A DNA stretch of 64,000 nucleotides from a virus. Under the pieces are notes generated by a model. That model saw only the letters and a program-made list of their open reading frames with translations. It was not told the origin of the DNA and ran no database searches. The DNA lies in IMG/VR virus record IMGVR_UViG_3300025131_000005; one strand, 5' to 3'. Each line of letters opens with the position of its first letter. Position 1 is the stretch's first letter. Below are positions 1-64,000 of this stretch, one piece after another. Made by a program: the position numbers and the translations under genes.

Positions 1-1
1 C

Positions 2-124
2 TGTAAGCAAGAAGGAAAACCACGCAAAGTCGGCATGCGCTATGCGCAGAAAGTGATGAAATTAGCACGCAAAATACAACGTAAGATTAAGATAATACAG
101 AAAAGTAAAATGGACAACCAATAG
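2..124 (+). CDS. 3' end of a CDS running in from the window edge (function unknown; possibly the C-terminus of a lytic transglycosylase-like protein)
   Basis: Open frame 2..124 read by hand: CKQEGKPRKVGMRYAQKVMKLARKIQ...MDNQ*. The YAQKV segment is only weakly suggestive of a function. Confidence 0.4.
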   Translation, partial: CKQEGKPRKVGMRYAQKVMKLARKIQRKIKIIQKSKMDNQ

Positions 125-131
125 TTACAAA

Positions 132-139
132 ACTATTTA
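132..139 (+). promoter_or_regulatory. ACTATTTA putative late promoter element
   Basis: Recurrent octamer, about 20 nt upstream of the GTG at 159. Confidence 0.6.
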
Positions 140-158
140 ATATTTAGAGGGATATGCT

Positions 159-404
159 GTGAAAATCACGAAAGACAAACTTAATCAAATCATTAATGAG
201 GAAATCAAGAGGCACCAAGTCCTCAAAGAAGTGAAAAAGGTATCACTAGTTGAAGGAAGTAGTCCGCAACTTTTGAAACTCATGAAAGAAAGATTTGAGA
301 AACTGGGCGCAAATTATTTCGAAGCCCTGCAGGAAAATGACAAAGAATTGGCTCAAACCTTGAAAGAAGAGCTGGATAAGATTTTTAACGATTTGAAAAT
401 ATAA
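159..404 (+). CDS. Small protein with MKITK-type N-terminal leader (putative virion internal protein)
   Basis: MKITKDKLNQIINEE, the same leader as ORFs at 14322-16420. GAGG RBS and late motif upstream. Confidence 0.7.
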   Translation: MKITKDKLNQIINEEIKRHQVLKEVKKVSLVEGSSPQLLKLMKERFEKLGANYFEALQENDKELAQTLKEELDKIFNDLKI

Positions 405-411
405 AAAAGTC

Positions 412-440
412 TTGACTTTCTTTCTTGATGTTGCTATATT
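412..440 (+). promoter_or_regulatory. sigma70-type promoter for sbcDC
   Basis: TTGACT (412-417), 17 nt spacer, TATATT (435-440). Confidence 0.65.
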
Positions 441-461
441 ATAGCTTATACTGGAGTTTGT

Positions 462-3400
462 ATGCGATTTGCGCATATTGCGGATACCCACATCCGTAAT
501 TTAAAATACCATAAAGAATATAGAACAGTTTTTAATCAGCTATACGAAAACCTTCGAGAGCAAAAACCTGACTATATTATTCACTGTGGTGATATAGCAC
601 ATACGAAAACTCAGATCAGTCCCGAATATGTGGAAATGTGTTCTGATTTTCTTAAAAGTTTGGCAGATATTGCGCCAACTTATGTGATTCTTGGTAACCA
701 CGATGGAAACTTGCGTAATTCTAGCCGTCAAGACGCCTTAACACCCATTGTAAAGGCTTTGGAGCACCCAACCCTACACCTATTACGTAATGCGGGAGAA
801 ACGCGCTTAGAGGGGAATTTTACGCTGAATGTCTTATCTGTATTTGATGAAGACAATTGGCAACAACCGACTGATAAAAATCGTATAAATATTTCGTTAT
901 ATCATGGGTCTATTTCAAGATGCCAAACTGATTTAGGCTGGACAATGGAGAGAGGTGAAAATGATATTAGCATCTTTGATAATTTTGACTATGGTTTTCT
1001 TGGAGATATTCACAAGACCAACCAAATTTTAGACGAAAAAGGAAAAATTCGTTATCCTGGTTCGACTGTGCAACAGAACCATGGAGAAACAAATGATAAA
1101 GGTTATTTGCTTTGGGATATAAAAGATAAAGAAAATTTTACTTGTGAACATTTTGTCTTATGTAATCCAAAACCTTTTATCACAATAAGATTGACACGAG
1201 CCGGAAGGATGCCCAAGAATATTGATATTCCAAAAGGTGCCAGGGTTCGGCTTCTTTCAGAAAATCATTTGCCTCTAGATACGATTCGTCGAGCAATTGA
1301 TATTGCAAAAACGCGCTTTAAACCCGAAGCCATAACTTATTTAAATCGTTCTAGCGGACAAAGAATTGATATTGAAGAATTAACTAAGTCTCTAATTAAA
1401 GAAGATTTGCGGGATATAACCGTACAGGAGGATTTAATTGGAAAATATTTACAAGAATATCAAGCTGATAAAAAAACAGTTGAAAAGATATTTGCCATTA
1501 ATAGGGTATATAAAACAAAGGTTGAAGAGGAAGAAGAAATTTCACGAAACGTCAACTGGCGTTTAAAAAAAGTTGAGTGGGATAATCTTTTTAATTATGG
1601 AGAAAAAAACTCTATTGAATTCGAGAATTTAAACGGTATTGTTGGTATTTTCGGAAAGAACTTTTCCGGAAAGTCCAGCATTATTGATTCTTTACTTTAT
1701 GCTTTGTTCAATACTACTTCAAAGAATAATCGCAAAAACCTCAATATTATTAATCAAAATAGAAATTATTGTCGAGGCTATGTTGAGATCGATGTTGCAG
1801 AAAAAACCTACAAAATTGAGAGAATAAGTACAAAATATCAAAAGAAACTTCATGGGAACGTTACAATGGAAGCTAAGACCGATCTTAATTTTAGTGTATA
1901 CGATAATGCTATTTGTGAAGAAGAAAGCTTAAATGGAACTTCCAGAAACGAAACTGACAAGAATATCAAAAAGATTTTTGGAAGTTTGGAAGATTTTCTT
2001 TTAACTTCGATGGCGTCACAGCTTGGCTCTCTTTCTTATATTGGCGAAGGATCAACGCGTCGAAAGGAGATTCTTGCTAAATTTCTCGATCTTGAGGTAT
2101 TTGAACGCAAGTACAGAATGGCAAAAGAAGATGCTTCTGATGCAAAAGCTTTACTAAAGAGAGATGAATCTCGTATATTTGATGAAGAACTAGCAGAAGC
2201 ACAATTAAAATATAACGAAAATGAGATTCACCTAACTTTAAAGGAGGAGGAATGTCAAGGTCTAAAAGTTGAGTTGGAACAAAGACAAGAATCTTTACGA
2301 GAAATAACAGAAAACTTGAGAGAACTTCCAGACGAAGTTGTTGATATCGTGCATGTTATTAATAATATTAAAGATTTAAAAGATAAGCTGGAATCTTGTG
2401 AGAATCTTGAAAAAGATATTTCTAATCAAATGGGCGACAAAGAAGAATATATGGCAATGACTGAAAAGTTTTTAAACAATCTTAATATAGAAGAAGCCAA
2501 AGAAAAACAAAAAGAGATTGAAGATAAAACCTTAGAACTAAGAAGTTTCGAAGAAGAAATAGAGAAGCTTCTGGAAGAGCTGGAACGCAAGAACAAAAAA
2601 ACTAGCTTATTAGACGAGGTACCTTGTGGAGATAAGTTTCCAAAATGCAAGTTTATTCAAGATGCGCATACAGCCAAAAAAGGTATTAAACCAACAAAAG
2701 TCGGAATTGATAACCTAAAGATCGATAAATCTAATATTTCTAATAATATAGAGAAACTTAATCCTAATGAAGTTTCGAAACACGTTCAGGAATATGAAAA
2801 TCTTTGGCAGAAATTAACTGAGGCCAAAAATGGTTTAAATCTCATTCAACTAGAACTCGAAAAAAATAAAAATGAGATATTTAAAACGAAAAATGATCTT
2901 AGTGAATTAGAGAGGCAAGAAGAATATTATGATGAAAACAAAGATCTTATTGAAAACTATGATAAACTATGCACTCGACAAAAAAATATTCAACTAGAAG
3001 TGGCGAAAATGAGCACACACTATGAAAAATGTCAAAAAGAAATTTTAGAACTTTATAAGGAGAATGGTTCATTAGAGGAAAGAACCGAAAAGATTAGCCG
3101 GGATAAAGAAGAATATCTCGCATTGCAAGATAACTTTTCTGCTTACGATCTTTATATGCGTTGTATGCATTCGAATGGAATTTCCTATGATATTATTAAG
3201 AAACGACTTCCGTTAATTAATTCTGAGGTATCAAAAGTTTTAGCCAATATTGTTGATTTTGAGATTTTCTTTGAAAACGACGATAACCGCTTGGATATAC
3301 TAATAAAACACCCTGGTTATGAACCGCGACCTATTGAAATGGGATCCGGAGCAGAAAAGACTATTGCTGCCATGGCTATACGTTTAGCATTGCTGAATGT

Positions 3401-3614
3401 CTCTACGTTACCGAAGGGGGATATATTTGTTCTCGACGAACCAGGAACGTCTCTAGACGAAGACAACATGGAAGGCTTTATACGTATTTTAGACATGATT
3501 AAGACACAGTTTAAGACGGTACTTCTTGTGTCTCATTTAGATTCCTTAAAAGATACAGTAGATACCCAAATAATGATTGAGAAGAAAAAAGGATATGCTT
3601 TCGTTAAACAGTAG
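462..3614 (+). CDS. sbcCD: Fused Mre11/SbcD nuclease and Rad50/SbcC ATPase (T4 gp47+gp46-like)
   Basis: Phosphoesterase motifs ADTH, CGDIAH, GNHD, GDIH. Walker A GKNFSGKS, long coiled coil, signature MGSGAEK, Walker B FVLDEP, VSH switch. Confidence 0.93.
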   Translation: MRFAHIADTHIRNLKYHKEYRTVFNQLYENLREQKPDYIIHCGDIAHTKTQISPEYVEMCSDFLKSLADIAPTYVILGNHDGNLRNSSRQDALTPIVKALEHPTLHLLRNAGETRLEGNFTLNVLSVFDEDNWQQPTDKNRINISLYHGSISRCQTDLGWTMERGENDISIFDNFDYGFLGDIHKTNQILDEKGKIRYPGSTVQQNHGETNDKGYLLWDIKDKENFTCEHFVLCNPKPFITIRLTRAGRMPKNIDIPKGARVRLLSENHLPLDTIRRAIDIAKTRFKPEAITYLNRSSGQRIDIEELTKSLIKEDLRDITVQEDLIGKYLQEYQADKKTVEKIFAINRVYKTKVEEEEEISRNVNWRLKKVEWDNLFNYGEKNSIEFENLNGIVGIFGKNFSGKSSIIDSLLYALFNTTSKNNRKNLNIINQNRNYCRGYVEIDVAEKTYKIERISTKYQKKLHGNVTMEAKTDLNFSVYDNAICEEESLNGTSRNETDKNIKKIFGSLEDFLLTSMASQLGSLSYIGEGSTRRKEILAKFLDLEVFERKYRMAKEDASDAKALLKRDESRIFDEELAEAQLKYNENEIHLTLKEEECQGLKVELEQRQESLREITENLRELPDEVVDIVHVINNIKDLKDKLESCENLEKDISNQMGDKEEYMAMTEKFLNNLNIEEAKEKQKEIEDKTLELRSFEEEIEKLLEELERKNKKTSLLDEVPCGDKFPKCKFIQDAHTAKKGIKPTKVGIDNLKIDKSNISNNIEKLNPNEVSKHVQEYENLWQKLTEAKNGLNLIQLELEKNKNEIFKTKNDLSELERQEEYYDENKDLIENYDKLCTRQKNIQLEVAKMSTHYEKCQKEILELYKENGSLEERTEKISRDKEEYLALQDNFSAYDLYMRCMHSNGISYDIIKKRLPLINSEVSKVLANIVDFEIFFENDDNRLDILIKHPGYEPRPIEMGSGAEKTIAAMAIRLALLNVSTLPKGDIFVLDEPGTSLDEDNMEGFIRILDMIKTQFKTVLLVSHLDSLKDTVDTQIMIEKKKGYAFVKQ

Positions 3615-3639
3615 GTCAATACTAAACCCTCTCTGAGAT

Positions 3640-3647
3640 ACTATTTA
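3640..3647 (+). promoter_or_regulatory. ACTATTTA putative late promoter element inside an inverted repeat that overlaps the RBS
   Basis: ctctgag(3631-37)...ACTATTTA...ctcggag(3651-57). RBS GGAGG at 3654-58. Confidence 0.6.
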
Positions 3648-3666
3648 TTACTCGGAGGATTATAAA

Positions 3667-3864
3667 ATGGCTAGAGCTGCAAAAGCATTCTTAGATAAAC
3701 ATTTAGAGAGATTCATATCTCGCAAGTTTTTGGCATGGGGTACCGCAACGTATTTGGTTATCCTGGGTGGGGTTACCAGCGACGATTGGGTTGCTGTTAC
3801 TTTGGTATATATTGGTTCCGAAGCGTTGGTCGACATCGCTGCCAGGTGGAAACACGGGAGCTGA
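3667..3864 (+). CDS. Small membrane protein, holin-like
   Basis: 65 aa with two hydrophobic segments after SRKF, a charged N-terminus and a strong RBS. Confidence 0.55.
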   Translation: MARAAKAFLDKHLERFISRKFLAWGTATYLVILGGVTSDDWVAVTLVYIGSEALVDIAARWKHGS

Positions 3865-3869
3865 TAAAA

Positions 3870-4253
3870 TTGGTAGGTCTTCACAAAGCTTGGGTTTGGT
3901 TGAAGAATTATTGGTATATCCCAATTATTCTTGTTTTAATTTTGGTTGCTGCCTTCTCGGGCAGTGGAATCAAAAACAAATATTTTGATATTCTTTTGAA
4001 AGCAAAAGAAAACCATAGGAAAGAGGTTGAAATCATTGAGAAAAACCACGCCGAGGAAAAGCAGAAAACTCAAAATGCCATCAAAAAATATCAAGAAAAC
4101 GTTTCTGCCATCGAAAAAGATTTCAATGTTAAAATGGAAGAACTACCAAAGAAACAAAAGAAAGAAGTTGATAAAATCATTGAAAAGTACGAAGATGATA
4201 CAGACGCCATGGCTAAAGAGATAGCTAATATATTGGGAGCAAGAAATGATTAA
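3870..4253 (+). CDS. N-terminally anchored coiled-coil protein (i-spanin-like topology)
   Basis: Track ORF 3735..4253; likely start TTG 3870 after GGGAG. TM segment WYIPIILVLILVAAF followed by a charged coiled coil. Confidence 0.55.
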   Translation: MVGLHKAWVWLKNYWYIPIILVLILVAAFSGSGIKNKYFDILLKAKENHRKEVEIIEKNHAEEKQKTQNAIKKYQENVSAIEKDFNVKMEELPKKQKKEVDKIIEKYEDDTDAMAKEIANILGARND

Positions 4254-4710
4254 GAAGATTTTTATAGCATTTTTGACTGTTTGTTTTTTATGTTCGACGA
4301 CAAACGCAGCTTCTCAAGAATTAGAAGAGCAAGAAGGTCGCGTTACCTCTATTTCCAAAAATGAAGCAGCCCCGTTTTCAGGAATCCTCTTAGACTCTAT
4401 TGCGGGGGCAAAGTTCATAGCAAAAAACAAATATTGTTCTGAGGAAATGGAACTTAAGCTCCGAAAAGAATTTCAGATTCAATTGGCCGATAAACAACTT
4501 ACCATCGATGTTTTACAGGCACAGTATGATTCTCTCAAAAAAACACATAATGGATTCCTAATTCAGAAAGAAGAAGAGATATCTCAACTTAACGAGATCA
4601 TTAAAGACGAGATTGATGATCATTCACATATTTGGTTTGCCACTGGAACAGCTTTAGGAATATTGCTTTCAATTGGAATCTTCTTTGCAGCAGTGGAGAT
4701 ACAAGACTGA
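4246..4710 (+). CDS. Exported coiled-coil protein with C-terminal TM helix (possible spanin partner)
   Basis: Signal peptide MIKKIFIAFLTVCFLCSTTNA and C-terminal hydrophobic helix. No canonical lipobox. Confidence 0.55.
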   Translation: MIKKIFIAFLTVCFLCSTTNAASQELEEQEGRVTSISKNEAAPFSGILLDSIAGAKFIAKNKYCSEEMELKLRKEFQIQLADKQLTIDVLQAQYDSLKKTHNGFLIQKEEEISQLNEIIKDEIDDHSHIWFATGTALGILLSIGIFFAAVEIQD

Positions 4711-5300
4711 TGGCTAGAAGAGGAACGATTGCCAATTATAGCTATGCCAAGCTTGCCAAGATAATTTCCGAAGAATCAGCTGGTGTATCTTCAGCTGCAG
4801 CTGCGGGCTCAAATTTTCAATTACAATGGAACAGCAGCGGTTCTCATGCAGGCGCAACAGACATAATTTACCAAAAATCAACCGGATATATGGGCACAGG
4901 TGTCACAGAGCCAAATATTACACATAGAATAACATTACCCAATACATCTGATGCAGGTGGTCAAATCAAAGCAAATGCTTATATCACCTATTCAACACGC
5001 CGCTTGAAAAAAGATATCAAGCCTTTGGAGAATTCATTGAATATCGTTACAAATCTTCAAGGTGTGGAATTCCGCTGGAAAGATAGCAATAAATTGGACT
5101 ATGGTTTTATTGCCGAAGATGTCGGGAAAACGTTGCCGGGGGTAGTACAATGGGAAGACAATGGGGATGATGCCCATGGAATGGACTACACAAAAATAAT
5201 ATCATTTCTTGTTGAGGCTGTAAAAGAACAACAAGAGCAAATAAGCGAACTAAAACATTTGGTTAAGAACAGTTGCTCTCCTTGTTGCAAAAAGAAATAA
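4710..5300 (+). CDS. Short fibre-associated protein with peptidase S74 intramolecular chaperone domain
   Basis: YSTRRLKKDIKPL...GVEFRWK...GFIAED...MDYTKII...LVEAVKEQQ. Start couples to the upstream stop (ATGA at 4710). Confidence 0.8.
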   Translation: MARRGTIANYSYAKLAKIISEESAGVSSAAAAGSNFQLQWNSSGSHAGATDIIYQKSTGYMGTGVTEPNITHRITLPNTSDAGGQIKANAYITYSTRRLKKDIKPLENSLNIVTNLQGVEFRWKDSNKLDYGFIAEDVGKTLPGVVQWEDNGDDAHGMDYTKIISFLVEAVKEQQEQISELKHLVKNSCSPCCKKK

Positions 5301-5400
5301 GTATTTTGTTGTATTAAACGCAATCCGTCTCTTCCGCTCGCCTATTTATGGCACGGGATTTTATATCTCGTTTAGGCTATATTTATAGGAGGATTTTTTT

Positions 5401-7383
5401 ATGGCTACTTATGGAAACAACGCTACAGGCGTTGGAACAATTGGGTGTGGAGTTATCACATCCACCGGAGCACTTACGTGTTCTTCGGGAATTTTAGTGG
5501 GTAGTGCCACTATTGAGGAGGCTGACTTGGAGACCATCGATGGTTTAACCAAAGGCACGGCCACGGCCAACAAGGTACTTGTTTTGGACTCAAATAAAGG
5601 CATTACTGGTATTACGCAGCTAACCGCTTCGTATATAAGCGGGACTTCGGCTCAGTTTACCGATCTTGCCGTTTCGGCCAACTCGTTAACGGTTGGTACT
5701 ACAACAATCAGTGCAACCGAGATGGCATATCTTGATGAAGTTTCAGCTGGTACTGCAGCTGCTTCTAAAGCACTTGTTTTGGATGCTAGCAGTAATATTG
5801 GTACAATTAACCAATTAACAGCTTCGTATGCAAAGATCGGTTACCTTGACGTAGAGGAAATCAACAGCGTTAGCAGAACTGAAACAACTCTTGAAGTTGT
5901 TGACAAGCTTATTCTCGCTGCTTCTGGATCAGCATCTGCAGCTGCAGATGGCTCTGGTCTCCAGTTCGGTGGCACCAGTGGCACCGATTCTGTAGCTTCT
6001 GTGCTTTATGAGCACACGGGTGCGAAACTTGAGTTGAAAATTGCTGGTACGGCATATGCTTCGGTAGATGCGGCTGGTATGGACGTCACAGGTGACTTAG
6101 ACGTCACAGGTGACTTAGATGTCCAAGGTGACCTTGCGGCAGCTACTTTGACGATGACTGGTTTTACTGTCGACGATGATGGGGACACTGCGCTCAAATC
6201 CCTTGCTGTTGACAATAGCTCAACCATCGGTTGTGACGCTGATACCGACATCATGACACTTGCTAGCACTTCTTTGGTTCTTGCTAACGATGTTGATTTC
6301 AACGTTGCTAAAGCTGGCGGTTTGCAAATTAATGGTACCGCAGTTACTGCGACTGCTACTGAACTCAACTATGTTGACATTACCACTCTCGGTACTGCCG
6401 AAGCTTCTAAAGCTCTTACCATCGCGGCTGATAGCTCTTGGACAGTTGCCGGTATGACTTGCGCCAATCTTGGTACTGTATCTGCCGCAACATCAATAAC
6501 TGCTACCGATTTAGTTGGTACCAATGTTGATGGTATTATTGGCTATGACACTCCACGCGCTAGTAAGTTCACAACCATTTCCGGTTCTGGCATATTGCAA
6601 GTTGGCGGTGTCTCTTATCACAATGGTAATATACAGCCCGTCAATAGTAATACTCATGATTTAGGCAACGGCGGCATGAAATGGAAAGATCTTTATCTTT
6701 CCGGAACTGCTAACGTTGGTTCTTTAACAGATGGAACTGCAACGTTGAACGCCGGCAACCTTTCTGGTCTAGGCGGTGTCACATCCACAAATGCCACAAT
6801 TACTACTTTGGCTGTTGCTGGATTCGGCGCTGCTGGTGATACCGGTCTTGTCGCTCTCACTAGTGATACTATGACCATGGCTGGTGGTAGTACTATCGCT
6901 GCACAGGTCGTAAGTTCAACTGGATTTACGTGCACCGGTAACGTTACTCTCGGCTCCGGGTCGGCCGACCGCGTGGTCCTTACTGGTAATGTGACTTCTT
7001 CAGCGGGTATTTATATTTCTGGTAAATCTGGTACATTCCCTTTGCAGCTTGCGTCTGGTCAAGGTGGTGTTAAAGCTGATGAATTCATCACTTATTCAGA
7101 TCGTAACTTGAAAACTAATATCCAACCAGTGGAAAATGCGTTAGATAAAGTTATGAAATTAGAGGCTGTTACTTATGACAAGAAAGCAACTGGTAAAAAA
7201 GAAATTGGCTTCATCGCTCAGGATGTTGCTCAAATTATTCCAGAAATTTGTTCTTTCGAAGAAGGCGGCGAAGCTAGAGGTATGGATTATTCTAGGATAA
7301 CCTCACTTCTTGTTGGAGCTGTTAAATTGCAGCAAAGTCAAATTAGTGCACTTCATGCTATTATTAAAAAGTTACAATCATAA
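5401..7383 (+). CDS. Tail fibre/spike protein with C-terminal S74 chaperone domain
   Basis: Gly/Thr/Ala-rich beta-repeat body. C-terminus YSDRNLKTNIQPV...GFIAQD...MDYSRI. Confidence 0.85.
   Translation: MATYGNNATGVGTIGCGVITSTGALTCSSGILVGSATIEEADLETIDGLTKGTATANKVLVLDSNKGITGITQLTASYISGTSAQFTDLAVSANSLTVGTTTISATEMAYLDEVSAGTAAASKALVLDASSNIGTINQLTASYAKIGYLDVEEINSVSRTETTLEVVDKLILAASGSASAAADGSGLQFGGTSGTDSVASVLYEHTGAKLELKIAGTAYASVDAAGMDVTGDLDVTGDLDVQGDLAAATLTMTGFTVDDDGDTALKSLAVDNSSTIGCDADTDIMTLASTSLVLANDVDFNVAKAGGLQINGTAVTATATELNYVDITTLGTAEASKALTIAADSSWTVAGMTCANLGTVSAATSITATDLVGTNVDGIIGYDTPRASKFTTISGSGILQVGGVSYHNGNIQPVNSNTHDLGNGGMKWKDLYLSGTANVGSLTDGTATLNAGNLSGLGGVTSTNATITTLAVAGFGAAGDTGLVALTSDTMTMAGGSTIAAQVVSSTGFTCTGNVTLGSGSADRVVLTGNVTSSAGIYISGKSGTFPLQLASGQGGVKADEFITYSDRNLKTNIQPVENALDKVMKLEAVTYDKKATGKKEIGFIAQDVAQIIPEICSFEEGGEARGMDYSRITSLLVGAVKLQQSQISALHAIIKKLQS
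6082..6135 (+). repeat. 18-nt tandem repeat x3 encoding (DV[T/Q]GDL)3
   Basis: gacgtcacaggtgactta twice, then gatgtccaaggtgacctt. Confidence 0.9.
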
Positions 7384-7425
7384 GGTTGTAAAATGTTAAC
7401 AATTTACATTTAATAATGTAAGATA

Positions 7426-7458
7426 AAGGCTCCTGGGGTTTCTGATCCCAGGAGCCTT
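7426..7458 (+). terminator. Stem-loop terminator after the fibre gene
   Basis: Perfect 12-bp stem aaggctcctggg/cccaggagcctt with a 9-nt loop. The U-tract is weak. Confidence 0.7.
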
Positions 7459-7482
7459 CTGCTTGTGAGATCTATTTATAAT

Positions 7483-7881
7483 ATGGAAAAAGATTGGGAC
7501 CAGATTGCACAAGTTGAAAAAGCTATTCGTCAAAAATATGGTAAAGATGCAATTATAAATCCTGCTTCAAATTGGTCGGAGGCCAAAGAAAAAGAATATC
7601 TGAAGCAAATAAAAGAGATTTCGAATAAACAAATCTCTTTGGATGAACAACAAGAGAAAGTAGAAGTGGATGGATTTTTAATAAACAAAAAACTACTTAC
7701 TAGGGAAATAAAAACAAACTGCCCGGTTTGTAAATTAAGGTTAAATACAATTAAAGACGATACATGTTTTAATAAATATGAATGTTGTTACAAATGCTAT
7801 ATAAATCACATTGAAGATCGCGAAGAGCGATGGCTTCAAGGATGGAGACCAGGAGAAACCAAATGTCACAAAAAGATTTAG
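7483..7881 (+). CDS. Hypothetical protein with Cys-rich (Zn-binding) C-terminus
   Basis: CPVC...C...CCYKC. ATG 7483 lies 4 nt after TCTATTTA. Confidence 0.7.
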   Translation: MEKDWDQIAQVEKAIRQKYGKDAIINPASNWSEAKEKEYLKQIKEISNKQISLDEQQEKVEVDGFLINKKLLTREIKTNCPVCKLRLNTIKDDTCFNKYECCYKCYINHIEDREERWLQGWRPGETKCHKKI

Positions 7882-8357
7882 ATGTCATAAGAGGAATAAT
7901 GCAAGCAGCTGCTGATTGTTACGACGGCGCTCTAGATGAAAAGGGCAATCCAATCCAAGTTGGGCTCAAGAGAGAAGATGGTAACCCTATTGTCGATTCA
8001 AGGACGATAGATGGTTTCAAAGTAAGAACAGATGGGACACATCTGCTTGTTACATATGAATCGGGTACAACTCTTAAAGAAGTATATGGTACAGATTTTG
8101 AAGGTAATTTAGAATTAACATTTGGTGATATCATTAAGTACTTAAAGAAGAGATACAAGCAAGTAACTGGCAATACTATTTCATTAACTGCCGTTGCTGA
8201 ATGTGATGCCCACGTGCAGAAAACTAATCGTGCGCGTGTGTGGGTGGTTGCTAAGAAAACCTATAAGATTGGTGGAGTACCCAGTATTAAGGATCGCCTA
8301 CAACCCAGCAAAGATACAATGGATGCTCAATTTAAGCGTTTTCTTGGCGAAGGATAG
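7863..8357 (+). CDS. Hypothetical protein upstream of terminase
   Basis: Track ORF 7830..8357; likely start ATG 7863 after AGGAG. Abuts terL. Confidence 0.7.
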   Translation: MSQKDLDVIRGIMQAAADCYDGALDEKGNPIQVGLKREDGNPIVDSRTIDGFKVRTDGTHLLVTYESGTTLKEVYGTDFEGNLELTFGDIIKYLKKRYKQVTGNTISLTAVAECDAHVQKTNRARVWVVAKKTYKIGGVPSIKDRLQPSKDTMDAQFKRFLGEG

Positions 8358-9932
8358 ATGTCATTCAGGCTTTCCAGAGAGCAGATTTTAAAGGAAATAA
8401 TAAAATCTGGCAAGGATCCTGCATATTTTATTAATAATTATGCTAGAATTTCTCACCCACAAGAGGGATTAATTCCATTTAAGACTTATGATTTTCAAAC
8501 AGAACTTTTAAAGGATTTTAACGATTACCGTTTTAGCGTAATTTTAAAAGCTCGCCAACTTGGAATTTCAACAATAACAGCAGCTTATGTTGCTTGGTTG
8601 ATGATGTTCCACAAAGAAAAGAATGTGCTTGTTATCGCCACACAATTCAAAACTGCCTCGAATCTCGTTAAAAAGGTAAAAGCAATTCATAGAAATCTTC
8701 CAGAGTGGATGAAAATTGCAGAGATTTCGATAGATAATAGAACTTCTTTTGAATTAACAAATGGTTCACAAATAAAGGCTTCTTCTACTTCTTTGGATGC
8801 TGGACGTTCAGAAGCATTATCTTTATTGGTAATCGACGAGGCAGCCCATATTGAGGGTCTAGACGAACTTTGGACAGGTTTGTATCCCACCCTATCAACG
8901 GGAGGCCGCTGCATCGCCCTGTCCACTCCAAATGGTGTTGGCAACTGGTTTCACCAAACATGTATGGACGCTGCGCAAGAAGATAATGATTTTAAGTTAA
9001 CGACGCTATTATGGAATGCTCATCCTGATCGTGATCAACAATGGTTTGAGAATGAAACTAAAAACATGTCCCGTCGCCAAATTGCACAAGAACTTGAATG
9101 TAATTTCAATATGTCTGGAGAAACAGTATTCCACACCGACGATTTAGAGATTATAGAAAATGGTTTAGTCGAACCTAAATACAAAACAGGTTTTGATCGT
9201 AATTTCTGGATTTGGGAAGAATATCAAGAAGGTTCAACATATTTGCTATCAGCAGATGTTGCACGAGGCGATGGAAAAGATTATTCTACCTTTCATATCT
9301 TCAAAATAGAGACGATGGAGATCATAGGAGAATACGTAGGCAAAGCAACGCCAGATTTATTTGCCAATATGTTAAATGAAATTGGAAAAGAATATGGTAA
9401 GTGCATGATAGTTGTTGAAAATAATACAATAGGTTGGACAGTGTTGAGTAAATTGCAAGAATTGGGATATCCTAATTTATTCTATTCTTATAAATCTAGT
9501 CATGAATATGTTGAGCCTGCAACCGGCGAATTGGCTAATAATGCTGTTATGGGTTTTTCAATGACTTCAAAAACTCGTCCCTTGGTCCTAGCTAAGTTAG
9601 AAGAATTCGTTAGAAATAAACTAGTTACGATATATTCCAGAAGGACTCTTAATGAAATGAAGACTTTTGTATGGCAATATGGCAAACCACAAGCAATGAA
9701 AGGGTATAATGATGATTTGACAATCGCATTGGCAATTGGATGTTGGGTTAAAGACATAGCTTTTGAAGTTTCGCAGAGAGATGTAGAATATAAAAAAGCT
9801 TTCTTAAATTGTATTACCAAAGGTGATACAATCATAAATACTTCTATTTCAGGAATGCATGGTTTTAAGCATAATAAAGAAATACATGAAAGAGAAAAAT
9901 ATGAAGATTTTATTTGGCTCCTCAAAGGATAA
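8358..9932 (+). CDS. terL: Terminase large subunit (T4 gp17-like)
   Basis: Walker A ILKARQLGIST, Walker B LVIDEAAH, coupling motif STPNG, nuclease motifs SADVARGDGKDYS and NDDLTIA. Confidence 0.96.
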   Translation: MSFRLSREQILKEIIKSGKDPAYFINNYARISHPQEGLIPFKTYDFQTELLKDFNDYRFSVILKARQLGISTITAAYVAWLMMFHKEKNVLVIATQFKTASNLVKKVKAIHRNLPEWMKIAEISIDNRTSFELTNGSQIKASSTSLDAGRSEALSLLVIDEAAHIEGLDELWTGLYPTLSTGGRCIALSTPNGVGNWFHQTCMDAAQEDNDFKLTTLLWNAHPDRDQQWFENETKNMSRRQIAQELECNFNMSGETVFHTDDLEIIENGLVEPKYKTGFDRNFWIWEEYQEGSTYLLSADVARGDGKDYSTFHIFKIETMEIIGEYVGKATPDLFANMLNEIGKEYGKCMIVVENNTIGWTVLSKLQELGYPNLFYSYKSSHEYVEPATGELANNAVMGFSMTSKTRPLVLAKLEEFVRNKLVTIYSRRTLNEMKTFVWQYGKPQAMKGYNDDLTIALAIGCWVKDIAFEVSQRDVEYKKAFLNCITKGDTIINTSISGMHGFKHNKEIHEREKYEDFIWLLKG

Positions 9933-9940
9933 TTATATAA

Positions 9941-11935
9941 ATGGCTAACAGAAATTCAAATCCCCATAATCCCCAACATCAACTTTTTAAGAAATTGACA
10001 AAATTGTTGTCAAGTCCCATAAGTACTTCTAAACAACAGCATCCCAGATCTATGCGCAGGTTGCAATTAGATAATTATGCTTCCAAATTTAAATCTGCCA
10101 CTGGCCAGTCGTTCAAAAAAACAGAATATGGGCAAAAAGGTAACTATACTGCCAATTATATGGCAAATCAAAATCGTGCTGACAGATATACTGATTTTGA
10201 TCAGATGGAATACACACCAGAAATTGCTTCTGCTATGGATATATATGCAGATGAAATTACTACTTCTACTGAAATAACACCGTTGCTCAATATCAAGACA
10301 CATGATGAAGAGATTAAGATTGAGCTTGAATATTTATTTCATCAAATATTAAATATAGAGTTTAATATTTTTGGATGGGCACGCTCCTTATGCAAATTTG
10401 GAGATTTCTTTCTTTATTTAGATATCGATGAACAAGAAGGAATAAAATATGCAATAGGTTTACCTGCACAGGAAGTGGAAAGATTAGAAGGGGAAGATCC
10501 CGATAATCCCAATTATATTCAGTATCAATGGAATTCTGCTGGCTTGACTTTAGAAAATTGGCAAGTTGCCCACTTTAGAGTTTTGGGCAATGATAAATAT
10601 ACGCCGTATGGGACTTCTGTTTTAGAACCCGCACGACGCATTTGGCGTCAACTTACTTTATTAGAAGATGCGATGATGGCATATCGTATTGTTAGATCAC
10701 CAGAGAGAAGAATATTTTATATTGATGTCGGTAATATTCCTCCGCAAGATGTAGAACAATACGTCCAGCGAATCATGTCACAAATGAAAAGAAATCAAGT
10801 GGTTGATTCTACAACCGGTCGCGTTGATTTGCGATATAATCCAATGTCTGTAGAAGAAGATTATTTTATTCCTGTTCGTGGCGGGCAAGAATCCACAAAA
10901 GTGGAAAGTCTTGCGGGCGGTCAGTTTACCGGTGATATCGATGACGTGAAGTATCTTCGCGATAAATTATTTAGCGCCCTTAAGGTTCCACAATCATATT
11001 TAACTCAAGGTGAAGGAGCAGAAGAAGATAAGACCACACTAGCTCAAAAAGATATCCGGTTTGCTCGCACAGTTCAACGATTGCAAAGATCAATTACCGC
11101 AGAGTTAGAAAAGATTGCAATTGTTCATTTATTCGCCAGAGGATACAGAGGAAAAGATTTAACTTCATTTAAGCTTTCTTTAAATAATCCTTCGAAATTA
11201 GCACAATTACAAGAATTGGAAAATTGGAGAACTAAATTTGAAATTGCTTCTGGTGCCACAGAGGGATTTTTCAGCAAACGATGGATAGCCAAAAATATTT
11301 TTAATCTCTCTGATGAACAGATTTTAAGAAATGACAGAGAAATGTTCACTGATAAGAAAATGACCGCAATGTTTGAAAAGGCCGCAGAAGAAATTACTAC
11401 CGGTGAAATGGCAGGAGAGGAAATGGGCGGCGACATGGGCGGCATGGGCGGTGGAGGAGAACTTGGACTCGGCGGTGAGGGCGAAATGGATATGGAAGGT
11501 GGAGAAGAGCTTGACATGGAAGGTGGAGAAGAGCTTGGAGGAGAAGAGGCAGGAGCTGTAGAAGAGCCTACATTACTAGCTGCTCCCGGTAATCGCGATG
11601 TATCCAAGGAATATAAAAAGGAAAACGGAAAGATGAAAGCCAAGACAGCCAATTCCAAAGGGTGGTATAACGTAAAAACCAGAAACCAAGGTGATAAAAG
11701 GAAGAAAGCTGGGAAGAGAAAACATATGAAGGGTCAGTATGGGAAAGAGAACGGTGCACCCACAAAAAGAAAAATATTTCCAGGAAGTGAAATTAACACA
11801 CTAGGATATGGCGTAACTGAAAATATTGAACCTAATTATAATATTGAACAAGAAATATTACAAACTAATACAGAAGTTAAAAATCTGATTGAGATTTTGG
11901 AGTCCAAGTATAATAATGAAACACAGACACAATAA
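9941..11935 (+). CDS. Portal protein (T4 gp20-like) with long acidic then basic C-terminal extension
   Basis: YRIVRSPERRIFYIDVGNIP, EDYFIP, GGQFTGDIDDVKY, ALKVPQSYL. Follows terL. Confidence 0.95.
   Translation: MANRNSNPHNPQHQLFKKLTKLLSSPISTSKQQHPRSMRRLQLDNYASKFKSATGQSFKKTEYGQKGNYTANYMANQNRADRYTDFDQMEYTPEIASAMDIYADEITTSTEITPLLNIKTHDEEIKIELEYLFHQILNIEFNIFGWARSLCKFGDFFLYLDIDEQEGIKYAIGLPAQEVERLEGEDPDNPNYIQYQWNSAGLTLENWQVAHFRVLGNDKYTPYGTSVLEPARRIWRQLTLLEDAMMAYRIVRSPERRIFYIDVGNIPPQDVEQYVQRIMSQMKRNQVVDSTTGRVDLRYNPMSVEEDYFIPVRGGQESTKVESLAGGQFTGDIDDVKYLRDKLFSALKVPQSYLTQGEGAEEDKTTLAQKDIRFARTVQRLQRSITAELEKIAIVHLFARGYRGKDLTSFKLSLNNPSKLAQLQELENWRTKFEIASGATEGFFSKRWIAKNIFNLSDEQILRNDREMFTDKKMTAMFEKAAEEITTGEMAGEEMGGDMGGMGGGGELGLGGEGEMDMEGGEELDMEGGEELGGEEAGAVEEPTLLAAPGNRDVSKEYKKENGKMKAKTANSKGWYNVKTRNQGDKRKKAGKRKHMKGQYGKENGAPTKRKIFPGSEINTLGYGVTENIEPNYNIEQEILQTNTEVKNLIEILESKYNNETQTQ
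11489..11536 (+). repeat. 24-nt tandem repeat x2 (DMEGGEEL) in the portal tail
   Basis: ga(t/c)atggaaggtggagaagagctt twice. Confidence 0.9.
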
Positions 11936-12728
11936 GAAAAGAAATACGGCAATTTTATATGAAACCCTTATTCGTGAATTAACTCGCTCTAGTATTCGTG
12001 AAAACAAAAAGTGTAAGAATAAAATTATGAAATTGTTGAAAGAGCATTTTAATAAGAATTCAATCCTTGCATATGAATTAGAATTATATAATATTTTAAA
12101 TGAAAGAGGGGGTTTTAAGAAAGAGATTGCTGAAAAGATTTTAAATGAAGCCAAAAGCAAACATGCCAAATTAAACCGAAAAGCTATTTTTAAAGAACAG
12201 TCAAAGCTTATTAAGAACATTAATTATCAAGTAGGACAAGATTTATGGGAAAACTATGTGTCCAGTTTTAAAGATTTTGCGTCCATATACCAAATTTTTT
12301 ATGATACTGCGAGTGCGAAACAGAAGATTTTTCTTGAGGAACAAACCATAGAGAAGATGACGCTCCCTCCCCTTGCAAAAGAAGAAAAATATGGTGCTAT
12401 CAATAATCTTGCCTTTAAAACATTTTTAGAGAAATTTAATGAAAAATATAGTAACAAATTATTAAAGGAGCAGAAGGAATTACTTTCTTTATATGCAACA
12501 AGTTTCAACAAAAGTGATCTGGAATTAAAGATTTTTCTTAATGAAGAAATAAGTCGTCTTAGAGATACTATTGAGAATGATACTAAATCAACTCTTGAGG
12601 AAAGCAACAAAGAACAATTATTGAAATTATTGAAATCTTTCTCCGGCATGCCTATTGGTAAAATGATGCTGGAAAAAGTACTTAAAATTCAAAAATTAAC
12701 AAACGAGATGAGTAATTATGGCAATTAA
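11916..12728 (+). CDS. Hypothetical head-module protein
   Basis: Likely start ATG 11916 (MKHRHNKKRNTAILYETLIREL). Helical; lies between portal and protease. Confidence 0.75.
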   Translation: MKHRHNKKRNTAILYETLIRELTRSSIRENKKCKNKIMKLLKEHFNKNSILAYELELYNILNERGGFKKEIAEKILNEAKSKHAKLNRKAIFKEQSKLIKNINYQVGQDLWENYVSSFKDFASIYQIFYDTASAKQKIFLEEQTIEKMTLPPLAKEEKYGAINNLAFKTFLEKFNEKYSNKLLKEQKELLSLYATSFNKSDLELKIFLNEEISRLRDTIENDTKSTLEESNKEQLLKLLKSFSGMPIGKMMLEKVLKIQKLTNEMSNYGN

Positions 12729-13284
12729 AGTTAAAATAAGCGAACCGGATAAAATTCTCGTAAAAATAAGTGAGAAAGAAGAGCCTGACGAAACAGTTGA
12801 ACTTAAGGCTAGAAAAAGTCTTGCTGGTGATATTATGATATTTGATCATAATGAAATTGATATTGTGGTGATGCCTGAAAAAAAGAAAATTTTAACTTTT
12901 GCAAAAGAATATTATGGCGACGAGGTATATGAAGCACAGAATCGACTTTTTACTTTTTTAAGGAAAAGAGGGGTGGTGCAATATGACAGTATTGCTGGTT
13001 CGAATATATATTATTCCATGGAGGCCAAGTTACAAGAATCAGAAGAATACAATTCGGTTCAACATGCTCTGTTAGCTATAGCTCGATTTATTGATGATGA
13101 AAGACCACTTATGGAATTTGAAAAGGCATTTGATGAACAAGAAGAAGAGCGTCTAGATTCACCAGCACCGGGTGAATTTACGGAATTGGATCCCGAAAGA
13201 CAGTCAGAAAAGAAAGGCAGCATTCATCCTGGTCATTTTCCATACGGATTACAGCATGCGGCTGTATATCGTTTGGAGGAATAG
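12718..13284 (+). CDS. Hypothetical protein (head module)
   Basis: 188-aa ORF overlapping its neighbours in operon fashion. Confidence 0.7.
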   Translation: MAIKVKISEPDKILVKISEKEEPDETVELKARKSLAGDIMIFDHNEIDIVVMPEKKKILTFAKEYYGDEVYEAQNRLFTFLRKRGVVQYDSIAGSNIYYSMEAKLQESEEYNSVQHALLAIARFIDDERPLMEFEKAFDEQEEERLDSPAPGEFTELDPERQSEKKGSIHPGHFPYGLQHAAVYRLEE

Positions 13285-13631
13285 TGAGCACCATACATTT
13301 TATTCTCTGCTGTTATGGTTTAACTTTTCTTCTAGTTTATGGTTCCATTTTGGATTGGATACGACCCACTAGTGGTAAGTTAGGGAAATTATTTCATTGT
13401 CCCCTTTGTTTGGGCTTTTGGGTTGGCATATTTTTATGGGCTTTGAATGGTCAGACAGAACTATTTAGTTTTGATTACAAACCATTTACAGCATTTTTGT
13501 GTGGCTGTCTTTCAGCCGGCACGTCGTACTTTTTCAGTATGTTAGTAAAAGATTATGGATTAAATTTAAACGTGAGGTTGGAAAATGAAGAAGAGAAATA
13601 CGCCGGAAGTTCGAAGATGCTGCTCGGGTAG
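13284..13631 (+). CDS. Small membrane protein (DUF1360-like)
   Basis: Hydrophobic helices with LFHCPLCLGFWVG. Confidence 0.65.
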   Translation: MSTIHFILCCYGLTFLLVYGSILDWIRPTSGKLGKLFHCPLCLGFWVGIFLWALNGQTELFSFDYKPFTAFLCGCLSAGTSYFFSMLVKDYGLNLNVRLENEEEKYAGSSKMLLG

Positions 13632-13650
13632 CTTTATCATGCAGGAGTGA
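13585..13650 (+). CDS. Candidate 21-aa micro-ORF MKKRNTPEVRRCCSGSFIMQE upstream of the prohead protease
   Basis: GAGG at 13574-77, ATG 13585, TGA 13648-50 inside a hairpin. Below the track size cut-off. Confidence 0.4.
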   Translation: MKKRNTPEVRRCCSGSFIMQE

Positions 13651-13659
13651 ATCCTGCAT
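13639..13659 (+). promoter_or_regulatory. Hairpin in the leader of the prohead protease gene
   Basis: atgcagga-gtgaa-tcctgcat, perfect 8-bp stem. Confidence 0.55.
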
Positions 13660-13680
13660 ACATTTTGGAAATACAAACAT

Positions 13681-14319
13681 ATGTCGAAGAAACTTTTACA
13701 AGAATATTTTGAACTTTGTCCCGATGGCCAATGTGTTATCGATATTTTATCGGAATCTGAACGAAAGCGTGTGGTTAATGAAGGAGCTATTTATCTAGTT
13801 GGTGTTTGCCAAAAGTCCGGTACTAAAAATGGTAATGGAAGGATTTATCAGAAACCTACACTTGAGAGAGAAGTAGAAGCTTATCAGAAAGCGGTTAAAG
13901 AAAGAAGATCTTTAGGAGAACTTGATCATCCCGATGAGAGTGTTGTGAATCTTAAAAATGCTTCGCATCTTATATCAAAAATGTGGTGGGATGATGACAA
14001 TGTGATGGGAAAGGTTGAAGTTCTCGATACTCCTTCTGGTCGTATTCTCAAAGATTTAATTAAGGCTGGAGTTAAGCTTGGAATATCGTCGCGAGGCTTG
14101 GGCACCGTAAGCGAAGCTAATGGTGTTACAATGGTTGAAGATGATTTTCAATTGATTTGCTTTGATATCGTTTCAGAGCCTTCAACACCTGGCGCTTATA
14201 TGAAGCCACAAAAATCAATGTCTTCGCCTCCAATGGATGCAGAGATTGGTGTTTATCTAAACGAAAATAAAGAGAAATCAAATTTAAACGATCTTATTCA
14301 AGATATATTAGGAGACTAA
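13681..14319 (+). CDS. Prohead core protease (T4 gp21-like, peptidase S77)
   Basis: NGNGRIY, GELDHP, GISSRGLG, FDIVSEPSTPGAY. Confidence 0.95.
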   Translation: MSKKLLQEYFELCPDGQCVIDILSESERKRVVNEGAIYLVGVCQKSGTKNGNGRIYQKPTLEREVEAYQKAVKERRSLGELDHPDESVVNLKNASHLISKMWWDDDNVMGKVEVLDTPSGRILKDLIKAGVKLGISSRGLGTVSEANGVTMVEDDFQLICFDIVSEPSTPGAYMKPQKSMSSPPMDAEIGVYLNENKEKSNLNDLIQDILGD

Positions 14320-14321
14320 AA

Positions 14322-15800
14322 GTGAAGATCACAAAAAAGAAACTTAAGCAAATTATCAAAGAAACCATTGAAGAACAACAAGAAGGAGGTTTAGTAAATA
14401 TTAACGCTGGACCGCAACACGTCTTGCAAGTGGTACCCAAATTGTTGAGTAATCCAAAACTTAAGGATATCATACGCTCCGGTCAAACCGATGCAGCGGG
14501 ACCAGGAGATGAGGTTATCGAAATTAGGGCCGACACGCGCATCGCCAGTAAATTATCTCCCACTCAAAGTCAAATTGGAGCGGATCAAAGTCTCAATGAT
14601 CAGGCAAGTGATGAAGATTTTGGAGGCGGTGATCCCACGAATCTTGATCGTGCAATTAGAGGGGGGAAACTAGCTTCAAAAGGAGGAGAATTTCCCATTT
14701 TAGTATTTAAGAATTGGGTACTCGATGGGCACCATCGCTGGAGCCAGTTTGTGGCAACAAATCCTGGTGCTACTGTAAATGTTGCTGAGATAGTGGCTCC
14801 TGGAGTTAGAGATGAAAAAACTGCTTTAGCGTTGCTTCATTATATGAATTTTGCTCTTTTTGGTAAATCTCCTACTAAAGATTTCAAGGGCACAAATCTT
14901 TATACTATGAACGCTCAACAAATAAAAGACCAGGCTTTGAAGAATATGTCGGAAGATACTCCTAAGAAGCTTTTTGCTGCCAAACTAATTGCTGAACCAA
15001 CAGCAGAAGCAGCTGCAAATCATTTTGCTAACAATTTAAGTAAAATTAATGGTCCTGGTAAGTACCCTAGGCTTGTAATGCCGCAGCCTGGAGATTCTGG
15101 ATCCAAGGACGGCTATGCAACAACACCGGAAGATGCAAAGGCGGGAGCAGTTAATTATATCGCACCATCTCCGCAAGATCTCAAAGAAGGAACTAAAAAA
15201 ATGAAGATCACAAGAGAAGAATTAAACAAAATCATTCAAGAGGAAGCCGGGGTTATTGTTTCAGAAGCTTACGGTAAGCGAGGTTTTTTTGATAGAATGT
15301 TAGGAGCGCCAAACAAAGACGTTAAGCGGATTCTAAATAATTTTGACGACGCAATCATGTCCGCGCTTCGGAATCCCGATGAAACCACCCCCCGATGGAG
15401 ATATGACGCCCTCGTGAAGGCGCACAGGATATATCAACGAGAAATGAAAGATATCGAAGATATCAAAGACATCAGCAAACAGCAGGCAGAAATGATTGCG
15501 TTGACCATGGACTCTTACGCTAAAGCTGAAAAGCGCCAAATTGACCGAATGGATTCCGACGAGCGCTACCGGGCTGAAGAAGAAGCTTCGAAGCGTAAAG
15601 CAGAGCGTGTGGCAAGGGAGAAAGAGTGGCACGCCGCAGAATTGAGGCACCAGGCTGCAGCCAACCTTCCCGTTTCGGACACCCATGGACGTGGAAAAGA
15701 CAAAGACGTAGATTGGGATCTTAGTCGTCATGAAGGCAAGTTCACGAAGGCTGATTTAAAACGCTTGGTTAAGGAAACCATTAAGGGACTAAATAAGTGA
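14322..15800 (+). CDS. Leader-bearing protein with ParB/Srx-like domain; a second leader at in-frame ATG 15201 suggests a fusion or an internal start
   Basis: MKITKKKLKQIIKE, then WVLDGHHRWSQ, then MKITREELNKIIQEE at residue 294. Confidence 0.7.
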   Translation: MKITKKKLKQIIKETIEEQQEGGLVNINAGPQHVLQVVPKLLSNPKLKDIIRSGQTDAAGPGDEVIEIRADTRIASKLSPTQSQIGADQSLNDQASDEDFGGGDPTNLDRAIRGGKLASKGGEFPILVFKNWVLDGHHRWSQFVATNPGATVNVAEIVAPGVRDEKTALALLHYMNFALFGKSPTKDFKGTNLYTMNAQQIKDQALKNMSEDTPKKLFAAKLIAEPTAEAAANHFANNLSKINGPGKYPRLVMPQPGDSGSKDGYATTPEDAKAGAVNYIAPSPQDLKEGTKKMKITREELNKIIQEEAGVIVSEAYGKRGFFDRMLGAPNKDVKRILNNFDDAIMSALRNPDETTPRWRYDALVKAHRIYQREMKDIEDIKDISKQQAEMIALTMDSYAKAEKRQIDRMDSDERYRAEEEASKRKAERVAREKEWHAAELRHQAAANLPVSDTHGRGKDKDVDWDLSRHEGKFTKADLKRLVKETIKGLNK

Positions 15801-16147
15801 AAATCACACAAGAAGAACTAAGCAAAATTATTTACGAAGAGTTAGAGAATGCTTTAAATGAGAGGGATCCATATGGCGGCAACAAGGGTGATGTACATCG
15901 CTCTGAAGACCCTGAATACGGAGATCTTAAAGGTATAGAAGATTACAAACCTGTCGTTGAGGATGAAGAGTTAAAAGAAGAAGATGATTGGATCCAAAAA
16001 GCTGTTGATCCCAAGCATAAAGGATATTGTACCCCAATGACCAAGAAAACGTGTACCCCAGAGCGTAAAGCATTAGCAAAGCGCTTCAAGAAAGCAGCCA
16101 AAAAGAAAGAAAAACAGGGCGGTACTGGATGGCAGGGAGAAGTATAA
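15797..16147 (+). CDS. Leader-bearing small protein with basic C-terminus
   Basis: MKITQEELSKIIYEE...WIQKAVDPKHKGYCTPMTKKTCTPERKALAKRFKKAAKKK. Confidence 0.75.
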   Translation: MKITQEELSKIIYEELENALNERDPYGGNKGDVHRSEDPEYGDLKGIEDYKPVVEDEELKEEDDWIQKAVDPKHKGYCTPMTKKTCTPERKALAKRFKKAAKKKEKQGGTGWQGEV

Positions 16148-16420
16148 ATGAATATTACTAAAGAGAGATTAAAACAACTTATTAAAGAAGAACTTCAACA
16201 GGTAGAGGAAAAATATACTCCTGTGCCAGAAGAACAAATTGCCAATAACCCCGAATCAGCAATTGCTCATATTAATAATGAGTTAACCATTCTGGATAAC
16301 GATATGCAAAAGATTTACGATGATCACGATGCTCTACAAGGTGAGAATGCTGGTATGAAAGAGATAATTCAGAGATTAATAGGTATCGTAAAACGCTTAT
16401 CGAGCGCACAAGGTGAATAA
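16148..16420 (+). CDS. Leader-bearing small coiled-coil protein
   Basis: MNITKERLKQLIKEE. Confidence 0.75.
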   Translation: MNITKERLKQLIKEELQQVEEKYTPVPEEQIANNPESAIAHINNELTILDNDMQKIYDDHDALQGENAGMKEIIQRLIGIVKRLSSAQGE

Positions 16421-16435
16421 ATTTATAGGAAGAAC

Positions 16436-16852
16436 ATGAAAAAGAACGAACTCAAACAAATATTGAAACCTCTTATAAAAGAATGTATTAAAGAATGTAT
16501 TTTTGAAGACGGAGTTTTATCTGGAATCATCACAGAAGTTGCGAATGGTTTGGATAAGCAGCGAGTGGTAGTTGGGGGTCTCACAGTGGAAAATAAGAAA
16601 CAAAACGACCCAGATTCAGAAGAACTTAAAAGACGATCTGAAGAAGCTGAGAAGCAACGCCAAGAAAGAATCAAAAGATTGAATGAATCAGCAAATTTGG
16701 GCACTATGGATGTATTTGAGGGAACCAAAACAATTGCTCCCGAAACTGAAAATACACATGGGGCATTATCCGGGGTTGCTACCGATGATGTTGGAGTAGA
16801 TATTAGCGGTATACTAAATCTTGCGGATGGTAAGTGGAAAAATTTAATGTAA
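16436..16852 (+). CDS. Hypothetical head-module protein with a related leader
   Basis: MKKNELKQILKPLIKECIKE. GGAAG RBS. Confidence 0.72.
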   Translation: MKKNELKQILKPLIKECIKECIFEDGVLSGIITEVANGLDKQRVVVGGLTVENKKQNDPDSEELKRRSEEAEKQRQERIKRLNESANLGTMDVFEGTKTIAPETENTHGALSGVATDDVGVDISGILNLADGKWKNLM

Positions 16853-16862
16853 AGGACAGAAA

Positions 16863-17093
16863 ATGGCTCGAAACGTAAATGTTAGCGTAAGCTTAAACGA
16901 CGTGCGAGGTGATGAATATCGCCTTATTAAGAGATTTATGAAGAAAGTTAAAAAAGAACGCATACTTGAGGACTATTTATCTAGAAGATTTCACGAGAAA
17001 CCTTCGCAAAAGAGAAGAAGAGAAAAGGCTAGAAAAATATGCAATGCCCAAAAAGCAGAGCAAAAGAGAAACAAAAAACTCGATATTAAGTGA
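16863..17093 (+). CDS. rpsU: Ribosomal protein bS21
   Basis: 76 aa, basic. LIKRFMKKVKKERILEDYLSRRFHEKPSQKRRREK matches the bS21 pattern (aLrrFKr...e.r.R.f.eKPs..Rrr). Confidence 0.85.
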   Translation: MARNVNVSVSLNDVRGDEYRLIKRFMKKVKKERILEDYLSRRFHEKPSQKRRREKARKICNAQKAEQKRNKKLDIK

Positions 17094-17101
17094 GGTAATA
17101 A

Positions 17102-17533
17102 ATGGCAGTAGATGCAAAAACAGGACAGCCGATATTTGGGGGCGCAACAAGTGTTGGCTTAAGAAGCGTAGGCAACTACCAAGTAGCAGGACATCCTTTT
17201 ATAACCGGCTCTAAGCTAGCTACTGATGCGGAAATCAAGATTGAATTCCCGACTGTGGCGAAGAGTGTGACCGTGATCGCATCTGGTAGCGAATCAAATA
17301 TTAGAGTACACTTTAACTCCATTTCGGATACTTCTGCTCGCGTCATCGCCGGAAATCACTATATTTCTCTGGACAACGACGAAGATTCATTATCTCTTGG
17401 TGTCAAATGTAGGGAAATATACATATCTTCAATTAACGGTGGAGGCGATAAGGGATTTCAGCTTATGGCTAGCTTGACTGGCATCCCAACTAGTAGTATG
17501 TATGCTTTAACAGGGTCAGGTTTAACTGATTAA
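17102..17533 (+). CDS. Putative virion structural protein
   Basis: Beta-rich, GAGG RBS, located before the fibre genes. Confidence 0.65.
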   Translation: MAVDAKTGQPIFGGATSVGLRSVGNYQVAGHPFITGSKLATDAEIKIEFPTVAKSVTVIASGSESNIRVHFNSISDTSARVIAGNHYISLDNDEDSLSLGVKCREIYISSINGGGDKGFQLMASLTGIPTSSMYALTGSGLTD

Positions 17534-17547
17534 GGAGATGCTAATTA

Positions 17548-20001
17548 ATGGGCTTCGGTGGCGACGGCTTCAATCCATCCAATACAGAAACAAATGCTTC
17601 AACTAAGACTGGTAGTGAACTAGACCAGACGCACCAGTTTACTGGCAGTGTTGATATTACGGGCAGTTTAACTGTCAATGGCGTAGCTATAAGTAGTTCT
17701 GCCGGTGGAGGTGGCGGCAGCGGAGACATTACCGGTGTAACGGCTGGTACGGGAATATCCGGAGGAGGTAGTTCTGGTGATGTAACTGTAACTTTAGATT
17801 TGGCTGCTGTCATTGCTAGCGACGGCGCAAACCGAATGCTCACTTCTGATAATGATGGAACATTAACTGCAGAAGCAAACGTTACTTATGATGGCACCAC
17901 TTTCACCGCTGGAGATAACGTTACACTCGGTGCTGCAGTTACTGACGTAACAACGGTCACAGGACAATTAACTGCTTCAGCAGACAGCTATTTTTCTGGT
18001 AACGTTGGCATAGGAATTACTTCACCTGTTGAAATATTGCATGTTGGTTCTGATGAACAAGTGACAAACATCGATGCAAGCCAAAAAATCCGAATAAGTC
18101 AATTGGCAAATGTTGTTAGTGCTAGGGTTAATTTAGTTGCCGGTGTTATTGGTGGTGACGATCCATATTTTGCTATTGAAACAAGAGACGGCGCGGATCC
18201 CTGGCTAATAACTGAAAAATTTAGAATTGATCATACTGGCAACGTCGGCATCGGAACGACGACCCCCGACAAAACTCTAGCTGTTGATGGCACTTTCGGA
18301 TGCACCGGAAGTGCAACGTTTAAGAGCAACGTTACTTTAGGCGATGCAGCTACTGACGTAACAACGGTCACAGGACAATTAACTGCATCAGTTGGAATGT
18401 TTGTACCAGACGGCGAGGGAATCTCGATTCAAGGACGTCGGCGGGCCCCCGGTGTTATGTTACACGCCGAAGCAACCTCAAACGGCGATGGGGTACGTAT
18501 TGATAGCGATGCAACGAGCAAATTTGGGTGTTTAGTATTTGGCAACAATGGCGATACGTCTGATTATGGTCTTATCGCCTTGGCCGGGTCCTCCGGGGGT
18601 GCCCAACCCATCACGGGCGTGGCGCACGAGAGTTTGTGTTTACGCACCCAAGGCAATGATCAGCAAATCGCTTTTTCGACTGATGCCGGCGTCTCCGCTG
18701 TACTGGTTATAAGCGGAACCAACGTGGGCATCGGACCTGACGTCCTATCTCCTGGTAGTACATTAACTGTCGACGGAACCTTTGGATGCAGTGGCAGCGT
18801 TACTTTAGGTGATGCAATTGCTGATGTAACAACGGTCACAGGACAATTAACTGCTTCTGTGGGCGCTCAATTCACTGGTGCTCCAATAGGAATTGGGCTT
18901 GCAGCAACAAACAATGCCGGAGGCTACGGCCCAACAAATCCGCAAAATCTCGTCACCATTTACGGAAACAATACCGTCGCTCGTGGCGGTGGACTAACCA
19001 TCGATTCTACTGGCAGCCAAATCGGTGTCGCAGGCCAAACCAATGCTGGCATGCTAAATTTTGCTAATGAAGGTACAGGATATTTCATTATGGGCGCAGG
19101 CGGCGGCGCTGATAACATCTGGAGCGATCTTGCTCGGGGCGATATGTTTTATCGACAAACCGCAGACAAGCGCCAGATGTGGGGCAACCGCGACGGCAAC
19201 GGCTGGGATATGTGTTTGAGCGGAAGCTTCCTTGGTATTGGAGCCAATATTGGTGCCACCGCCGATCTAACCCATACACTGCAAGTTGTAGGAACCATTT
19301 CAGGCTCAAGTACTTTGGATATTGCCGGAACCACTTCGCTTAATGGCCAATTAGCTGCTTCAGTCGGTGCTCTTATTTCCGGAAGCGCTGGTGAAAATGT
19401 AACTATCGTAGCAGATCTTGCGAAATCCGGTGATACCCATCAGGGAGCGCTGGAGGTTCGAAATGTCCAGAATTACAGCTCCATTCGGCTGTCACAATTT
19501 GAAACGAACGAAGTGGCTCAACGAACTGCCATTTTTACAAAGCACTACACCAACGACGAAGAAGATCATTTACTAATTGGCTCATATACTGACGATGATG
19601 AGACCATTGTTGCTATTGGCGGCGGCCTGGGCTCTACTGGCGATTTTAATAGCTGCACGACTCTGCGATTTCACGTAGCAGCAGACACCACATCAGACAA
19701 TACCGCACCCATTGTAACGATTACTTCAGCGGGACAATCTACTACCGGAGCAATATCAGGCTCAAGTACATTAGATATTGGAGGTGTTACCACCGTTGCC
19801 GGAAACGTATTGCCAGATGTTGATAATTCATACGATATAGGCTCAGCTTCAAAGCGCTTCGCAAACGTATATACGGGAGACCTTCATCTTAAAAATGATA
19901 AAGGCGATTGGACAATTCTTGAAGAAGAAGATTACTTATGTGTAATTAATAATAAGACAGGAAAGAAGTTCAAAATGATGTTACAAGAGATAGAGGATTA
20001 A
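17548..20001 (+). CDS. Modular tail/head fibre protein
   Basis: Gly/Thr-rich with GNVGIG motifs, three VTLG.A..DVTTVTGQLTAS repeats and a C-terminal LPDVDNSYDIGSASKRFANVYTGDLHL module. Confidence 0.8.
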   Translation: MGFGGDGFNPSNTETNASTKTGSELDQTHQFTGSVDITGSLTVNGVAISSSAGGGGGSGDITGVTAGTGISGGGSSGDVTVTLDLAAVIASDGANRMLTSDNDGTLTAEANVTYDGTTFTAGDNVTLGAAVTDVTTVTGQLTASADSYFSGNVGIGITSPVEILHVGSDEQVTNIDASQKIRISQLANVVSARVNLVAGVIGGDDPYFAIETRDGADPWLITEKFRIDHTGNVGIGTTTPDKTLAVDGTFGCTGSATFKSNVTLGDAATDVTTVTGQLTASVGMFVPDGEGISIQGRRRAPGVMLHAEATSNGDGVRIDSDATSKFGCLVFGNNGDTSDYGLIALAGSSGGAQPITGVAHESLCLRTQGNDQQIAFSTDAGVSAVLVISGTNVGIGPDVLSPGSTLTVDGTFGCSGSVTLGDAIADVTTVTGQLTASVGAQFTGAPIGIGLAATNNAGGYGPTNPQNLVTIYGNNTVARGGGLTIDSTGSQIGVAGQTNAGMLNFANEGTGYFIMGAGGGADNIWSDLARGDMFYRQTADKRQMWGNRDGNGWDMCLSGSFLGIGANIGATADLTHTLQVVGTISGSSTLDIAGTTSLNGQLAASVGALISGSAGENVTIVADLAKSGDTHQGALEVRNVQNYSSIRLSQFETNEVAQRTAIFTKHYTNDEEDHLLIGSYTDDDETIVAIGGGLGSTGDFNSCTTLRFHVAADTTSDNTAPIVTITSAGQSTTGAISGSSTLDIGGVTTVAGNVLPDVDNSYDIGSASKRFANVYTGDLHLKNDKGDWTILEEEDYLCVINNKTGKKFKMMLQEIED
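17947..18854 (+). repeat. Three identical dispersed 29-nt direct repeats GTAACAACGGTCACAGGACAATTAACTGC (17947, 18358, 18826)
   Basis: Read directly from the sequence; start-to-start spacing 411 and 468 nt. Confidence 0.9.
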
Positions 20002-20004
20002 GTT

Positions 20005-21474
20005 ATGCCGATTATAGTTAGCGGGTCAGAAGGAACAACAATCATCAGTGGGAGTGGTACCACCTCTAGCGGTTCTGCGGGATCGATGACGTATGGCTCG
20101 GACTCGATTTCGGGTTCTACCGGCGAGAGCGTGGTTACGGGCTCTTTCATTGTATCTGGAAGTGCTTTTATAACCGGAACCCTTTATGTAACTGGCAATA
20201 CCATTTATAATTATGGTGATTTTTATAATATTGGCGGTACTATTTCAGGCTCAAGCACATTAGAAATGGGTGGTCAGGCCACATTTGCTAATGCCCAACA
20301 CGTGATGACAGGTACACTGAGGGTCACCTCAAGTCAAGGAATCGCTACTGTCTACGGCGGCGGACTAACGAGAGATGGTAGTTTAACACTGCAGCATTCC
20401 GGAAGCCAGACCGGTATTCTTGTCAAGAATGAGGCCGCCAGCGCCGGTCCCGGCGCAGTTTTCTTATCGGAAGACAGTACCAACGGCCAAAATCAATTTG
20501 GTTTATCTGCACCAAGCTCAGTCACAGATAGTCAAACAATGTATTTTCCTGCAACAGCAGGCGCTGCCGATCAAGTTATGAGCGTTTCCAGTGTAGGCGG
20601 CGGTGGGGGTATGACTACCCTTACTATGGGCTGGGCTGATGTTTCTAGCATTTCTCAAGCCATCACAGTGACAGGTTCTATAACATATGAACCACAAGGG
20701 CTCAAATTTTCATATACAGATGCTCAGACTATTACTCTAACGCCAGATGGCATCGATGGTTTGGCAAGGATCCCCGTTGCTAATGGAAGCGTATTGGATA
20801 TGGGGACACTCACGGGAAGTTTAACTTGTGATATAACGACTACCGGAGTTGGCGGCCTCCAACTTGGACCCTCAGAGGGGACGAGTTCAGGATATGAAAT
20901 TAGATATGTAAGTGGAACTTCAGGTCAAGGTCTTTTAATGACGCCAGAAACTGGTTCATTTGAAAAGCCAAGTGGTTATGATTATGCAAGCGATCCTGTT
21001 TGGTTTGTGTACAATGATCATGCCAGCAATCTAGCTGAGTTCGTTGATAGTGGTCGCTATTGTTCTTATGGTGGCTATGGACCGGGTAGTATTTCTGGAT
21101 CCGGTGACGGTGATGGCTATAGCAATAGTACTAGTAATTTCCTGGTCTATAATGCATCTAATGCCGACGCGATGACTGAGTTTAGTTTTGATTCACAAGT
21201 CCCCAAAAACGCAAAAGAGGTGTACGTAGGATTTAGGTATAAGGGGGCAGGCGGTTCACTCTGGAACATATCCTTGAGTAGTAGCGGAGCTTCCGGTATG
21301 AACAATAACTCCTTACTCGGAAGATTGGGCACCAACGCTAGTGCCGACGATTTGACCTGGGATTGGTGGCTGAACGCGACCGTAGTTGCGGCAACAGGCA
21401 CGCTCCTGTATAACTTTAGAGGATACGATGGTAGCCAAACAGGTGATATGTTTTGCCGGGGATGGAGTTTCTAG
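20005..21474 (+). CDS. Putative fibre/virion structural protein
   Basis: Ser/Gly/Thr-rich; shares the ISGSSTL motif with the upstream fibre. Confidence 0.72.
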   Translation: MPIIVSGSEGTTIISGSGTTSSGSAGSMTYGSDSISGSTGESVVTGSFIVSGSAFITGTLYVTGNTIYNYGDFYNIGGTISGSSTLEMGGQATFANAQHVMTGTLRVTSSQGIATVYGGGLTRDGSLTLQHSGSQTGILVKNEAASAGPGAVFLSEDSTNGQNQFGLSAPSSVTDSQTMYFPATAGAADQVMSVSSVGGGGGMTTLTMGWADVSSISQAITVTGSITYEPQGLKFSYTDAQTITLTPDGIDGLARIPVANGSVLDMGTLTGSLTCDITTTGVGGLQLGPSEGTSSGYEIRYVSGTSGQGLLMTPETGSFEKPSGYDYASDPVWFVYNDHASNLAEFVDSGRYCSYGGYGPGSISGSGDGDGYSNSTSNFLVYNASNADAMTEFSFDSQVPKNAKEVYVGFRYKGAGGSLWNISLSSSGASGMNNNSLLGRLGTNASADDLTWDWWLNATVVAATGTLLYNFRGYDGSQTGDMFCRGWSF

Positions 21475-21487
21475 AAAGGAAAATATT

Positions 21488-21826
21488 ATGAGATATGGAT
21501 TTATAAAAGACGGTACTTCTCACGTAGTATCAATAACAGACAAGCCGTTCAATCCTCCAACTTCTGAATATCAGCGCGTTGAGATTGAAGGACGAACACC
21601 ACAAAATGGTCCTTTTCTTTATGACCCCATAACAAAAACACTCTCAACGGATGAAGAGGCATATGAAGCAGACCAAAAGGCAATGAAGAAACGTTCAATC
21701 GTTAATCTTTCTAAGCAAAAAGCCGGGTTACTCCAGGCACAACAAGATTCCGGATTAGATTATTCCGAGGAAATCTCCGAAATTCAAACTAAGATTGATA
21801 ATCTGGTGTCAGAAATTACTTCATAA
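21488..21826 (+). CDS. Small protein after the fibre genes (possible fibre assembly chaperone)
   Basis: Likely start ATG 21488 after AAGGA. Position is typical of Tfa-like chaperones. Confidence 0.55.
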   Translation: MRYGFIKDGTSHVVSITDKPFNPPTSEYQRVEIEGRTPQNGPFLYDPITKTLSTDEEAYEADQKAMKKRSIVNLSKQKAGLLQAQQDSGLDYSEEISEIQTKIDNLVSEITS

Positions 21827-21943
21827 AGCGTTTAACACTTTTCACAATTAACATAAAATGGTAATTTAGCAAAGATTACTACTACTTATTAGAGTAGTAT
21901 TTTATTCTAAACTAAACTTAAGCTTGAGAACAGGAGAATATAG

Positions 21944-23149
21944 ATGTCAAACTTGCTTGATGAAGCGTTAATCGATGCGGAAGCATTACGCGAAACTGCG
22001 CTAAAGAACGCCGAAGCAGTCCTTTTAGAGAAGTTTTCTGATCAAATCAAAGGTGCTGTTGAGACAATTTTAGAACAAGATGACTTAGAAGATCCCATGG
22101 GTGATGACGAAGGAGAAGAGGAAGAAGCAGAAAATGTACCTGATATGCCACTCGCAAGCCATGAAGGAACAGAAATGTGTCCATGCCCAGACCAAGAAGA
22201 AACTATTGAGATTGATTTTGATGAATTAGAAAAGCAAGTTGGCGATATTGAGTCCGATGAAGTGGGATCTGAAGATGCTGCCGAAGAGATTGGTGACGAA
22301 CTTGAACTAGAAGAAGAATTGTTGCAAAGTTTAGCAGAAACTGTACAAGATACTGTCGACCTAGACGCGATAACGCTCAAGCAATTGGCTGAAGTTGTGG
22401 ACGAACTTGAAGAAGATGTAGAAGAGCTTGAAGAAGGTTTTCCGCCAGATGCCGAAGCCGATGAGGCCGCGCAAGGGGCTTCCGAGACTGATGCTGCGAA
22501 ATTTATGGCTCAAAAAGAATCACTTGAGATTAACGAAGGTGATTTAGATGAAATTGTTGAAGAAGCTCTTACAGTCGATATCAAACCAGTTAAATCTGGT
22601 TGGGCAGGTACTCCACAACCGATGATCGAGTTAGCCGAAGAAGAATTATTGGCGATGCTACAAGATTCAGAGAAGAGAGAACATCATGAGACCATCGTTA
22701 AGGCCCTTAAGGCACTTCAAGAATCTCACACTAAACTTGAAGGACGTTTAGAAAAAGCGTTAAATGATAAGAAAGAGGTACTTTCCCTCTCCGTACAAAT
22801 GAAAGACAAATTACAGGAAAGCAATTTGGCAAACTCCAAGTTGCTTTACACTAATAAGGTATTGATGAGTGACTCCTTAAATGAGCGACAGAAATCAAAA
22901 ATTGTCGAAGCTCTATCAAATGCCGTTTCTGTTGAAGAAGCAAAAGTTATTTTTGAGACTCTTCAAAGCGCAACGGGCAGCACTGTTAAAAACAAAAAGC
23001 CAGAATCGTTGAGCGAGGCCGTAAATAACGCTACTTCAACAATGATAATTTCTCGTCGTAAGAAACAAAGCGATGGAGAAGAAAGTCTGAATGAGTCATC
23101 TTTAAATAGATGGAAAACCTTAGCAGGCTTAAATAAAACGACTAGATAG
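21944..23149 (+). CDS. Prohead scaffold/core protein (gp22-like)
   Basis: Very acidic and coiled coil, with many I/L-x-E sites. Directly upstream of the MCP; C-terminal RWKTLAGL. Confidence 0.8.
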   Translation: MSNLLDEALIDAEALRETALKNAEAVLLEKFSDQIKGAVETILEQDDLEDPMGDDEGEEEEAENVPDMPLASHEGTEMCPCPDQEETIEIDFDELEKQVGDIESDEVGSEDAAEEIGDELELEEELLQSLAETVQDTVDLDAITLKQLAEVVDELEEDVEELEEGFPPDAEADEAAQGASETDAAKFMAQKESLEINEGDLDEIVEEALTVDIKPVKSGWAGTPQPMIELAEEELLAMLQDSEKREHHETIVKALKALQESHTKLEGRLEKALNDKKEVLSLSVQMKDKLQESNLANSKLLYTNKVLMSDSLNERQKSKIVEALSNAVSVEEAKVIFETLQSATGSTVKNKKPESLSEAVNNATSTMIISRRKKQSDGEESLNESSLNRWKTLAGLNKTTR

Positions 23150-23172
23150 AAAAATTTTAGGAGGATTTAAAA

Positions 23173-24939
23173 ATGTCTGTTTTAGATAAATTAACAGAGG
23201 GAATTGCCGAAAGGTCTCTCTCAAGAGAAGGTGCTGCCCTAATTGAAAAATGGGAAGCAACAGGTCTTCTCGAAGGTCTTGACCAAGACCACAAGAAAAA
23301 TGGTATGGCTCGCTTGCTCGAAAACCAAGCAGCTCAGTTATTGAAGGAAGCTTCCTCGATGGCTGGAGGCGACGTTCAAGGATTTGCCGCTGTTGCATTT
23401 CCGTTGGTCCGACGCGTTTTCGGTTCGTTGATTGCCAATGATCTGGTTTCTGTACAGCCAATGAGTTTACCATCTGGTCTCATTTTCTTTATGGATTTTA
23501 CGTATAATGAAGCTAAATTAGGTCTCACTGCAGGGCAATCACTCTACGGTGGTGGCGTCGTGGCTTCACAGATTACTGGAGGTGTCAGTGACATCATGGA
23601 ATCTGGTGGTGGTTTTTATAACCTTCAAAGTGGTTATTCTTCACCAACTAGTTCAAATGATTTAACTTGGGTTGTATCCGGTTCACAAACTGAGATACCA
23701 GGTTTGATTCATTCATCGTCTTTGGTTTCCGCCCTTACTGCACAAGATAAATCTATGCTGCGATGGGATCCGGATGTGTTAGCCACTACGACTAACTATG
23801 TGTTGCAGATGACGCAAAGTATAGTTAATATGACGAATTTAAATCGCGAGAACTTGATTGCAGTTTCTGCTTCAAATCTAGGTCCGGTCTATGCAACACC
23901 CGGTGCTGCTAAGCTTGTACGTCGTTTGACTCAAGTTAAGACGGTTTCTGATGTTGATAAGATTGTTCTTACTTATGTATCACCTAGTCCGATACTTGTG
24001 GAAGGAGCAGCCAATGGCATAATTACTTGTCAGTTTCCGATTGTTGATGTATTTGCAAAGGGCGATGCTCTTGGTTCTGTTGTCGGTCAAGCCCCATGGG
24101 GACTTGAAGGCGCGGGCAATACTTCACCTGGAACATTTAATGATCAAGGTGTTGGCAGGATCCCAGAAATCGATATCAAAGTTGATTCTGTGGCCGTCAC
24201 GGCGAAATCCAAGAAGCTTAAGGCGAAGTGGACTCCAGAATTGGGACAAGATCTCAATGCTTACCACAATCTTGATGCGGAAGTTGAGCTTACGCAGATC
24301 CTTTCTGAGCAAATTGCTCTTGAAATTGATCAAGAAATTCTCAACGATCTCGTTCAACAAGCAACTGCTGGTACGTATTACTGGTCGCGTTCACCTGGTT
24401 TGTTTCTGAATCGTACAACCGGTGTTGAAATTGGTGCAAATACTGCAGCCCCCGATTTCACCGGTACAGTCAGTGAATGGTATGAGACTCTTGTCGAGAC
24501 CATGAACGACGTAAGCGCCCAGATTCATCGCAAGACTCTCCGTGGTGGAGCAAACTTCATAGTTACATCTCCTGAAGTTGCAAACATCCTTGAGTTTACT
24601 GCTGGATTCCGCGCTAGTGTCACAGCTGATAGTGATAAAGGTACTGTTGGTGCCGTTAACGTTGGTTCGATTTCGAAGAAATTTGATCTCTATGTCGATC
24701 CCTACTTCCCACGTAATTTGGTGCTTGTAGGTCGCAAGGGAGGCAGCTTCCTCGAAAGCGGCTACGTATACGCTCCTTACGTGCCACTACAGGTCACCCC
24801 TACCATTTTTGGTACGGAAGACTTTGTGCCGCGCAAAGGCGTCATGACTCGGTATGCTAAGAAGATGGTTAGACCTGATATGTATGGTCTGGTTGTCGTC
24901 GAAGGCTTGCTTGGTCAGAGCGGCGCAGCGAGCGCATAA
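23173..24939 (+). CDS. Major capsid protein (T4 gp23-like)
   Basis: LVSVQPMSLPSGLIFF, KSKKLKAKWTPELGQDLNAYH, EIDQEIL, GYVYAPYVPL, RKGVMTRYA. Confidence 0.97.
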   Translation: MSVLDKLTEGIAERSLSREGAALIEKWEATGLLEGLDQDHKKNGMARLLENQAAQLLKEASSMAGGDVQGFAAVAFPLVRRVFGSLIANDLVSVQPMSLPSGLIFFMDFTYNEAKLGLTAGQSLYGGGVVASQITGGVSDIMESGGGFYNLQSGYSSPTSSNDLTWVVSGSQTEIPGLIHSSSLVSALTAQDKSMLRWDPDVLATTTNYVLQMTQSIVNMTNLNRENLIAVSASNLGPVYATPGAAKLVRRLTQVKTVSDVDKIVLTYVSPSPILVEGAANGIITCQFPIVDVFAKGDALGSVVGQAPWGLEGAGNTSPGTFNDQGVGRIPEIDIKVDSVAVTAKSKKLKAKWTPELGQDLNAYHNLDAEVELTQILSEQIALEIDQEILNDLVQQATAGTYYWSRSPGLFLNRTTGVEIGANTAAPDFTGTVSEWYETLVETMNDVSAQIHRKTLRGGANFIVTSPEVANILEFTAGFRASVTADSDKGTVGAVNVGSISKKFDLYVDPYFPRNLVLVGRKGGSFLESGYVYAPYVPLQVTPTIFGTEDFVPRKGVMTRYAKKMVRPDMYGLVVVEGLLGQSGAASA

Positions 24940-24958
24940 TTTTTAGTGTAGCCTAGAA

Positions 24959-24991
24959 AAAAGCCCTGGTTTCTTTGAGACCAGGGCTTTT
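24959..24991 (+). terminator. Intrinsic terminator after the MCP
   Basis: aaaagccctggtttc-ttt-gagaccagggctttt, about 15-bp stem with one G-U pair. Confidence 0.85.
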
Positions 24992-25029
24992 CCTTTATTA
25001 TCAACTATTTACATAAAAGGAGTTTTACC

Positions 25030-25209
25030 ATGGGTAGAAAGAAAAAGAGACTGCGTTTATTGGCCGCACAAGAGAAGGCTCGCCAAGCCAAGAGTGAAAC
25101 CACCCCACCGGCACCAAAAGCCCCTGAGAGTGCCCCAGCAGCAGCTGCAGCCCCAAAAAAGAAGGCACCACCCAAGAAGGTCGTCAAGTCCAGAACTAAA
25201 AAAGCTTGA
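25030..25209 (+). CDS. 59-aa Lys/Ala/Pro-rich basic protein (histone H1-tail-like), missed by the ORF track
   Basis: MGRKKKRLRLLAAQEKARQAKSETTPPAPKAPESAPAAAAAPKKKAPPKKVVKSRTKKA*. ACTATTTA at 25004-11 and AGGAG RBS. Confidence 0.8.
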   Translation: MGRKKKRLRLLAAQEKARQAKSETTPPAPKAPESAPAAAAAPKKKAPPKKVVKSRTKKA

Positions 25210-25258
25210 TACTCCTTTCTGAATACTATTTACCTAGTAAGCCAAGGAGATCAAATGA

Positions 25259-26530
25259 ATGGCAGTTCCAACTTTAACACCTGCTTCACAGACCCCTGCA
25301 ATAGTTTTACCTGAAACAGGATCATTAACAGAGGCTGCCACAGCTGCTAATTATCCTTATGGTATGTATGTTGCTAATACGGATTTTATTTCTGGCGCTG
25401 TTGATCAAGTTAATTATACATATCGCAAACTGGGCGGTGATGTCCTTGATATTGAAATAACCCAAAAGAATGTTTTTGCCGCTTATGAAGAATCAGTATT
25501 GGAATATTCTTATATCGTCAATATATATCAAGCAAAAAATGCCATGGGTTCTGCTTTGGGAACACCAACGGGTACATTTGATCACGATGGGCAACATAAA
25601 ACAGATTCCCCACTTGTAGATGATCCCAATATGGCTCTCAAGTATCCTAAATTTGAATTTGGATATGTAAAGCAAATAAGTGACCGTACCGTTACCGAAG
25701 TGGGACTAGGGGGCACGCAGCCCATCTATTCTGCTTCTTTTGACAAAGTTAACGGAGTACAAGATTACGATCTCCAACAAATAGTACAATCAGCTTCTAG
25801 TAATGATACTTCTTCTTCTTTTTACGGAAAAGTGGGCAATAATCGAATAACGATCCGCCGTGTATGGTATAAAACTCCTCATGCCATGTGGCGTTTTTAC
25901 GGTTATTATGGTGGAATTAATACGATTGGTAATTTGTCTACTTACGGAATGTATGCTGATGATTCTACCTTTGAGGTCATACCTACATGGCAAAATAAAC
26001 TTCAAGCTATGGCATATGAAGATGCGATTTATACGAGAAATTCTCATTATTCTTATGAGATAAAGGATAATAAAATTCGAATTTTTCCATTACCTGGCCT
26101 TTATTCTCCTAATAAATACTGGATAGAATTTACCACCAAATTGGATCCTTGGAACGATACAGCTACTGCTAAAACAGGTGTCGAAGGTGTTAATAACTTA
26201 AATACAGTCCCTTTCGCCAATATTCCCTATAAAAACATTAATTCAATTGGTAAACAATGGATTCGACGTTTTGCTTTATCGTTATCTAAAGAGATTTTAG
26301 GACAAGTTCGAGGAAAATTTACGACAATCCCCATTCCAGGAAATACTGTGAATTTAAATGCTTCTGATTTATTGAGTCAGGCAAAAGATGAACAGGAGAA
26401 GTTAAGGGAGGAATTGAAGACTATATTGGCTGAATTGACTTATGCTAAAGTTGAGGAAGAACAGGCAGGGATGGTAAAATCCGCCAATGAAATTCTTCAA
26501 TCTATACCATACGGCGTATATGTGGGGTGA
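25259..26530 (+). CDS. Neck/head-tail connector protein (gp13-like)
   Basis: RKLGGDVLDIE at the N-terminus, QWIRRFALSLSKEILGQVRGKF...GNTVNLNASDL near the C-terminus. Position after the MCP. Confidence 0.8.
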   Translation: MAVPTLTPASQTPAIVLPETGSLTEAATAANYPYGMYVANTDFISGAVDQVNYTYRKLGGDVLDIEITQKNVFAAYEESVLEYSYIVNIYQAKNAMGSALGTPTGTFDHDGQHKTDSPLVDDPNMALKYPKFEFGYVKQISDRTVTEVGLGGTQPIYSASFDKVNGVQDYDLQQIVQSASSNDTSSSFYGKVGNNRITIRRVWYKTPHAMWRFYGYYGGINTIGNLSTYGMYADDSTFEVIPTWQNKLQAMAYEDAIYTRNSHYSYEIKDNKIRIFPLPGLYSPNKYWIEFTTKLDPWNDTATAKTGVEGVNNLNTVPFANIPYKNINSIGKQWIRRFALSLSKEILGQVRGKFTTIPIPGNTVNLNASDLLSQAKDEQEKLREELKTILAELTYAKVEEEQAGMVKSANEILQSIPYGVYVG

Positions 26531-26535
26531 ATTAG

Positions 26536-27033
26536 ATGTCGTATGATAAAAATAAGTGGTCCCAGCCAGCCCAACCACCTCCTCCACTGTTCTTTAATAA
26601 GAAAGAACGTGATTTGGTAAAACAAGTCAGTGATGAATTAATTGAAAGAGTAATTGGACAGACAATACTCTATTACCCTATTGATGTTGAAAGTAGTGAT
26701 TTCCATCCTTTATATGGCGAGGCAATAGAAAAAACATTCTTACCTCCAATTCGGGTTATGGCCCTTATAGAATGGGATAATATAGCAACAGAAACGAGTC
26801 ATACATATGGTATGGACAAAACGGGTGCCTTAACATGTCATTTTCATAATAGAAGAATCTCAGAGGATCAGAACCTATTTGTTCGCGAAGGTGACTTTAT
26901 TTTATATGGACAATTATATTATGAGATAGTTAATGTAGACTTTCCAGCCCAATTGTTTGGTCAAGTTAGTCATCAAATAGAAATAAGTGCAAAATGCATA
27001 CGATCACGTAAGGGGGTTTTTGATGCCCGATAA
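26536..27033 (+). CDS. Neck/head closure protein (gp14-like)
   Basis: Synteny; EGDFILYG...YEIV beta-barrel pattern. Confidence 0.7.
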   Translation: MSYDKNKWSQPAQPPPPLFFNKKERDLVKQVSDELIERVIGQTILYYPIDVESSDFHPLYGEAIEKTFLPPIRVMALIEWDNIATETSHTYGMDKTGALTCHFHNRRISEDQNLFVREGDFILYGQLYYEIVNVDFPAQLFGQVSHQIEISAKCIRSRKGVFDAR

Positions 27034-27904
27034 TAAACAAAAAGATATTGACTACACCTATACGGGGGTGGAAAATCCCAAAGTAATTGAGGAACAAATC
27101 ATTACGCCTTCAACAATTGAGAATATTGATTTTTCTGTGCATGATTTTTTTGATAACAATTTGAATATGTCTACTAGAACAAATGAAGGATTTAAGAAAG
27201 TTCCAATTTATTGGGTAACCCCTGAAAGATCCTTTGCTAGAAAACTTAGAGAGTTAAGAGATAACAATGGAATGGTTATATATCCCTTGATAACAATAGA
27301 AAGAAAGGGCATCAATAAAGATCGGGCGAAAAGAGGAAAATATTATGCTGCGTTGGACCGTCTTCGAAGTTTTAATCAAGGACGGCTCACTATCTCACGT
27401 AGATTAAATCAAAACGAGACAAACAAATTTGCGACTGCTGCTGCTTATAGAAAAAGCAAACTTAATGATCCAAACATGAAGAGAAAAAATAAAAAAGTGG
27501 TTTATGAAACTATCACAGTTCCATATCCGGCTTATATGGATATGTCTTACGAAATAGTGATTTTTACAGAATACCAACAGCAAATGAATGAGATATTAGC
27601 TGCCACGGTTGATGGTACCAATCCCAGTAATTATTTTGTTCTAGAAAGGAATGGTCATGCATACGAAGCATTCGTCAAACCTGACTTTTCTTTTGATAAT
27701 ACAAATGCCCTTGAGGAAAAAGAGAGATCATATAAAACTACTGTGACGTTAGATGTCCTTGGTTATACAATTGGTTCCGGTGTTAATGCAAATTTGCCAA
27801 AGATAATTAAGACGCAGAATTTTGTGGAGATAAGAATCGGAAGAGAAAGGGTTTTGTTTGGTGACAAGAACCCCAATAACGATGATGGTTTTTTTAGAGG
27901 TTAG
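27023..27904 (+). CDS. Tail completion/terminator protein (gp15-like)
   Basis: Likely start ATG 27023. Lies between neck and sheath; P.YMDMSYEIVIFTEYQQQMNEI. Confidence 0.65.
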   Translation: MPDNKQKDIDYTYTGVENPKVIEEQIITPSTIENIDFSVHDFFDNNLNMSTRTNEGFKKVPIYWVTPERSFARKLRELRDNNGMVIYPLITIERKGINKDRAKRGKYYAALDRLRSFNQGRLTISRRLNQNETNKFATAAAYRKSKLNDPNMKRKNKKVVYETITVPYPAYMDMSYEIVIFTEYQQQMNEILAATVDGTNPSNYFVLERNGHAYEAFVKPDFSFDNTNALEEKERSYKTTVTLDVLGYTIGSGVNANLPKIIKTQNFVEIRIGRERVLFGDKNPNNDDGFFRG

Positions 27905-27985
27905 TTCTTTTCATAAAGTTATTTACTATTTACTATAGCATTAAAGCAACTTAATTAAATATATAATATAATAGGAGAATGTTCA

Positions 27986-30964
27986 ATGCCTGCAGATAAA
28001 TATCGTTTCATATCCCCTGGTGTTTTTACCACCGAAATAGACCAATCCCAAGTCAACACAGTTGACTTCGAACAAAGAGGTCCGGTAGTTATTGGGCGCT
28101 CCGTCAAAGGTCCAGCATTCCTGCCAACGCGTGTTCACTCATATGAACAATTTGTCAAGCTTTTTGGCGAACCCGTGGCAGGAGGCGATGTAAGAGATGC
28201 ATGGCGTAACCCTTCACAAGGTTCACCCATGTATAGTACTTATGCCGCAGAAGCTTATTTACGCAATAATCAACCTTTAACATTCGTGCGTGTGCTCGGC
28301 GCTCAAAGTCCCGATGCAACATCGACCACCGTTGGTGTAAACGGCTGGAATGCTCAATCACCCACCACCGCTGGTGGCGGCGCTTATGGATTATTTGTAT
28401 TCCCTAGTGGATCTGTCACGTCTGTTACTGGAACTTTAGCAGCGATATGGTATTGCAATTCTGACGCGTCACTGATTTTAAGTGGTAATATAAGCAACTG
28501 TGGTCGCATCACCGGGATGGCCGACGCGACCACCGGGGTAACCCAATCAAATGCTACTATGATAGAGAGTACTGCTAACGGATCTCCCAGTTTTAAAACT
28601 TATCTAAATCCCTCAAATGGTACTGCTGGACTTAAGACTTTTAACTTTTCAGTTAATGACGCGAATTTTATTAGAAACGTTTTTAATACCGATCCTACAC
28701 AATTGAATACTAATTTGTATCCTTCTGGCGACAATAAAGGTTATTTCTTAGGGCAAACCTTTGAAAGAGCCGTCAGCGCACTTTCGGCTACAGGCAAAGA
28801 CGAAGCGCCTATGATTGGTTTAATGTTGCAGCTCCAAAACATAACTGCAGAGACCGAAGGGGGAGATTTCAGAAATCTTAAAGACGCTGATTTCAGTCCC
28901 CCGACAGCAAAATCAGGATGGTTTGTATCTCAAGATTTGAATACTCCTGCTTCGGGTTTTACTGCAGATAATGGTACTCAAAGACTTTTCAGATTACATG
29001 GACTCTACGATTCCGGTCACGAAACGCAAAATAAAGTAAAGATTTCTATTAGAGATCTTCGTTTCCCCACAGCTCAAGAACAAACAGTGGATCCTTATCC
29101 TACTTTTACTGTAGAAGTTCGCCATATGGCGGATAATGATCGGGAGAAAAATGTCCTAGAGACATTTAGTGGGCTAAATCTTAATCCTGCTTCTATTAAT
29201 TATATTGCCGCCAGAATTGGTGATAAATACATGCAATATAATATCACTGAACAACGTCTGGAAACTCGTGGAGATTATGATAATAAATCTAATCATGTGC
29301 GTGTTGAAGTACACAATACAGTGGCACAAGGTGGAGGCAATCCTTCATTTATGCCTTTTGGTGTACTTGGTCCCCCCAAGTTCGCTGATTTTACTATAGA
29401 CAACGGCGGCTTCAGCGGTGGCAAAACTTACGAAGTAGGAACTATTGCCCAAGACGCTGCTTTTGCAGATGCTTTAGAGATTGTTGACGGCCCGGTGTTG
29501 TCGGGCTCCCCGGCTACGAACAAGGTAGATTTCGCCTTCAATGAGGGTGGCAGCGGTACCGCAGCGAGCATGACACAAGTCGTCGCTCAATTTCCGTCTA
29601 TCCCTCTTGTACAGAGCGCAAGTGTCATTATGGGCACAAACGGACAGCTTAATGCATATTTTGGTGCTGACTTGATGGAAAGCGCCGGAAATCGACGCCT
29701 ATCTTCGGATATTGTTGATTTGACACGCGTACTTCCGGCAGGACTTACTGACTCCTCTGGCGTAGCAACGTTGCAATATAAATTTACTCTGGATAATATT
29801 GTAAGAGTATCTTCTTCTGGTGCTCCAGTGGAGTGGATTTATCAAGATGGCGCACGTGCAGGAAATTTCTCTTACACAGCCGCTAGCGGCGCAGCTGAAT
29901 TAGTTAACACTGCTGATATTAATAAATTCACCACTGTTCTATACGGTGGTTTTGATGGATTTGATATTCGAGAACTCGACCCCTTTAGAAATACTCTTTT
30001 GGCAAACACCAACGTCATGCCCACGATTGGAGGTTCCACGGAAGTGGCTAATTACGCAGTCCATTCACTTCAACGGGCTATCAATATCGTCACAGATGCA
30101 GAATTTGTAGATTATAATCTGGCTACGATACCTGGTATTACTCATGCCGGTCTCACAGATAATTTAATTGATGTATGTGAGGATAGAGGAGATGCTTTAG
30201 CTATTGTTGACATTCAAAACGATTATCAGCCACGAGCAGAAGGCGCATCAGATAGTTATCCTAAGCTTCCTAACGTAACAGATGCGATCAATAGTTGGAA
30301 AATCCGCTCAACAGATTCAAGTTATGGTTCGGCATTTTTCCCATGGGTCCAGACCCGCGATAGGAGAAGCGGTCAGCTACTGTGGATTCCGCCTTCGGTT
30401 GCTGCTTTAGGAACGATGGGCTCTTCTGCGGCACGTTCTGAACTTTGGTTTGCTCCAGCTGGTTTTAATCGCGGAGGTCTCACACAAGGCTCTGCAGGCA
30501 TTCCAGTGACGAATGTACGCAAGAAGCTTACATCTAAGAATCGTGATAAGCTTTATGAGCATAGAATCAATCCAATTGCCTCTTTCCCAACTGAAGGTAT
30601 TGTGGTTTTTGGTCAGAAGACGTGTCAAGTTCAAGCCACTGCTTTGGATAGAATTAATGTGAGGAGATTGTTAATTTATCTTAAGAAGAGAATCTCGACC
30701 ATTGCAAACAACCTACTCTTTGATCAAAACGTACCTGCAACATGGGCGAGATTCAAAGGTCAGGTTGAACCACTTTTATCTGATGTACAAACCAGATTTG
30801 GCTTGAGTGATTACAAATTGGTACTGGATGAAACTACCACCACACCAGATTTGATTGATCGAAATGTTATGTATGCTAAGGTTTATTTGAAGCCCGCAAG
30901 AGCTATCGAATTTATTGCCTTAGACTTCTATATTACATCAACCGGCGCTTCTTTTGAGGATTAA
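27986..30964 (+). CDS. Tail sheath protein (gp18-like), large
   Basis: FISPGVFTTEID, WFAPAGFNRG, RINPIASF, VVFGQKT, DRINVRRLLIYLKK, KPARAIEFIALDF. Confidence 0.96.
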   Translation: MPADKYRFISPGVFTTEIDQSQVNTVDFEQRGPVVIGRSVKGPAFLPTRVHSYEQFVKLFGEPVAGGDVRDAWRNPSQGSPMYSTYAAEAYLRNNQPLTFVRVLGAQSPDATSTTVGVNGWNAQSPTTAGGGAYGLFVFPSGSVTSVTGTLAAIWYCNSDASLILSGNISNCGRITGMADATTGVTQSNATMIESTANGSPSFKTYLNPSNGTAGLKTFNFSVNDANFIRNVFNTDPTQLNTNLYPSGDNKGYFLGQTFERAVSALSATGKDEAPMIGLMLQLQNITAETEGGDFRNLKDADFSPPTAKSGWFVSQDLNTPASGFTADNGTQRLFRLHGLYDSGHETQNKVKISIRDLRFPTAQEQTVDPYPTFTVEVRHMADNDREKNVLETFSGLNLNPASINYIAARIGDKYMQYNITEQRLETRGDYDNKSNHVRVEVHNTVAQGGGNPSFMPFGVLGPPKFADFTIDNGGFSGGKTYEVGTIAQDAAFADALEIVDGPVLSGSPATNKVDFAFNEGGSGTAASMTQVVAQFPSIPLVQSASVIMGTNGQLNAYFGADLMESAGNRRLSSDIVDLTRVLPAGLTDSSGVATLQYKFTLDNIVRVSSSGAPVEWIYQDGARAGNFSYTAASGAAELVNTADINKFTTVLYGGFDGFDIRELDPFRNTLLANTNVMPTIGGSTEVANYAVHSLQRAINIVTDAEFVDYNLATIPGITHAGLTDNLIDVCEDRGDALAIVDIQNDYQPRAEGASDSYPKLPNVTDAINSWKIRSTDSSYGSAFFPWVQTRDRRSGQLLWIPPSVAALGTMGSSAARSELWFAPAGFNRGGLTQGSAGIPVTNVRKKLTSKNRDKLYEHRINPIASFPTEGIVVFGQKTCQVQATALDRINVRRLLIYLKKRISTIANNLLFDQNVPATWARFKGQVEPLLSDVQTRFGLSDYKLVLDETTTTPDLIDRNVMYAKVYLKPARAIEFIALDFYITSTGASFED

Positions 30965-31016
30965 AATTTTATAGGTGACTATTTAAGATATAGAAGCCAC
31001 ACAGGAGATTAGTTAA

Positions 31017-31691
31017 ATGGCAAGTAATTTAAACCCAGCAACTTTTTGGAATTCGACCATGGTAGAGCCTAAAAGGCAATTTAGGTTTTACATTAGTTTT
31101 GGTCAGATGGGCGATGGTCCCACATTCGCATGTAAAAGTATTGGAAAACCCAAGGTTCAGCTTGATGCAACAGAACATAAGTTTTTAAATCATACTTTTA
31201 GATATCCAAATCGTGCGGTATGGCAACCAATTAGTGTGGTACTTGTCGATACAGCTGATCCTGATATGAGCGCTACCCTTTTAGGTATTTTGAGACAAGC
31301 AGGATATACGTGGCCCGAAAATATGAATGCTGCGTCGACATGCATTACAAAGGCTCAAGCAACATCTCCTTTTGATTTGGTCACAATTACCCAAATTGGC
31401 AAGCCTTTGCCTGTAGGTGGTGCCACAAAGGTCCCTACAGATACTTTTCTAGCTAACATGGATTTAGATATTATCGATCAATGGACATTGAACAACGCTT
31501 GGATGGGCGGTACTATTGATTTTGGTGGTGATCTAGGATATGAGAACGATGGTTTGGTGGAAGTTAAATTTGATCTTCAATATGATTTTGCCTATATGAC
31601 AGCCGCAGGCGGTGTTCGCGGCGGATGGGCCGATATGGCAGCTCCGGGTCTAGTACCTCGTTTTGCTAGCCCACTAGATAATAAAGGTTAA
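31017..31691 (+). CDS. Tail tube protein (gp19-like)
   Basis: EPKRQFRF...KPK...EHKFLNHTFRYPNRAVWQPISV; directly after the sheath. Confidence 0.85.
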   Translation: MASNLNPATFWNSTMVEPKRQFRFYISFGQMGDGPTFACKSIGKPKVQLDATEHKFLNHTFRYPNRAVWQPISVVLVDTADPDMSATLLGILRQAGYTWPENMNAASTCITKAQATSPFDLVTITQIGKPLPVGGATKVPTDTFLANMDLDIIDQWTLNNAWMGGTIDFGGDLGYENDGLVEVKFDLQYDFAYMTAAGGVRGGWADMAAPGLVPRFASPLDNKG

Positions 31692-31721
31692 TTTAAGAGG
31701 TAAAAATTTTAAGAGGTAAAA

Positions 31722-32588
31722 ATGGAATCAAGAAATAATAGTGCTCGCTTGGCAGCGCCTGAAAATTCAGCACCTGCCACGGAAGAGCCTACTATTCCTG
31801 TTGAGGCAACGGAAAACACTGAAAATACAAACAAGAATAGCTTGTTAAATTTCATACGTCCTACTGAATTTGTTAAACTTCCCACGGGAGGAAGATTTTA
31901 TCCCGAAGGTCACGCACTGCACAACCAGGATCATATTGAAATCCACCAGATGACAGCCAAAGAAGAAGATATTCTCACTAACCGTTCTTTAGTAAAGAAA
32001 GGCGTTGCTCTCGATAGAGTAGTACACAGTTTATTGGTTAGCAAAAATATCAATGTTAAAGATTTGTTTTTGGGCGATAAAAACGCTGTAATAGTTGCAG
32101 CCAGAATATCAGCGTATGGGGCAGAATATAAGGTAAAAATTTCGTGCCCTGAATGTGGAGTATCACAGGCTCATGAAATGGATTTGGGAGATTTACTGGC
32201 TACTAGTGATGAATTTGAAATACCTACCGGTGTTCAAATGAATGATAGGGGTAATTTTATCCTTACATTGCCAAAGACAAATATTGTTGCAGAGGTAAGA
32301 CTCCTTAACGGCCATGATGGCATAGAAAATACTAGAAACAATAAAGACATCAGTTTAATCGAGATGTTTAAGAAAATTGTGGTTTCTTTGAATAATGTTA
32401 CAGACAGAAAGATGGTTAATGAGTTCCTGGAATTAATGCCAGCATCCGATTCGAGAAACTTGAGAGAAACTTATGCTAATCTGGTACCCAACATTGATTT
32501 GACAACACATTTTGAATGCAACGCTTGCGATCATGAGCAAGGAATGGAGGTTCCGCTTAGTGCGGACTTTTTTTGGCCTCGATCATAA
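31722..32588 (+). CDS. Baseplate hub assembly/tail assembly chaperone (gp26-like)
   Basis: VKLPTGGRFYP, MTAKEEDIL, two CxxC motifs, ends ADFFWPRS on a T7 run. Confidence 0.85.
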   Translation: MESRNNSARLAAPENSAPATEEPTIPVEATENTENTNKNSLLNFIRPTEFVKLPTGGRFYPEGHALHNQDHIEIHQMTAKEEDILTNRSLVKKGVALDRVVHSLLVSKNINVKDLFLGDKNAVIVAARISAYGAEYKVKISCPECGVSQAHEMDLGDLLATSDEFEIPTGVQMNDRGNFILTLPKTNIVAEVRLLNGHDGIENTRNNKDISLIEMFKKIVVSLNNVTDRKMVNEFLELMPASDSRNLRETYANLVPNIDLTTHFECNACDHEQGMEVPLSADFFWPRS

Positions 32589-32772
32589 CTATAGTGAAAA
32601 TGTATATGAGCAAATGTTTGCGCTTGTTTTTCATGGAAAGATCAGCTTGGTTGAAGCGTATAATATGCCAGTTGGATTAAGAAACTGGTTTTTAACTCGC
32701 CTGAAACGCGAATTTGAAGAAGAAAAAGAGCGTCATGAACAGGCGAGAAATTCTTCTAGACAGAGAAGATGA
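32560..32772 (+). CDS. Small gp51-like baseplate/tail assembly ORF overlapping the chaperone 3' end (GTG start or frameshift extension)
   Basis: FFGLDHNYSENVYEQMFALVFHGKISLVEAYNMPVGLRNW resembles T4-like gp51 C-terminal domains. GGAGG at 32546-50 precedes GTG 32560. Confidence 0.7.
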   Translation: MRTFFGLDHNYSENVYEQMFALVFHGKISLVEAYNMPVGLRNWFLTRLKREFEEEKERHEQARNSSRQRR

Positions 32773-32822
32773 TGTATTTTGTAGATAAAAACTAATTATA
32801 ATGATTAGTAGAGGTTTTATTT

Positions 32823-33137
32823 ATGGAAAGTATTACAATTGATTTGCATAAATACAAGGTATTGAATGAAGTTTCGCTTGCAACTTTTGGTTCGAACTTG
32901 ATGATCACATTGAAAGCAATGTTTGGCACTTCAGGATTTAGTCCAAATTTGACTGTGCGAGGCACCCAAAAAGATGTACAGAAATTTGTTATGGCGCTTG
33001 CCGGTGAGAAGATGTACATGAAAAGCTATCTAAAGCATGGCCTCGACGATCCGCGAACTCAACGCGATAAATATAAGCTTCAAAATGCCGTTAAGGCATT
33101 TGAAAGAGAGACGGGCATCAAATGGCCGTTTAAATAG
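32823..33137 (+). CDS. Hypothetical protein
   Basis: 104 aa, GAGG RBS, ACTAATTA motif variant at 32791-98. Confidence 0.7.
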   Translation: MESITIDLHKYKVLNEVSLATFGSNLMITLKAMFGTSGFSPNLTVRGTQKDVQKFVMALAGEKMYMKSYLKHGLDDPRTQRDKYKLQNAVKAFERETGIKWPFK

Positions 33138-33149
33138 AGGTCCTTTTGA

Positions 33150-35942
33150 ATGCCCCCATCGAATCTAACTCCAGAACAACTTGCGCGGCTTGAAGCAGCA
33201 CTGGCTTCACTTAATGCCGAGCGCCAAAAAGAAAAAATATTACTCAATGAGCTAGCAGCTGCAGAAGGTAAATCTGTCGAAGCAGTCTCTGCAAAACTTG
33301 ATATCCTTAAAGAGCAGAGTGAACAGCTCCAACAGAGTGCCAAAATATTTGCCGAGATGCGCTTAACTGCTGGCGGCGATATTGAAATAATGAAGCAGCA
33401 GGCAGCTCTTAGATTAGCAGAACTAGAGGAGACTGCGAAAAAAAACATATTATCTGAGGAGGAAATACGTCTCCGTGAACGTCTTACAGAGGTTTTAGAG
33501 GCTGACGCCGAAGAAACAGCTGAACTTGTAAAGAATATGCATGAGCTTGCAGCTGCCCAAGCAGAAGACATCAAACAGATGGAAGAATTAACAGAACGTT
33601 CTTCAAACTTAGGATCGGAATTTGCAAAGCTGGGCGGCAATGTCTTTGGGTTAGATAAAAACATGGAAGGTTTCTCCGGAACCCTTGCAACGGGTATTAC
33701 ACAGGGTGTGGATATGGGTGACACTCTTGGAAAAATGGGAGCTGATTTTCAAAATCTATTTAATCCCATCAGCTTAATTACTAATATTCTTGCCAACACA
33801 TTCGCTCGCATACAAGAATTTGCAGATATTGAAGCGGAAATCAGGCAGGTAACCGGTGCTGGTCGCGAAATGAATGATGTGTTTATAAATTCGTATCGAA
33901 GCACTCTTTCATTGGGAGTACAATCAGCCGAAACCGCAGCCGCCGTTAAGACTCTTTATACAGAATTTGTTGGATTTTCTGCCTTAAGTGGGCAAGCACA
34001 AGCAGATATGGCATCTTTTACCACTACTTTAGATTATTTTAATATCGAGGCTCAAACTACTGCCGAAGCGATGGATTTTCTCCAAATGTCTTTACAGATG
34101 AGTGACACTGCAGCAAAGAATACAGTAGCCGATATGGTTGGTTTGGCAAAAGCATTAAAGGTGCCACCCAGTATTATCATGAAAGATTTTAATGCTGCCA
34201 GAAATGTCATTGGACAATTTGGGAAACAGGGTTTTAAGGTTTTCAAACAATTATCTGCTCAAGTAAAATCCACAGGTGTAGAAATGAGTTCTCTTTTGGG
34301 AATCGCTGAAGGATTTGATACTTTTGAAAGCGCTGCAGACCATGTTGGTTCTTTAAATGCGTTATTGGGTGGGGCTTATTTTGATACTATGCAAATGGTA
34401 TCCGCAACTGAGGCAGAAAGAATCGAATTAATGAGGGAAGGAATTGCTGCATCTGGTAAATCTTGGGAATCAATGGGTCGCTTTGAAAGAAAAGCAATTA
34501 TGAACGCAGCGGGCATTAATGATATGACCGAGGCCAATAAGCTGTTCGGTAACAGCCTTGATGTATATTACGAACAAGAAGCCGCCGCTGCAGTAGCAGC
34601 AGGTAGTTTAACAGATTTGACTCAAGGCGCAAAAGATGCGATGAGCATGAGTGATAAAATGAATGCCATATTTAATAGAATGATGTTGATAATGCAGCCT
34701 CTTGTTGATGCAGTGATGGGAGTTTTTGATGGAATATTAGAAGGGTTTGAAATGATCGAACCAGTGTTTAAATTTGTCGAAGAGCTTGGAGGCGCTTTAT
34801 TCACTATCTTAGCTCCGGTGATGAAATTGATTGGAAAGTTAGGAGTACTATTTTTAGCATTTAAGGTATTGGGAGTAGTGATAGGCGCTGTTATGAGTCC
34901 GGTAGGATTGATTATTGGATCGATTGTCCTGCTCTATAAATTATTTACTGATGGTCCACAATTTATTTTTGATTTTGCGGAAAGTTTAATTTCGGGATTG
35001 ATGAAGGTATCCATTTTTATGCTTAAATTACCATATATAATACTGCAAGGTATTGCCGAGGGGCTCATATGGTTGACCGAAGGGCTGATTAAAGTTTTCG
35101 AAACCCTACCGGATACGATAGTTGACTTTATAATAGGCATTCCGGACATGATAGCAAATGCTTTCGAAGAGGAGACTGGTGAAGGGAGTGCGTTTTTTGG
35201 AACATTTTTATCTGTTTTTGGCAAATTATTTAAAGCAATTTTTTGGGATCTGCCTTTAGCCACCCTTAAATTACTGTTTGTCGGAATCCCTACAGCACTT
35301 TTTAAATTAGCAGCCAAACTGCCAGCAGCTTTGGCATCCATGGGAAGATCGATTATGGAATCTTTATTTGGGGATACTGGGACTGCTATAGCAGATTTCT
35401 TCGGTGACGCAATGGAATGGGCCGGAGAATTCTTTGATTTTATTACTGCACCATTTAAGTGGCTAGCAGGCACAGTCGAAAGCGTAGTCGAGGGAATCGG
35501 AGGGGCAATCGATTATCTCGCGGATTTCAATCCTTTAGATATGTTGGGGGATATGGCTAGCAGCATTGGTGAAACTTTAAATCCGCTTAATTGGTTTGCT
35601 GAAGGGGGCATCGTCAGTGGTCCACAGATTGTCGGTGTAGGAGAAGGAGGTCCCGAAGCTATTGTTCCGCTTTCTAGACTAACTGAATTTACAGAAGTTT
35701 TGAGCCCAGCGACACCAGATACAGACATGTCGATAGCCTCTGAAATCATGTCCTTCGCGAACTCTTTCTTCCCAGGCGGGGAACCCGATACGATCCCCCC
35801 CGCTAAAGCAGTTGGCAAGCCTGCTGTCCAGCCTGCACCGAAACAAGAGGTTATTTTAGAGGTTGATGGATATCGTCTTGGAAAAGTTGTGTATGAAAGT
35901 TTTCTGAAAGGAAAACTAGAACCAATGTTGGAGAGTACTTAA
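33150..35942 (+). CDS. Tape measure protein
   Basis: 930 aa, Ala/Glu-rich helical with a hydrophobic central region, C-terminal FAEGGIV.GP...VGEGGPEAIVPL. Follows tube and chaperone. Confidence 0.88.
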   Translation: MPPSNLTPEQLARLEAALASLNAERQKEKILLNELAAAEGKSVEAVSAKLDILKEQSEQLQQSAKIFAEMRLTAGGDIEIMKQQAALRLAELEETAKKNILSEEEIRLRERLTEVLEADAEETAELVKNMHELAAAQAEDIKQMEELTERSSNLGSEFAKLGGNVFGLDKNMEGFSGTLATGITQGVDMGDTLGKMGADFQNLFNPISLITNILANTFARIQEFADIEAEIRQVTGAGREMNDVFINSYRSTLSLGVQSAETAAAVKTLYTEFVGFSALSGQAQADMASFTTTLDYFNIEAQTTAEAMDFLQMSLQMSDTAAKNTVADMVGLAKALKVPPSIIMKDFNAARNVIGQFGKQGFKVFKQLSAQVKSTGVEMSSLLGIAEGFDTFESAADHVGSLNALLGGAYFDTMQMVSATEAERIELMREGIAASGKSWESMGRFERKAIMNAAGINDMTEANKLFGNSLDVYYEQEAAAAVAAGSLTDLTQGAKDAMSMSDKMNAIFNRMMLIMQPLVDAVMGVFDGILEGFEMIEPVFKFVEELGGALFTILAPVMKLIGKLGVLFLAFKVLGVVIGAVMSPVGLIIGSIVLLYKLFTDGPQFIFDFAESLISGLMKVSIFMLKLPYIILQGIAEGLIWLTEGLIKVFETLPDTIVDFIIGIPDMIANAFEEETGEGSAFFGTFLSVFGKLFKAIFWDLPLATLKLLFVGIPTALFKLAAKLPAALASMGRSIMESLFGDTGTAIADFFGDAMEWAGEFFDFITAPFKWLAGTVESVVEGIGGAIDYLADFNPLDMLGDMASSIGETLNPLNWFAEGGIVSGPQIVGVGEGGPEAIVPLSRLTEFTEVLSPATPDTDMSIASEIMSFANSFFPGGEPDTIPPAKAVGKPAVQPAPKQEVILEVDGYRLGKVVYESFLKGKLEPMLEST

Positions 35943-35943
35943 A

Positions 35944-36885
35944 ATGAAAAGTGACGGCACAGAGGAACTATACGCCAAGAAACTTCTTGGTTTGCAGATT
36001 ATGCATGTGCCTACTGGGAAAATAGTTGAGTTTAAGGCATTTCTCACACAATTTTCTGATACTTATAATTCTTCTTGGAATGCGGAGTCAGTATATGGAA
36101 GAATGGATCCTATTGCAACATTTCAAGGTACCACAAGAGAAATAGCTGTGGGCTGGAGTGTCCCTGCATTTAGCAATGATGAGGCAAAGTTAAATTTAGA
36201 GAAAGCTTCATTGTTTTTTTCAATGTTATATCCTGCATATTCTCCATCTTCAGGGGTCGGAGGCGCAGGACAAATCAGCGCATCACCTCTTTTGAAGATT
36301 AAGTTTGCAAATTTAATTTGTAGTGTGACGAAAGGTCAAGGAAAAAATATAAAAGGAGTTAGAGAAGGGGGGCTATTGGGTTTTATTAACGGTGCGGTCT
36401 CCTTAACTCCTGATTTTGAAGGCGCTGGTTTTTATGATCCAGGATTTGGCGAAGTATATCCATTATTATTTAATTTAAGTTTTGCTTTCACTGTTCTTCA
36501 CACTCATAAACTTGGGTGGGAAGCGGGCGCATCGCGTTCTAGATTAACAGAAACCAATGCCGCTGGTACCCCTCAATTTCCGTATGGGAGCCCTTATCCT
36601 CCGGCTGGTGCATCTAAAATTAATAAATTGGGAGCAAGTGACGCATCTCCGTTACCTAATGCTCACGCACCAATGACGGATGAGGAGTTAGCAGTATCGT
36701 CTACTGTTGAGGACTTTTCAGATAATCCCCAACAGACAATGGCAGATTTACCATCTGGCGAAACTGATCCAGAAACTGGAAAAAACATTTCTCTTGGACA
36801 AGCTGGCCCAAATATGAGTTTGCCCGATGGGGAGATAGCGCAATCCTTGATGTCACAGATGACAGAAGGAGCCTTATCAAAATAA
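35944..36885 (+). CDS. Baseplate/tail tube initiator-like protein
   Basis: FKAFLTQFSDTYNSSWNAESVYGRMDPIATFQGTTR; follows the tape measure gene. Confidence 0.7.
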   Translation: MKSDGTEELYAKKLLGLQIMHVPTGKIVEFKAFLTQFSDTYNSSWNAESVYGRMDPIATFQGTTREIAVGWSVPAFSNDEAKLNLEKASLFFSMLYPAYSPSSGVGGAGQISASPLLKIKFANLICSVTKGQGKNIKGVREGGLLGFINGAVSLTPDFEGAGFYDPGFGEVYPLLFNLSFAFTVLHTHKLGWEAGASRSRLTETNAAGTPQFPYGSPYPPAGASKINKLGASDASPLPNAHAPMTDEELAVSSTVEDFSDNPQQTMADLPSGETDPETGKNISLGQAGPNMSLPDGEIAQSLMSQMTEGALSK

Positions 36886-36957
36886 TTTTCATGTTTGTTT
36901 CCGAAAGAAACATATGTAGTTACACTATTTATTAATAGTTTCGAGGAGATAATTTAT

Positions 36958-37299
36958 ATGACGGTGCGAAGAAATAGTTCAAGAGAAGTGGTTTATAATT
37001 CAAGTGAACTGTACTCTAATATTCTGAAACGGAGAAATAAAGATTTCATTGAACAATATGTTACTGGTGAACTAAAGTATCCAACACAAGTACAAATTCA
37101 AAGCCTTTTTCTTAAACGACATATGTGGGTGATGGGTGATCGTTTTTGGAAACTTTCTGCAACCAATTATGGCGATCCAGAACTTTGGTGGACAATTGCT
37201 TGGTTTAATAAGCGTCCCACAGAAGCTCATGTACGTTATGGTGATATAGTTTATATTCCCCACCCATTAGATAAATTATACAGTTATTATGGTATTTAG
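36958..37299 (+). CDS. LysM-like baseplate protein (gp53/tail X-like)
   Basis: GDRFWKLSATNYGDPELWWTIAWFN...GDIVYIP. Likely start ATG 36958. Confidence 0.8.
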   Translation: MTVRRNSSREVVYNSSELYSNILKRRNKDFIEQYVTGELKYPTQVQIQSLFLKRHMWVMGDRFWKLSATNYGDPELWWTIAWFNKRPTEAHVRYGDIVYIPHPLDKLYSYYGI

Positions 37300-37310
37300 G
37301 GGAAATATCG

Positions 37311-39908
37311 ATGGCTGCAAATGAAAAACCAAGTGTTGGTGTAAAAAGATGGCAAAATCAATGCTTCCTTATTGATGGGTGGAAAGAATTAGCTAAAAGA
37401 TATTGTACAAAAGAATATTCTAGTATAATTCCTATTTCTGTTCATGCTTCTGAGATAGTGTCTATCTTATCAGCAGAACCCGGCGCGGAAATATTTTTTA
37501 AGTTATCACCTGCTCAATTATCATTGTTAGAGCCCACAATAAGACTTTTTATAGTCGACCATGATATTGCCGGTGGTGTACACCAAGAGAGTGGTGCAAG
37601 AGAAATATTTTTTGATGATCATATGTACGAAGACAATATTGGAGAGATTTTATCATCCGGCAGGGGGAGAGGGAGAGCCGCAGGTATAAAGAGCTTTTCT
37701 TATACTTTTGATGGTGGCGATCCCGCAACAGTTGATAAATCCATTACAACTAGATTAAAAATGATTTTTACAGGTGTTGATGCTTTTACGAAACCACAAG
37801 AAAGTGGGGTTTCTTATGTCGATCTTGTACAGAGAGTTAGAAAAATGGTTCCATCCAACAAAGAAAGAGAGAATGCAGATTTGTCTAACCCAACTTCGTT
37901 TTGCCGAAAACCAAAAACCAAAGCTGAAAAGAAGAATTCGAGCCCTACAACACAAAATATTAATCCAAATTATCGTAGAATAAGGGCTCAAATTGGTTGG
38001 GCAATTCCTCCCGATAAAACAAACGAATTTGTAAATAGTTCATTTTTAAATAATAATAAGACATTAGATTTTAAATCTTTTACAAAATTACTTAAAAGAA
38101 TGCAATTAAATCTATTTCTAGAAATGACTAGTCATCAAATGGAGTTTCATAATGATGGTAAACTTGAATTATCAATTTCGTATAGAGGTAGTATCGAAAG
38201 TGATCTTCTCTCAGAAGAATCAAATTTATTTTTCGACATACAAAGACAGTTATTAGCACTTCAAAATCGTAAGTCGGAAAGAGTCGCCAATGTAGAAAAA
38301 GAAAGTATGATTGCGGCTGAAAAAGAAGTAGAACAGGTTAATAAAAAAATTAAAGGAAAAGATTTAATAAAGAAGAAAACTGAAATTGAAAAAGAAGCAC
38401 AAGCAAAAGTAGCTAAAAAGAAATCGGAAATCCAAGAGCAGTCACAAGCTCAAATGGATATGTTGAAGTATGAATTATATCAATCGTTTCTGGCGCGAAT
38501 TACAGATAATAATTTGGTCCAGTACGTAGATGTTCGCAAAGAAGACTTGATAGCATGGCAAGGAGAAGAATTGGCTGATAGCGCGACGAAAACAGACTAT
38601 GCTAAAAAAAGAAAAGCAGGTTCCGCTTCACGCACGACAGCAGATTCTATTTTAGCAAAAGCACATTTTGGTTCAGGCGCAGGCGGCGGCAATGCAGTAA
38701 CGGCAATGCAAAAAGGATTAAAAGATGCCGTAAAAGAAGATACTGCGAAAGCCGCCAAAAAAAAGATTCTAGAAACTAAAATTTCTACCCCTTCGAAGGG
38801 AGATGGCAAAGTCCCCAAAGGCCACAAAAGAATATATTATCTTTATTTTGGTGATCTTATTAATGTAGCTATGGATATTTTTGCTGAAAACGTGGACAAG
38901 ACTCAACGTCCTGTAAAAGTAAGAGCAATTATTTCTAATTTATCCTTTACAGATCCAGCAACGGGAGAAGATACAGAAGTTAATATCTGTGATCTACCTG
39001 TTTCGTTAGATGAATTTATTGTGTGGTATAAAAATAACGTCATTAGTCCTGGTGCGTCCACTTACCACGTCTTACCTTTTATAAAACATTTAATGACAAC
39101 TCTCATTGGTAATGCATTGGGTGCTAGTTGTTTTGACGAGGTGGGACGTTCCGTCGCGCAATTGGGGATAGAATATACCCAGCTGGCTATCCCCGGCCCA
39201 GGAAAAGAACCCATCCCAAAAAGTAATGGGTTATTTTCTAGAATTAGTAGCGTAGGGGACTTAAAAAAAATTGTTTCAAATTTTTCTCGGTCTGACCGGT
39301 CGGATCCCACTTCATATATTGATTACATAATTATTCATGCTTCCAATAACGCACCGGCAACCATGAGTCCTTCAAAAACTATAACGGGAAATGATGGGAT
39401 AACCCGTCTTGCTGATGATGTAAATGGTGTATACCATCTTGGTATAGGATTAGATAGAGGTATCGTCAAAGATATTAAATTTAAAGCTAATAAAATGAAG
39501 TATTCTGATGAAGCCAATATTGTTGAGAAAGGGCTCACAAATATTGGACAATTATTCACCAAATATGATGCTGATGTGACTTTGTGGGGGTGTCCGCTTT
39601 TTAAAACCGGGCAATATATTTACATTGATCCGAAAACAATGGGAGTCGACGCGCAGATGGCAGCACTTCTGGGCTTGGGGGGATATTATATGGTATACAG
39701 AGTTGAGGGAGATTTGTCATCAAGTGGGTATTTTGTAACGTTATCTTGCAAGTTTCAAGATAGTGGAATTTGTGCAGGTGCCGCTTCCCCTCGACAAATT
39801 AAGGCTGCTCCCAAAGAACAATCAGGTGCACAGCGGAATCAACCCAATAGTACACAAGCCCCTCCCAGTTCACTTATTCGCAAAATCGATGAAATGCCAT
39901 CTCGGTAG
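37311..39908 (+). CDS. Baseplate hub-like protein
   Basis: Large ORF in the baseplate block with C-terminal YDADVTLWGCPLFKTGQYIYIDP...LGLGGYY hub-like pattern. Confidence 0.6.
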   Translation: MAANEKPSVGVKRWQNQCFLIDGWKELAKRYCTKEYSSIIPISVHASEIVSILSAEPGAEIFFKLSPAQLSLLEPTIRLFIVDHDIAGGVHQESGAREIFFDDHMYEDNIGEILSSGRGRGRAAGIKSFSYTFDGGDPATVDKSITTRLKMIFTGVDAFTKPQESGVSYVDLVQRVRKMVPSNKERENADLSNPTSFCRKPKTKAEKKNSSPTTQNINPNYRRIRAQIGWAIPPDKTNEFVNSSFLNNNKTLDFKSFTKLLKRMQLNLFLEMTSHQMEFHNDGKLELSISYRGSIESDLLSEESNLFFDIQRQLLALQNRKSERVANVEKESMIAAEKEVEQVNKKIKGKDLIKKKTEIEKEAQAKVAKKKSEIQEQSQAQMDMLKYELYQSFLARITDNNLVQYVDVRKEDLIAWQGEELADSATKTDYAKKRKAGSASRTTADSILAKAHFGSGAGGGNAVTAMQKGLKDAVKEDTAKAAKKKILETKISTPSKGDGKVPKGHKRIYYLYFGDLINVAMDIFAENVDKTQRPVKVRAIISNLSFTDPATGEDTEVNICDLPVSLDEFIVWYKNNVISPGASTYHVLPFIKHLMTTLIGNALGASCFDEVGRSVAQLGIEYTQLAIPGPGKEPIPKSNGLFSRISSVGDLKKIVSNFSRSDRSDPTSYIDYIIIHASNNAPATMSPSKTITGNDGITRLADDVNGVYHLGIGLDRGIVKDIKFKANKMKYSDEANIVEKGLTNIGQLFTKYDADVTLWGCPLFKTGQYIYIDPKTMGVDAQMAALLGLGGYYMVYRVEGDLSSSGYFVTLSCKFQDSGICAGAASPRQIKAAPKEQSGAQRNQPNSTQAPPSSLIRKIDEMPSR

Positions 39909-39942
39909 TATTTTAAAAAGATTATTGGAGCCTATTTAATAT

Positions 39943-41364
39943 ATGGCGTTTCCAAAACCAAAACTACCTTATGCAGATAATGAAATGGATACTGTAGATC
40001 TATATTATCGCAGATCTTTGTATCGGGATAAAGTATTAGTAAAGGAGACAGGAGAATTGGAAAACGCTGTCTTAGACCTGTGGGGGGAAAGAAATTTATA
40101 TGGAAAAATTAATCATCGTGGTGATTTCATTATTCCCAAAGAAAATCTTCTTTCATTTCTGCAAACTAAAGATGGTGCAACACACCTTGCATTGGGATTC
40201 GTAGCTAAAGCTTTTAATGAATTAGTAGAGACTATAACAAAAGAAAGTATATATGGAAATAGTGAATTTTTTACTTCTCCTTATGTCAATTTTACGGTAA
40301 CTAATGGTTGGGAAAGCGTTTATGATAAATATCACCAGCATATGGGGTTTATATATAGCCAATTAGCAGAATATCTTAGTAGAAAGGATATTAATAATAA
40401 AATTAAAAATTTCGATAATTTTGTAGATCATTTTTTTCAATTTTATGATTTTTTAAAATCTTTGGGCGCGCCGCTTACATTGTCTGGATTCGTGGGAAGT
40501 CGTTTTTGCTCCACTCGCATCGGCGGCTTGGCAATTGAAATTAGTGATAAAAAATATTCCAATGACAAAATTAAATATAATGTTTTTGTTAATGATAATA
40601 ACTTTAAAATGTTTCAATTTTTTGCTTCCAATCATGGTTTTATAATTGATAAAAATATTCCATGGCGGATTGTTGCCAATCTCAATTCTTGCTATATGCA
40701 AAAGAAAATATCGGACGAAGAACTATATTATAGCTCAGTGGGAAGTATTGACGTATTAAAGGAATCCTATACTAAAATCTCTATTGATTATGATTTTTCG
40801 GGCACCGGACCTGGGACAGCCGATATTAATACGTCTCTTGAATTCCGTGCCTCTAGATTGGCTAATATATTTGATATTTATTATTTCAAGACATACGAGC
40901 TGGATATGAAATATTTGAAAACCTATCTTTATCAGATGTATCGAAGTTTCATTGGTGATTCGCCTTTTTATGAAGAGTATGAAAGTAGCCCCTGCAACGA
41001 CGATATCGTATCACAAGTAAGAAAACAGAGAAAAGCTCTTGACTTTGAGGCAGAAAGTGATTATACTGTTAAGGATTTCTGGTTGGGGCGTTATTTCATG
41101 TTAAGAATGAACGAGACAGATGCTAAATTTTCCAAAGCAGAAGTTAAATACATATTATTTAATGCTAAGAAGGTATATAATCTATATGGAGAATTAAAAT
41201 CACTGGATTTTTTGAATCGCAAGCTTAAGAAGCGACATAAGCACCTTTATGATATTAGGACGTCTGCTCCAATTCCGAAACGCAGCGAATGTCCTGATTA
41301 CACCCCCCCATTTACGGACTTGCCGCGTAATAATAATCCTGAAGATACTAATTCTTGTACATAA
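39943..41364 (+). CDS. Hypothetical protein (late, probably structural)
   Basis: 473 aa; ATG 4 nt after CCTATTTA. Confidence 0.65.
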   Translation: MAFPKPKLPYADNEMDTVDLYYRRSLYRDKVLVKETGELENAVLDLWGERNLYGKINHRGDFIIPKENLLSFLQTKDGATHLALGFVAKAFNELVETITKESIYGNSEFFTSPYVNFTVTNGWESVYDKYHQHMGFIYSQLAEYLSRKDINNKIKNFDNFVDHFFQFYDFLKSLGAPLTLSGFVGSRFCSTRIGGLAIEISDKKYSNDKIKYNVFVNDNNFKMFQFFASNHGFIIDKNIPWRIVANLNSCYMQKKISDEELYYSSVGSIDVLKESYTKISIDYDFSGTGPGTADINTSLEFRASRLANIFDIYYFKTYELDMKYLKTYLYQMYRSFIGDSPFYEEYESSPCNDDIVSQVRKQRKALDFEAESDYTVKDFWLGRYFMLRMNETDAKFSKAEVKYILFNAKKVYNLYGELKSLDFLNRKLKKRHKHLYDIRTSAPIPKRSECPDYTPPFTDLPRNNNPEDTNSCT

Positions 41365-41377
41365 AATTTGGGTTTTA

Positions 41378-42580
41378 ATGTCGAGAGAAAGTTCACATCT
41401 ATTTCAAGTAATTGATTTTAAAGAGAAATGTAAAAGTAAATTTTACCATGAAGAGACATTCAAGGATAATCTTGATATATTAGATGGTATAACTTGGAGA
41501 TACAATTCTCATATTGAATCTCCTCAAAAATATGACTATGCTTATATTTGGTCCGGAGGCCAAACTTTGTTAGAGGGTTGTCCGGACGAATATAAAGAGT
41601 ATTTTTCATCTTTAATTTCGCGACTTCGTTCATTTTATATATCCTTTAGAGAAGCAAAATTAGACGAACAAGATCTGTGTTTTTATGACACTATCCCTCT
41701 TAAATTTATCAGAGACTGGTGTGACGCCGAAAATATTATCTGTGCCCATACAACTAAAACAAAAAAACCCTATGATTATGAGTTTCAAAAGAATTTATCT
41801 TTTTTGATTGAGGAAATAAAAAATAGAGATCTGAATATTGATTGGAGTAATCTCAGTAAGACAAGCAAGAAGATATCTTCTCTTCTCAAAGTTAAGGATA
41901 AAAATAAAACTAAGATTTCCTATAATCAGTATGGTACCGTAACCGGTCGTCTTTCTACCAATCCGAACTCTTTTCCGATGTTAACTCTAGACAAGGCGAA
42001 TCGCTCAATTATCAAGCCAACAAACGATCTATTGGTTGAGCTGGATTACAATTCAGCCGAATTACGCACGGTGTTGGCTCTTGCCGAAAAGGAACAACCT
42101 GACGTTGATATTCATTCCTGGATTAATGCTGAGATATATAAAAACAAATATGAGAGACGTGAGGTCAAAGAAAAAGTATTTGCTTGGCTCTATAATCCCA
42201 ATGCTAAAAATAAAGGGTTGAATTCTCTCTTTGATCGTGATAGAATACTACAAAAGTATTATTGCTTCGAATTAACTACGCCTTTTAAAAGGATTATTGA
42301 AGTAGATGATAGAAAGGCTTTTAATTATTTGATACAAAGTACAACAAGCGATATTGTTTTAAGACAGACTCTAAAAATAAGAGAACTTCTAAAGAATACA
42401 GAATCTTGTATCTCTTATATCATACACGATAGCATCGTTTTAGATATTAGTAAGGAACAGCAGCCATTATTAAATGATATCATCAAAACATTTTCAGATA
42501 CTGAATTCGGGGAATACAAAGTTAACGTTTCAATGGGAAAAGATTACGGAAATATGAAGAGGGTGGAATGTCGACGATAA
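41378..42580 (+). CDS. polA: Compact family A DNA polymerase-like protein without exonuclease domains
   Basis: TVTGRLST..P, motif A ELDYNSAELR, YLIQSTTSD, motif C IHDS. Likely start ATG 41378. Confidence 0.8.
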   Translation: MSRESSHLFQVIDFKEKCKSKFYHEETFKDNLDILDGITWRYNSHIESPQKYDYAYIWSGGQTLLEGCPDEYKEYFSSLISRLRSFYISFREAKLDEQDLCFYDTIPLKFIRDWCDAENIICAHTTKTKKPYDYEFQKNLSFLIEEIKNRDLNIDWSNLSKTSKKISSLLKVKDKNKTKISYNQYGTVTGRLSTNPNSFPMLTLDKANRSIIKPTNDLLVELDYNSAELRTVLALAEKEQPDVDIHSWINAEIYKNKYERREVKEKVFAWLYNPNAKNKGLNSLFDRDRILQKYYCFELTTPFKRIIEVDDRKAFNYLIQSTTSDIVLRQTLKIRELLKNTESCISYIIHDSIVLDISKEQQPLLNDIIKTFSDTEFGEYKVNVSMGKDYGNMKRVECRR

Positions 42581-43431
42581 TTGGATTAGGCGGCGGCGGC
42601 TGTGCCGTAGCGGAAAAATTCTTATTTTATCCGCAGTATAGTGTTTATCTTATCGATACCGAAAAACATCCACATAAGCATTCTTTTCTCGTCGAGGCTC
42701 AGAATTCTCATCAGGCTTATGAGGAAAGCTTTCCCAATGTTCAAGAATTTCTAGAACGAACAAAGCCCCCTTACGCTGTTTTTGTTGGTGGCTCGGGTGC
42801 CATATCGGGAGCTATTTTGAGGCTCCTAGAACAAATCAAGTCCAAAGATATCGATCTCGTATATATAAAACCAGATGTTGATCTATTATCTGATTTGAGA
42901 CAGAAACAAGAGCGTCTTACATTTCATGTTCTTCAGCAGTATACTAGGAGTGTGTTGATTAAAAATATGTTCATTGTTTCTAATGACAATTGCGAAAAAT
43001 TAATTGGGGATTTGACCATCAGAAATTTTTATGATAAAATCAACGATTTAATTAGTTCAACATATCATATGTATAATGTTTTCACTAACATCGAGCCGAT
43101 AATGCAGACTCTATCGGAACCCTTAGAGATTGCCAGAATTGCAACGTTGGGATTTGTAGATGAGAAAGGAAATGAGAATCTTTTATATGACCTTCAGTTC
43201 CCCCGCGAAAAACATTATTACTATTCCATACACGCAGAAAATCTTGAAAACGATACGAAGCTTTTATCTCGCATTAAAAGTGAAATTCGTTCGAGGTTAG
43301 ATGGCAAAACAAGAGTTTCTTACTCTATTTTTCAGAACGACTATGGTCAGGACTATATCTATTCAGTTCATTTTGCTTCTTTGATCCAAGAAGAAAAATA
43401 TGATTTTTCTCTTGACAATGAGGGTATTTGA
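42568..43431 (+). CDS. Divergent tubulin/FtsZ-family protein (PhuZ/TubZ-like)
   Basis: IIGLGGGGC (T1), IDT, GGSGAISG (degenerate T4 signature), YIKPD, VSNDN. Confidence 0.8.
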   Translation: MSTIIGLGGGGCAVAEKFLFYPQYSVYLIDTEKHPHKHSFLVEAQNSHQAYEESFPNVQEFLERTKPPYAVFVGGSGAISGAILRLLEQIKSKDIDLVYIKPDVDLLSDLRQKQERLTFHVLQQYTRSVLIKNMFIVSNDNCEKLIGDLTIRNFYDKINDLISSTYHMYNVFTNIEPIMQTLSEPLEIARIATLGFVDEKGNENLLYDLQFPREKHYYYSIHAENLENDTKLLSRIKSEIRSRLDGKTRVSYSIFQNDYGQDYIYSVHFASLIQEEKYDFSLDNEGI

Positions 43432-43440
43432 TACTATAGT
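43412..43440 (+). promoter_or_regulatory. sigma70-type promoter for ssb
   Basis: TTGACA (43412-17), 17 nt spacer, TATAGT (43435-40). Confidence 0.75.
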
Positions 43441-43498
43441 ATTGTTTAGCAGTTCGAGAGATTATTCGAATTGACTATACCTAAAAAGGAGAATTATA

Positions 43499-44245
43499 AT
43501 GGGTATTGATTTAGATAAAATGCGTGAAAAGTTAGATTCGGTTGAAAACCGTGGTGGGAAGAAGAACGCCTTCTGGCGTCCAGATGATGGCGAAACTGTC
43601 ATTCGACTTCTACCAACGTCAGATGGTGATCCCTTCAAGGAATTTTGGTTCCACTATAATGTAGGGGAAAATCCTGGTTTTCTGAGTCCCAAGAGAAATT
43701 TTGGAGAGGATGATGCGTTGGATAGCCTTGTTCGCAATTTATATCGCGAAGGTGGTGATGATAACATTCGTTTGGCCAAGAAGCTTGGAGCACGTCAGCG
43801 CTTCTTCACACCCGTCATTATACGTGGTAAGGAAGACGAAGGTGTCAAGATTTGGGGTTATGGTAAGATGGCTTATAAAGAGCTGTTAAACCTAGTATTA
43901 AACCCTGAGTATGGGGATATTACTGACCCATCTGAAGGAACTGATTTGGTCATTCAATATGGCAAACCAGTAGGGGCTCAATTCCCACAGACTTCCATTA
44001 CGCCACGTCGCAAGACGAGCCTTCTTTCTAAGGACGAGAATCAAACCCATGAGTGGCTTGATTCAATTCCAGAGATTTCGGAGCTTTTTGATCGCAAGAC
44101 TCCTCAAGATGTTCAATCAATGTTGGACGAGTTTTTGCTTACTCAAGAAGATGCCGAAGGGGTTTCGAAGGAGTCGGAGCGCTACGTTGCCAAAACAGAA
44201 GGATCTGATGTCGATAAGGCATTCAGCGAGCTTCTGAACGGGTAA
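43499..44245 (+). CDS. Single-stranded DNA-binding protein (T4 gp32-like)
   Basis: FWRP..GETVIRLLP, F.EFWFHY, IWGYGK, DITDP..GTDL, acidic C-terminus. Confidence 0.88.
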   Translation: MGIDLDKMREKLDSVENRGGKKNAFWRPDDGETVIRLLPTSDGDPFKEFWFHYNVGENPGFLSPKRNFGEDDALDSLVRNLYREGGDDNIRLAKKLGARQRFFTPVIIRGKEDEGVKIWGYGKMAYKELLNLVLNPEYGDITDPSEGTDLVIQYGKPVGAQFPQTSITPRRKTSLLSKDENQTHEWLDSIPEISELFDRKTPQDVQSMLDEFLLTQEDAEGVSKESERYVAKTEGSDVDKAFSELLNG

Positions 44246-44265
44246 CTGATACCCTCAACCGCAGG

Positions 44266-44298
44266 GAGGCACGGGTTTACAGGTGCCTCAATTTTTTT
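44266..44298 (+). terminator. Intrinsic terminator after ssb
   Basis: gaggcac/gtgcctc stem, 10-nt loop, T7 tract. Confidence 0.75.
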
Positions 44299-44319
44299 AA
44301 AAATAATTAAAAAAAATAT

Positions 44320-44347
44320 TTTACATTTTCGAAAATGTTGGTATAAT
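44320..44347 (+). promoter_or_regulatory. sigma70-type (extended -10) promoter
   Basis: TTTACA, 16 nt spacer, TGgTATAAT (TATAAT at 44342-47). Confidence 0.7.
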
Positions 44348-44463
44348 ATAGATAATACCCGATAGTGGTCGAGGGTTAAAAAAAGATCACATTTAGAATA
44401 AAGGTGCACGTGCTACGGCAAACGCACCTTCCATGAAATGGCTATGGCCAAAGGAGAAGTATA

Positions 44464-45555
44464 ATGGAGATTCTTAAGAAAGCGAATACTGGCGCTACTA
44501 CCAGTGGTAAGAAGGCTAAGAAGGCTAAGAGCAATGTGAGAGTTCGAAAGGGCTTCAATAATAAAGGAACGATTGATCTCAATCAACTTCCCCCCTGCCA
44601 AATGAAATTTCAAGACGCGACGTTTTCACATTTCGAATGGCTAGAATTGCAATCAATTGATTTCAATTCTTCCAACTGGAAGAACATTGGTATCCGAGAC
44701 GATAAAGATTATCAATCCCGTCGTGAGAGCTTTCAAGTCGCTTTCAGGCTGAATGGTTATGATATGACGGAATTTCCTCCGTGTATCTGTACCAATGGAG
44801 AGCCGATAGAAGGTCGTACTCGCATCGCCGCAGCGCAAAAGAACGGAGAAAAATGGATGCCCGTTGCAATATACACTCGCACCAAAACAGGTTTGCGCAA
44901 TACTATAACAAACGGGCTGCGAGCTAACCAGAAGAAGCCACAATACAATTCTACTTTTGGTAATTTCGTCGCGTCAGGTGTTGAACTGATTCAAAAGGGT
45001 GTGCTTGCGAACACCGAGACAGCTGTTGATGATTGGCTCTATCATGACGTTGATATTAACCGCTCGTATGACAACCAGATCAACGGGATGGTTACAAAAA
45101 TCCGTAACGCAATTTTAAGTCGAAGCCGCCAGGGTCAAGGGTTGATCTGGCATATGACGAAGGCAGAAGCGGAGAAATGGATTTTGACAAGTCTCGGGCT
45201 AACCAAAGGCTCCTACGTTCTGGTCAATACGTCTGACAACAGTGGGGAGACCTATGCTGAACGCGCATGGCGACATGTCCGTGATGCTCTGAAGAACAAT
45301 CGCGCACCTGTGAGATTGATCTTTTACACCACTGATGATGATTCGGTGCTAGCCCGCGCTGGACTCAAGAAGTCTATGCAACATATAGAGAATTTATATG
45401 TTGATGCCTGGGAAGTAGTTAAGAGTCAGTTGCCGGCAGGAATTTCTCTCACAATCCCCACGGTACGACCCTTTATTTTCGAAGGCGCATTACCTCAGAT
45501 TATCCAGGCTCACCCTATCAATGGCTATAACTTGGTCCCGGTTAATAAGTACTAA
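44464..45555 (+). CDS. Hypothetical protein with possible ParB/Srx-like N-terminal domain
   Basis: PPCICTNGEPIEGRTRIAAA resembles the ParB P(I)...DG..R motif. AGGAG RBS. Confidence 0.6.
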   Translation: MEILKKANTGATTSGKKAKKAKSNVRVRKGFNNKGTIDLNQLPPCQMKFQDATFSHFEWLELQSIDFNSSNWKNIGIRDDKDYQSRRESFQVAFRLNGYDMTEFPPCICTNGEPIEGRTRIAAAQKNGEKWMPVAIYTRTKTGLRNTITNGLRANQKKPQYNSTFGNFVASGVELIQKGVLANTETAVDDWLYHDVDINRSYDNQINGMVTKIRNAILSRSRQGQGLIWHMTKAEAEKWILTSLGLTKGSYVLVNTSDNSGETYAERAWRHVRDALKNNRAPVRLIFYTTDDDSVLARAGLKKSMQHIENLYVDAWEVVKSQLPAGISLTIPTVRPFIFEGALPQIIQAHPINGYNLVPVNKY

Positions 45556-46442
45556 TGAGGTCTCCATTACGCTACCCTGGTGGCAAAACTCGTGCTGTAA
45601 AGCATATTTTGCCCCATATCCCAGATTGTGGGGAGCTTTGCGCCCCCTTTCTGGGGGGTGGCTCTCTTGAGTTGGCCATCGCTGCAAGAGGAACAAAGGT
45701 GTACGGTTACGACGACTTTGAACCTCTTATTTGGTTTTGGAAGGCTCTTCTAGAATCTCCCGAAGAGCTAGCAGATGAAGCCGATAAACTAAGAAAAGAG
45801 GACGAAGCTTATCCTCTGATAGAAGAAATAGAAGAAGAGAATAAGAATGGCGAGCTGGTAGTGAAACGCCGCTACGAAAGAGGACTTCCAAAGAAGAAAT
45901 TTAAAAAACTCCGAGACGAGTTGCGAGGTCAAACAACGTTTTCTCTGAAGAACGCTGCTAATTTTTATGCTATTAATCGCAGCAGCTTTTCAGGTGCCAC
46001 ATTCAGTGGAGGCTGGTCTAAGAAAGCATCGTATGCCAGATTCACTGATTCTTCTATTGAGAGGATAAGGGACTTTAAAGAGCCAAATTTGGTTGTTGAA
46101 CATGCAGATTTTAAAGATTCTATCTTGACACATCCAAATGCGTTCTTATACTTAGATCCTCCATACATGCTCTCTGAAAGAGAACGTGAAAAATTGTATG
46201 GAGATAAAGGAAATAAACACAAAGACTTTGATCACGAGGGACTTTTTGAGTTGTTGAAAGAGAGGAGCAAATGGGTATTATCTTATAGTGGAGATGTAGC
46301 AACCATAGAAGAGATGTACAAGGACTTTGACATAATTGACATGAGCGGAAAGTGGTCTTATGGGATGAAAAACGTTCAATCAAAAGAAATAAAAGAAAAG
46401 AAAGAAATGGGCAAGAGTTCAGAAATACTAATTATAGGGTAA
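45555..46442 (+). CDS. dam: DNA adenine methyltransferase (D12/Dam class)
   Basis: SPLRYPGGK, APFLGGGS, FYAINRSSFSG, YLDPPY. Confidence 0.93.
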   Translation: MRSPLRYPGGKTRAVKHILPHIPDCGELCAPFLGGGSLELAIAARGTKVYGYDDFEPLIWFWKALLESPEELADEADKLRKEDEAYPLIEEIEEENKNGELVVKRRYERGLPKKKFKKLRDELRGQTTFSLKNAANFYAINRSSFSGATFSGGWSKKASYARFTDSSIERIRDFKEPNLVVEHADFKDSILTHPNAFLYLDPPYMLSEREREKLYGDKGNKHKDFDHEGLFELLKERSKWVLSYSGDVATIEEMYKDFDIIDMSGKWSYGMKNVQSKEIKEKKEMGKSSEILIIG

Positions 46443-47188
46443 TGAATATGAAACCGATATTAAAGAATTGGCGAAAATATTTAAAGGAAATAAATGTCGC
46501 CGTAAAGGGTATAAAATACGAATCTACAATTGCTGCGGCGATGAATTCATTTTTCGAGAATAATTCGCTTGAGTACACAGCATCAGCCACAGGCGGTGCT
46601 GGTAAGGGAAGCGATGTTGAAGTTAAAGATTATAATGGCAACATAGTTCATACTTATGAGGTTAAAACTAGCAAAGGAACAAGAGTAGATTTTGGACAGT
46701 TCAGGGTTTCGTATGATTTAAGTACCGGCTGGACTCAAGCAACAGGATTAGATAATGATGTGGTTAAAGCTATTTTTCAAGAAGTAGAAAGCACACTAGA
46801 CAGTGAAGTTAGTCCAAAAATTGTTCCGTTCCCGGAGGGACCACGGTTAACATCTGATTCTGCAGCAATGTTTTGGGAATCTTACGTGGGACGCCCCAGA
46901 GAAAAGAGCTTAAGTGGAAATATTACTACGATTCCGGTATCTAAAGATTTAATTCAGCGTTATTACAGTGAAAAAGGTGACAATTTTATTATTCTTGGTG
47001 ATGATATTTATTCTTTGTCGGATAATATATTACCCTCACTATCGGAAGCGCTGCGAGAGAGCTATGTCGTTTTTAGAATAAAATATCATAGTAAAAATAA
47101 ATACTCGTATACGTTAGCACTCCGAGGCAAGTTTATAGACACGAAGGAAACAGATTTTGGTACAGCAATGAAGAAAATTTATTTCTAG
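46442..47188 (+). CDS. Putative PD-(D/E)xK nuclease with N-terminal MKPILKNWRKYLKE leader
   Basis: GSDVEV...YEVKTS catalytic-like pattern. Start ATG 46442 or 46448; ACTAATTA at 46427-34. Confidence 0.55.
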   Translation: MNMKPILKNWRKYLKEINVAVKGIKYESTIAAAMNSFFENNSLEYTASATGGAGKGSDVEVKDYNGNIVHTYEVKTSKGTRVDFGQFRVSYDLSTGWTQATGLDNDVVKAIFQEVESTLDSEVSPKIVPFPEGPRLTSDSAAMFWESYVGRPREKSLSGNITTIPVSKDLIQRYYSEKGDNFIILGDDIYSLSDNILPSLSEALRESYVVFRIKYHSKNKYSYTLALRGKFIDTKETDFGTAMKKIYF

Positions 47189-47200
47189 AATAAGAATTTC

Positions 47201-47230
47201 TTGACATCCAAGACAACGTTATTATATTAT
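47201..47230 (+). promoter_or_regulatory. sigma70-type promoter for recA
   Basis: TTGACA (47201-06) with TATATT/TATTAT 16-18 nt downstream. Confidence 0.7.
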
Positions 47231-47250
47231 AGAAGTTATAAGGAGACTTC

Positions 47251-48342
47251 ATGGCAAAGAAAAATGGTAGATTAAACACATCAAAATTAATCGAGTTGAT
47301 TAATAAGAAAGCTGGAGAAACTTTGGCATATGACTTGACCAAAGATAACCCAACCGAAGTGAAGCAGTGGATTCCGACTGGCTCAACGTGGCTCAATAAG
47401 ATTATCTGTATTGGTAATACCAACGCTGGAATTCCTGTTGGTAAGGTCACAGAATTAGCTGGGCTAGAAAGCTCAGGTAAATCTTTTATGGCTGCTCAAA
47501 TTGCAGCAAACGCTCAAAAGATGGGATTTCAAGTTGTCTATTTCGATTCAGAGTCTGCTATCAGTCCTGGTTTTCTTGAGCAGGCAGGTTGTGATTTGGG
47601 GGGAGTGGCTTACGTTCAAGCTAAGTCTGTTGAATATGTTTTTGAAACTATGGAGGAACTTATCGGAGAGCTGGATGAAGGCGTCGTTTTTATTTGGGAC
47701 AGTGTTGCCCAAACCCCTACTCGCAAGATGTTAGATGAAGATTTTGATCCTCAGTCTTCTATCGGATATAAGGCGCGTCTTTTGTCTAAAGCTATGAAAA
47801 AGATAACGATTCCTTTAGCTAATAGTCAAAGTACCTTATTGGCTCTCAATCAATTGAAGACGAACATTACTACTGATAGAGCCTCGTTATTAACAGAACC
47901 ATATGTGACTCCTGGAGGTAAAGCACTCCCTTATTCATATTCTCTCCGTATATGGCTTACAGCTCGTAAAGCAAAGGCATCGTATGTAACAAATGTACAT
48001 GGATATAAAGTCGGATCTGAAGTAAAGGCACGCATCAAAAAATCACGTTTTGGATCCTTGGGAAGAGAATGCACCTTCAAAATTCTTTGGGGCAATGATG
48101 TTGGAATTCAAGATGAAGAAAGTTGGTTTGATGCCATTCAGCCATCTGAAAATTTACAACGCAACGGTGCATGGTATACATTAATGTATGACGATGGAAC
48201 TTCTGAGAAATTTCAGTTTACCAAGTGGGATGAAAAGATGAAGAACAAGAAGTTTAAGAATCGAGTATTAGAAATAATGGATGAGGTAGTGGTTCAAAGT
48301 TGGCATGCCTTAGAAGAAAATATTTCTAGTGTCGTTGAATAG
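47251..48342 (+). CDS. recA: RecA/UvsX recombinase
   Basis: WIPTGS, GIPVGKVTELAGLESSGKS, IWDSVA, ARLLSKAM, NQL, TPGGKALPY, KSRFG. Confidence 0.95.
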   Translation: MAKKNGRLNTSKLIELINKKAGETLAYDLTKDNPTEVKQWIPTGSTWLNKIICIGNTNAGIPVGKVTELAGLESSGKSFMAAQIAANAQKMGFQVVYFDSESAISPGFLEQAGCDLGGVAYVQAKSVEYVFETMEELIGELDEGVVFIWDSVAQTPTRKMLDEDFDPQSSIGYKARLLSKAMKKITIPLANSQSTLLALNQLKTNITTDRASLLTEPYVTPGGKALPYSYSLRIWLTARKAKASYVTNVHGYKVGSEVKARIKKSRFGSLGRECTFKILWGNDVGIQDEESWFDAIQPSENLQRNGAWYTLMYDDGTSEKFQFTKWDEKMKNKKFKNRVLEIMDEVVVQSWHALEENISSVVE

Positions 48343-48365
48343 ATTGTGCTTACTATTTATACCAT

Positions 48366-48695
48366 ATGGAATTGAAGCACTTAATTAGAGAAGCTATTAG
48401 TGAATCGCTTTATGAAGCGAATATCATAATGAGATATGCTCGGGATGAAAATTTAACGTTAATTAATGATAAGTTGCGAGGGATTTGTGGTATCACAATT
48501 GTTGATGTATTTATCCCTACAAAAATAGTATCCAAACATGTTGATCTCGTTACTTTGAAAATTAAGTTCTTTTTGGGAAGACATGATCTACAACAACATA
48601 TGCATAAGATGTCAAATGAAGCTAGAAAGATTGAAGGTGTTTATTCTTTCATTCCCACCAGAGCCTCAAAGCTTAAAACCAAAAGTCATAAATAG
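48366..48695 (+). CDS. Hypothetical protein with leader-like N-terminus; late motif upstream
   Basis: MELKHLIREAISESLYE; ACTATTTA at 48352-59. Confidence 0.7.
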   Translation: MELKHLIREAISESLYEANIIMRYARDENLTLINDKLRGICGITIVDVFIPTKIVSKHVDLVTLKIKFFLGRHDLQQHMHKMSNEARKIEGVYSFIPTRASKLKTKSHK

Positions 48696-48703
48696 AGGTT
48701 AAA

Positions 48704-49672
48704 ATGTTAGTAAAAGGTCGTGTGTTGATCATCGATCAGCTCAATCTATTTTTACGTAATTACGTAATCAACCCATCTGAATCACAATGGGGTCCTATAG
48801 GCGGCGTCAAAGGCACCCTTCAATCCCTTCAGAAGCTTTGTAACGATATAAAGCCGGATTATATTGTGATTTGTTGGGACGGCGCAGGTGGTTCTCTCAA
48901 ACGCAAACAAATGAAGAAGGACTATAAAGAAGGGAGAGCACCTCTTCGTTTAAATCGTGCCTTCCGCGATCTCACTGAAGATGAAGAAAAGAAGAATAGA
49001 TTTTATCAAGAGATAAGAATGGTGGAATATTTTAACCAAATGCCTGTTATCCAACTTCGTTTTGACAATGTTGAAGCTGATGATATCGTCGCTTATGTTT
49101 CAAACTTACCTGAACTTGAAGAATGTGAAAAGGTGATTGTTTCAAATGATAAGGATTTTTTCCAACTTGTAACTGGCAAAACTGTATTAATGCGCCCTGT
49201 AGAAAAAAGTCGAGTATATAATACAAATGCAGTTCTTAATCAATATAGTATTCATCCCCATAATTTTGCTCTTGCAAAAACGATGATTGGAGATAAGAGT
49301 GACAATCTTCCAGGAATCTCAGGCGTAGGCGAGGGAAGAATCAAGAAGGATTTTCCTCAATTTATTAATGAAGAACAAATTACGATTGATGAATTGTTAG
49401 ATTATTGTCGTGAAAAATACGAAGAAAATAATAAACGAAAATTATGGAAAGAAGTTATTGACAACGAAGACGTAGTTAGGTTAAACTATAAAATGATGCA
49501 ACTTTATGCTCCACAATTATCTTTGGATCACAAAAAAGAAATTCGAGAGACTTTGGAGAATCCCGATTTAACTTTTGATAAAATGGAAGTTCTCAGGATG
49601 ATGATGAAAGATGAATTTGCACAAGTAAGTTTCTCAGGGCTTTTTCAAGCTTTTAAGAGAATGTCACAATAA
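48704..49672 (+). CDS. rnh: 5'-3' exonuclease / RNase H (T4 rnh, FEN family)
   Basis: IID.LN.F.R, CWDG, EADD, SNDKDF.QL, GDKSDNLPG. Confidence 0.92.
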   Translation: MLVKGRVLIIDQLNLFLRNYVINPSESQWGPIGGVKGTLQSLQKLCNDIKPDYIVICWDGAGGSLKRKQMKKDYKEGRAPLRLNRAFRDLTEDEEKKNRFYQEIRMVEYFNQMPVIQLRFDNVEADDIVAYVSNLPELEECEKVIVSNDKDFFQLVTGKTVLMRPVEKSRVYNTNAVLNQYSIHPHNFALAKTMIGDKSDNLPGISGVGEGRIKKDFPQFINEEQITIDELLDYCREKYEENNKRKLWKEVIDNEDVVRLNYKMMQLYAPQLSLDHKKEIRETLENPDLTFDKMEVLRMMMKDEFAQVSFSGLFQAFKRMSQ

Positions 49673-49682
49673 AGAGGGTTTT

Positions 49683-51041
49683 ATGACTGAGGGTATGGAT
49701 TTTTCCAAATATGGAAAAGCGTTTCAAGAATCTCTAGCTCAAATAATATTTGAGGATCGTCCTTTCTGCGATCAGATAGAGGAGGTAATGGATGTAAGCT
49801 TTTTTGAATTAAAATATTTGAGAGCTTTCATGGGATTAATTCTGAATTATCGGCAGCAATATGGGGTGCACCCGTCATCCAATATTATTGCTTCGATTTT
49901 GAGAACAGAGATGGATGATTTATCTCCAGCGCTTCAAAAACAGGTAAGAGATTTTTATGTACGTGTCGAGGCCCGTGACGTGAGCGACAGGGAGTATATC
50001 AAGGACACAAGTTTAGATTTTTGTAAGAAACAGAAACTTAAAGAGGCTCTTATACAATCTGTGGATCTTATAAAAAGTTCCTCATATGATGAAGTTAAAC
50101 AAGTGATTGACGAAGCTTTAAAGCTTGGACTAGATGCTGATTATGGTCATGATTTTATAAAAGATTTTGAGGCACGCTATGAAATAAAAGCAAGAAATCC
50201 AATATCGACAGGGTGGGACAAGATCGATCAATTAACTAAAAATGGTATAGGAAGCGGGGAGTTAGGAGTAGTGATTGCTCCTACGGGCGCAGGCAAATCC
50301 ATGGCTTTATCTCATTTGGGCGCGACTGCCGTAAAGAATGGCAAAAATGTAGTACATTATACTTTAGAATTATCCGAAGCATTAACGGGACAACGATATG
50401 ATAGCTGTATTAGTGGAGTACCCCTAACCCAGCTTTTTGAAAGAAAAGATGAAGTATTAGAGGATATCGTAGATATCCCAGGTTCATTGGTGATTAAAGA
50501 ATACCCCACTCGAAGTGCGAGTAGTGTGACCATACGCAGGCATTTAGAAAAATTAAAAAAACAAAATCGGAAAATCGATATGATTATAGTAGATTACGCT
50601 GATTTGCTCAAACCCCAGAAAAATTATAAAGAGAAACGCAATGAATTGGAATCTATTTATGAAGACTTACGTGCAATTGCGCAAGAGTTTTATTGTCCTA
50701 TATGGACAGCATCTCAAACGAATCGTTCTGGATTAAATGCAGAAGTGGTGACTATGGAATCAATTTCGGAAGCTTTTAGTAAATGTTTTGTCGCAGATTT
50801 TATTTGTTCTATATCGAGAACAATTAAGGATAAGAATAGTAATCAAGCCCGAATGTTTATCGCCAAAAACCGCCACGGACCAGATGGATTAGTTTTTTCA
50901 ATGCACATGGATGCAGCATGTGTCAAATTACAAGTGATTGATAAACATCAGATTGGCGACATATTGCCAGCTTCAAGCCCTGCTGATTTAGCTCAAAAGC
51001 TTCGCGATAAATATAAACAACAAAGAATACAAGGAGGATAG
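49683..51041 (+). CDS. dnaB: Replicative DnaB-like helicase (gp41-like)
   Basis: ISTGW..ID, IAPTGAGKS, HYTLEL, IIVDYADLL, WTASQTNR, KNRHGPDG. Confidence 0.94.
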   Translation: MTEGMDFSKYGKAFQESLAQIIFEDRPFCDQIEEVMDVSFFELKYLRAFMGLILNYRQQYGVHPSSNIIASILRTEMDDLSPALQKQVRDFYVRVEARDVSDREYIKDTSLDFCKKQKLKEALIQSVDLIKSSSYDEVKQVIDEALKLGLDADYGHDFIKDFEARYEIKARNPISTGWDKIDQLTKNGIGSGELGVVIAPTGAGKSMALSHLGATAVKNGKNVVHYTLELSEALTGQRYDSCISGVPLTQLFERKDEVLEDIVDIPGSLVIKEYPTRSASSVTIRRHLEKLKKQNRKIDMIIVDYADLLKPQKNYKEKRNELESIYEDLRAIAQEFYCPIWTASQTNRSGLNAEVVTMESISEAFSKCFVADFICSISRTIKDKNSNQARMFIAKNRHGPDGLVFSMHMDAACVKLQVIDKHQIGDILPASSPADLAQKLRDKYKQQRIQGG

Positions 51042-51043
51042 CA

Positions 51044-52903
51044 TTGATGGAGATATCATCTAAAATTTTGTCAGATATTACAGTTCATATGAAATATGCC
51101 AGATACCTAGAGAAAGAGAAGAGAAGGGAGACTTGGGAAGAAATAGTAACCCGCAATAAGGAAATGCATAAGAAAAAATATCCAGAATTGGGTGAAGAAA
51201 TAGAAAAAGCCTATACTTATGTCTATGCCAAAAAAATCCTACCCTCTATGCGATCTATGCAATTCGGTGGTAAACCAATTGAAGTCGCTCCTAACCGCAT
51301 TTATAATTGCGCTTTTCTTCCTGTGGATGATTGGCTTAGCTTTCCTGAAACTATGTTCCTCTTACTTGGGGGAACGGGCGTCGGATTTTCTGTCCAAAAA
51401 CACCACGTGGAAAAACTTCCAGAAATTCTTAAGCCGCCAGGTAAACGCACTAAGAGGTTTTTGGTGGCGGATTCGATCGAGGGGTGGGCCGACGCAATCA
51501 AAGGATTGATGAAGAGTTACTTTTTTGGATCCACTAGACCACGTTTTGATTTTTCTGATATCCGTCCGAAGGGCACCAAACTAGTTACCAGTGGGGGAAA
51601 AGCCCCCGGTTCCCAACCTTTAAGAGAATGTCTTGTCAAGGTTGAGGGGATTTTGCAGCAAAAGGAGAATGGTGATAAATTACGTCCTATCGAAGTCCAT
51701 GATATTGTTTGTTATATTGCTGACGCTGTTCTTGCCGGGGGCATTCGTCGCGCTGCTCTTATATCATTGTTTTCAGCCGACGATGAAGAGATGTTGGCAG
51801 CCAAAGCAGGAAATTGGTGGGAAGAAAATCCCCAACGCGGAAGAGCAAATAATTCAGTAGTTCTCTTACGTCATCGTATTTCTAGAGAATATTTTATGGA
51901 TCTTTGGGAAAGAGTGAAAGCTTCCGGATGTGGGGAGCCAGGATTTTATTTTAGCAATGACAAAGATTGGGGAACAAATCCCTGCTGTGAAATTGCCCTG
52001 CGTCCTTATCAGTTTTGTAACTTGACGGAGGTGAATACTTCTGATTTAGAAACCCAAGAGGAATATAATGATAGAGTAAGGACAGCATCTTTTATTGGCA
52101 CACTACAGGCGGGTTATACAGATTTTCATTATCTCCGTGATGTATGGCAAAAGCAAACCGAGAAAGAAGCATTGATAGGTGTTTCCATGACTGGTATTGC
52201 ATCAGAAAAAGTTTTGGGATTAGATATGACAAAAGCCGCGCAGGCAGTCAAAAGAGAAAACGCTAGGATAGCGAAAATAATTGGTATCAAATCCGCAGCT
52301 CGTTGTACAACTGTAAAGCCTGCAGGCACCACTTCCTTAGCTCTTGGAACTTCAAGTGGAATACATCCATGGCACAGCGAACATTATATTAGAAGAATTC
52401 GTGTTGGGAAAAATGAATCAATTTATACATATTTGCTCATTCATCATCCGGAATTGGTTGAAGACGAATATTTTCGCCCTTATGATACTGCAGTAATCAG
52501 TGTACCTCAAAAAGCTCCAGATGGTGCGATAACACGCAAGGAGAGCGCCCTGCAACTTCTAAAGAGGATTAAGAGGGTTACTAAAGAATGGGTTGAACCA
52601 GGCACCCGTCGAGGTCAAAATACGCATAATATTTCTGCCACCCTTTCAATTAGAAACGATGAGTGGATAGATGTTGGCGATTGGATGTGGGAAAATCGTG
52701 ATTGTTATAATGGATTATCTGTTTTGCCTTATGATGAACATATTTATAAGCAAGCTCCTTTTGAAGAATGTTCAAAAGAAAGATATCAGGTATTATATGA
52801 TACTTTACAAGAAGTTGATTTAACGCAAATTGCTGAATTTGAAGATAACACAGATTTGCAGGGAGAACTAGCATGTTCGGGTGGAAGTTGCGAACTAACT
52901 TAG
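51044..52903 (+). CDS. nrdJ: Class II (B12-dependent) ribonucleotide reductase
   Basis: YNC, GTGVGFS, RRAA.I, TNPCCEI, CNL, TTVKPAGTTS, C-terminal ACSGGSCEL. No beta subunit adjacent. Confidence 0.9.
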   Translation: MMEISSKILSDITVHMKYARYLEKEKRRETWEEIVTRNKEMHKKKYPELGEEIEKAYTYVYAKKILPSMRSMQFGGKPIEVAPNRIYNCAFLPVDDWLSFPETMFLLLGGTGVGFSVQKHHVEKLPEILKPPGKRTKRFLVADSIEGWADAIKGLMKSYFFGSTRPRFDFSDIRPKGTKLVTSGGKAPGSQPLRECLVKVEGILQQKENGDKLRPIEVHDIVCYIADAVLAGGIRRAALISLFSADDEEMLAAKAGNWWEENPQRGRANNSVVLLRHRISREYFMDLWERVKASGCGEPGFYFSNDKDWGTNPCCEIALRPYQFCNLTEVNTSDLETQEEYNDRVRTASFIGTLQAGYTDFHYLRDVWQKQTEKEALIGVSMTGIASEKVLGLDMTKAAQAVKRENARIAKIIGIKSAARCTTVKPAGTTSLALGTSSGIHPWHSEHYIRRIRVGKNESIYTYLLIHHPELVEDEYFRPYDTAVISVPQKAPDGAITRKESALQLLKRIKRVTKEWVEPGTRRGQNTHNISATLSIRNDEWIDVGDWMWENRDCYNGLSVLPYDEHIYKQAPFEECSKERYQVLYDTLQEVDLTQIAEFEDNTDLQGELACSGGSCELT

Positions 52904-52906
52904 TAC

Positions 52907-52934
52907 TTGACTTTTTCATGAATGTGACTATAAT
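52907..52934 (+). promoter_or_regulatory. sigma70-type promoter
   Basis: TTGACT (52907-12), 16 nt spacer, TATAAT (52929-34). Confidence 0.7.
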
Positions 52935-52955
52935 ACAGATAATAAGGAGGACGTA

Positions 52956-53198
52956 ATGTCTAATAATACTAAAGATGATTATATCATTGAATACATAAAG
53001 GCTTTTGATACTGTTGAGAGGGAAATGGAACCCTTTAAAGATCATAAAAGAGATCTTAAGAAGAATTATATCGAAAACGGATGGCTTTCTAAAGAAGATA
53101 TCAGCCTAGCTGTAAAAGCATATCGAATGATAAAGCGTGGGGATAGCATTGATAATTTTATTGATATGCATGACAATATCAAAAAGAGGATTATTTAG
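52956..53198 (+). CDS. Small helical protein, possibly DsbA/GapR-like dsDNA-binding
   Basis: 80 aa, AAGGAGG RBS. Coiled coil, then DLKKNY...GWLSKEDISLAVKAYR; the family call is tentative. Confidence 0.5.
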   Translation: MSNNTKDDYIIEYIKAFDTVEREMEPFKDHKRDLKKNYIENGWLSKEDISLAVKAYRMIKRGDSIDNFIDMHDNIKKRII

Positions 53199-53206
53199 GA
53201 GAAAAT

Positions 53207-53488
53207 ATGTTTTTGAGACCTTGTAATAGATATCTTGTAGTTGAGCCCATAGAAGAAGATCAACTAGAAGATAATCCAAGAATATTATTGCCTGATGATT
53301 ATAAACAGTCCAATCCATTTGGAATAGGAAGAATTGTTGGTCGAGCAACCGATTGCAGTGTAGAGGCATTTGAGGGGGAAATAATCACTTTTTCTAGCAA
53401 TATGTTAGAAAAGATATCAATAAATGGTGAAAACTTCTCTTTGCTTTTAGAGAACTATGTATTGGGAATTTTAAGCGAAATAGAATAA
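53207..53488 (+). CDS. groES: Co-chaperonin GroES-like
   Basis: LRPCNRYLVVEP, ILLPD, GRIVG, size 93 aa, C-terminal YVLGIL. Confidence 0.8.
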   Translation: MFLRPCNRYLVVEPIEEDQLEDNPRILLPDDYKQSNPFGIGRIVGRATDCSVEAFEGEIITFSSNMLEKISINGENFSLLLENYVLGILSEIE

Positions 53489-53507
53489 TGGTGCTTAGTA
53501 AAAGTTT

Positions 53508-54239
53508 ATGGTTGTAGATTTTGAATGGGATAGTATAGCTATAGGAACGTCGCTGGGTGCGATGGAATCTGCTTTTGAAAGTGGCTCTCCTGTCTTATTT
53601 AACAGGGAGCCATATTTTTTTGAATTTGAAGAGTCAGATGATGGGGAGTCCAAAAAGAAAAAATGGCAACGCTTGGCATCTGCTATTGCCATACGAGGCT
53701 TGAATCCTTTCGGAAATAAAATAACTTCTATTAGAATTAATGATGGTTATTTAGAAGTAATATGCAGTACTAAAAAATATAAAGTATCTTATAATAAGAT
53801 TATATTTTTTGATGATGAAAACATAGAGAATTTTCCATTTGAACGATTGAAATATAATAAATACAATATATATGATTGGTTCATTGTACGATCTGGTGCT
53901 TCCCATGAATATAATTTTTTGGAAGGAACCGACTCTTTCGTGAAGAAAATTTATTTCTTCAGCAAAATCAATCTTCCTAAATATAAAGACTGTGTTTCTC
54001 ACTCTATTGTCGAGAAAGATAATATGGAGAATTTTGATTTCTCTCCCACAATGACAAGAATGAAAACAATAAATATGATGAAAGAAGCCGGAGTAAAAGG
54101 AACACAGCATACTCGGACTTATCGTTATCCCATCAAATTAGAGTTTATAAGACGCGAAGTATCTAGAATTAAAGAAGAAATCTTTAAAGAGAATGGTATA
54201 TATATTTTAGATACCAGAGAATCGAAGGATATTAAATAG
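53508..54239 (+). CDS. Hypothetical protein with degenerate Rossmann-like N-terminus
   Basis: WDSIAIGTSLGAMESAF resembles D..viG.G..G. Confidence 0.6.
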   Translation: MVVDFEWDSIAIGTSLGAMESAFESGSPVLFNREPYFFEFEESDDGESKKKKWQRLASAIAIRGLNPFGNKITSIRINDGYLEVICSTKKYKVSYNKIIFFDDENIENFPFERLKYNKYNIYDWFIVRSGASHEYNFLEGTDSFVKKIYFFSKINLPKYKDCVSHSIVEKDNMENFDFSPTMTRMKTINMMKEAGVKGTQHTRTYRYPIKLEFIRREVSRIKEEIFKENGIYILDTRESKDIK

Positions 54240-54241
54240 AA

Positions 54242-55102
54242 ATGGGTTTTCATTTGGCCGGTATTATTCCTATCGCTGGTCCAAAATTAGATTTTAATTT
54301 TCCATGGCACGACTGTATGATGCCCATAGGAAGGGATTACTTGTCCATAGAACGCGCCGTATTGGAATGTGCATATGCGGGGTGCGAAACGATCTGGATC
54401 GTCTGTAACGACGATATGCAGCCACTTATAAGATATAGGTTAGGCGACTATGTGAATGATCCCGTTTGGGTTTATAGACATTATGAACGAGATAAGAGCG
54501 AGAAAAAGAAACTAATCCCTATTCAGTATGTTCCCGTGCACCCAAGAGATAGAAACAAGAGAGATTGTTATGGGTGGTCAATTCTTTATGGCGCAAAGAT
54601 TGCCGACAAAATCAGCAAAGGTCTAAGTACATGGGTTCGCCCAGATCGTTTTTACGTTGCTTTTCCATATGGTATTTATCCACATTGGCACCCACGATCC
54701 CATCGCCCAGAAATTTCTGCACCCAAAGAACAGAAAGTATTATATCGCTTTAATGACAAAACAATAATGGATGGAGAATATCTTGGGTTTACATTCAACC
54801 ATTCAGACTTAGAACAATTTATGGCCGAGGTCAAAGAAAAATCCAGTGGACTCTTTAAGACGAATACAAGAGAAAGATTACCAATTGGTGAAAGATATTC
54901 TTATAGATTTTTTACATTAGATAAGATTTTTGATACATTAAAAACTGATAATGTAATTTTTATTGATGTCGAAAGATATTACAGAATCGATTCTTGGGAT
55001 TTATATAGTGATTACATGGAGAAAGAAGCTAAAACATTTTATCCTATCCCGCGAAGTTTGATCAATAGTTCAGAATTTAATCCTATAGGAATCGATGACT
55101 AG
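54242..55102 (+). CDS. Divergent nucleotidyltransferase-family protein
   Basis: AGIIPIAG...MMPIG...IERAVLECAYAGCETIWIV resembles the NTP_transferase N-terminus. Confidence 0.6.
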   Translation: MGFHLAGIIPIAGPKLDFNFPWHDCMMPIGRDYLSIERAVLECAYAGCETIWIVCNDDMQPLIRYRLGDYVNDPVWVYRHYERDKSEKKKLIPIQYVPVHPRDRNKRDCYGWSILYGAKIADKISKGLSTWVRPDRFYVAFPYGIYPHWHPRSHRPEISAPKEQKVLYRFNDKTIMDGEYLGFTFNHSDLEQFMAEVKEKSSGLFKTNTRERLPIGERYSYRFFTLDKIFDTLKTDNVIFIDVERYYRIDSWDLYSDYMEKEAKTFYPIPRSLINSSEFNPIGIDD

Positions 55103-55188
55103 AGAGATAATTTTATGCCAGGAGCGAAGAGACGAACTATTTAAAACGATACGAATTCCAAAACGTATCTTTATAGGAGAAACAAAGA

Positions 55189-55422
55189 ATGGATACAATT
55201 AACAAAGCTTTTGAACTGGTAAGCGGGGCGGTAGGACAACTCACAGAGTTGCTTTTACTGACCTTGGCGCTTGCAATTGTCGGCCAGGTACTTTATGGTG
55301 CACCCGTCTTAGGAATGGATGTCGTAGGGAATGTCGTCGGCGTAGTTAAATCTCTCGGAGATGCAGGTTTTGTCGGCTTGCTGGCAATCATCCTTTTGGG
55401 GGGCATTCTATTAAAAAAGTGA
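55189..55422 (+). CDS. Small two-helix membrane protein
   Basis: Hydrophobic 77 aa; ACTATTTA at 55136-43; AGGAG RBS. Confidence 0.7.
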   Translation: MDTINKAFELVSGAVGQLTELLLLTLALAIVGQVLYGAPVLGMDVVGNVVGVVKSLGDAGFVGLLAIILLGGILLKK

Positions 55423-55431
55423 ATTAATTAG

Positions 55432-55460
55432 TTGATTTTTTATATCTCCGTTGTTATACT
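55432..55460 (+). promoter_or_regulatory. sigma70-type promoter for dnaE
   Basis: TTGATT, 17 nt spacer, TGtTATACT (TATACT at 55455-60). Confidence 0.6.
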
Positions 55461-55497
55461 AGTATGGCTTCGGAGATTTTTTTTAAGGAGAAAATAT

Positions 55498-58400
55498 ATG
55501 GAAAGAAGAAAATCCTCAATTCCTTTTGTAGGATTGCATGCACATAGCGTAGTAGGATCACCGTTTGATGCATTCGGATATCCCAAGGAGCATATGGATT
55601 ATGCATATGAAAATGGGTGTCATGCCTTGGCGCTAACTGATCATGGTAACATGAATGGGATGGCACATCAAGTATTGCATGCGAAAGAGATGCAGAGTGA
55701 AGGCAAAAATTTTAAGCCCATATTTGGAGTAGAGGCTTATTTTATACCATCGGTAAAAGAATGGAAAATGCTTTATGAGCAGACGAAAGAAGATAAGAAA
55801 GAAGCTAAAAAACTCCAAAAGAACGATGGCAAAATGACCACTGAAAATGAGGGAGATTCCAAAAAGAAGAATGATCCTCTTTATCGACGCAGACACCTGG
55901 TTCTGTTAGCCCAGAACCAAACAGGTCTCAACAATATATTCAAAATGATTTCTCTATCTCACCAGGGAGACAACTTTTACAGATATCCCAGACTTGACTA
56001 TGAGATCTTAAATGACCATAGTGAGGGGGTAATTGCTGCTTCTGCGTGTCTTGGGGGCATATACGCGGGTAACTACTGGGACAACCTTGAAAGCGGTCCT
56101 GACGCGATTCTGGAGGCAATGAGGGTAACCACTGAAAAAATGCAATCTATTTTTGGGGATCGTTGGTTTGGAGAACTTCAATGGAACAATATATTAGATC
56201 AACATAAACTCAATGAATATATTATACAAATGCATTATGAATATGGTGTTGAACTTATATCTACTGCTGATAGCCACTATCCAAACCCCGAAGCTTGGAA
56301 GGACAGAGAACTCTATAAACGATTAGGATATTTAAATCGACCCAAAAAACCTGAATGGATGTCACCGGGTCTACCAGAAAGTGTTGATGCCATTGGATAT
56401 GAACTTTATCCTAAAAATGGTGATCAAATATGGGAATCTTATGAAAAGTATTCTGAGGAAAAACAGATAGTATATGATGATAAATTGATTTATGATTCAA
56501 TTGTAAAAACGCACTGGATTGCTCATGAACTCATAGAAGATTTTTATCCAGATGACACAGTTCGTCTTCCTGGTTTTGTTATTCCAGAGGGAGAAAGTGC
56601 AACTGAAGCTCTGCAAAGGGCGGCGGTGTCGGGTTTACAAAAAATGAATCTCGATAAGGAGAAGAAATATTGTGAGAGGTTACAGCACGAACTCAACGTT
56701 ATTATAGACCGAGGGTTCTCTAAATACTTTCTTACGATGAAAGCTATAGCTGATAAAGCCACAGAACATATGTTGGCGGGGCCAGGGAGAGGGTCTGCTG
56801 CCGGTTCTCTAGTATCTTACGTTTTAGGTATCACGCAAGTGGATCCTATTAAATATGGATTATTGTTTAGTCGTTTTTTGAGAGCAGATGCAACTGATTA
56901 TCCAGATATCGATTATGATGTTAGTGATGCGTTTGGTCTTAAGGAAATATTAGCTGAAGAATGGGGAGATACAACTGTTGTACCTATTTCAAACTACAAT
57001 ACACTGCAACTCAAGTCTTTAATTAAAGATATTTCTAAGTTTTATGAAGTACCTTTCGCAGAAGTTAACATGGTGACCGGAAGAATGGTTAAGGAAGCTA
57101 CTCCGAAGGCAAAAGAAAAGAGAGGGATTAAAGCGGGACTCTATCTTCCTAAGTTCGAAGAAGTAATGGAATTTTCCGATAGTCTGCAAAATTTTTTAAT
57201 AAAATATCCTCATATCAAGACGCACATTGAGGCTCTTTATGGACAAGTACGTTCTATTAGTCGCCATGCGGGGGGTGTGGTTATTGGTGAAGATTTAGAT
57301 AGGCATATGCCGTTGATTCAAAGCGGCGGCGTAATACAGACGCCATGGGTGGAAAGCGGCACATTGGCTCATTTAGAACCATTAGGGTTTATTAAGTTTG
57401 ATCTCTTGGGGCTTTCGACATTAGAAATGATTGAGTCAGCAATTGCTCATGTGCTGAGAAGATATCATCAAGTAGAAAATCCTACATTTGAGGATGTTAA
57501 AGAGTACTATAAGAATAAGTTACATCCGGATAAAATTGATTTCAATGACACCGAAGTGTATACCAATATTTTCCAAAAGGGAAAGTTCATCGGAGTATTT
57601 CAGTTTACTAACACAGGTGCTCAAAGATTTTGCACAAGAGTAAAACCTACTAATATTATTGATATATCTGCTATTACTTCAATCTATAGACCGGGACCAT
57701 TAAGTGCTAATGTAGATCGATCTTACGTGGAGGCAAAAAGAAATCCCGATGAGATAGAGTATATTAATGAGTTGGTTAAAGAAGTGACAGAAGAGACTTC
57801 TGGCTTCATGATCTTTCAAGAACAAATTGCCCTTTTAGCTCACAAGTTAGGCAAGGATTTAACATTGGATGAGGGTAACAAGCTTCGTAAGCTATTGATG
57901 AAAAAGGGAGCAACCGGTAAAAAAACCCAAGAGACAACCAATATATATAATAAATTTATTGCCGGTTGTCTGGAGAAAAAGATTGATAAGTCAACTGCTG
58001 AAGAGCTATGGCGTAAGTTTGAATATTTCTCTGGTTATGGTTTTAATAAATCCCACGCGGTCTGTTATACAATACTCTCTTATCAATGTGCATGGCTCTT
58101 GAATTATTATCCTGAATGTTGGGTCGCCGCTTTTTTAGACAAAGAACCCGAAACTAGAAAAGAAGCAGCAATTGCTTTAGCAAAGCAGCATGGTTTTAAT
58201 ATACGCGATGTTGATATCAATACTTCATCGGGCACATATTGGGAAATCAGCAAAGATGGAAAAACTCTTATACAGTCTTTAAATTCTATCAAAGGTTTAG
58301 GAGAATCTGCTATTAAACAAATAATAGATAATCGTCCTTTTGAAAATGCTGAAGATTTATTATTTCGAGAAGGTATTGTATACTCAAAGTTTAATAAAAA

Positions 58401-58935
58401 AGCTTTAGATGTTCTTTGCAGATCTGGTGCACTTGAGAGTATTAAAGATGAGAGATTCACAGGTATGAAACATTTTTATCACGCATGTGTTCTTAATCGC
58501 CCTAAGAACAAAAAGAAATTAAGCGAAAATATAGCAGAGTTTTTTGAAGAGGGTGAATTTAGTCGAGAAGAAAAGATTGACTATATTACTGATCTGACAG
58601 GTATTTTTCCATTCGAGATTGTCATATCAAAGGATGTTGATTCCGCAATTCATAGATATGAAGTTCCGGCTTTGGGAGAATGGGATCCAGAACTTGGGGC
58701 TGCGTGGTTTATTCCTCGTGAATTAATTGTTAAAAAAACAAAGAACGATAAAACCTATTGGGTTCTAAAGGTGATAGATAATACCTCAACAGCGAATATT
58801 ATTCGTATTTGGGGTGTTGATCCTAGACGAGATCACATTCATTTAAATCGACCTTATGGAGCACGCTTAGATTATAATGATGAGTGGGGTTTTAGCTTGA
58901 GGTTGAATAAAAATAGATTAGTTTTATTGGGATAA
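55498..58935 (+). CDS. dnaE: DNA polymerase III alpha subunit (family C)
   Basis: PHP domain LHAHS...ALTDHG, GRGSAAGSLVSY.LGIT.VDP, PDIDYD, KFDLLGL, YGFNKSHA. Likely start ATG 55498. No intein evident. Confidence 0.96.
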   Translation: MERRKSSIPFVGLHAHSVVGSPFDAFGYPKEHMDYAYENGCHALALTDHGNMNGMAHQVLHAKEMQSEGKNFKPIFGVEAYFIPSVKEWKMLYEQTKEDKKEAKKLQKNDGKMTTENEGDSKKKNDPLYRRRHLVLLAQNQTGLNNIFKMISLSHQGDNFYRYPRLDYEILNDHSEGVIAASACLGGIYAGNYWDNLESGPDAILEAMRVTTEKMQSIFGDRWFGELQWNNILDQHKLNEYIIQMHYEYGVELISTADSHYPNPEAWKDRELYKRLGYLNRPKKPEWMSPGLPESVDAIGYELYPKNGDQIWESYEKYSEEKQIVYDDKLIYDSIVKTHWIAHELIEDFYPDDTVRLPGFVIPEGESATEALQRAAVSGLQKMNLDKEKKYCERLQHELNVIIDRGFSKYFLTMKAIADKATEHMLAGPGRGSAAGSLVSYVLGITQVDPIKYGLLFSRFLRADATDYPDIDYDVSDAFGLKEILAEEWGDTTVVPISNYNTLQLKSLIKDISKFYEVPFAEVNMVTGRMVKEATPKAKEKRGIKAGLYLPKFEEVMEFSDSLQNFLIKYPHIKTHIEALYGQVRSISRHAGGVVIGEDLDRHMPLIQSGGVIQTPWVESGTLAHLEPLGFIKFDLLGLSTLEMIESAIAHVLRRYHQVENPTFEDVKEYYKNKLHPDKIDFNDTEVYTNIFQKGKFIGVFQFTNTGAQRFCTRVKPTNIIDISAITSIYRPGPLSANVDRSYVEAKRNPDEIEYINELVKEVTEETSGFMIFQEQIALLAHKLGKDLTLDEGNKLRKLLMKKGATGKKTQETTNIYNKFIAGCLEKKIDKSTAEELWRKFEYFSGYGFNKSHAVCYTILSYQCAWLLNYYPECWVAAFLDKEPETRKEAAIALAKQHGFNIRDVDINTSSGTYWEISKDGKTLIQSLNSIKGLGESAIKQIIDNRPFENAEDLLFREGIVYSKFNKKALDVLCRSGALESIKDERFTGMKHFYHACVLNRPKNKKKLSENIAEFFEEGEFSREEKIDYITDLTGIFPFEIVISKDVDSAIHRYEVPALGEWDPELGAAWFIPRELIVKKTKNDKTYWVLKVIDNTSTANIIRIWGVDPRRDHIHLNRPYGARLDYNDEWGFSLRLNKNRLVLLG

Positions 58936-58936
58936 A

Positions 58937-59203
58937 ATGACGACAAATAGAAAGATAAAAAGAAATAAGCAAAAGAAGCAAAAAAAAGAAGCACAAAAGA
59001 AAATAAAGAAACAAATGTTTTTATTTGGAAAACTTCCAAATAAATGCTTGACATGTGATGAAAAATTTGATAAAAAGAGTAAAGAACATGCATTGAGTTG
59101 GAAAGTTATTGTGAGAGAAAAAGAAGAGAAAGTTCATCTATATTGTCCTGAGTGTTGGGGCGCTGCCGAAGACCTTCTTAAAGGAATAGAAAATGATTCT
59201 TGA
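58937..59203 (+). CDS. Small basic protein with two CxxC motifs
   Basis: CLTC...CPEC. Confidence 0.7.
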   Translation: MTTNRKIKRNKQKKQKKEAQKKIKKQMFLFGKLPNKCLTCDEKFDKKSKEHALSWKVIVREKEEKVHLYCPECWGAAEDLLKGIENDS

Positions 59204-59687
59204 ATTTACGAAAGTTAATGAAAATGCGGTGACTCCTACTCGAAGTAATCCATCCGACGCAGGGTTGGATTTGTATGCTAGCATCCCCGAGACCCTTGAT
59301 CATGAATCCACAGTGATGAGTCGAACCATTTTAATAAGACCGGGAGGTAATCAAATGATTCCTACGGGGTTGCGTTTTGGAATTCCTCATGGATACATGT
59401 TGCAGGTTTGTAATCGAAGCGGTATGGGCGCAAAGCGTTCTTTGATCGTGGGAGCACACATTATCGATTCTGGATACGACGGAGAAGTTTTCATTGATTT
59501 ACATAATATTGGTTTAGGACCCCAGGTCGTAAGACATGGAGAAAAAATAGCACAAGTGGTATTGATACCGATAATTCATTTCCGCCCTCGCGAGAATACG
59601 AGTGGCTTGCTGTATGAAGAACAGGATCTTGCGATGAGTAATCGTGGAACCGGAGCACTTGGCAGTACAGATAACAAAGGAGTTTAA
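59193..59687 (+). CDS. dut: dUTPase (trimeric)
   Basis: DAGLDL, NRSG, IIDSGYDGE, IAQ, RGTGALGST. Confidence 0.95.
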   Translation: MILEFTKVNENAVTPTRSNPSDAGLDLYASIPETLDHESTVMSRTILIRPGGNQMIPTGLRFGIPHGYMLQVCNRSGMGAKRSLIVGAHIIDSGYDGEVFIDLHNIGLGPQVVRHGEKIAQVVLIPIIHFRPRENTSGLLYEEQDLAMSNRGTGALGSTDNKGV

Positions 59688-60710
59688 GTGAAAAAAGCTT
59701 TAACATATGATGATGTTTTATTAACGCCCCAGTATAGTGATATTGAGAGTCGAATTCAAGTCGATATTCAAAGTGAATTAGATAATAATATACTTTTACA
59801 TTTACCAATTATATCTAGTCCGATGGATACTGTTACTGAAGACGCCATGGCTCTGGAAATGTTTAGAGCCGGGGGTCTTGGTATTATACATCGTTATAAC
59901 ACTATAAGAGAACAAATTGATATTGTCGATAAAATTTTGCAGGCTGAAAAGAGTGCCCATGTGGGAGCCGCAATTGGTATGACAGGAGATTTTAAGGAAC
60001 GAGCACTTGCGCTTCGATCTGGGGGGGTGACTATCTTGTGTGTCGATGTCGCTCATGGATATCACAGTTTGATGGAGAGATGTTTAAAAACTCTTAAAGA
60101 TCTTTTTGGAAGTTGGGTTCACATTATAGCCGGGAGTGTAGCTACTGTAGAAGGTTTTTCAAAATTATCTGAATGGGGCGCTGATTCTATTAGAGTGGGG
60201 ATTGGAGGAGGCTCTATTTGTTCTACAAGGTTGGTAACGGGACATGGTGTACCAACATTGCAAAGTATAATTGATTGTGCTAAAAGTTCAACAGATACAA
60301 AGATTATAGCTGATGGTGGGTTAAGAACTTCTGGAGACATAGTTAAAGCTTTTGCAGCAGGGGCAGATTTTGTTATGCTTGGTTCTATGCTAGCTGGTAC
60401 ACGCGAAGCTCCAGGTGAAATATTTTCAAGTGATACAGGCAAAAAATATAAAGTATACAGAGGAATGGCATCTAAAGATGCTCAAAGAAAACGAAGTAAG
60501 AAGATTTCAACTCCTGAAGGAATATCCACTACTATTCCTTACAAAGGAAATGTTGCTGCTATTTTGCAGGATTTGGAAGGAGGTATCCGCAGCGGATTCT
60601 CATACTCTGGAGCAAGAAATTTACAAGAATTCCGTGCTAAATCTGTTTTTGTGAAACAGACATCAGCTGGCCAAGCTGAAGGTACAACTCATATTTTAAG
60701 GAGAAATTAA
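59688..60710 (+). CDS. GMP reductase / IMP dehydrogenase family (no CBS domains)
   Basis: LTYDDVLL.P, SSPMDTVTE, VDVAHG, RVGIGGGSICSTR, IIADGG, YRGMAS. Confidence 0.9.
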   Translation: MKKALTYDDVLLTPQYSDIESRIQVDIQSELDNNILLHLPIISSPMDTVTEDAMALEMFRAGGLGIIHRYNTIREQIDIVDKILQAEKSAHVGAAIGMTGDFKERALALRSGGVTILCVDVAHGYHSLMERCLKTLKDLFGSWVHIIAGSVATVEGFSKLSEWGADSIRVGIGGGSICSTRLVTGHGVPTLQSIIDCAKSSTDTKIIADGGLRTSGDIVKAFAAGADFVMLGSMLAGTREAPGEIFSSDTGKKYKVYRGMASKDAQRKRSKKISTPEGISTTIPYKGNVAAILQDLEGGIRSGFSYSGARNLQEFRAKSVFVKQTSAGQAEGTTHILRRN

Positions 60711-61054
60711 TGCCAAGAGATCCCTCCAAACCAGATCCCAATAATCGTAAAAAGTTTATGTTTTGGGATTCAGATAAGAGACAAGCTGACCTACGGATAC
60801 GGTTGCAACAAGATGGGTTCACACAATCTCATTTTTTTCGTGCTATGATCACAGGTTATCTAGAAAAGGATATAAACATAATGAAATTTCTTGATCAGTA
60901 TAAGGGAAAGCATATCACGCAAGGACAAAATAAACGTAAACAAATCGAGAGATCTTACAAAGCTGGTGAAGAAACAAAAAAACAATTTGCGTTGGGAGAA
61001 AATGAGATAGAAGATATATTTGATATTATATCGGAGGAATTTCCTGAACTATGA
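60710..61054 (+). CDS. Hypothetical protein
   Basis: 114-aa ORF translationally coupled to its neighbours. Confidence 0.65.
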   Translation: MPRDPSKPDPNNRKKFMFWDSDKRQADLRIRLQQDGFTQSHFFRAMITGYLEKDINIMKFLDQYKGKHITQGQNKRKQIERSYKAGEETKKQFALGENEIEDIFDIISEEFPEL

Positions 61055-61311
61055 AATGTATAGAGGATGTAAGAAAAAGCAAGACACCATGCCAAGAAAA
61101 AGAATGTAGAAAATGGATCGATTATCCTTGTGAGTATAATTGTATTTTGGAAACAATAGAGAAGTCCGGAGGGAATCGCTTAACTCTTCGCGAATGCTCA
61201 AAACGTCTACACATTAGTTTTGTTAGGGTGAAACAAATAGAAGACCAAGCACTTAAAAAATTAAAAAAGAAAAATTTATCACCTTTTAAAGACCTAATAG
61301 GAGATTTTTAG
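61051..61311 (+). CDS. Stand-alone sigma70 region-4-like HTH protein with Cys-rich N-terminus
   Basis: LTLRECSKRLHISFVRVKQIEDQALKKLK matches the T..EIG..L.IS.ERVRQIE..AL.KL pattern. Confidence 0.8.
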   Translation: MKCIEDVRKSKTPCQEKECRKWIDYPCEYNCILETIEKSGGNRLTLRECSKRLHISFVRVKQIEDQALKKLKKKNLSPFKDLIGDF

Positions 61312-61362
61312 CATTTTGAATACTATTTATCAATGAATCTTTTTATTCCCAGGAGTTACATA

Positions 61363-62034
61363 ATGAAAAAGAACCTTCTTACCGAATCAGAAATTAGAAA
61401 ATTTATGAAGTTCGCCAACATACCCGGCGTCAACACCGAAAATTTTGTTGAGAAGCTTCAAGAAGGAGATGTACTTAACGAAGATGCATCCCACAGTGCC
61501 AAAAAGGGTATTACTGAAGGTGCTTTTGCCGAGTCGCGAAGGCGCGGCGATGCGGGTTATGTTAATGAAAGGGAAGAAGATTGGGGAATGGGTGACGAAG
61601 AGGAATCACGCACTCATCCTGGCGAAGAAGATTACACCACCAAGAAGGGTGACGAATTAAAACATGATGAACCGGGACCAGGATGGGGCGAGAAAGAAGA
61701 CGAAGAAGCTTATAATGAAGCCGTCCTCGCGGAAGATGACATTGATGTTAAAGAACTAGTTACAAAATTGTTGCAGGTTATTTCTGATGAAACTGGCGTC
61801 GAAGCCGAAGTGGTCGGAGATGATGGAGAAGAAGTAGAAGGTGAAGAAGAAGTAGAAGGTGAAGAAGAATTTGTCGGTGATGAGCTTGAAGGGGGTGATG
61901 AAGACGATATGGCTCCAAGTGATGATGTAGAAGATATTGAAGATCTTGAAACCGACACTGAGATGGTAGCTGAAATTGAGGATCTTGTTAGTGAAGTAAC
62001 AAGGCGAGTCGCCAAGAGACTTCTTAAGCAGTAA
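61363..62034 (+). CDS. Highly acidic protein (scaffold/internal-protein-like)
   Basis: MKKNLLTESEIRKFMKFA, E/D-rich, 18-nt repeat at 61831-66. ACTATTTA at 61322-29, AGGAG RBS. Confidence 0.72.
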   Translation: MKKNLLTESEIRKFMKFANIPGVNTENFVEKLQEGDVLNEDASHSAKKGITEGAFAESRRRGDAGYVNEREEDWGMGDEEESRTHPGEEDYTTKKGDELKHDEPGPGWGEKEDEEAYNEAVLAEDDIDVKELVTKLLQVISDETGVEAEVVGDDGEEVEGEEEVEGEEEFVGDELEGGDEDDMAPSDDVEDIEDLETDTEMVAEIEDLVSEVTRRVAKRLLKQ

Positions 62035-62058
62035 AAGGAATTCACTTGAATTTACATG

Positions 62059-62089
62059 AAGGCAGGGTTTATCCTTGCCTTTTTTTTTT
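62059..62089 (+). terminator. Intrinsic terminator
   Basis: aaggcaggg/ccttgcctt stem followed by a long T tract. Confidence 0.85.
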
Positions 62090-62108
62090 GAAATGGAGGG
62101 GAATTAAT

Positions 62109-62810
62109 ATGTTGGGAAAAAATAAAGAAAAAGATAAAAAAACCAAAACAGAACCTGAAACCTCACCTGCGCAGGCAGAGGAATCTTTGAGTCCGGAGGA
62201 TATTTCTCTTCTAATGAATCTCGGAAATTCGTTGAACTCAGATCCTTCCCCCGTCAGGGTTGCAGGATTATACGGAGATATCAATGAGGAGAAGTGTTCT
62301 GAAGTCATTTATTCTATGCTAGTGCTTGCACAATCTGGCAAAACTTTCGAACCTATAGAACCTGACGATCCCGAATCTGAACTAGTGGAATGTTATGAAC
62401 CTTTTGATTTTTATATATCGACTTTCGGCGGCTCGGCTTTGGATATGTTTAGCGTGTATGATGTGATGAGATATATAAAAGAGAAGGTGACGATAAAAAC
62501 TTTTGGTGTGGGCAAGGTAATGTCCGGTGGAACTTTGTTATTAGCAGCTGGTACAAAAGGTCACCGCCGCATTGGAAAATATTGTCGCATAATGATTCAT
62601 GGAGTAATGGCAGGGCAGTCTGGACACTTATTAGATATAGAAAATGAATTTGAAGAATCCAAGATGACTCAAAAGTTATATGTGGAGGCCCTGGCTGAAG
62701 AAACTAACATGACTAGCAGATATATTAAAAACTTAATTAAGAAGAAAACGAATGTTTATTTATCAGCTCAAGAAGCTGTTGATTTAGGAATAGTAGATAT
62801 AATAGTATGA
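62109..62810 (+). CDS. clpP: ClpP-like protease subunit
   Basis: YISTFGGS, VMSGG, IMIHG, YLSAQEAVDLGIVD. Likely start ATG 62109 after GGAGG. Confidence 0.88.
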   Translation: MLGKNKEKDKKTKTEPETSPAQAEESLSPEDISLLMNLGNSLNSDPSPVRVAGLYGDINEEKCSEVIYSMLVLAQSGKTFEPIEPDDPESELVECYEPFDFYISTFGGSALDMFSVYDVMRYIKEKVTIKTFGVGKVMSGGTLLLAAGTKGHRRIGKYCRIMIHGVMAGQSGHLLDIENEFEESKMTQKLYVEALAEETNMTSRYIKNLIKKKTNVYLSAQEAVDLGIVDIIV

Positions 62811-63676
62811 TGTGGCGCAAAATAAGATTTAATAAGAAATCCTCCAAAAAGCTCGGCTGGACACCTGAATGGTTCGGTCTATCTGAATTTGATGCAGATT
62901 TAATTGACGAAGTATTAATCTTTCAAAAGAATCATGATTTAAAACAAGATGGAATGGTAGGCATAAATACGTTTAGAAGATTGCAACTGTATCGTGAATT
63001 AAATATTTTTGAGGATGAAAACAAGATATTGATTAATGGAAAGAAACGTTCCATTGGCTGGCACAAAGTCAAGCTTGATTTAATATCAAGTAATTGCTAT
63101 CGAAGCGTGAGGGCACCACGAAAGCCACACGTAATAGTTACTCACTTTGACGTTTGCACGAGTGCTGAATCTTGCAAGCGTGTTTTAGAAAAACGCGGCA
63201 TTTCAACTCACTTTATTATTGATAACGACGGCACAATTGTGCAATTAGTTGATACAAATCACATAGCATGGCATGCCAAGAGTGCTAATAAGTATGCCAT
63301 TGGTATTGATATTTCTTCAGCGTATTATACTAGATATTTGAATACTTATACGAAGAAAGGCTTTGAGCCAAGACCGATTATAACTGATAGCGTTGTTCAC
63401 GGTCGAAGTTTAGATGCACATTTAGGATATTATCCTGAACAAATTCAAGCGTATAAGGTGCTGGTACGCTATTTATGTAAAGCATATAATATTCCTTTGG
63501 ATTATCCCAAAGATGCAAATGGTAAACTATCAACTACAGTGAACAAAGACGCAGCTAAAAATAAATTCCGAGGCATTGTTAATCATTATAACTTAACACG
63601 TAATAAAATTGATACAGTTGGTTTAAAAATTGATGAAATTGTCGAGAGTATTAAAACATTAGAAAGGGAGAATTGA
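62807..63676 (+). CDS. Endolysin: peptidoglycan-binding domain plus N-acetylmuramoyl-L-alanine amidase (Amidase_2-like)
   Basis: FQKNHDLKQDGMVG..T (PG-binding), IVTH, STHFIIDNDG, AWHA, IGIDI, NHY. Confidence 0.88.
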   Translation: MMWRKIRFNKKSSKKLGWTPEWFGLSEFDADLIDEVLIFQKNHDLKQDGMVGINTFRRLQLYRELNIFEDENKILINGKKRSIGWHKVKLDLISSNCYRSVRAPRKPHVIVTHFDVCTSAESCKRVLEKRGISTHFIIDNDGTIVQLVDTNHIAWHAKSANKYAIGIDISSAYYTRYLNTYTKKGFEPRPIITDSVVHGRSLDAHLGYYPEQIQAYKVLVRYLCKAYNIPLDYPKDANGKLSTTVNKDAAKNKFRGIVNHYNLTRNKIDTVGLKIDEIVESIKTLEREN

Positions 63677-63678
63677 TT

Positions 63679-64000
63679 GTGAGATTTGATATGTCCGAAG
63701 ATCAGATAGACGAAGCATTAAAAAGCTCCAGAAAGTCGAAAGAGGAATCTAGTTCTTTTGATTTGCTGGCTGAGATAGAGAAGAGATTCCGCGAAGTAGG
63801 CGAAGATGTTTCATTGCTTAAGGAAGAATCTAGATTTAGTGTGACAATTCCTATACCGAAGCTTACTCCCTCAGAAGCCTGGGGAGATCCGGACTCTCAA
63901 AGTAGAGAGGAAATAAAAAGAGTATTTTCCGCCATTACCGGTGGTAAAGATATTCGCCAAAGAATCCAAAGTATAAATAAATTTCTTACTCCTGCGTCCG
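63679..64000 (+). CDS. Hypothetical protein, truncated by the window end
   Basis: Open frame from GTG 63679 / ATG 63691 (MSEDQIDEAL...PIPKLTPSEAWGDP...) with no stop before 64000. Confidence 0.7.
   Translation, partial: MRFDMSEDQIDEALKSSRKSKEESSSFDLLAEIEKRFREVGEDVSLLKEESRFSVTIPIPKLTPSEAWGDPDSQSREEIKRVFSAITGGKDIRQRIQSINKFLTPAS

Follow-up and report, generated by a model that had tools for sequence, protein, structure and literature searches.

Unrelated proteins encoded next to the prohead protease gene of a distant T4 relative begin with the same 16-residue leader, which, judged by comparison with related viral genomes, is probably a capsid-targeting propeptide of the T4 type, longer than its T4 counterpart and specific to a clade of uncultured marine T4-like phages. 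The window, by which we mean the whole 64,000-nt stretch analysed (IMG/VR record IMGVR_UViG_3300025131_000005), derives from an uncultured marine T4-like phage. Its prohead protease (13681–14319, + strand) belongs to the T4 gp21 family, Peptidase S77 (Pfam PF03420, E 3.9e-33), and the His (GELDHP) and Ser (GISSRGLG) motifs line up with those of T4 gp21. The major capsid protein (23173–24939, + strand) is of the gp23 family (Pfam Gp23, E 2.7e-74); the T4 gp23 site F-L-T-E↓A aligns onto Q-L-L-K-E↓A-S, within which we predict that the maturation cut falls after E59 (codon 23347–23349). Directly upstream lies the gene of a scaffold-position protein (21944–23149, + strand; 401 aa, pI 4.2), which carries 24 [ILV]-x-E sites and ends in N-R-W-K-T-L-A-G-L-N-K-T-T-R. 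The protein has 2931 homologs, and its tail is conserved as R-W-x-x-L-A-G-[IL]; T4 gp22 has no tail of this type. Since hhalign gave no significant match to T4 gp22, the protein is assigned as scaffold by its position and composition.

A preliminary description of this DNA had listed nine leaders, five as copies of one motif and four as related to it. A six-frame regular-expression search of the window with the strict motif M/V-K/N-I-T-x3-L-x-Q/K-I/L-I-x-E finds exactly the five, at 159, 14322, 15201, 15797 and 16148, all on the + strand, and a leader HMM scores them at 20.9–33.4 bits. A degenerate DNA pattern recovers four of these copies, against none in 100 shuffles; the copy at 16148, whose second residue is N in place of K, escapes it. 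The ATG starts that had been assumed give way to GTG at 159, 14322 and 15797. The four related leaders fall away, none of them fitting the motif: the HMM gives 0.7 bits at 16436 and −1.5 bits at 48366, and it has no match at 46448 or 61363. The leader at 46448 resembles another recurrent leader, M-K-L-L-M-E-N-W-R-K-F.

The cassette starts 3 bases past the protease stop, which bears out the adjacency that had been described, and the window cargo parts are indeed completely different, having no mutual BLASTP similarity. The ORF at 14322–15800 (+ strand, GTG start) encodes a 492-aa fusion of two cargos, in which leader copy 1 (14322–14369; V-K-I-T-K-K-K-L-K-Q-I-I-K-E-T-I, HMM 20.9 bits), a ParB/Srx-like domain, a joint (15177–15200; D-L-K-E-G-T-K-K), leader copy 2 (15201–15248; M-K-I-T-R-E-E-L-N-K-I-I-Q-E-E-A, 30.5 bits), a 177-aa basic cargo and a C-terminal leader-like helix (15738–15797) follow one another, all on the + strand. 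The joint provides an L-x-E site that ends the ParB-like domain just before the internal leader; the homologous position in the ParB/Srx-like family reads D-[ILV]-[KQ]-E-[SE], and relatives show recurrent joints of the form E-[SNG]-K-M-K-I-T. The leader at 15201 had been taken as the start of a gene of its own, but it is in frame, with no intervening stop, inside the 492-aa ORF; a separate start there is possible because AAGGAA sits 11 nt upstream. The C-terminal helix, K-F-T-K-A-D-L-K-R-L-V-K-E-T-I-K-G-L-N-K (4.2 bits), forms the final 20 residues of the protein and is a degenerate copy of the motif, additional to the listed leaders. Analogous C-terminal copies occur at loci L048, L118 and L121 and in the ParB-like homologs P0002–P0014. 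The identical 492-aa protein is encoded on two contigs (P0001), and its first module has more than 100 homologs, standing alone at 275–350 aa. An AF2 model places a helix at residues 5–21; pLDDT is low at the junction past the tag helix (down to 64 across residues 11–20) and at the joint past the ParB-like domain (down to 44), and is 94 otherwise.

Two further tagged genes follow on the + strand. The first, p15797 (15797–16147; 116 aa, 33.2 bits), overlaps the stop of the preceding ORF with its GTG start (GTGA), and its cargo has two homologs in locus L049; the second, p16148 (16148–16420; 90 aa, ATG start, 33.4 bits), carries an acidic helix with a predicted mature pI of 4.45. The isolated tagged gene p159 (159–404, + strand; 81 aa, GTG start, 32.1 bits) encodes the leader in residues 1–16 (159–206) and a small, helical cargo with a predicted mature pI of 6.9, and its homolog in L096 is 86% identical and starts with ATG. 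The last gene of the cassette (16436–16852, + strand) was considered as a tag member and rejected. At 0.7 bits, its N-terminus is that of a separate, highly conserved family of small head-module proteins present in nearly all relatives, in which the N-terminal 40 residues are conserved; I-x-E occurs several times in the protein, whose last residues are G-K-W-K-N-L-M.

The leader belongs to a motif family found in hundreds of relatives. IMG/VR, in which relatives were sought, holds 319 distinct tagged ORFs with the 16-residue consensus M-K-I-T-K-x-Q-L-K-Q-I-I-K-E-E-L, and across the 303 N-terminal copies the information content falls beyond residue 16. The 298 cargo parts form 238 BLASTP clusters, 211 of them singletons, and the few Pfam domains among them (AAA_33, GNAT and pentapeptide repeat included) are mutually unrelated. 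Each genome has 7–16 or more tagged genes, with tandem arrays of up to 9 small genes. Because such arrays resemble local duplications, the tagged proteins might be paralogs from a single expanded family that diverged beyond recognition everywhere but at the N-terminus, the tag having no addressing role. We regard this as highly improbable, given that conservation ends abruptly at residue 16, that the cargo domains are of independent origin, that the ParB/Srx-like family is tagged in one clade and has other termini elsewhere, and that the motif also stands at C-termini and inside fusions.

What is conserved could also be the nucleic acid, either because translation is initiated there or because cassettes are exchanged there by recombination, and the peptide would be incidental. 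An SD-like purine run lies 8–12 nt upstream of every window copy, the internal one included, the second codon is AAA/AAG, and conserved tag DNA at cassette borders could promote recombination that yields in-frame fusions. Against such a function, which we find scarcely credible, amino acids are 90–98% conserved (I12 95%, E14 98%) while synonymous positions vary freely. In the window, L8 is written CTT/CTT/TTA/CTA/TTA and E14 GAG/GAA/GAG/GAA/GAA, and since synonymous codons thus differ among the copies, selection acts at the protein level. C-terminal copies have no initiation role, and recombination at the tag fits a targeting propeptide too, more likely as a consequence than as the function. 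In 80 protease-anchored loci, leader HMM matches of at least 6 bits number 58 on the coding strand and 0 on the other. By pattern search the tag is confined to viral sequence: the leader-only DNA pattern has at least 120 matches in IMG/VR and only 28 in 596 Gb of prokaryote genomes, and these 28 are probably mis-binned phage, because 27 of them lie on MAG contigs, several with 5–9 copies each. In the cultured relatives Flavobacterium phage immuto and Microcystis phage Mel-JY01 the motif is limited to one degenerate copy at most.

Genomic position ties the tag to head assembly, as tagged genes adjoin the protease gene or stand upstream of terL. Of the 80 loci found through the protease, 30 have a tagged ORF no more than 1.5 kb from its gene; the first 500 bp downstream of it contain 22 tagged ORFs, and the rest of the ±6 kb next to none. 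Conversely, among 120 listed loci found through the tag, terL or portal genes occur in 44, p11889 in 36, the S77 protease in 23, and ClpP or replication genes in 1–5. S77 is encoded on nine of ten tag-bearing contigs longer than 125 kb. Against such a tie, jumbo relatives such as G002 have their tag arrays 70–140 kb away from the protease gene. ClpP is encoded in the window and in all five long tag-bearing relatives, so co-occurrence alone cannot single out S77, and the tag might be a signal for another phage machine, either an N-degron read by ClpP or the leader on which a modifying enzyme, for instance of the radical-SAM type, acts. This we hold to be quite improbable: a ClpP homolog shares a locus with the tag in just one of the 120 listed cases, and Radical_SAM was detected in two of the five long relatives, was not found in one that is 96% complete and is not among the 25 listed of 36 window families. 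Such a signal would also leave unexplained the C-terminal and internal copies after [ILV]-x-E and the swap with the scaffold tail described below.

The ParB/Srx-like cargo domain (14385–15188, + strand) was modelled with a pLDDT of 94.2 and has invariant D-G-H-H-R-W-S and P-T-Q motifs. The best eight VIA-align rows all have the ParB/Srx fold at Z 3.0–4.9 (SerK, sulfiredoxin, SbnI, PadC, KorB, Atu1540, pNOB8 ParB), the best Foldseek rows are ParB/Noc at a weak E of 0.08–0.6, and a Pfam search with the domain gave no match. D-G-H-H-R-W, invariant in 66 homologs, matches SerK/1vk1, only at E 0.3. The gene immediately follows the protease in 13 of the 27 loci that have both. In close relatives both ends of this protein bear the tag, and 53 of 105 homologs end instead in D-V-K-E-(E)-S...E-R-W-x-x-L-A-G-L, as the scaffold-position protein does; copies of this tail are present on many non-scaffold proteins adjoining the protease. 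In other lineages the ParB/Srx-like proteins begin with M-K-L-L-M-E-N-W-R-K-F or with M-I-K-L-K-D-L-L-K-E, the latter in L300 and L301. Sequence comparison thus supports exchange of the tag with other leaders and with the scaffold-tail copy on one cargo family. Scaffolding proteins of tailed phages, for example P22 gp8, use a C-terminal peptide to bind coat protein; the conserved scaffold-position tail resembles this principle, capsid binding by the tail being putative in this clade.

Most cargo is small and helical (median 110 aa), with a median predicted mature pI of 4.9, 73% of values lying below 6 and 17% above 8. Small size, helicity and acidity recall the scaffold, and the tagged genes stand among core genes beside the protease; the tagged proteins might accordingly be prohead core or scaffold accessories like T4 gp67 and gp68, cut by the protease, shaping or filling the prohead and then expelled, undelivered to the host. 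T4 gp67 does contain a similar stretch, T-I-D-L-I-K-E-E, and the scaffold's C-terminal tail is found on some cargo. We nevertheless think this rather unlikely, since 238 unrelated cargo clusters and the turnover between near-identical phages are unlike structural core parts (the window and L049 proteases are 93% identical and the cassettes differ), and domains of enzyme or repeat type occur in part of the cargo (ParB/Srx-like, AAA_33, GNAT, pentapeptide).

The favoured reading, a capsid-targeting propeptide, draws on the tag's end as well. I-I-K-E↓E fits the L/I-x-E rule and is similar to the capsid maturation site Q-L-L-K-E↓A, although P1′ is Glu in 87% of tags and Ala in the capsid site and the quoted T4 sites. 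Under this reading, tagged genes would be co-expressed with head genes, and the amphipathic tag helix would bind each protein to the scaffolding core, its likely docking partner, while the prohead is built. The S77 (gp21-type) protease would then cleave after Glu14 to leave the mature protein inside the head. The same helix may be reused at C-termini and between fused modules, after [ILV]-x-E or an E-S-K joint, so that a fusion such as that at 14322–15800 would yield its cargo proteins individually on cleavage. Cargo resembling enzymes or DNA mimics (ParB/Srx-like, AAA_33 kinase-like, GNAT, pentapeptide repeat) would probably be retained in the head and enter the host with the DNA. Of the modular address tag put forward in the preliminary description, comparative evidence thus upholds the unrelated proteins, the position by the protease and terL, the S77 motif at the end and the exchangeable termini; cleavage, packaging and injection are what these features would lead us to expect. 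In charge the cargo departs from T4 internal proteins, being mostly acidic where those are basic.

The system had also been put forward as a candidate for an undescribed one, but its principle is that of the T4 capsid targeting sequence (CTS). The protease gp21 cleaves after L/I-x-E, and T4 targeting propeptides measure 10–19 residues (PMC9026906). Like the tag, the CTS of IPI, IPII, IPIII and Alt is a short N-terminal propeptide on unrelated proteins, removed by gp21; it too ends in I-x-E, its cargo genes vary among close relatives, and both phages have a gp21-family (S77) protease, a gp20 portal and a gp23 capsid. T4 Alt has propeptides at both termini (PMC5694885), the C-terminal one paralleling the C-terminal use of the tag (PMC9026906, PMC5694885). 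The 10-residue CTS, M-K-T-Y-Q-E-F-I-A-E (two exact copies in T4), and the 16-residue tag have only M-K and the I-x-E end in common, so by sequence the tag does not belong to the CTS, being either analogous to it or a very remote homologue. T4 tags three or four proteins, basic and DNA-binding, whereas here hundreds of mostly acidic cargo families are involved; unlike the CTS, the tag helix recurs at C-termini and within fused cargo, and tagged genes adjoin the protease gene. The T4 internal proteins are known from experiment, the tag system from genomes. In phiKZ, 201phi2-1 and SPN3US, as proposed here, a gp21-related protease cuts many proteins of the head interior after Glu, the diverged SPN3US paralogs gp53 and gp54 have identical N-termini, and giant-phage propeptides have multiple cut sites (PMC5694885). 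Those ejection or inner-body propeptides mostly exceed 100 residues and provide no single portable tag for unrelated proteins, and the giant-phage protease is S80 with the motif S/A-x-E, in contrast to S77 and L/I-x-E here. We found no published description of the tag; what appears to be undescribed is this sequence, the scale on which it is used, and its placement at the C-terminus and at joints inside proteins.

A broader possibility, which we offer tentatively, is a two-ended interchangeable code. A lineage-dependent N-terminal helix (M-K-I-T-K-x-Q-L-K-Q-I-I-K-E-E, M-K-L-L-M-E-N-W-R-K-F or M-I-K-L-K-D-L-L-K-E) and a C-terminal scaffold-tail copy (R-W-x-x-L-A-G-I), each bordered by a prohead-protease site, might serve marine T4-like phages to load the capsid with a large, rapidly exchanged arsenal, mostly acidic proteins and enzymes, for co-injection, with recombination at tag DNA making and resolving cargo polyproteins. 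Acetyltransferases and cargo of the DNA-mimic-like, ParB/Srx-like and kinase-like kinds would be part of it, and the tag would then be a sequence handle by which metagenomes reveal directly which effectors uncultured phages inject.

Upstream of the isolated tagged gene p159, 19 nt before its GTG, stands a CTATTTA motif (133–139, + strand). The window has 19 copies on the + strand and 5 on the − strand, with intergenic ones preceding 25030, 25259, 27986, 31017 and 39943 among others; because the motif also precedes structural genes (neck, sheath, tube and baseplate-region genes), CTATTTA is a putative late promoter element.

All genes in the window lie on the plus strand. Sequence family assignment places a T4-type large terminase (terL) at 8358–9932, a gp20 portal at 9941–11935 and a gp23 capsid protein at 23173–24939, and the gp21-family prohead protease occupies 13681–14319 (Pfam Peptidase_S77, E 3.9e-33). 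The closest cultured phages, Microcystis phage Mel-JY01 and Flavobacterium phage immuto, reach a terminase identity of only 43%; given this distance and the T4-type head genes, we place the phage in the T4 superfamily, as a distant and uncultured member. Within the head module lies a bS21 ribosomal protein gene (16863–17093, plus strand), which relatives and Mel-JY01 keep in the same place.

The strict form of the tag, the 16-residue peptide at the N terminus of otherwise unrelated proteins, was searched in all six frames of the window as [MV][KN]IT-x3-L-x-[QK][IL]I-x-E. It matches exactly five times, always on the plus strand, at 159, 14322, 15201, 15797 and 16148. A degenerate DNA form of the tag recovers four of the five copies and none in 100 shuffles, and a leader hidden Markov model (HMM) gives all five 21–33 bits, bearing out the five leaders of the preliminary description. 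The copy at 15201, which had been taken for a separate gene, lies in frame within a 492-aa open reading frame (ORF, 14322–15800). Four further leaders proposed as related fall outside the family, with HMM scores of 0.7 bits at 16436 and −1.5 bits at 48366 and no match at 46448 or 61363. Synonymous codons vary among the five copies, so selection acts on the peptide; a nucleic-acid-level role for the conserved element fits poorly and is scarcely credible. GTG is the start codon of three of the five window tags (159, 14322 and 15797) but of only 12 of 319 tags in relatives, and this may be a way of lowering the dose of those cargo proteins. At 15797 this codon and the stop before it overlap in the sequence GTGA.

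Among 303 N-terminal copies, the conserved positions are M1, K2, I3, T4, L8, I11, I12, E14 and E15, and conservation drops to background past residue 16, though the way in which the loci were retrieved accounts for part of this profile. The cargo beyond residue 22 is diverse: 298 such parts fall into 238 BLASTP clusters, 211 of them singletons. Among the 110 longest tagged proteins, just four carry Pfam domains, all different in kind, namely a pentapeptide repeat (locus L110), AAA_33 (locus L199, where the gene lies immediately ahead of the protease), GNAT and DUF6745. Pfam and PHROGs returned nothing usable for the protein sequences starting at 159, 15201, 15797, 16148, 46448, 48366 and 61363 or for the scaffold-position protein. 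Tagged proteins have a median length of 110 aa and their predicted mature forms are mostly acidic. Such small acidic cargo would suit accessory parts of the core or scaffold that are not injected, but the diversity of the cargo and its enzyme domains are at odds with this explanation, which we consider rather unlikely. Descent of the tagged proteins by plain paralogy is also a poor fit and very improbable. A further 19 tag copies are internal or C-terminal, the internal ones often preceded by E-[S/N/G]-K.

The S77 protease of the window has 355 relatives in IMG/VR. In 80 loci found through the protease alone, all 58 tag matches scoring 6 bits or more lie on the coding strand, and the opposite strand has none. 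A tagged ORF lies within 1.5 kb of the protease gene in 30 of these 80 loci; 22 of the tagged ORFs near the protease begin no more than 500 bp past its stop, with almost none elsewhere within ±6 kb. A tag-only DNA pattern retrieves at least 120 loci in IMG/VR. Among the 120 listed, the neighbours include terL and portal in 44, the protease in 23, the two genes after the portal in 36 and 30, and ClpP and replication genes in only 1–5. Tagged genes show two hot spots, one against the protease gene and one 0.3–8 kb upstream of terL, where window copy 159 falls. S77 is encoded by nine of ten tag-bearing contigs of 125–289 kb, and these long genomes hold 7–16 strict tag copies each, on one strand only, some of which form arrays of as many as nine small genes.

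ClpP is encoded in the window at about 53.5–55.1 kb (PF00574, E 8e-28); to our knowledge, a phage-encoded ClpP is unusual among T4-like phages. It is also found in all five long relatives (G001–G005) but hardly ever shares a locus with the tag, and we regard the possibility that the tag serves another machine, such as ClpP or radical SAM, as slim. Radical SAM is present in only two of the five long relatives, and its linkage was rejected.

In 596 Gb of prokaryote genomes, the tag-only pattern matches only 28 stretches; 27 are metagenome-assembled genome contigs, several with 5–9 copies, and these are probably mis-binned phage. Against 50,697 cultured or GenBank phage records, a 22-aa consensus tag gave only three weak tblastn rows (E at least 3), and the tagged cassette gave no blastn match. 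No more than one degenerate copy occurs in either the immuto or the Mel-JY01 genome; that of immuto, M-K-K-S-Q-L-R-Q-I-I-K-E-A, belongs to protein immuto136C_190.

In T4, gp21 cuts after L/I-x-E and targeting propeptides measure 10–19 residues (PMC9026906), and Alt is trimmed at both ends (PMC5694885). The tag ends in I-I-K-E↓E. The T4 gp23 maturation site F-L-T-E↓A aligns with Q-L-L-K-E↓A-S in the capsid protein of this phage, whose own capsid site therefore looks like the tag end; the same alignment gives Q-I-V-S-E↓A and Q-L-I-S-E↓A in the two cultured relatives. The His and Ser motifs are kept in the window protease, and S77 is likely the tag-processing enzyme. We moderately favour reading the tag as a lineage-specific, T4-style capsid-targeting propeptide cut by this protease.

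More than 100 homologs match the first 293 residues of ORF 14322–15800, and nearly all of them are stand-alone proteins 275–350 aa long. In a confident AF2 model (pLDDT 94), the tag is helical, with lower confidence at the tag junction and the C-terminal joint. The top eight VIA-align rows are all ParB/Srx-fold proteins, but with Z scores of only 3.0–4.9, and a D-G-H-H-R-W motif matches the serine kinase SerK. Of 27 loci holding both genes, 13 have this one immediately 3′ of the protease; other copies lie upstream of terL. The termini of this cargo vary by lineage. The nearest homologs have an N-terminal tag variant and a second, tag-like C-terminal helix after D-[IL]-[KQ]-E-S-K; 53 of 105 homologs end in D-V-K-E-(E)-S...E-R-W-x-x-L-A-G-L; and others start with M-K-L-L-M-E-N-W-R-K-F, M-I-K-L-K-D-L-L-K-E (L300:2547 and L301:848, in related loci) or the L-A-G-L motif itself. 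A single cargo family therefore bears different terminal peptides in different lineages, including one that copies the scaffold, and the swapped termini provide the strongest indirect evidence that these peptides would address proteins to the prohead. The 492-aa ORF runs from a tag through the ParB/Srx-like domain, an L-K-E joint, a second tag and a 177-aa basic cargo to a degenerate tag helix, and is best read as a putative fusion at the C-terminal helix. The identical fusion occurs on two contigs, and P0098 is a similar one. Predicted protease cuts in this ORF would fall after E14, E289 (D-L-K-E) and E307 (I-I-Q-E).

The copied scaffold motif, R-W-x-x-L-A-G-[IL], is the conserved C terminus of the scaffold-position protein immediately ahead of gp23 in the window, immuto and Mel-JY01; in the window the tail spans 23108–23149 (plus strand), at the end of ORF 21944–23149. 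Across all loci this tail matches 55 times, and 52 of the matches are no more than 12 residues from an ORF end. Several tail-bearing ORFs encode 550–1055-aa proteins 3′ of the protease, and Pfam and PHROGs gave nothing usable for seven of these in relatives. Comparison of the scaffold-position family with T4 gp22 by hhalign was not significant. Many unrelated proteins adjoining the protease share this tail with the scaffold-position protein, and on non-scaffold cargo [ILV]-x-E-[ST] usually stands just before it. A 65-aa mini-protein in a related locus (L187:3952–4146, minus strand) is built only from a tag-like helix at its N terminus, an acidic linker and an R-W-K-K-L-A-G-L tail, so it combines two address peptides but lacks any cargo.

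Another peptide that recurs at N termini, M-K-L-L-M-E-N-W-R-K-F-(V/L)-N-E, opens many ParB/Srx-like homologs and other protease-cassette ORFs of relatives (L013:7029, L100:4762, L128 and L203), and may be a second address tag. Among the replication genes of the window, M-K-P-I-L-K-N-W-R-K-Y-L-K-E in ORF 46448–47188 resembles it.

Rejected as a tag-family member, 16436 opens a separate small protein (16436–16852) kept in almost every relative. Its N-terminal 40 residues are near-invariant (M-K-K-x-E-L-K-K-x-L-K-P-L-I-K-E-C-I-K-E-C-I-F-E-E-G-V-L-S-G-I), it holds several I-x-E motifs and it ends in G-K-W-K-x-L-I; it is probably a prohead core component. Complex prediction for the scaffold, this protein and a 45-aa leader, all as alignments and without controls, scored 0.00, which speaks neither for nor against binding.

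The tag system would work like the T4 capsid targeting sequence (CTS) and its internal proteins. The T4 CTS, M-K-T-Y-Q-E-F-I-A-E, is not similar to the tag, which is not a sequence member of the T4 system and differs in length, copy number and cargo charge. Unlike the CTS, the tag also occurs at C termini and joints, and its genes lie beside the protease. In T4, the CTS change that corresponds to E14D of the tag prevents cutting. Our literature search found no paper describing the tag sequence or such a tag in marine phages, and the Far-T4 paper (PMC4360716) is silent on it. Comparative evidence supports the core of the putative capsid-address interpretation. If it holds, a 16-residue motif marks proteins carried in the capsids of abundant uncultured ocean phages, including genomes of 240–300 kb, and probably delivered into host cells, and sequence alone would suffice to list candidates for injected effectors, for example anti-defence proteins and enzymes of host takeover. 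The T4 loading mechanism would then be ancient, portable and greatly expanded beyond T-even phages, with a second address in the scaffold-tail copy and protease-jointed polyproteins as a means of cargo shuffling. The tag might also help to load foreign proteins into the capsids of non-coli phages.

The motif CTATTTA occurs 19 times on the plus strand of the window against five on the minus strand, and many gene starts, mainly those of structural genes, have it 3–87 nt upstream (sites at 133, 3641, 5342, 25005, 25226, 27926, 30979, 39932, 48353, 55137 and 61323). We regard the motif as a candidate late promoter element, distinct in sequence from that of T4, TATAAATA. The fibre-like protein at 4708–5300, which has a Peptidase_S74 chaperone domain, carries Y-A-K-L-A-K-I-I-S-E-E near its N terminus, and this 7-bit likeness to the tag core is probably due to chance.
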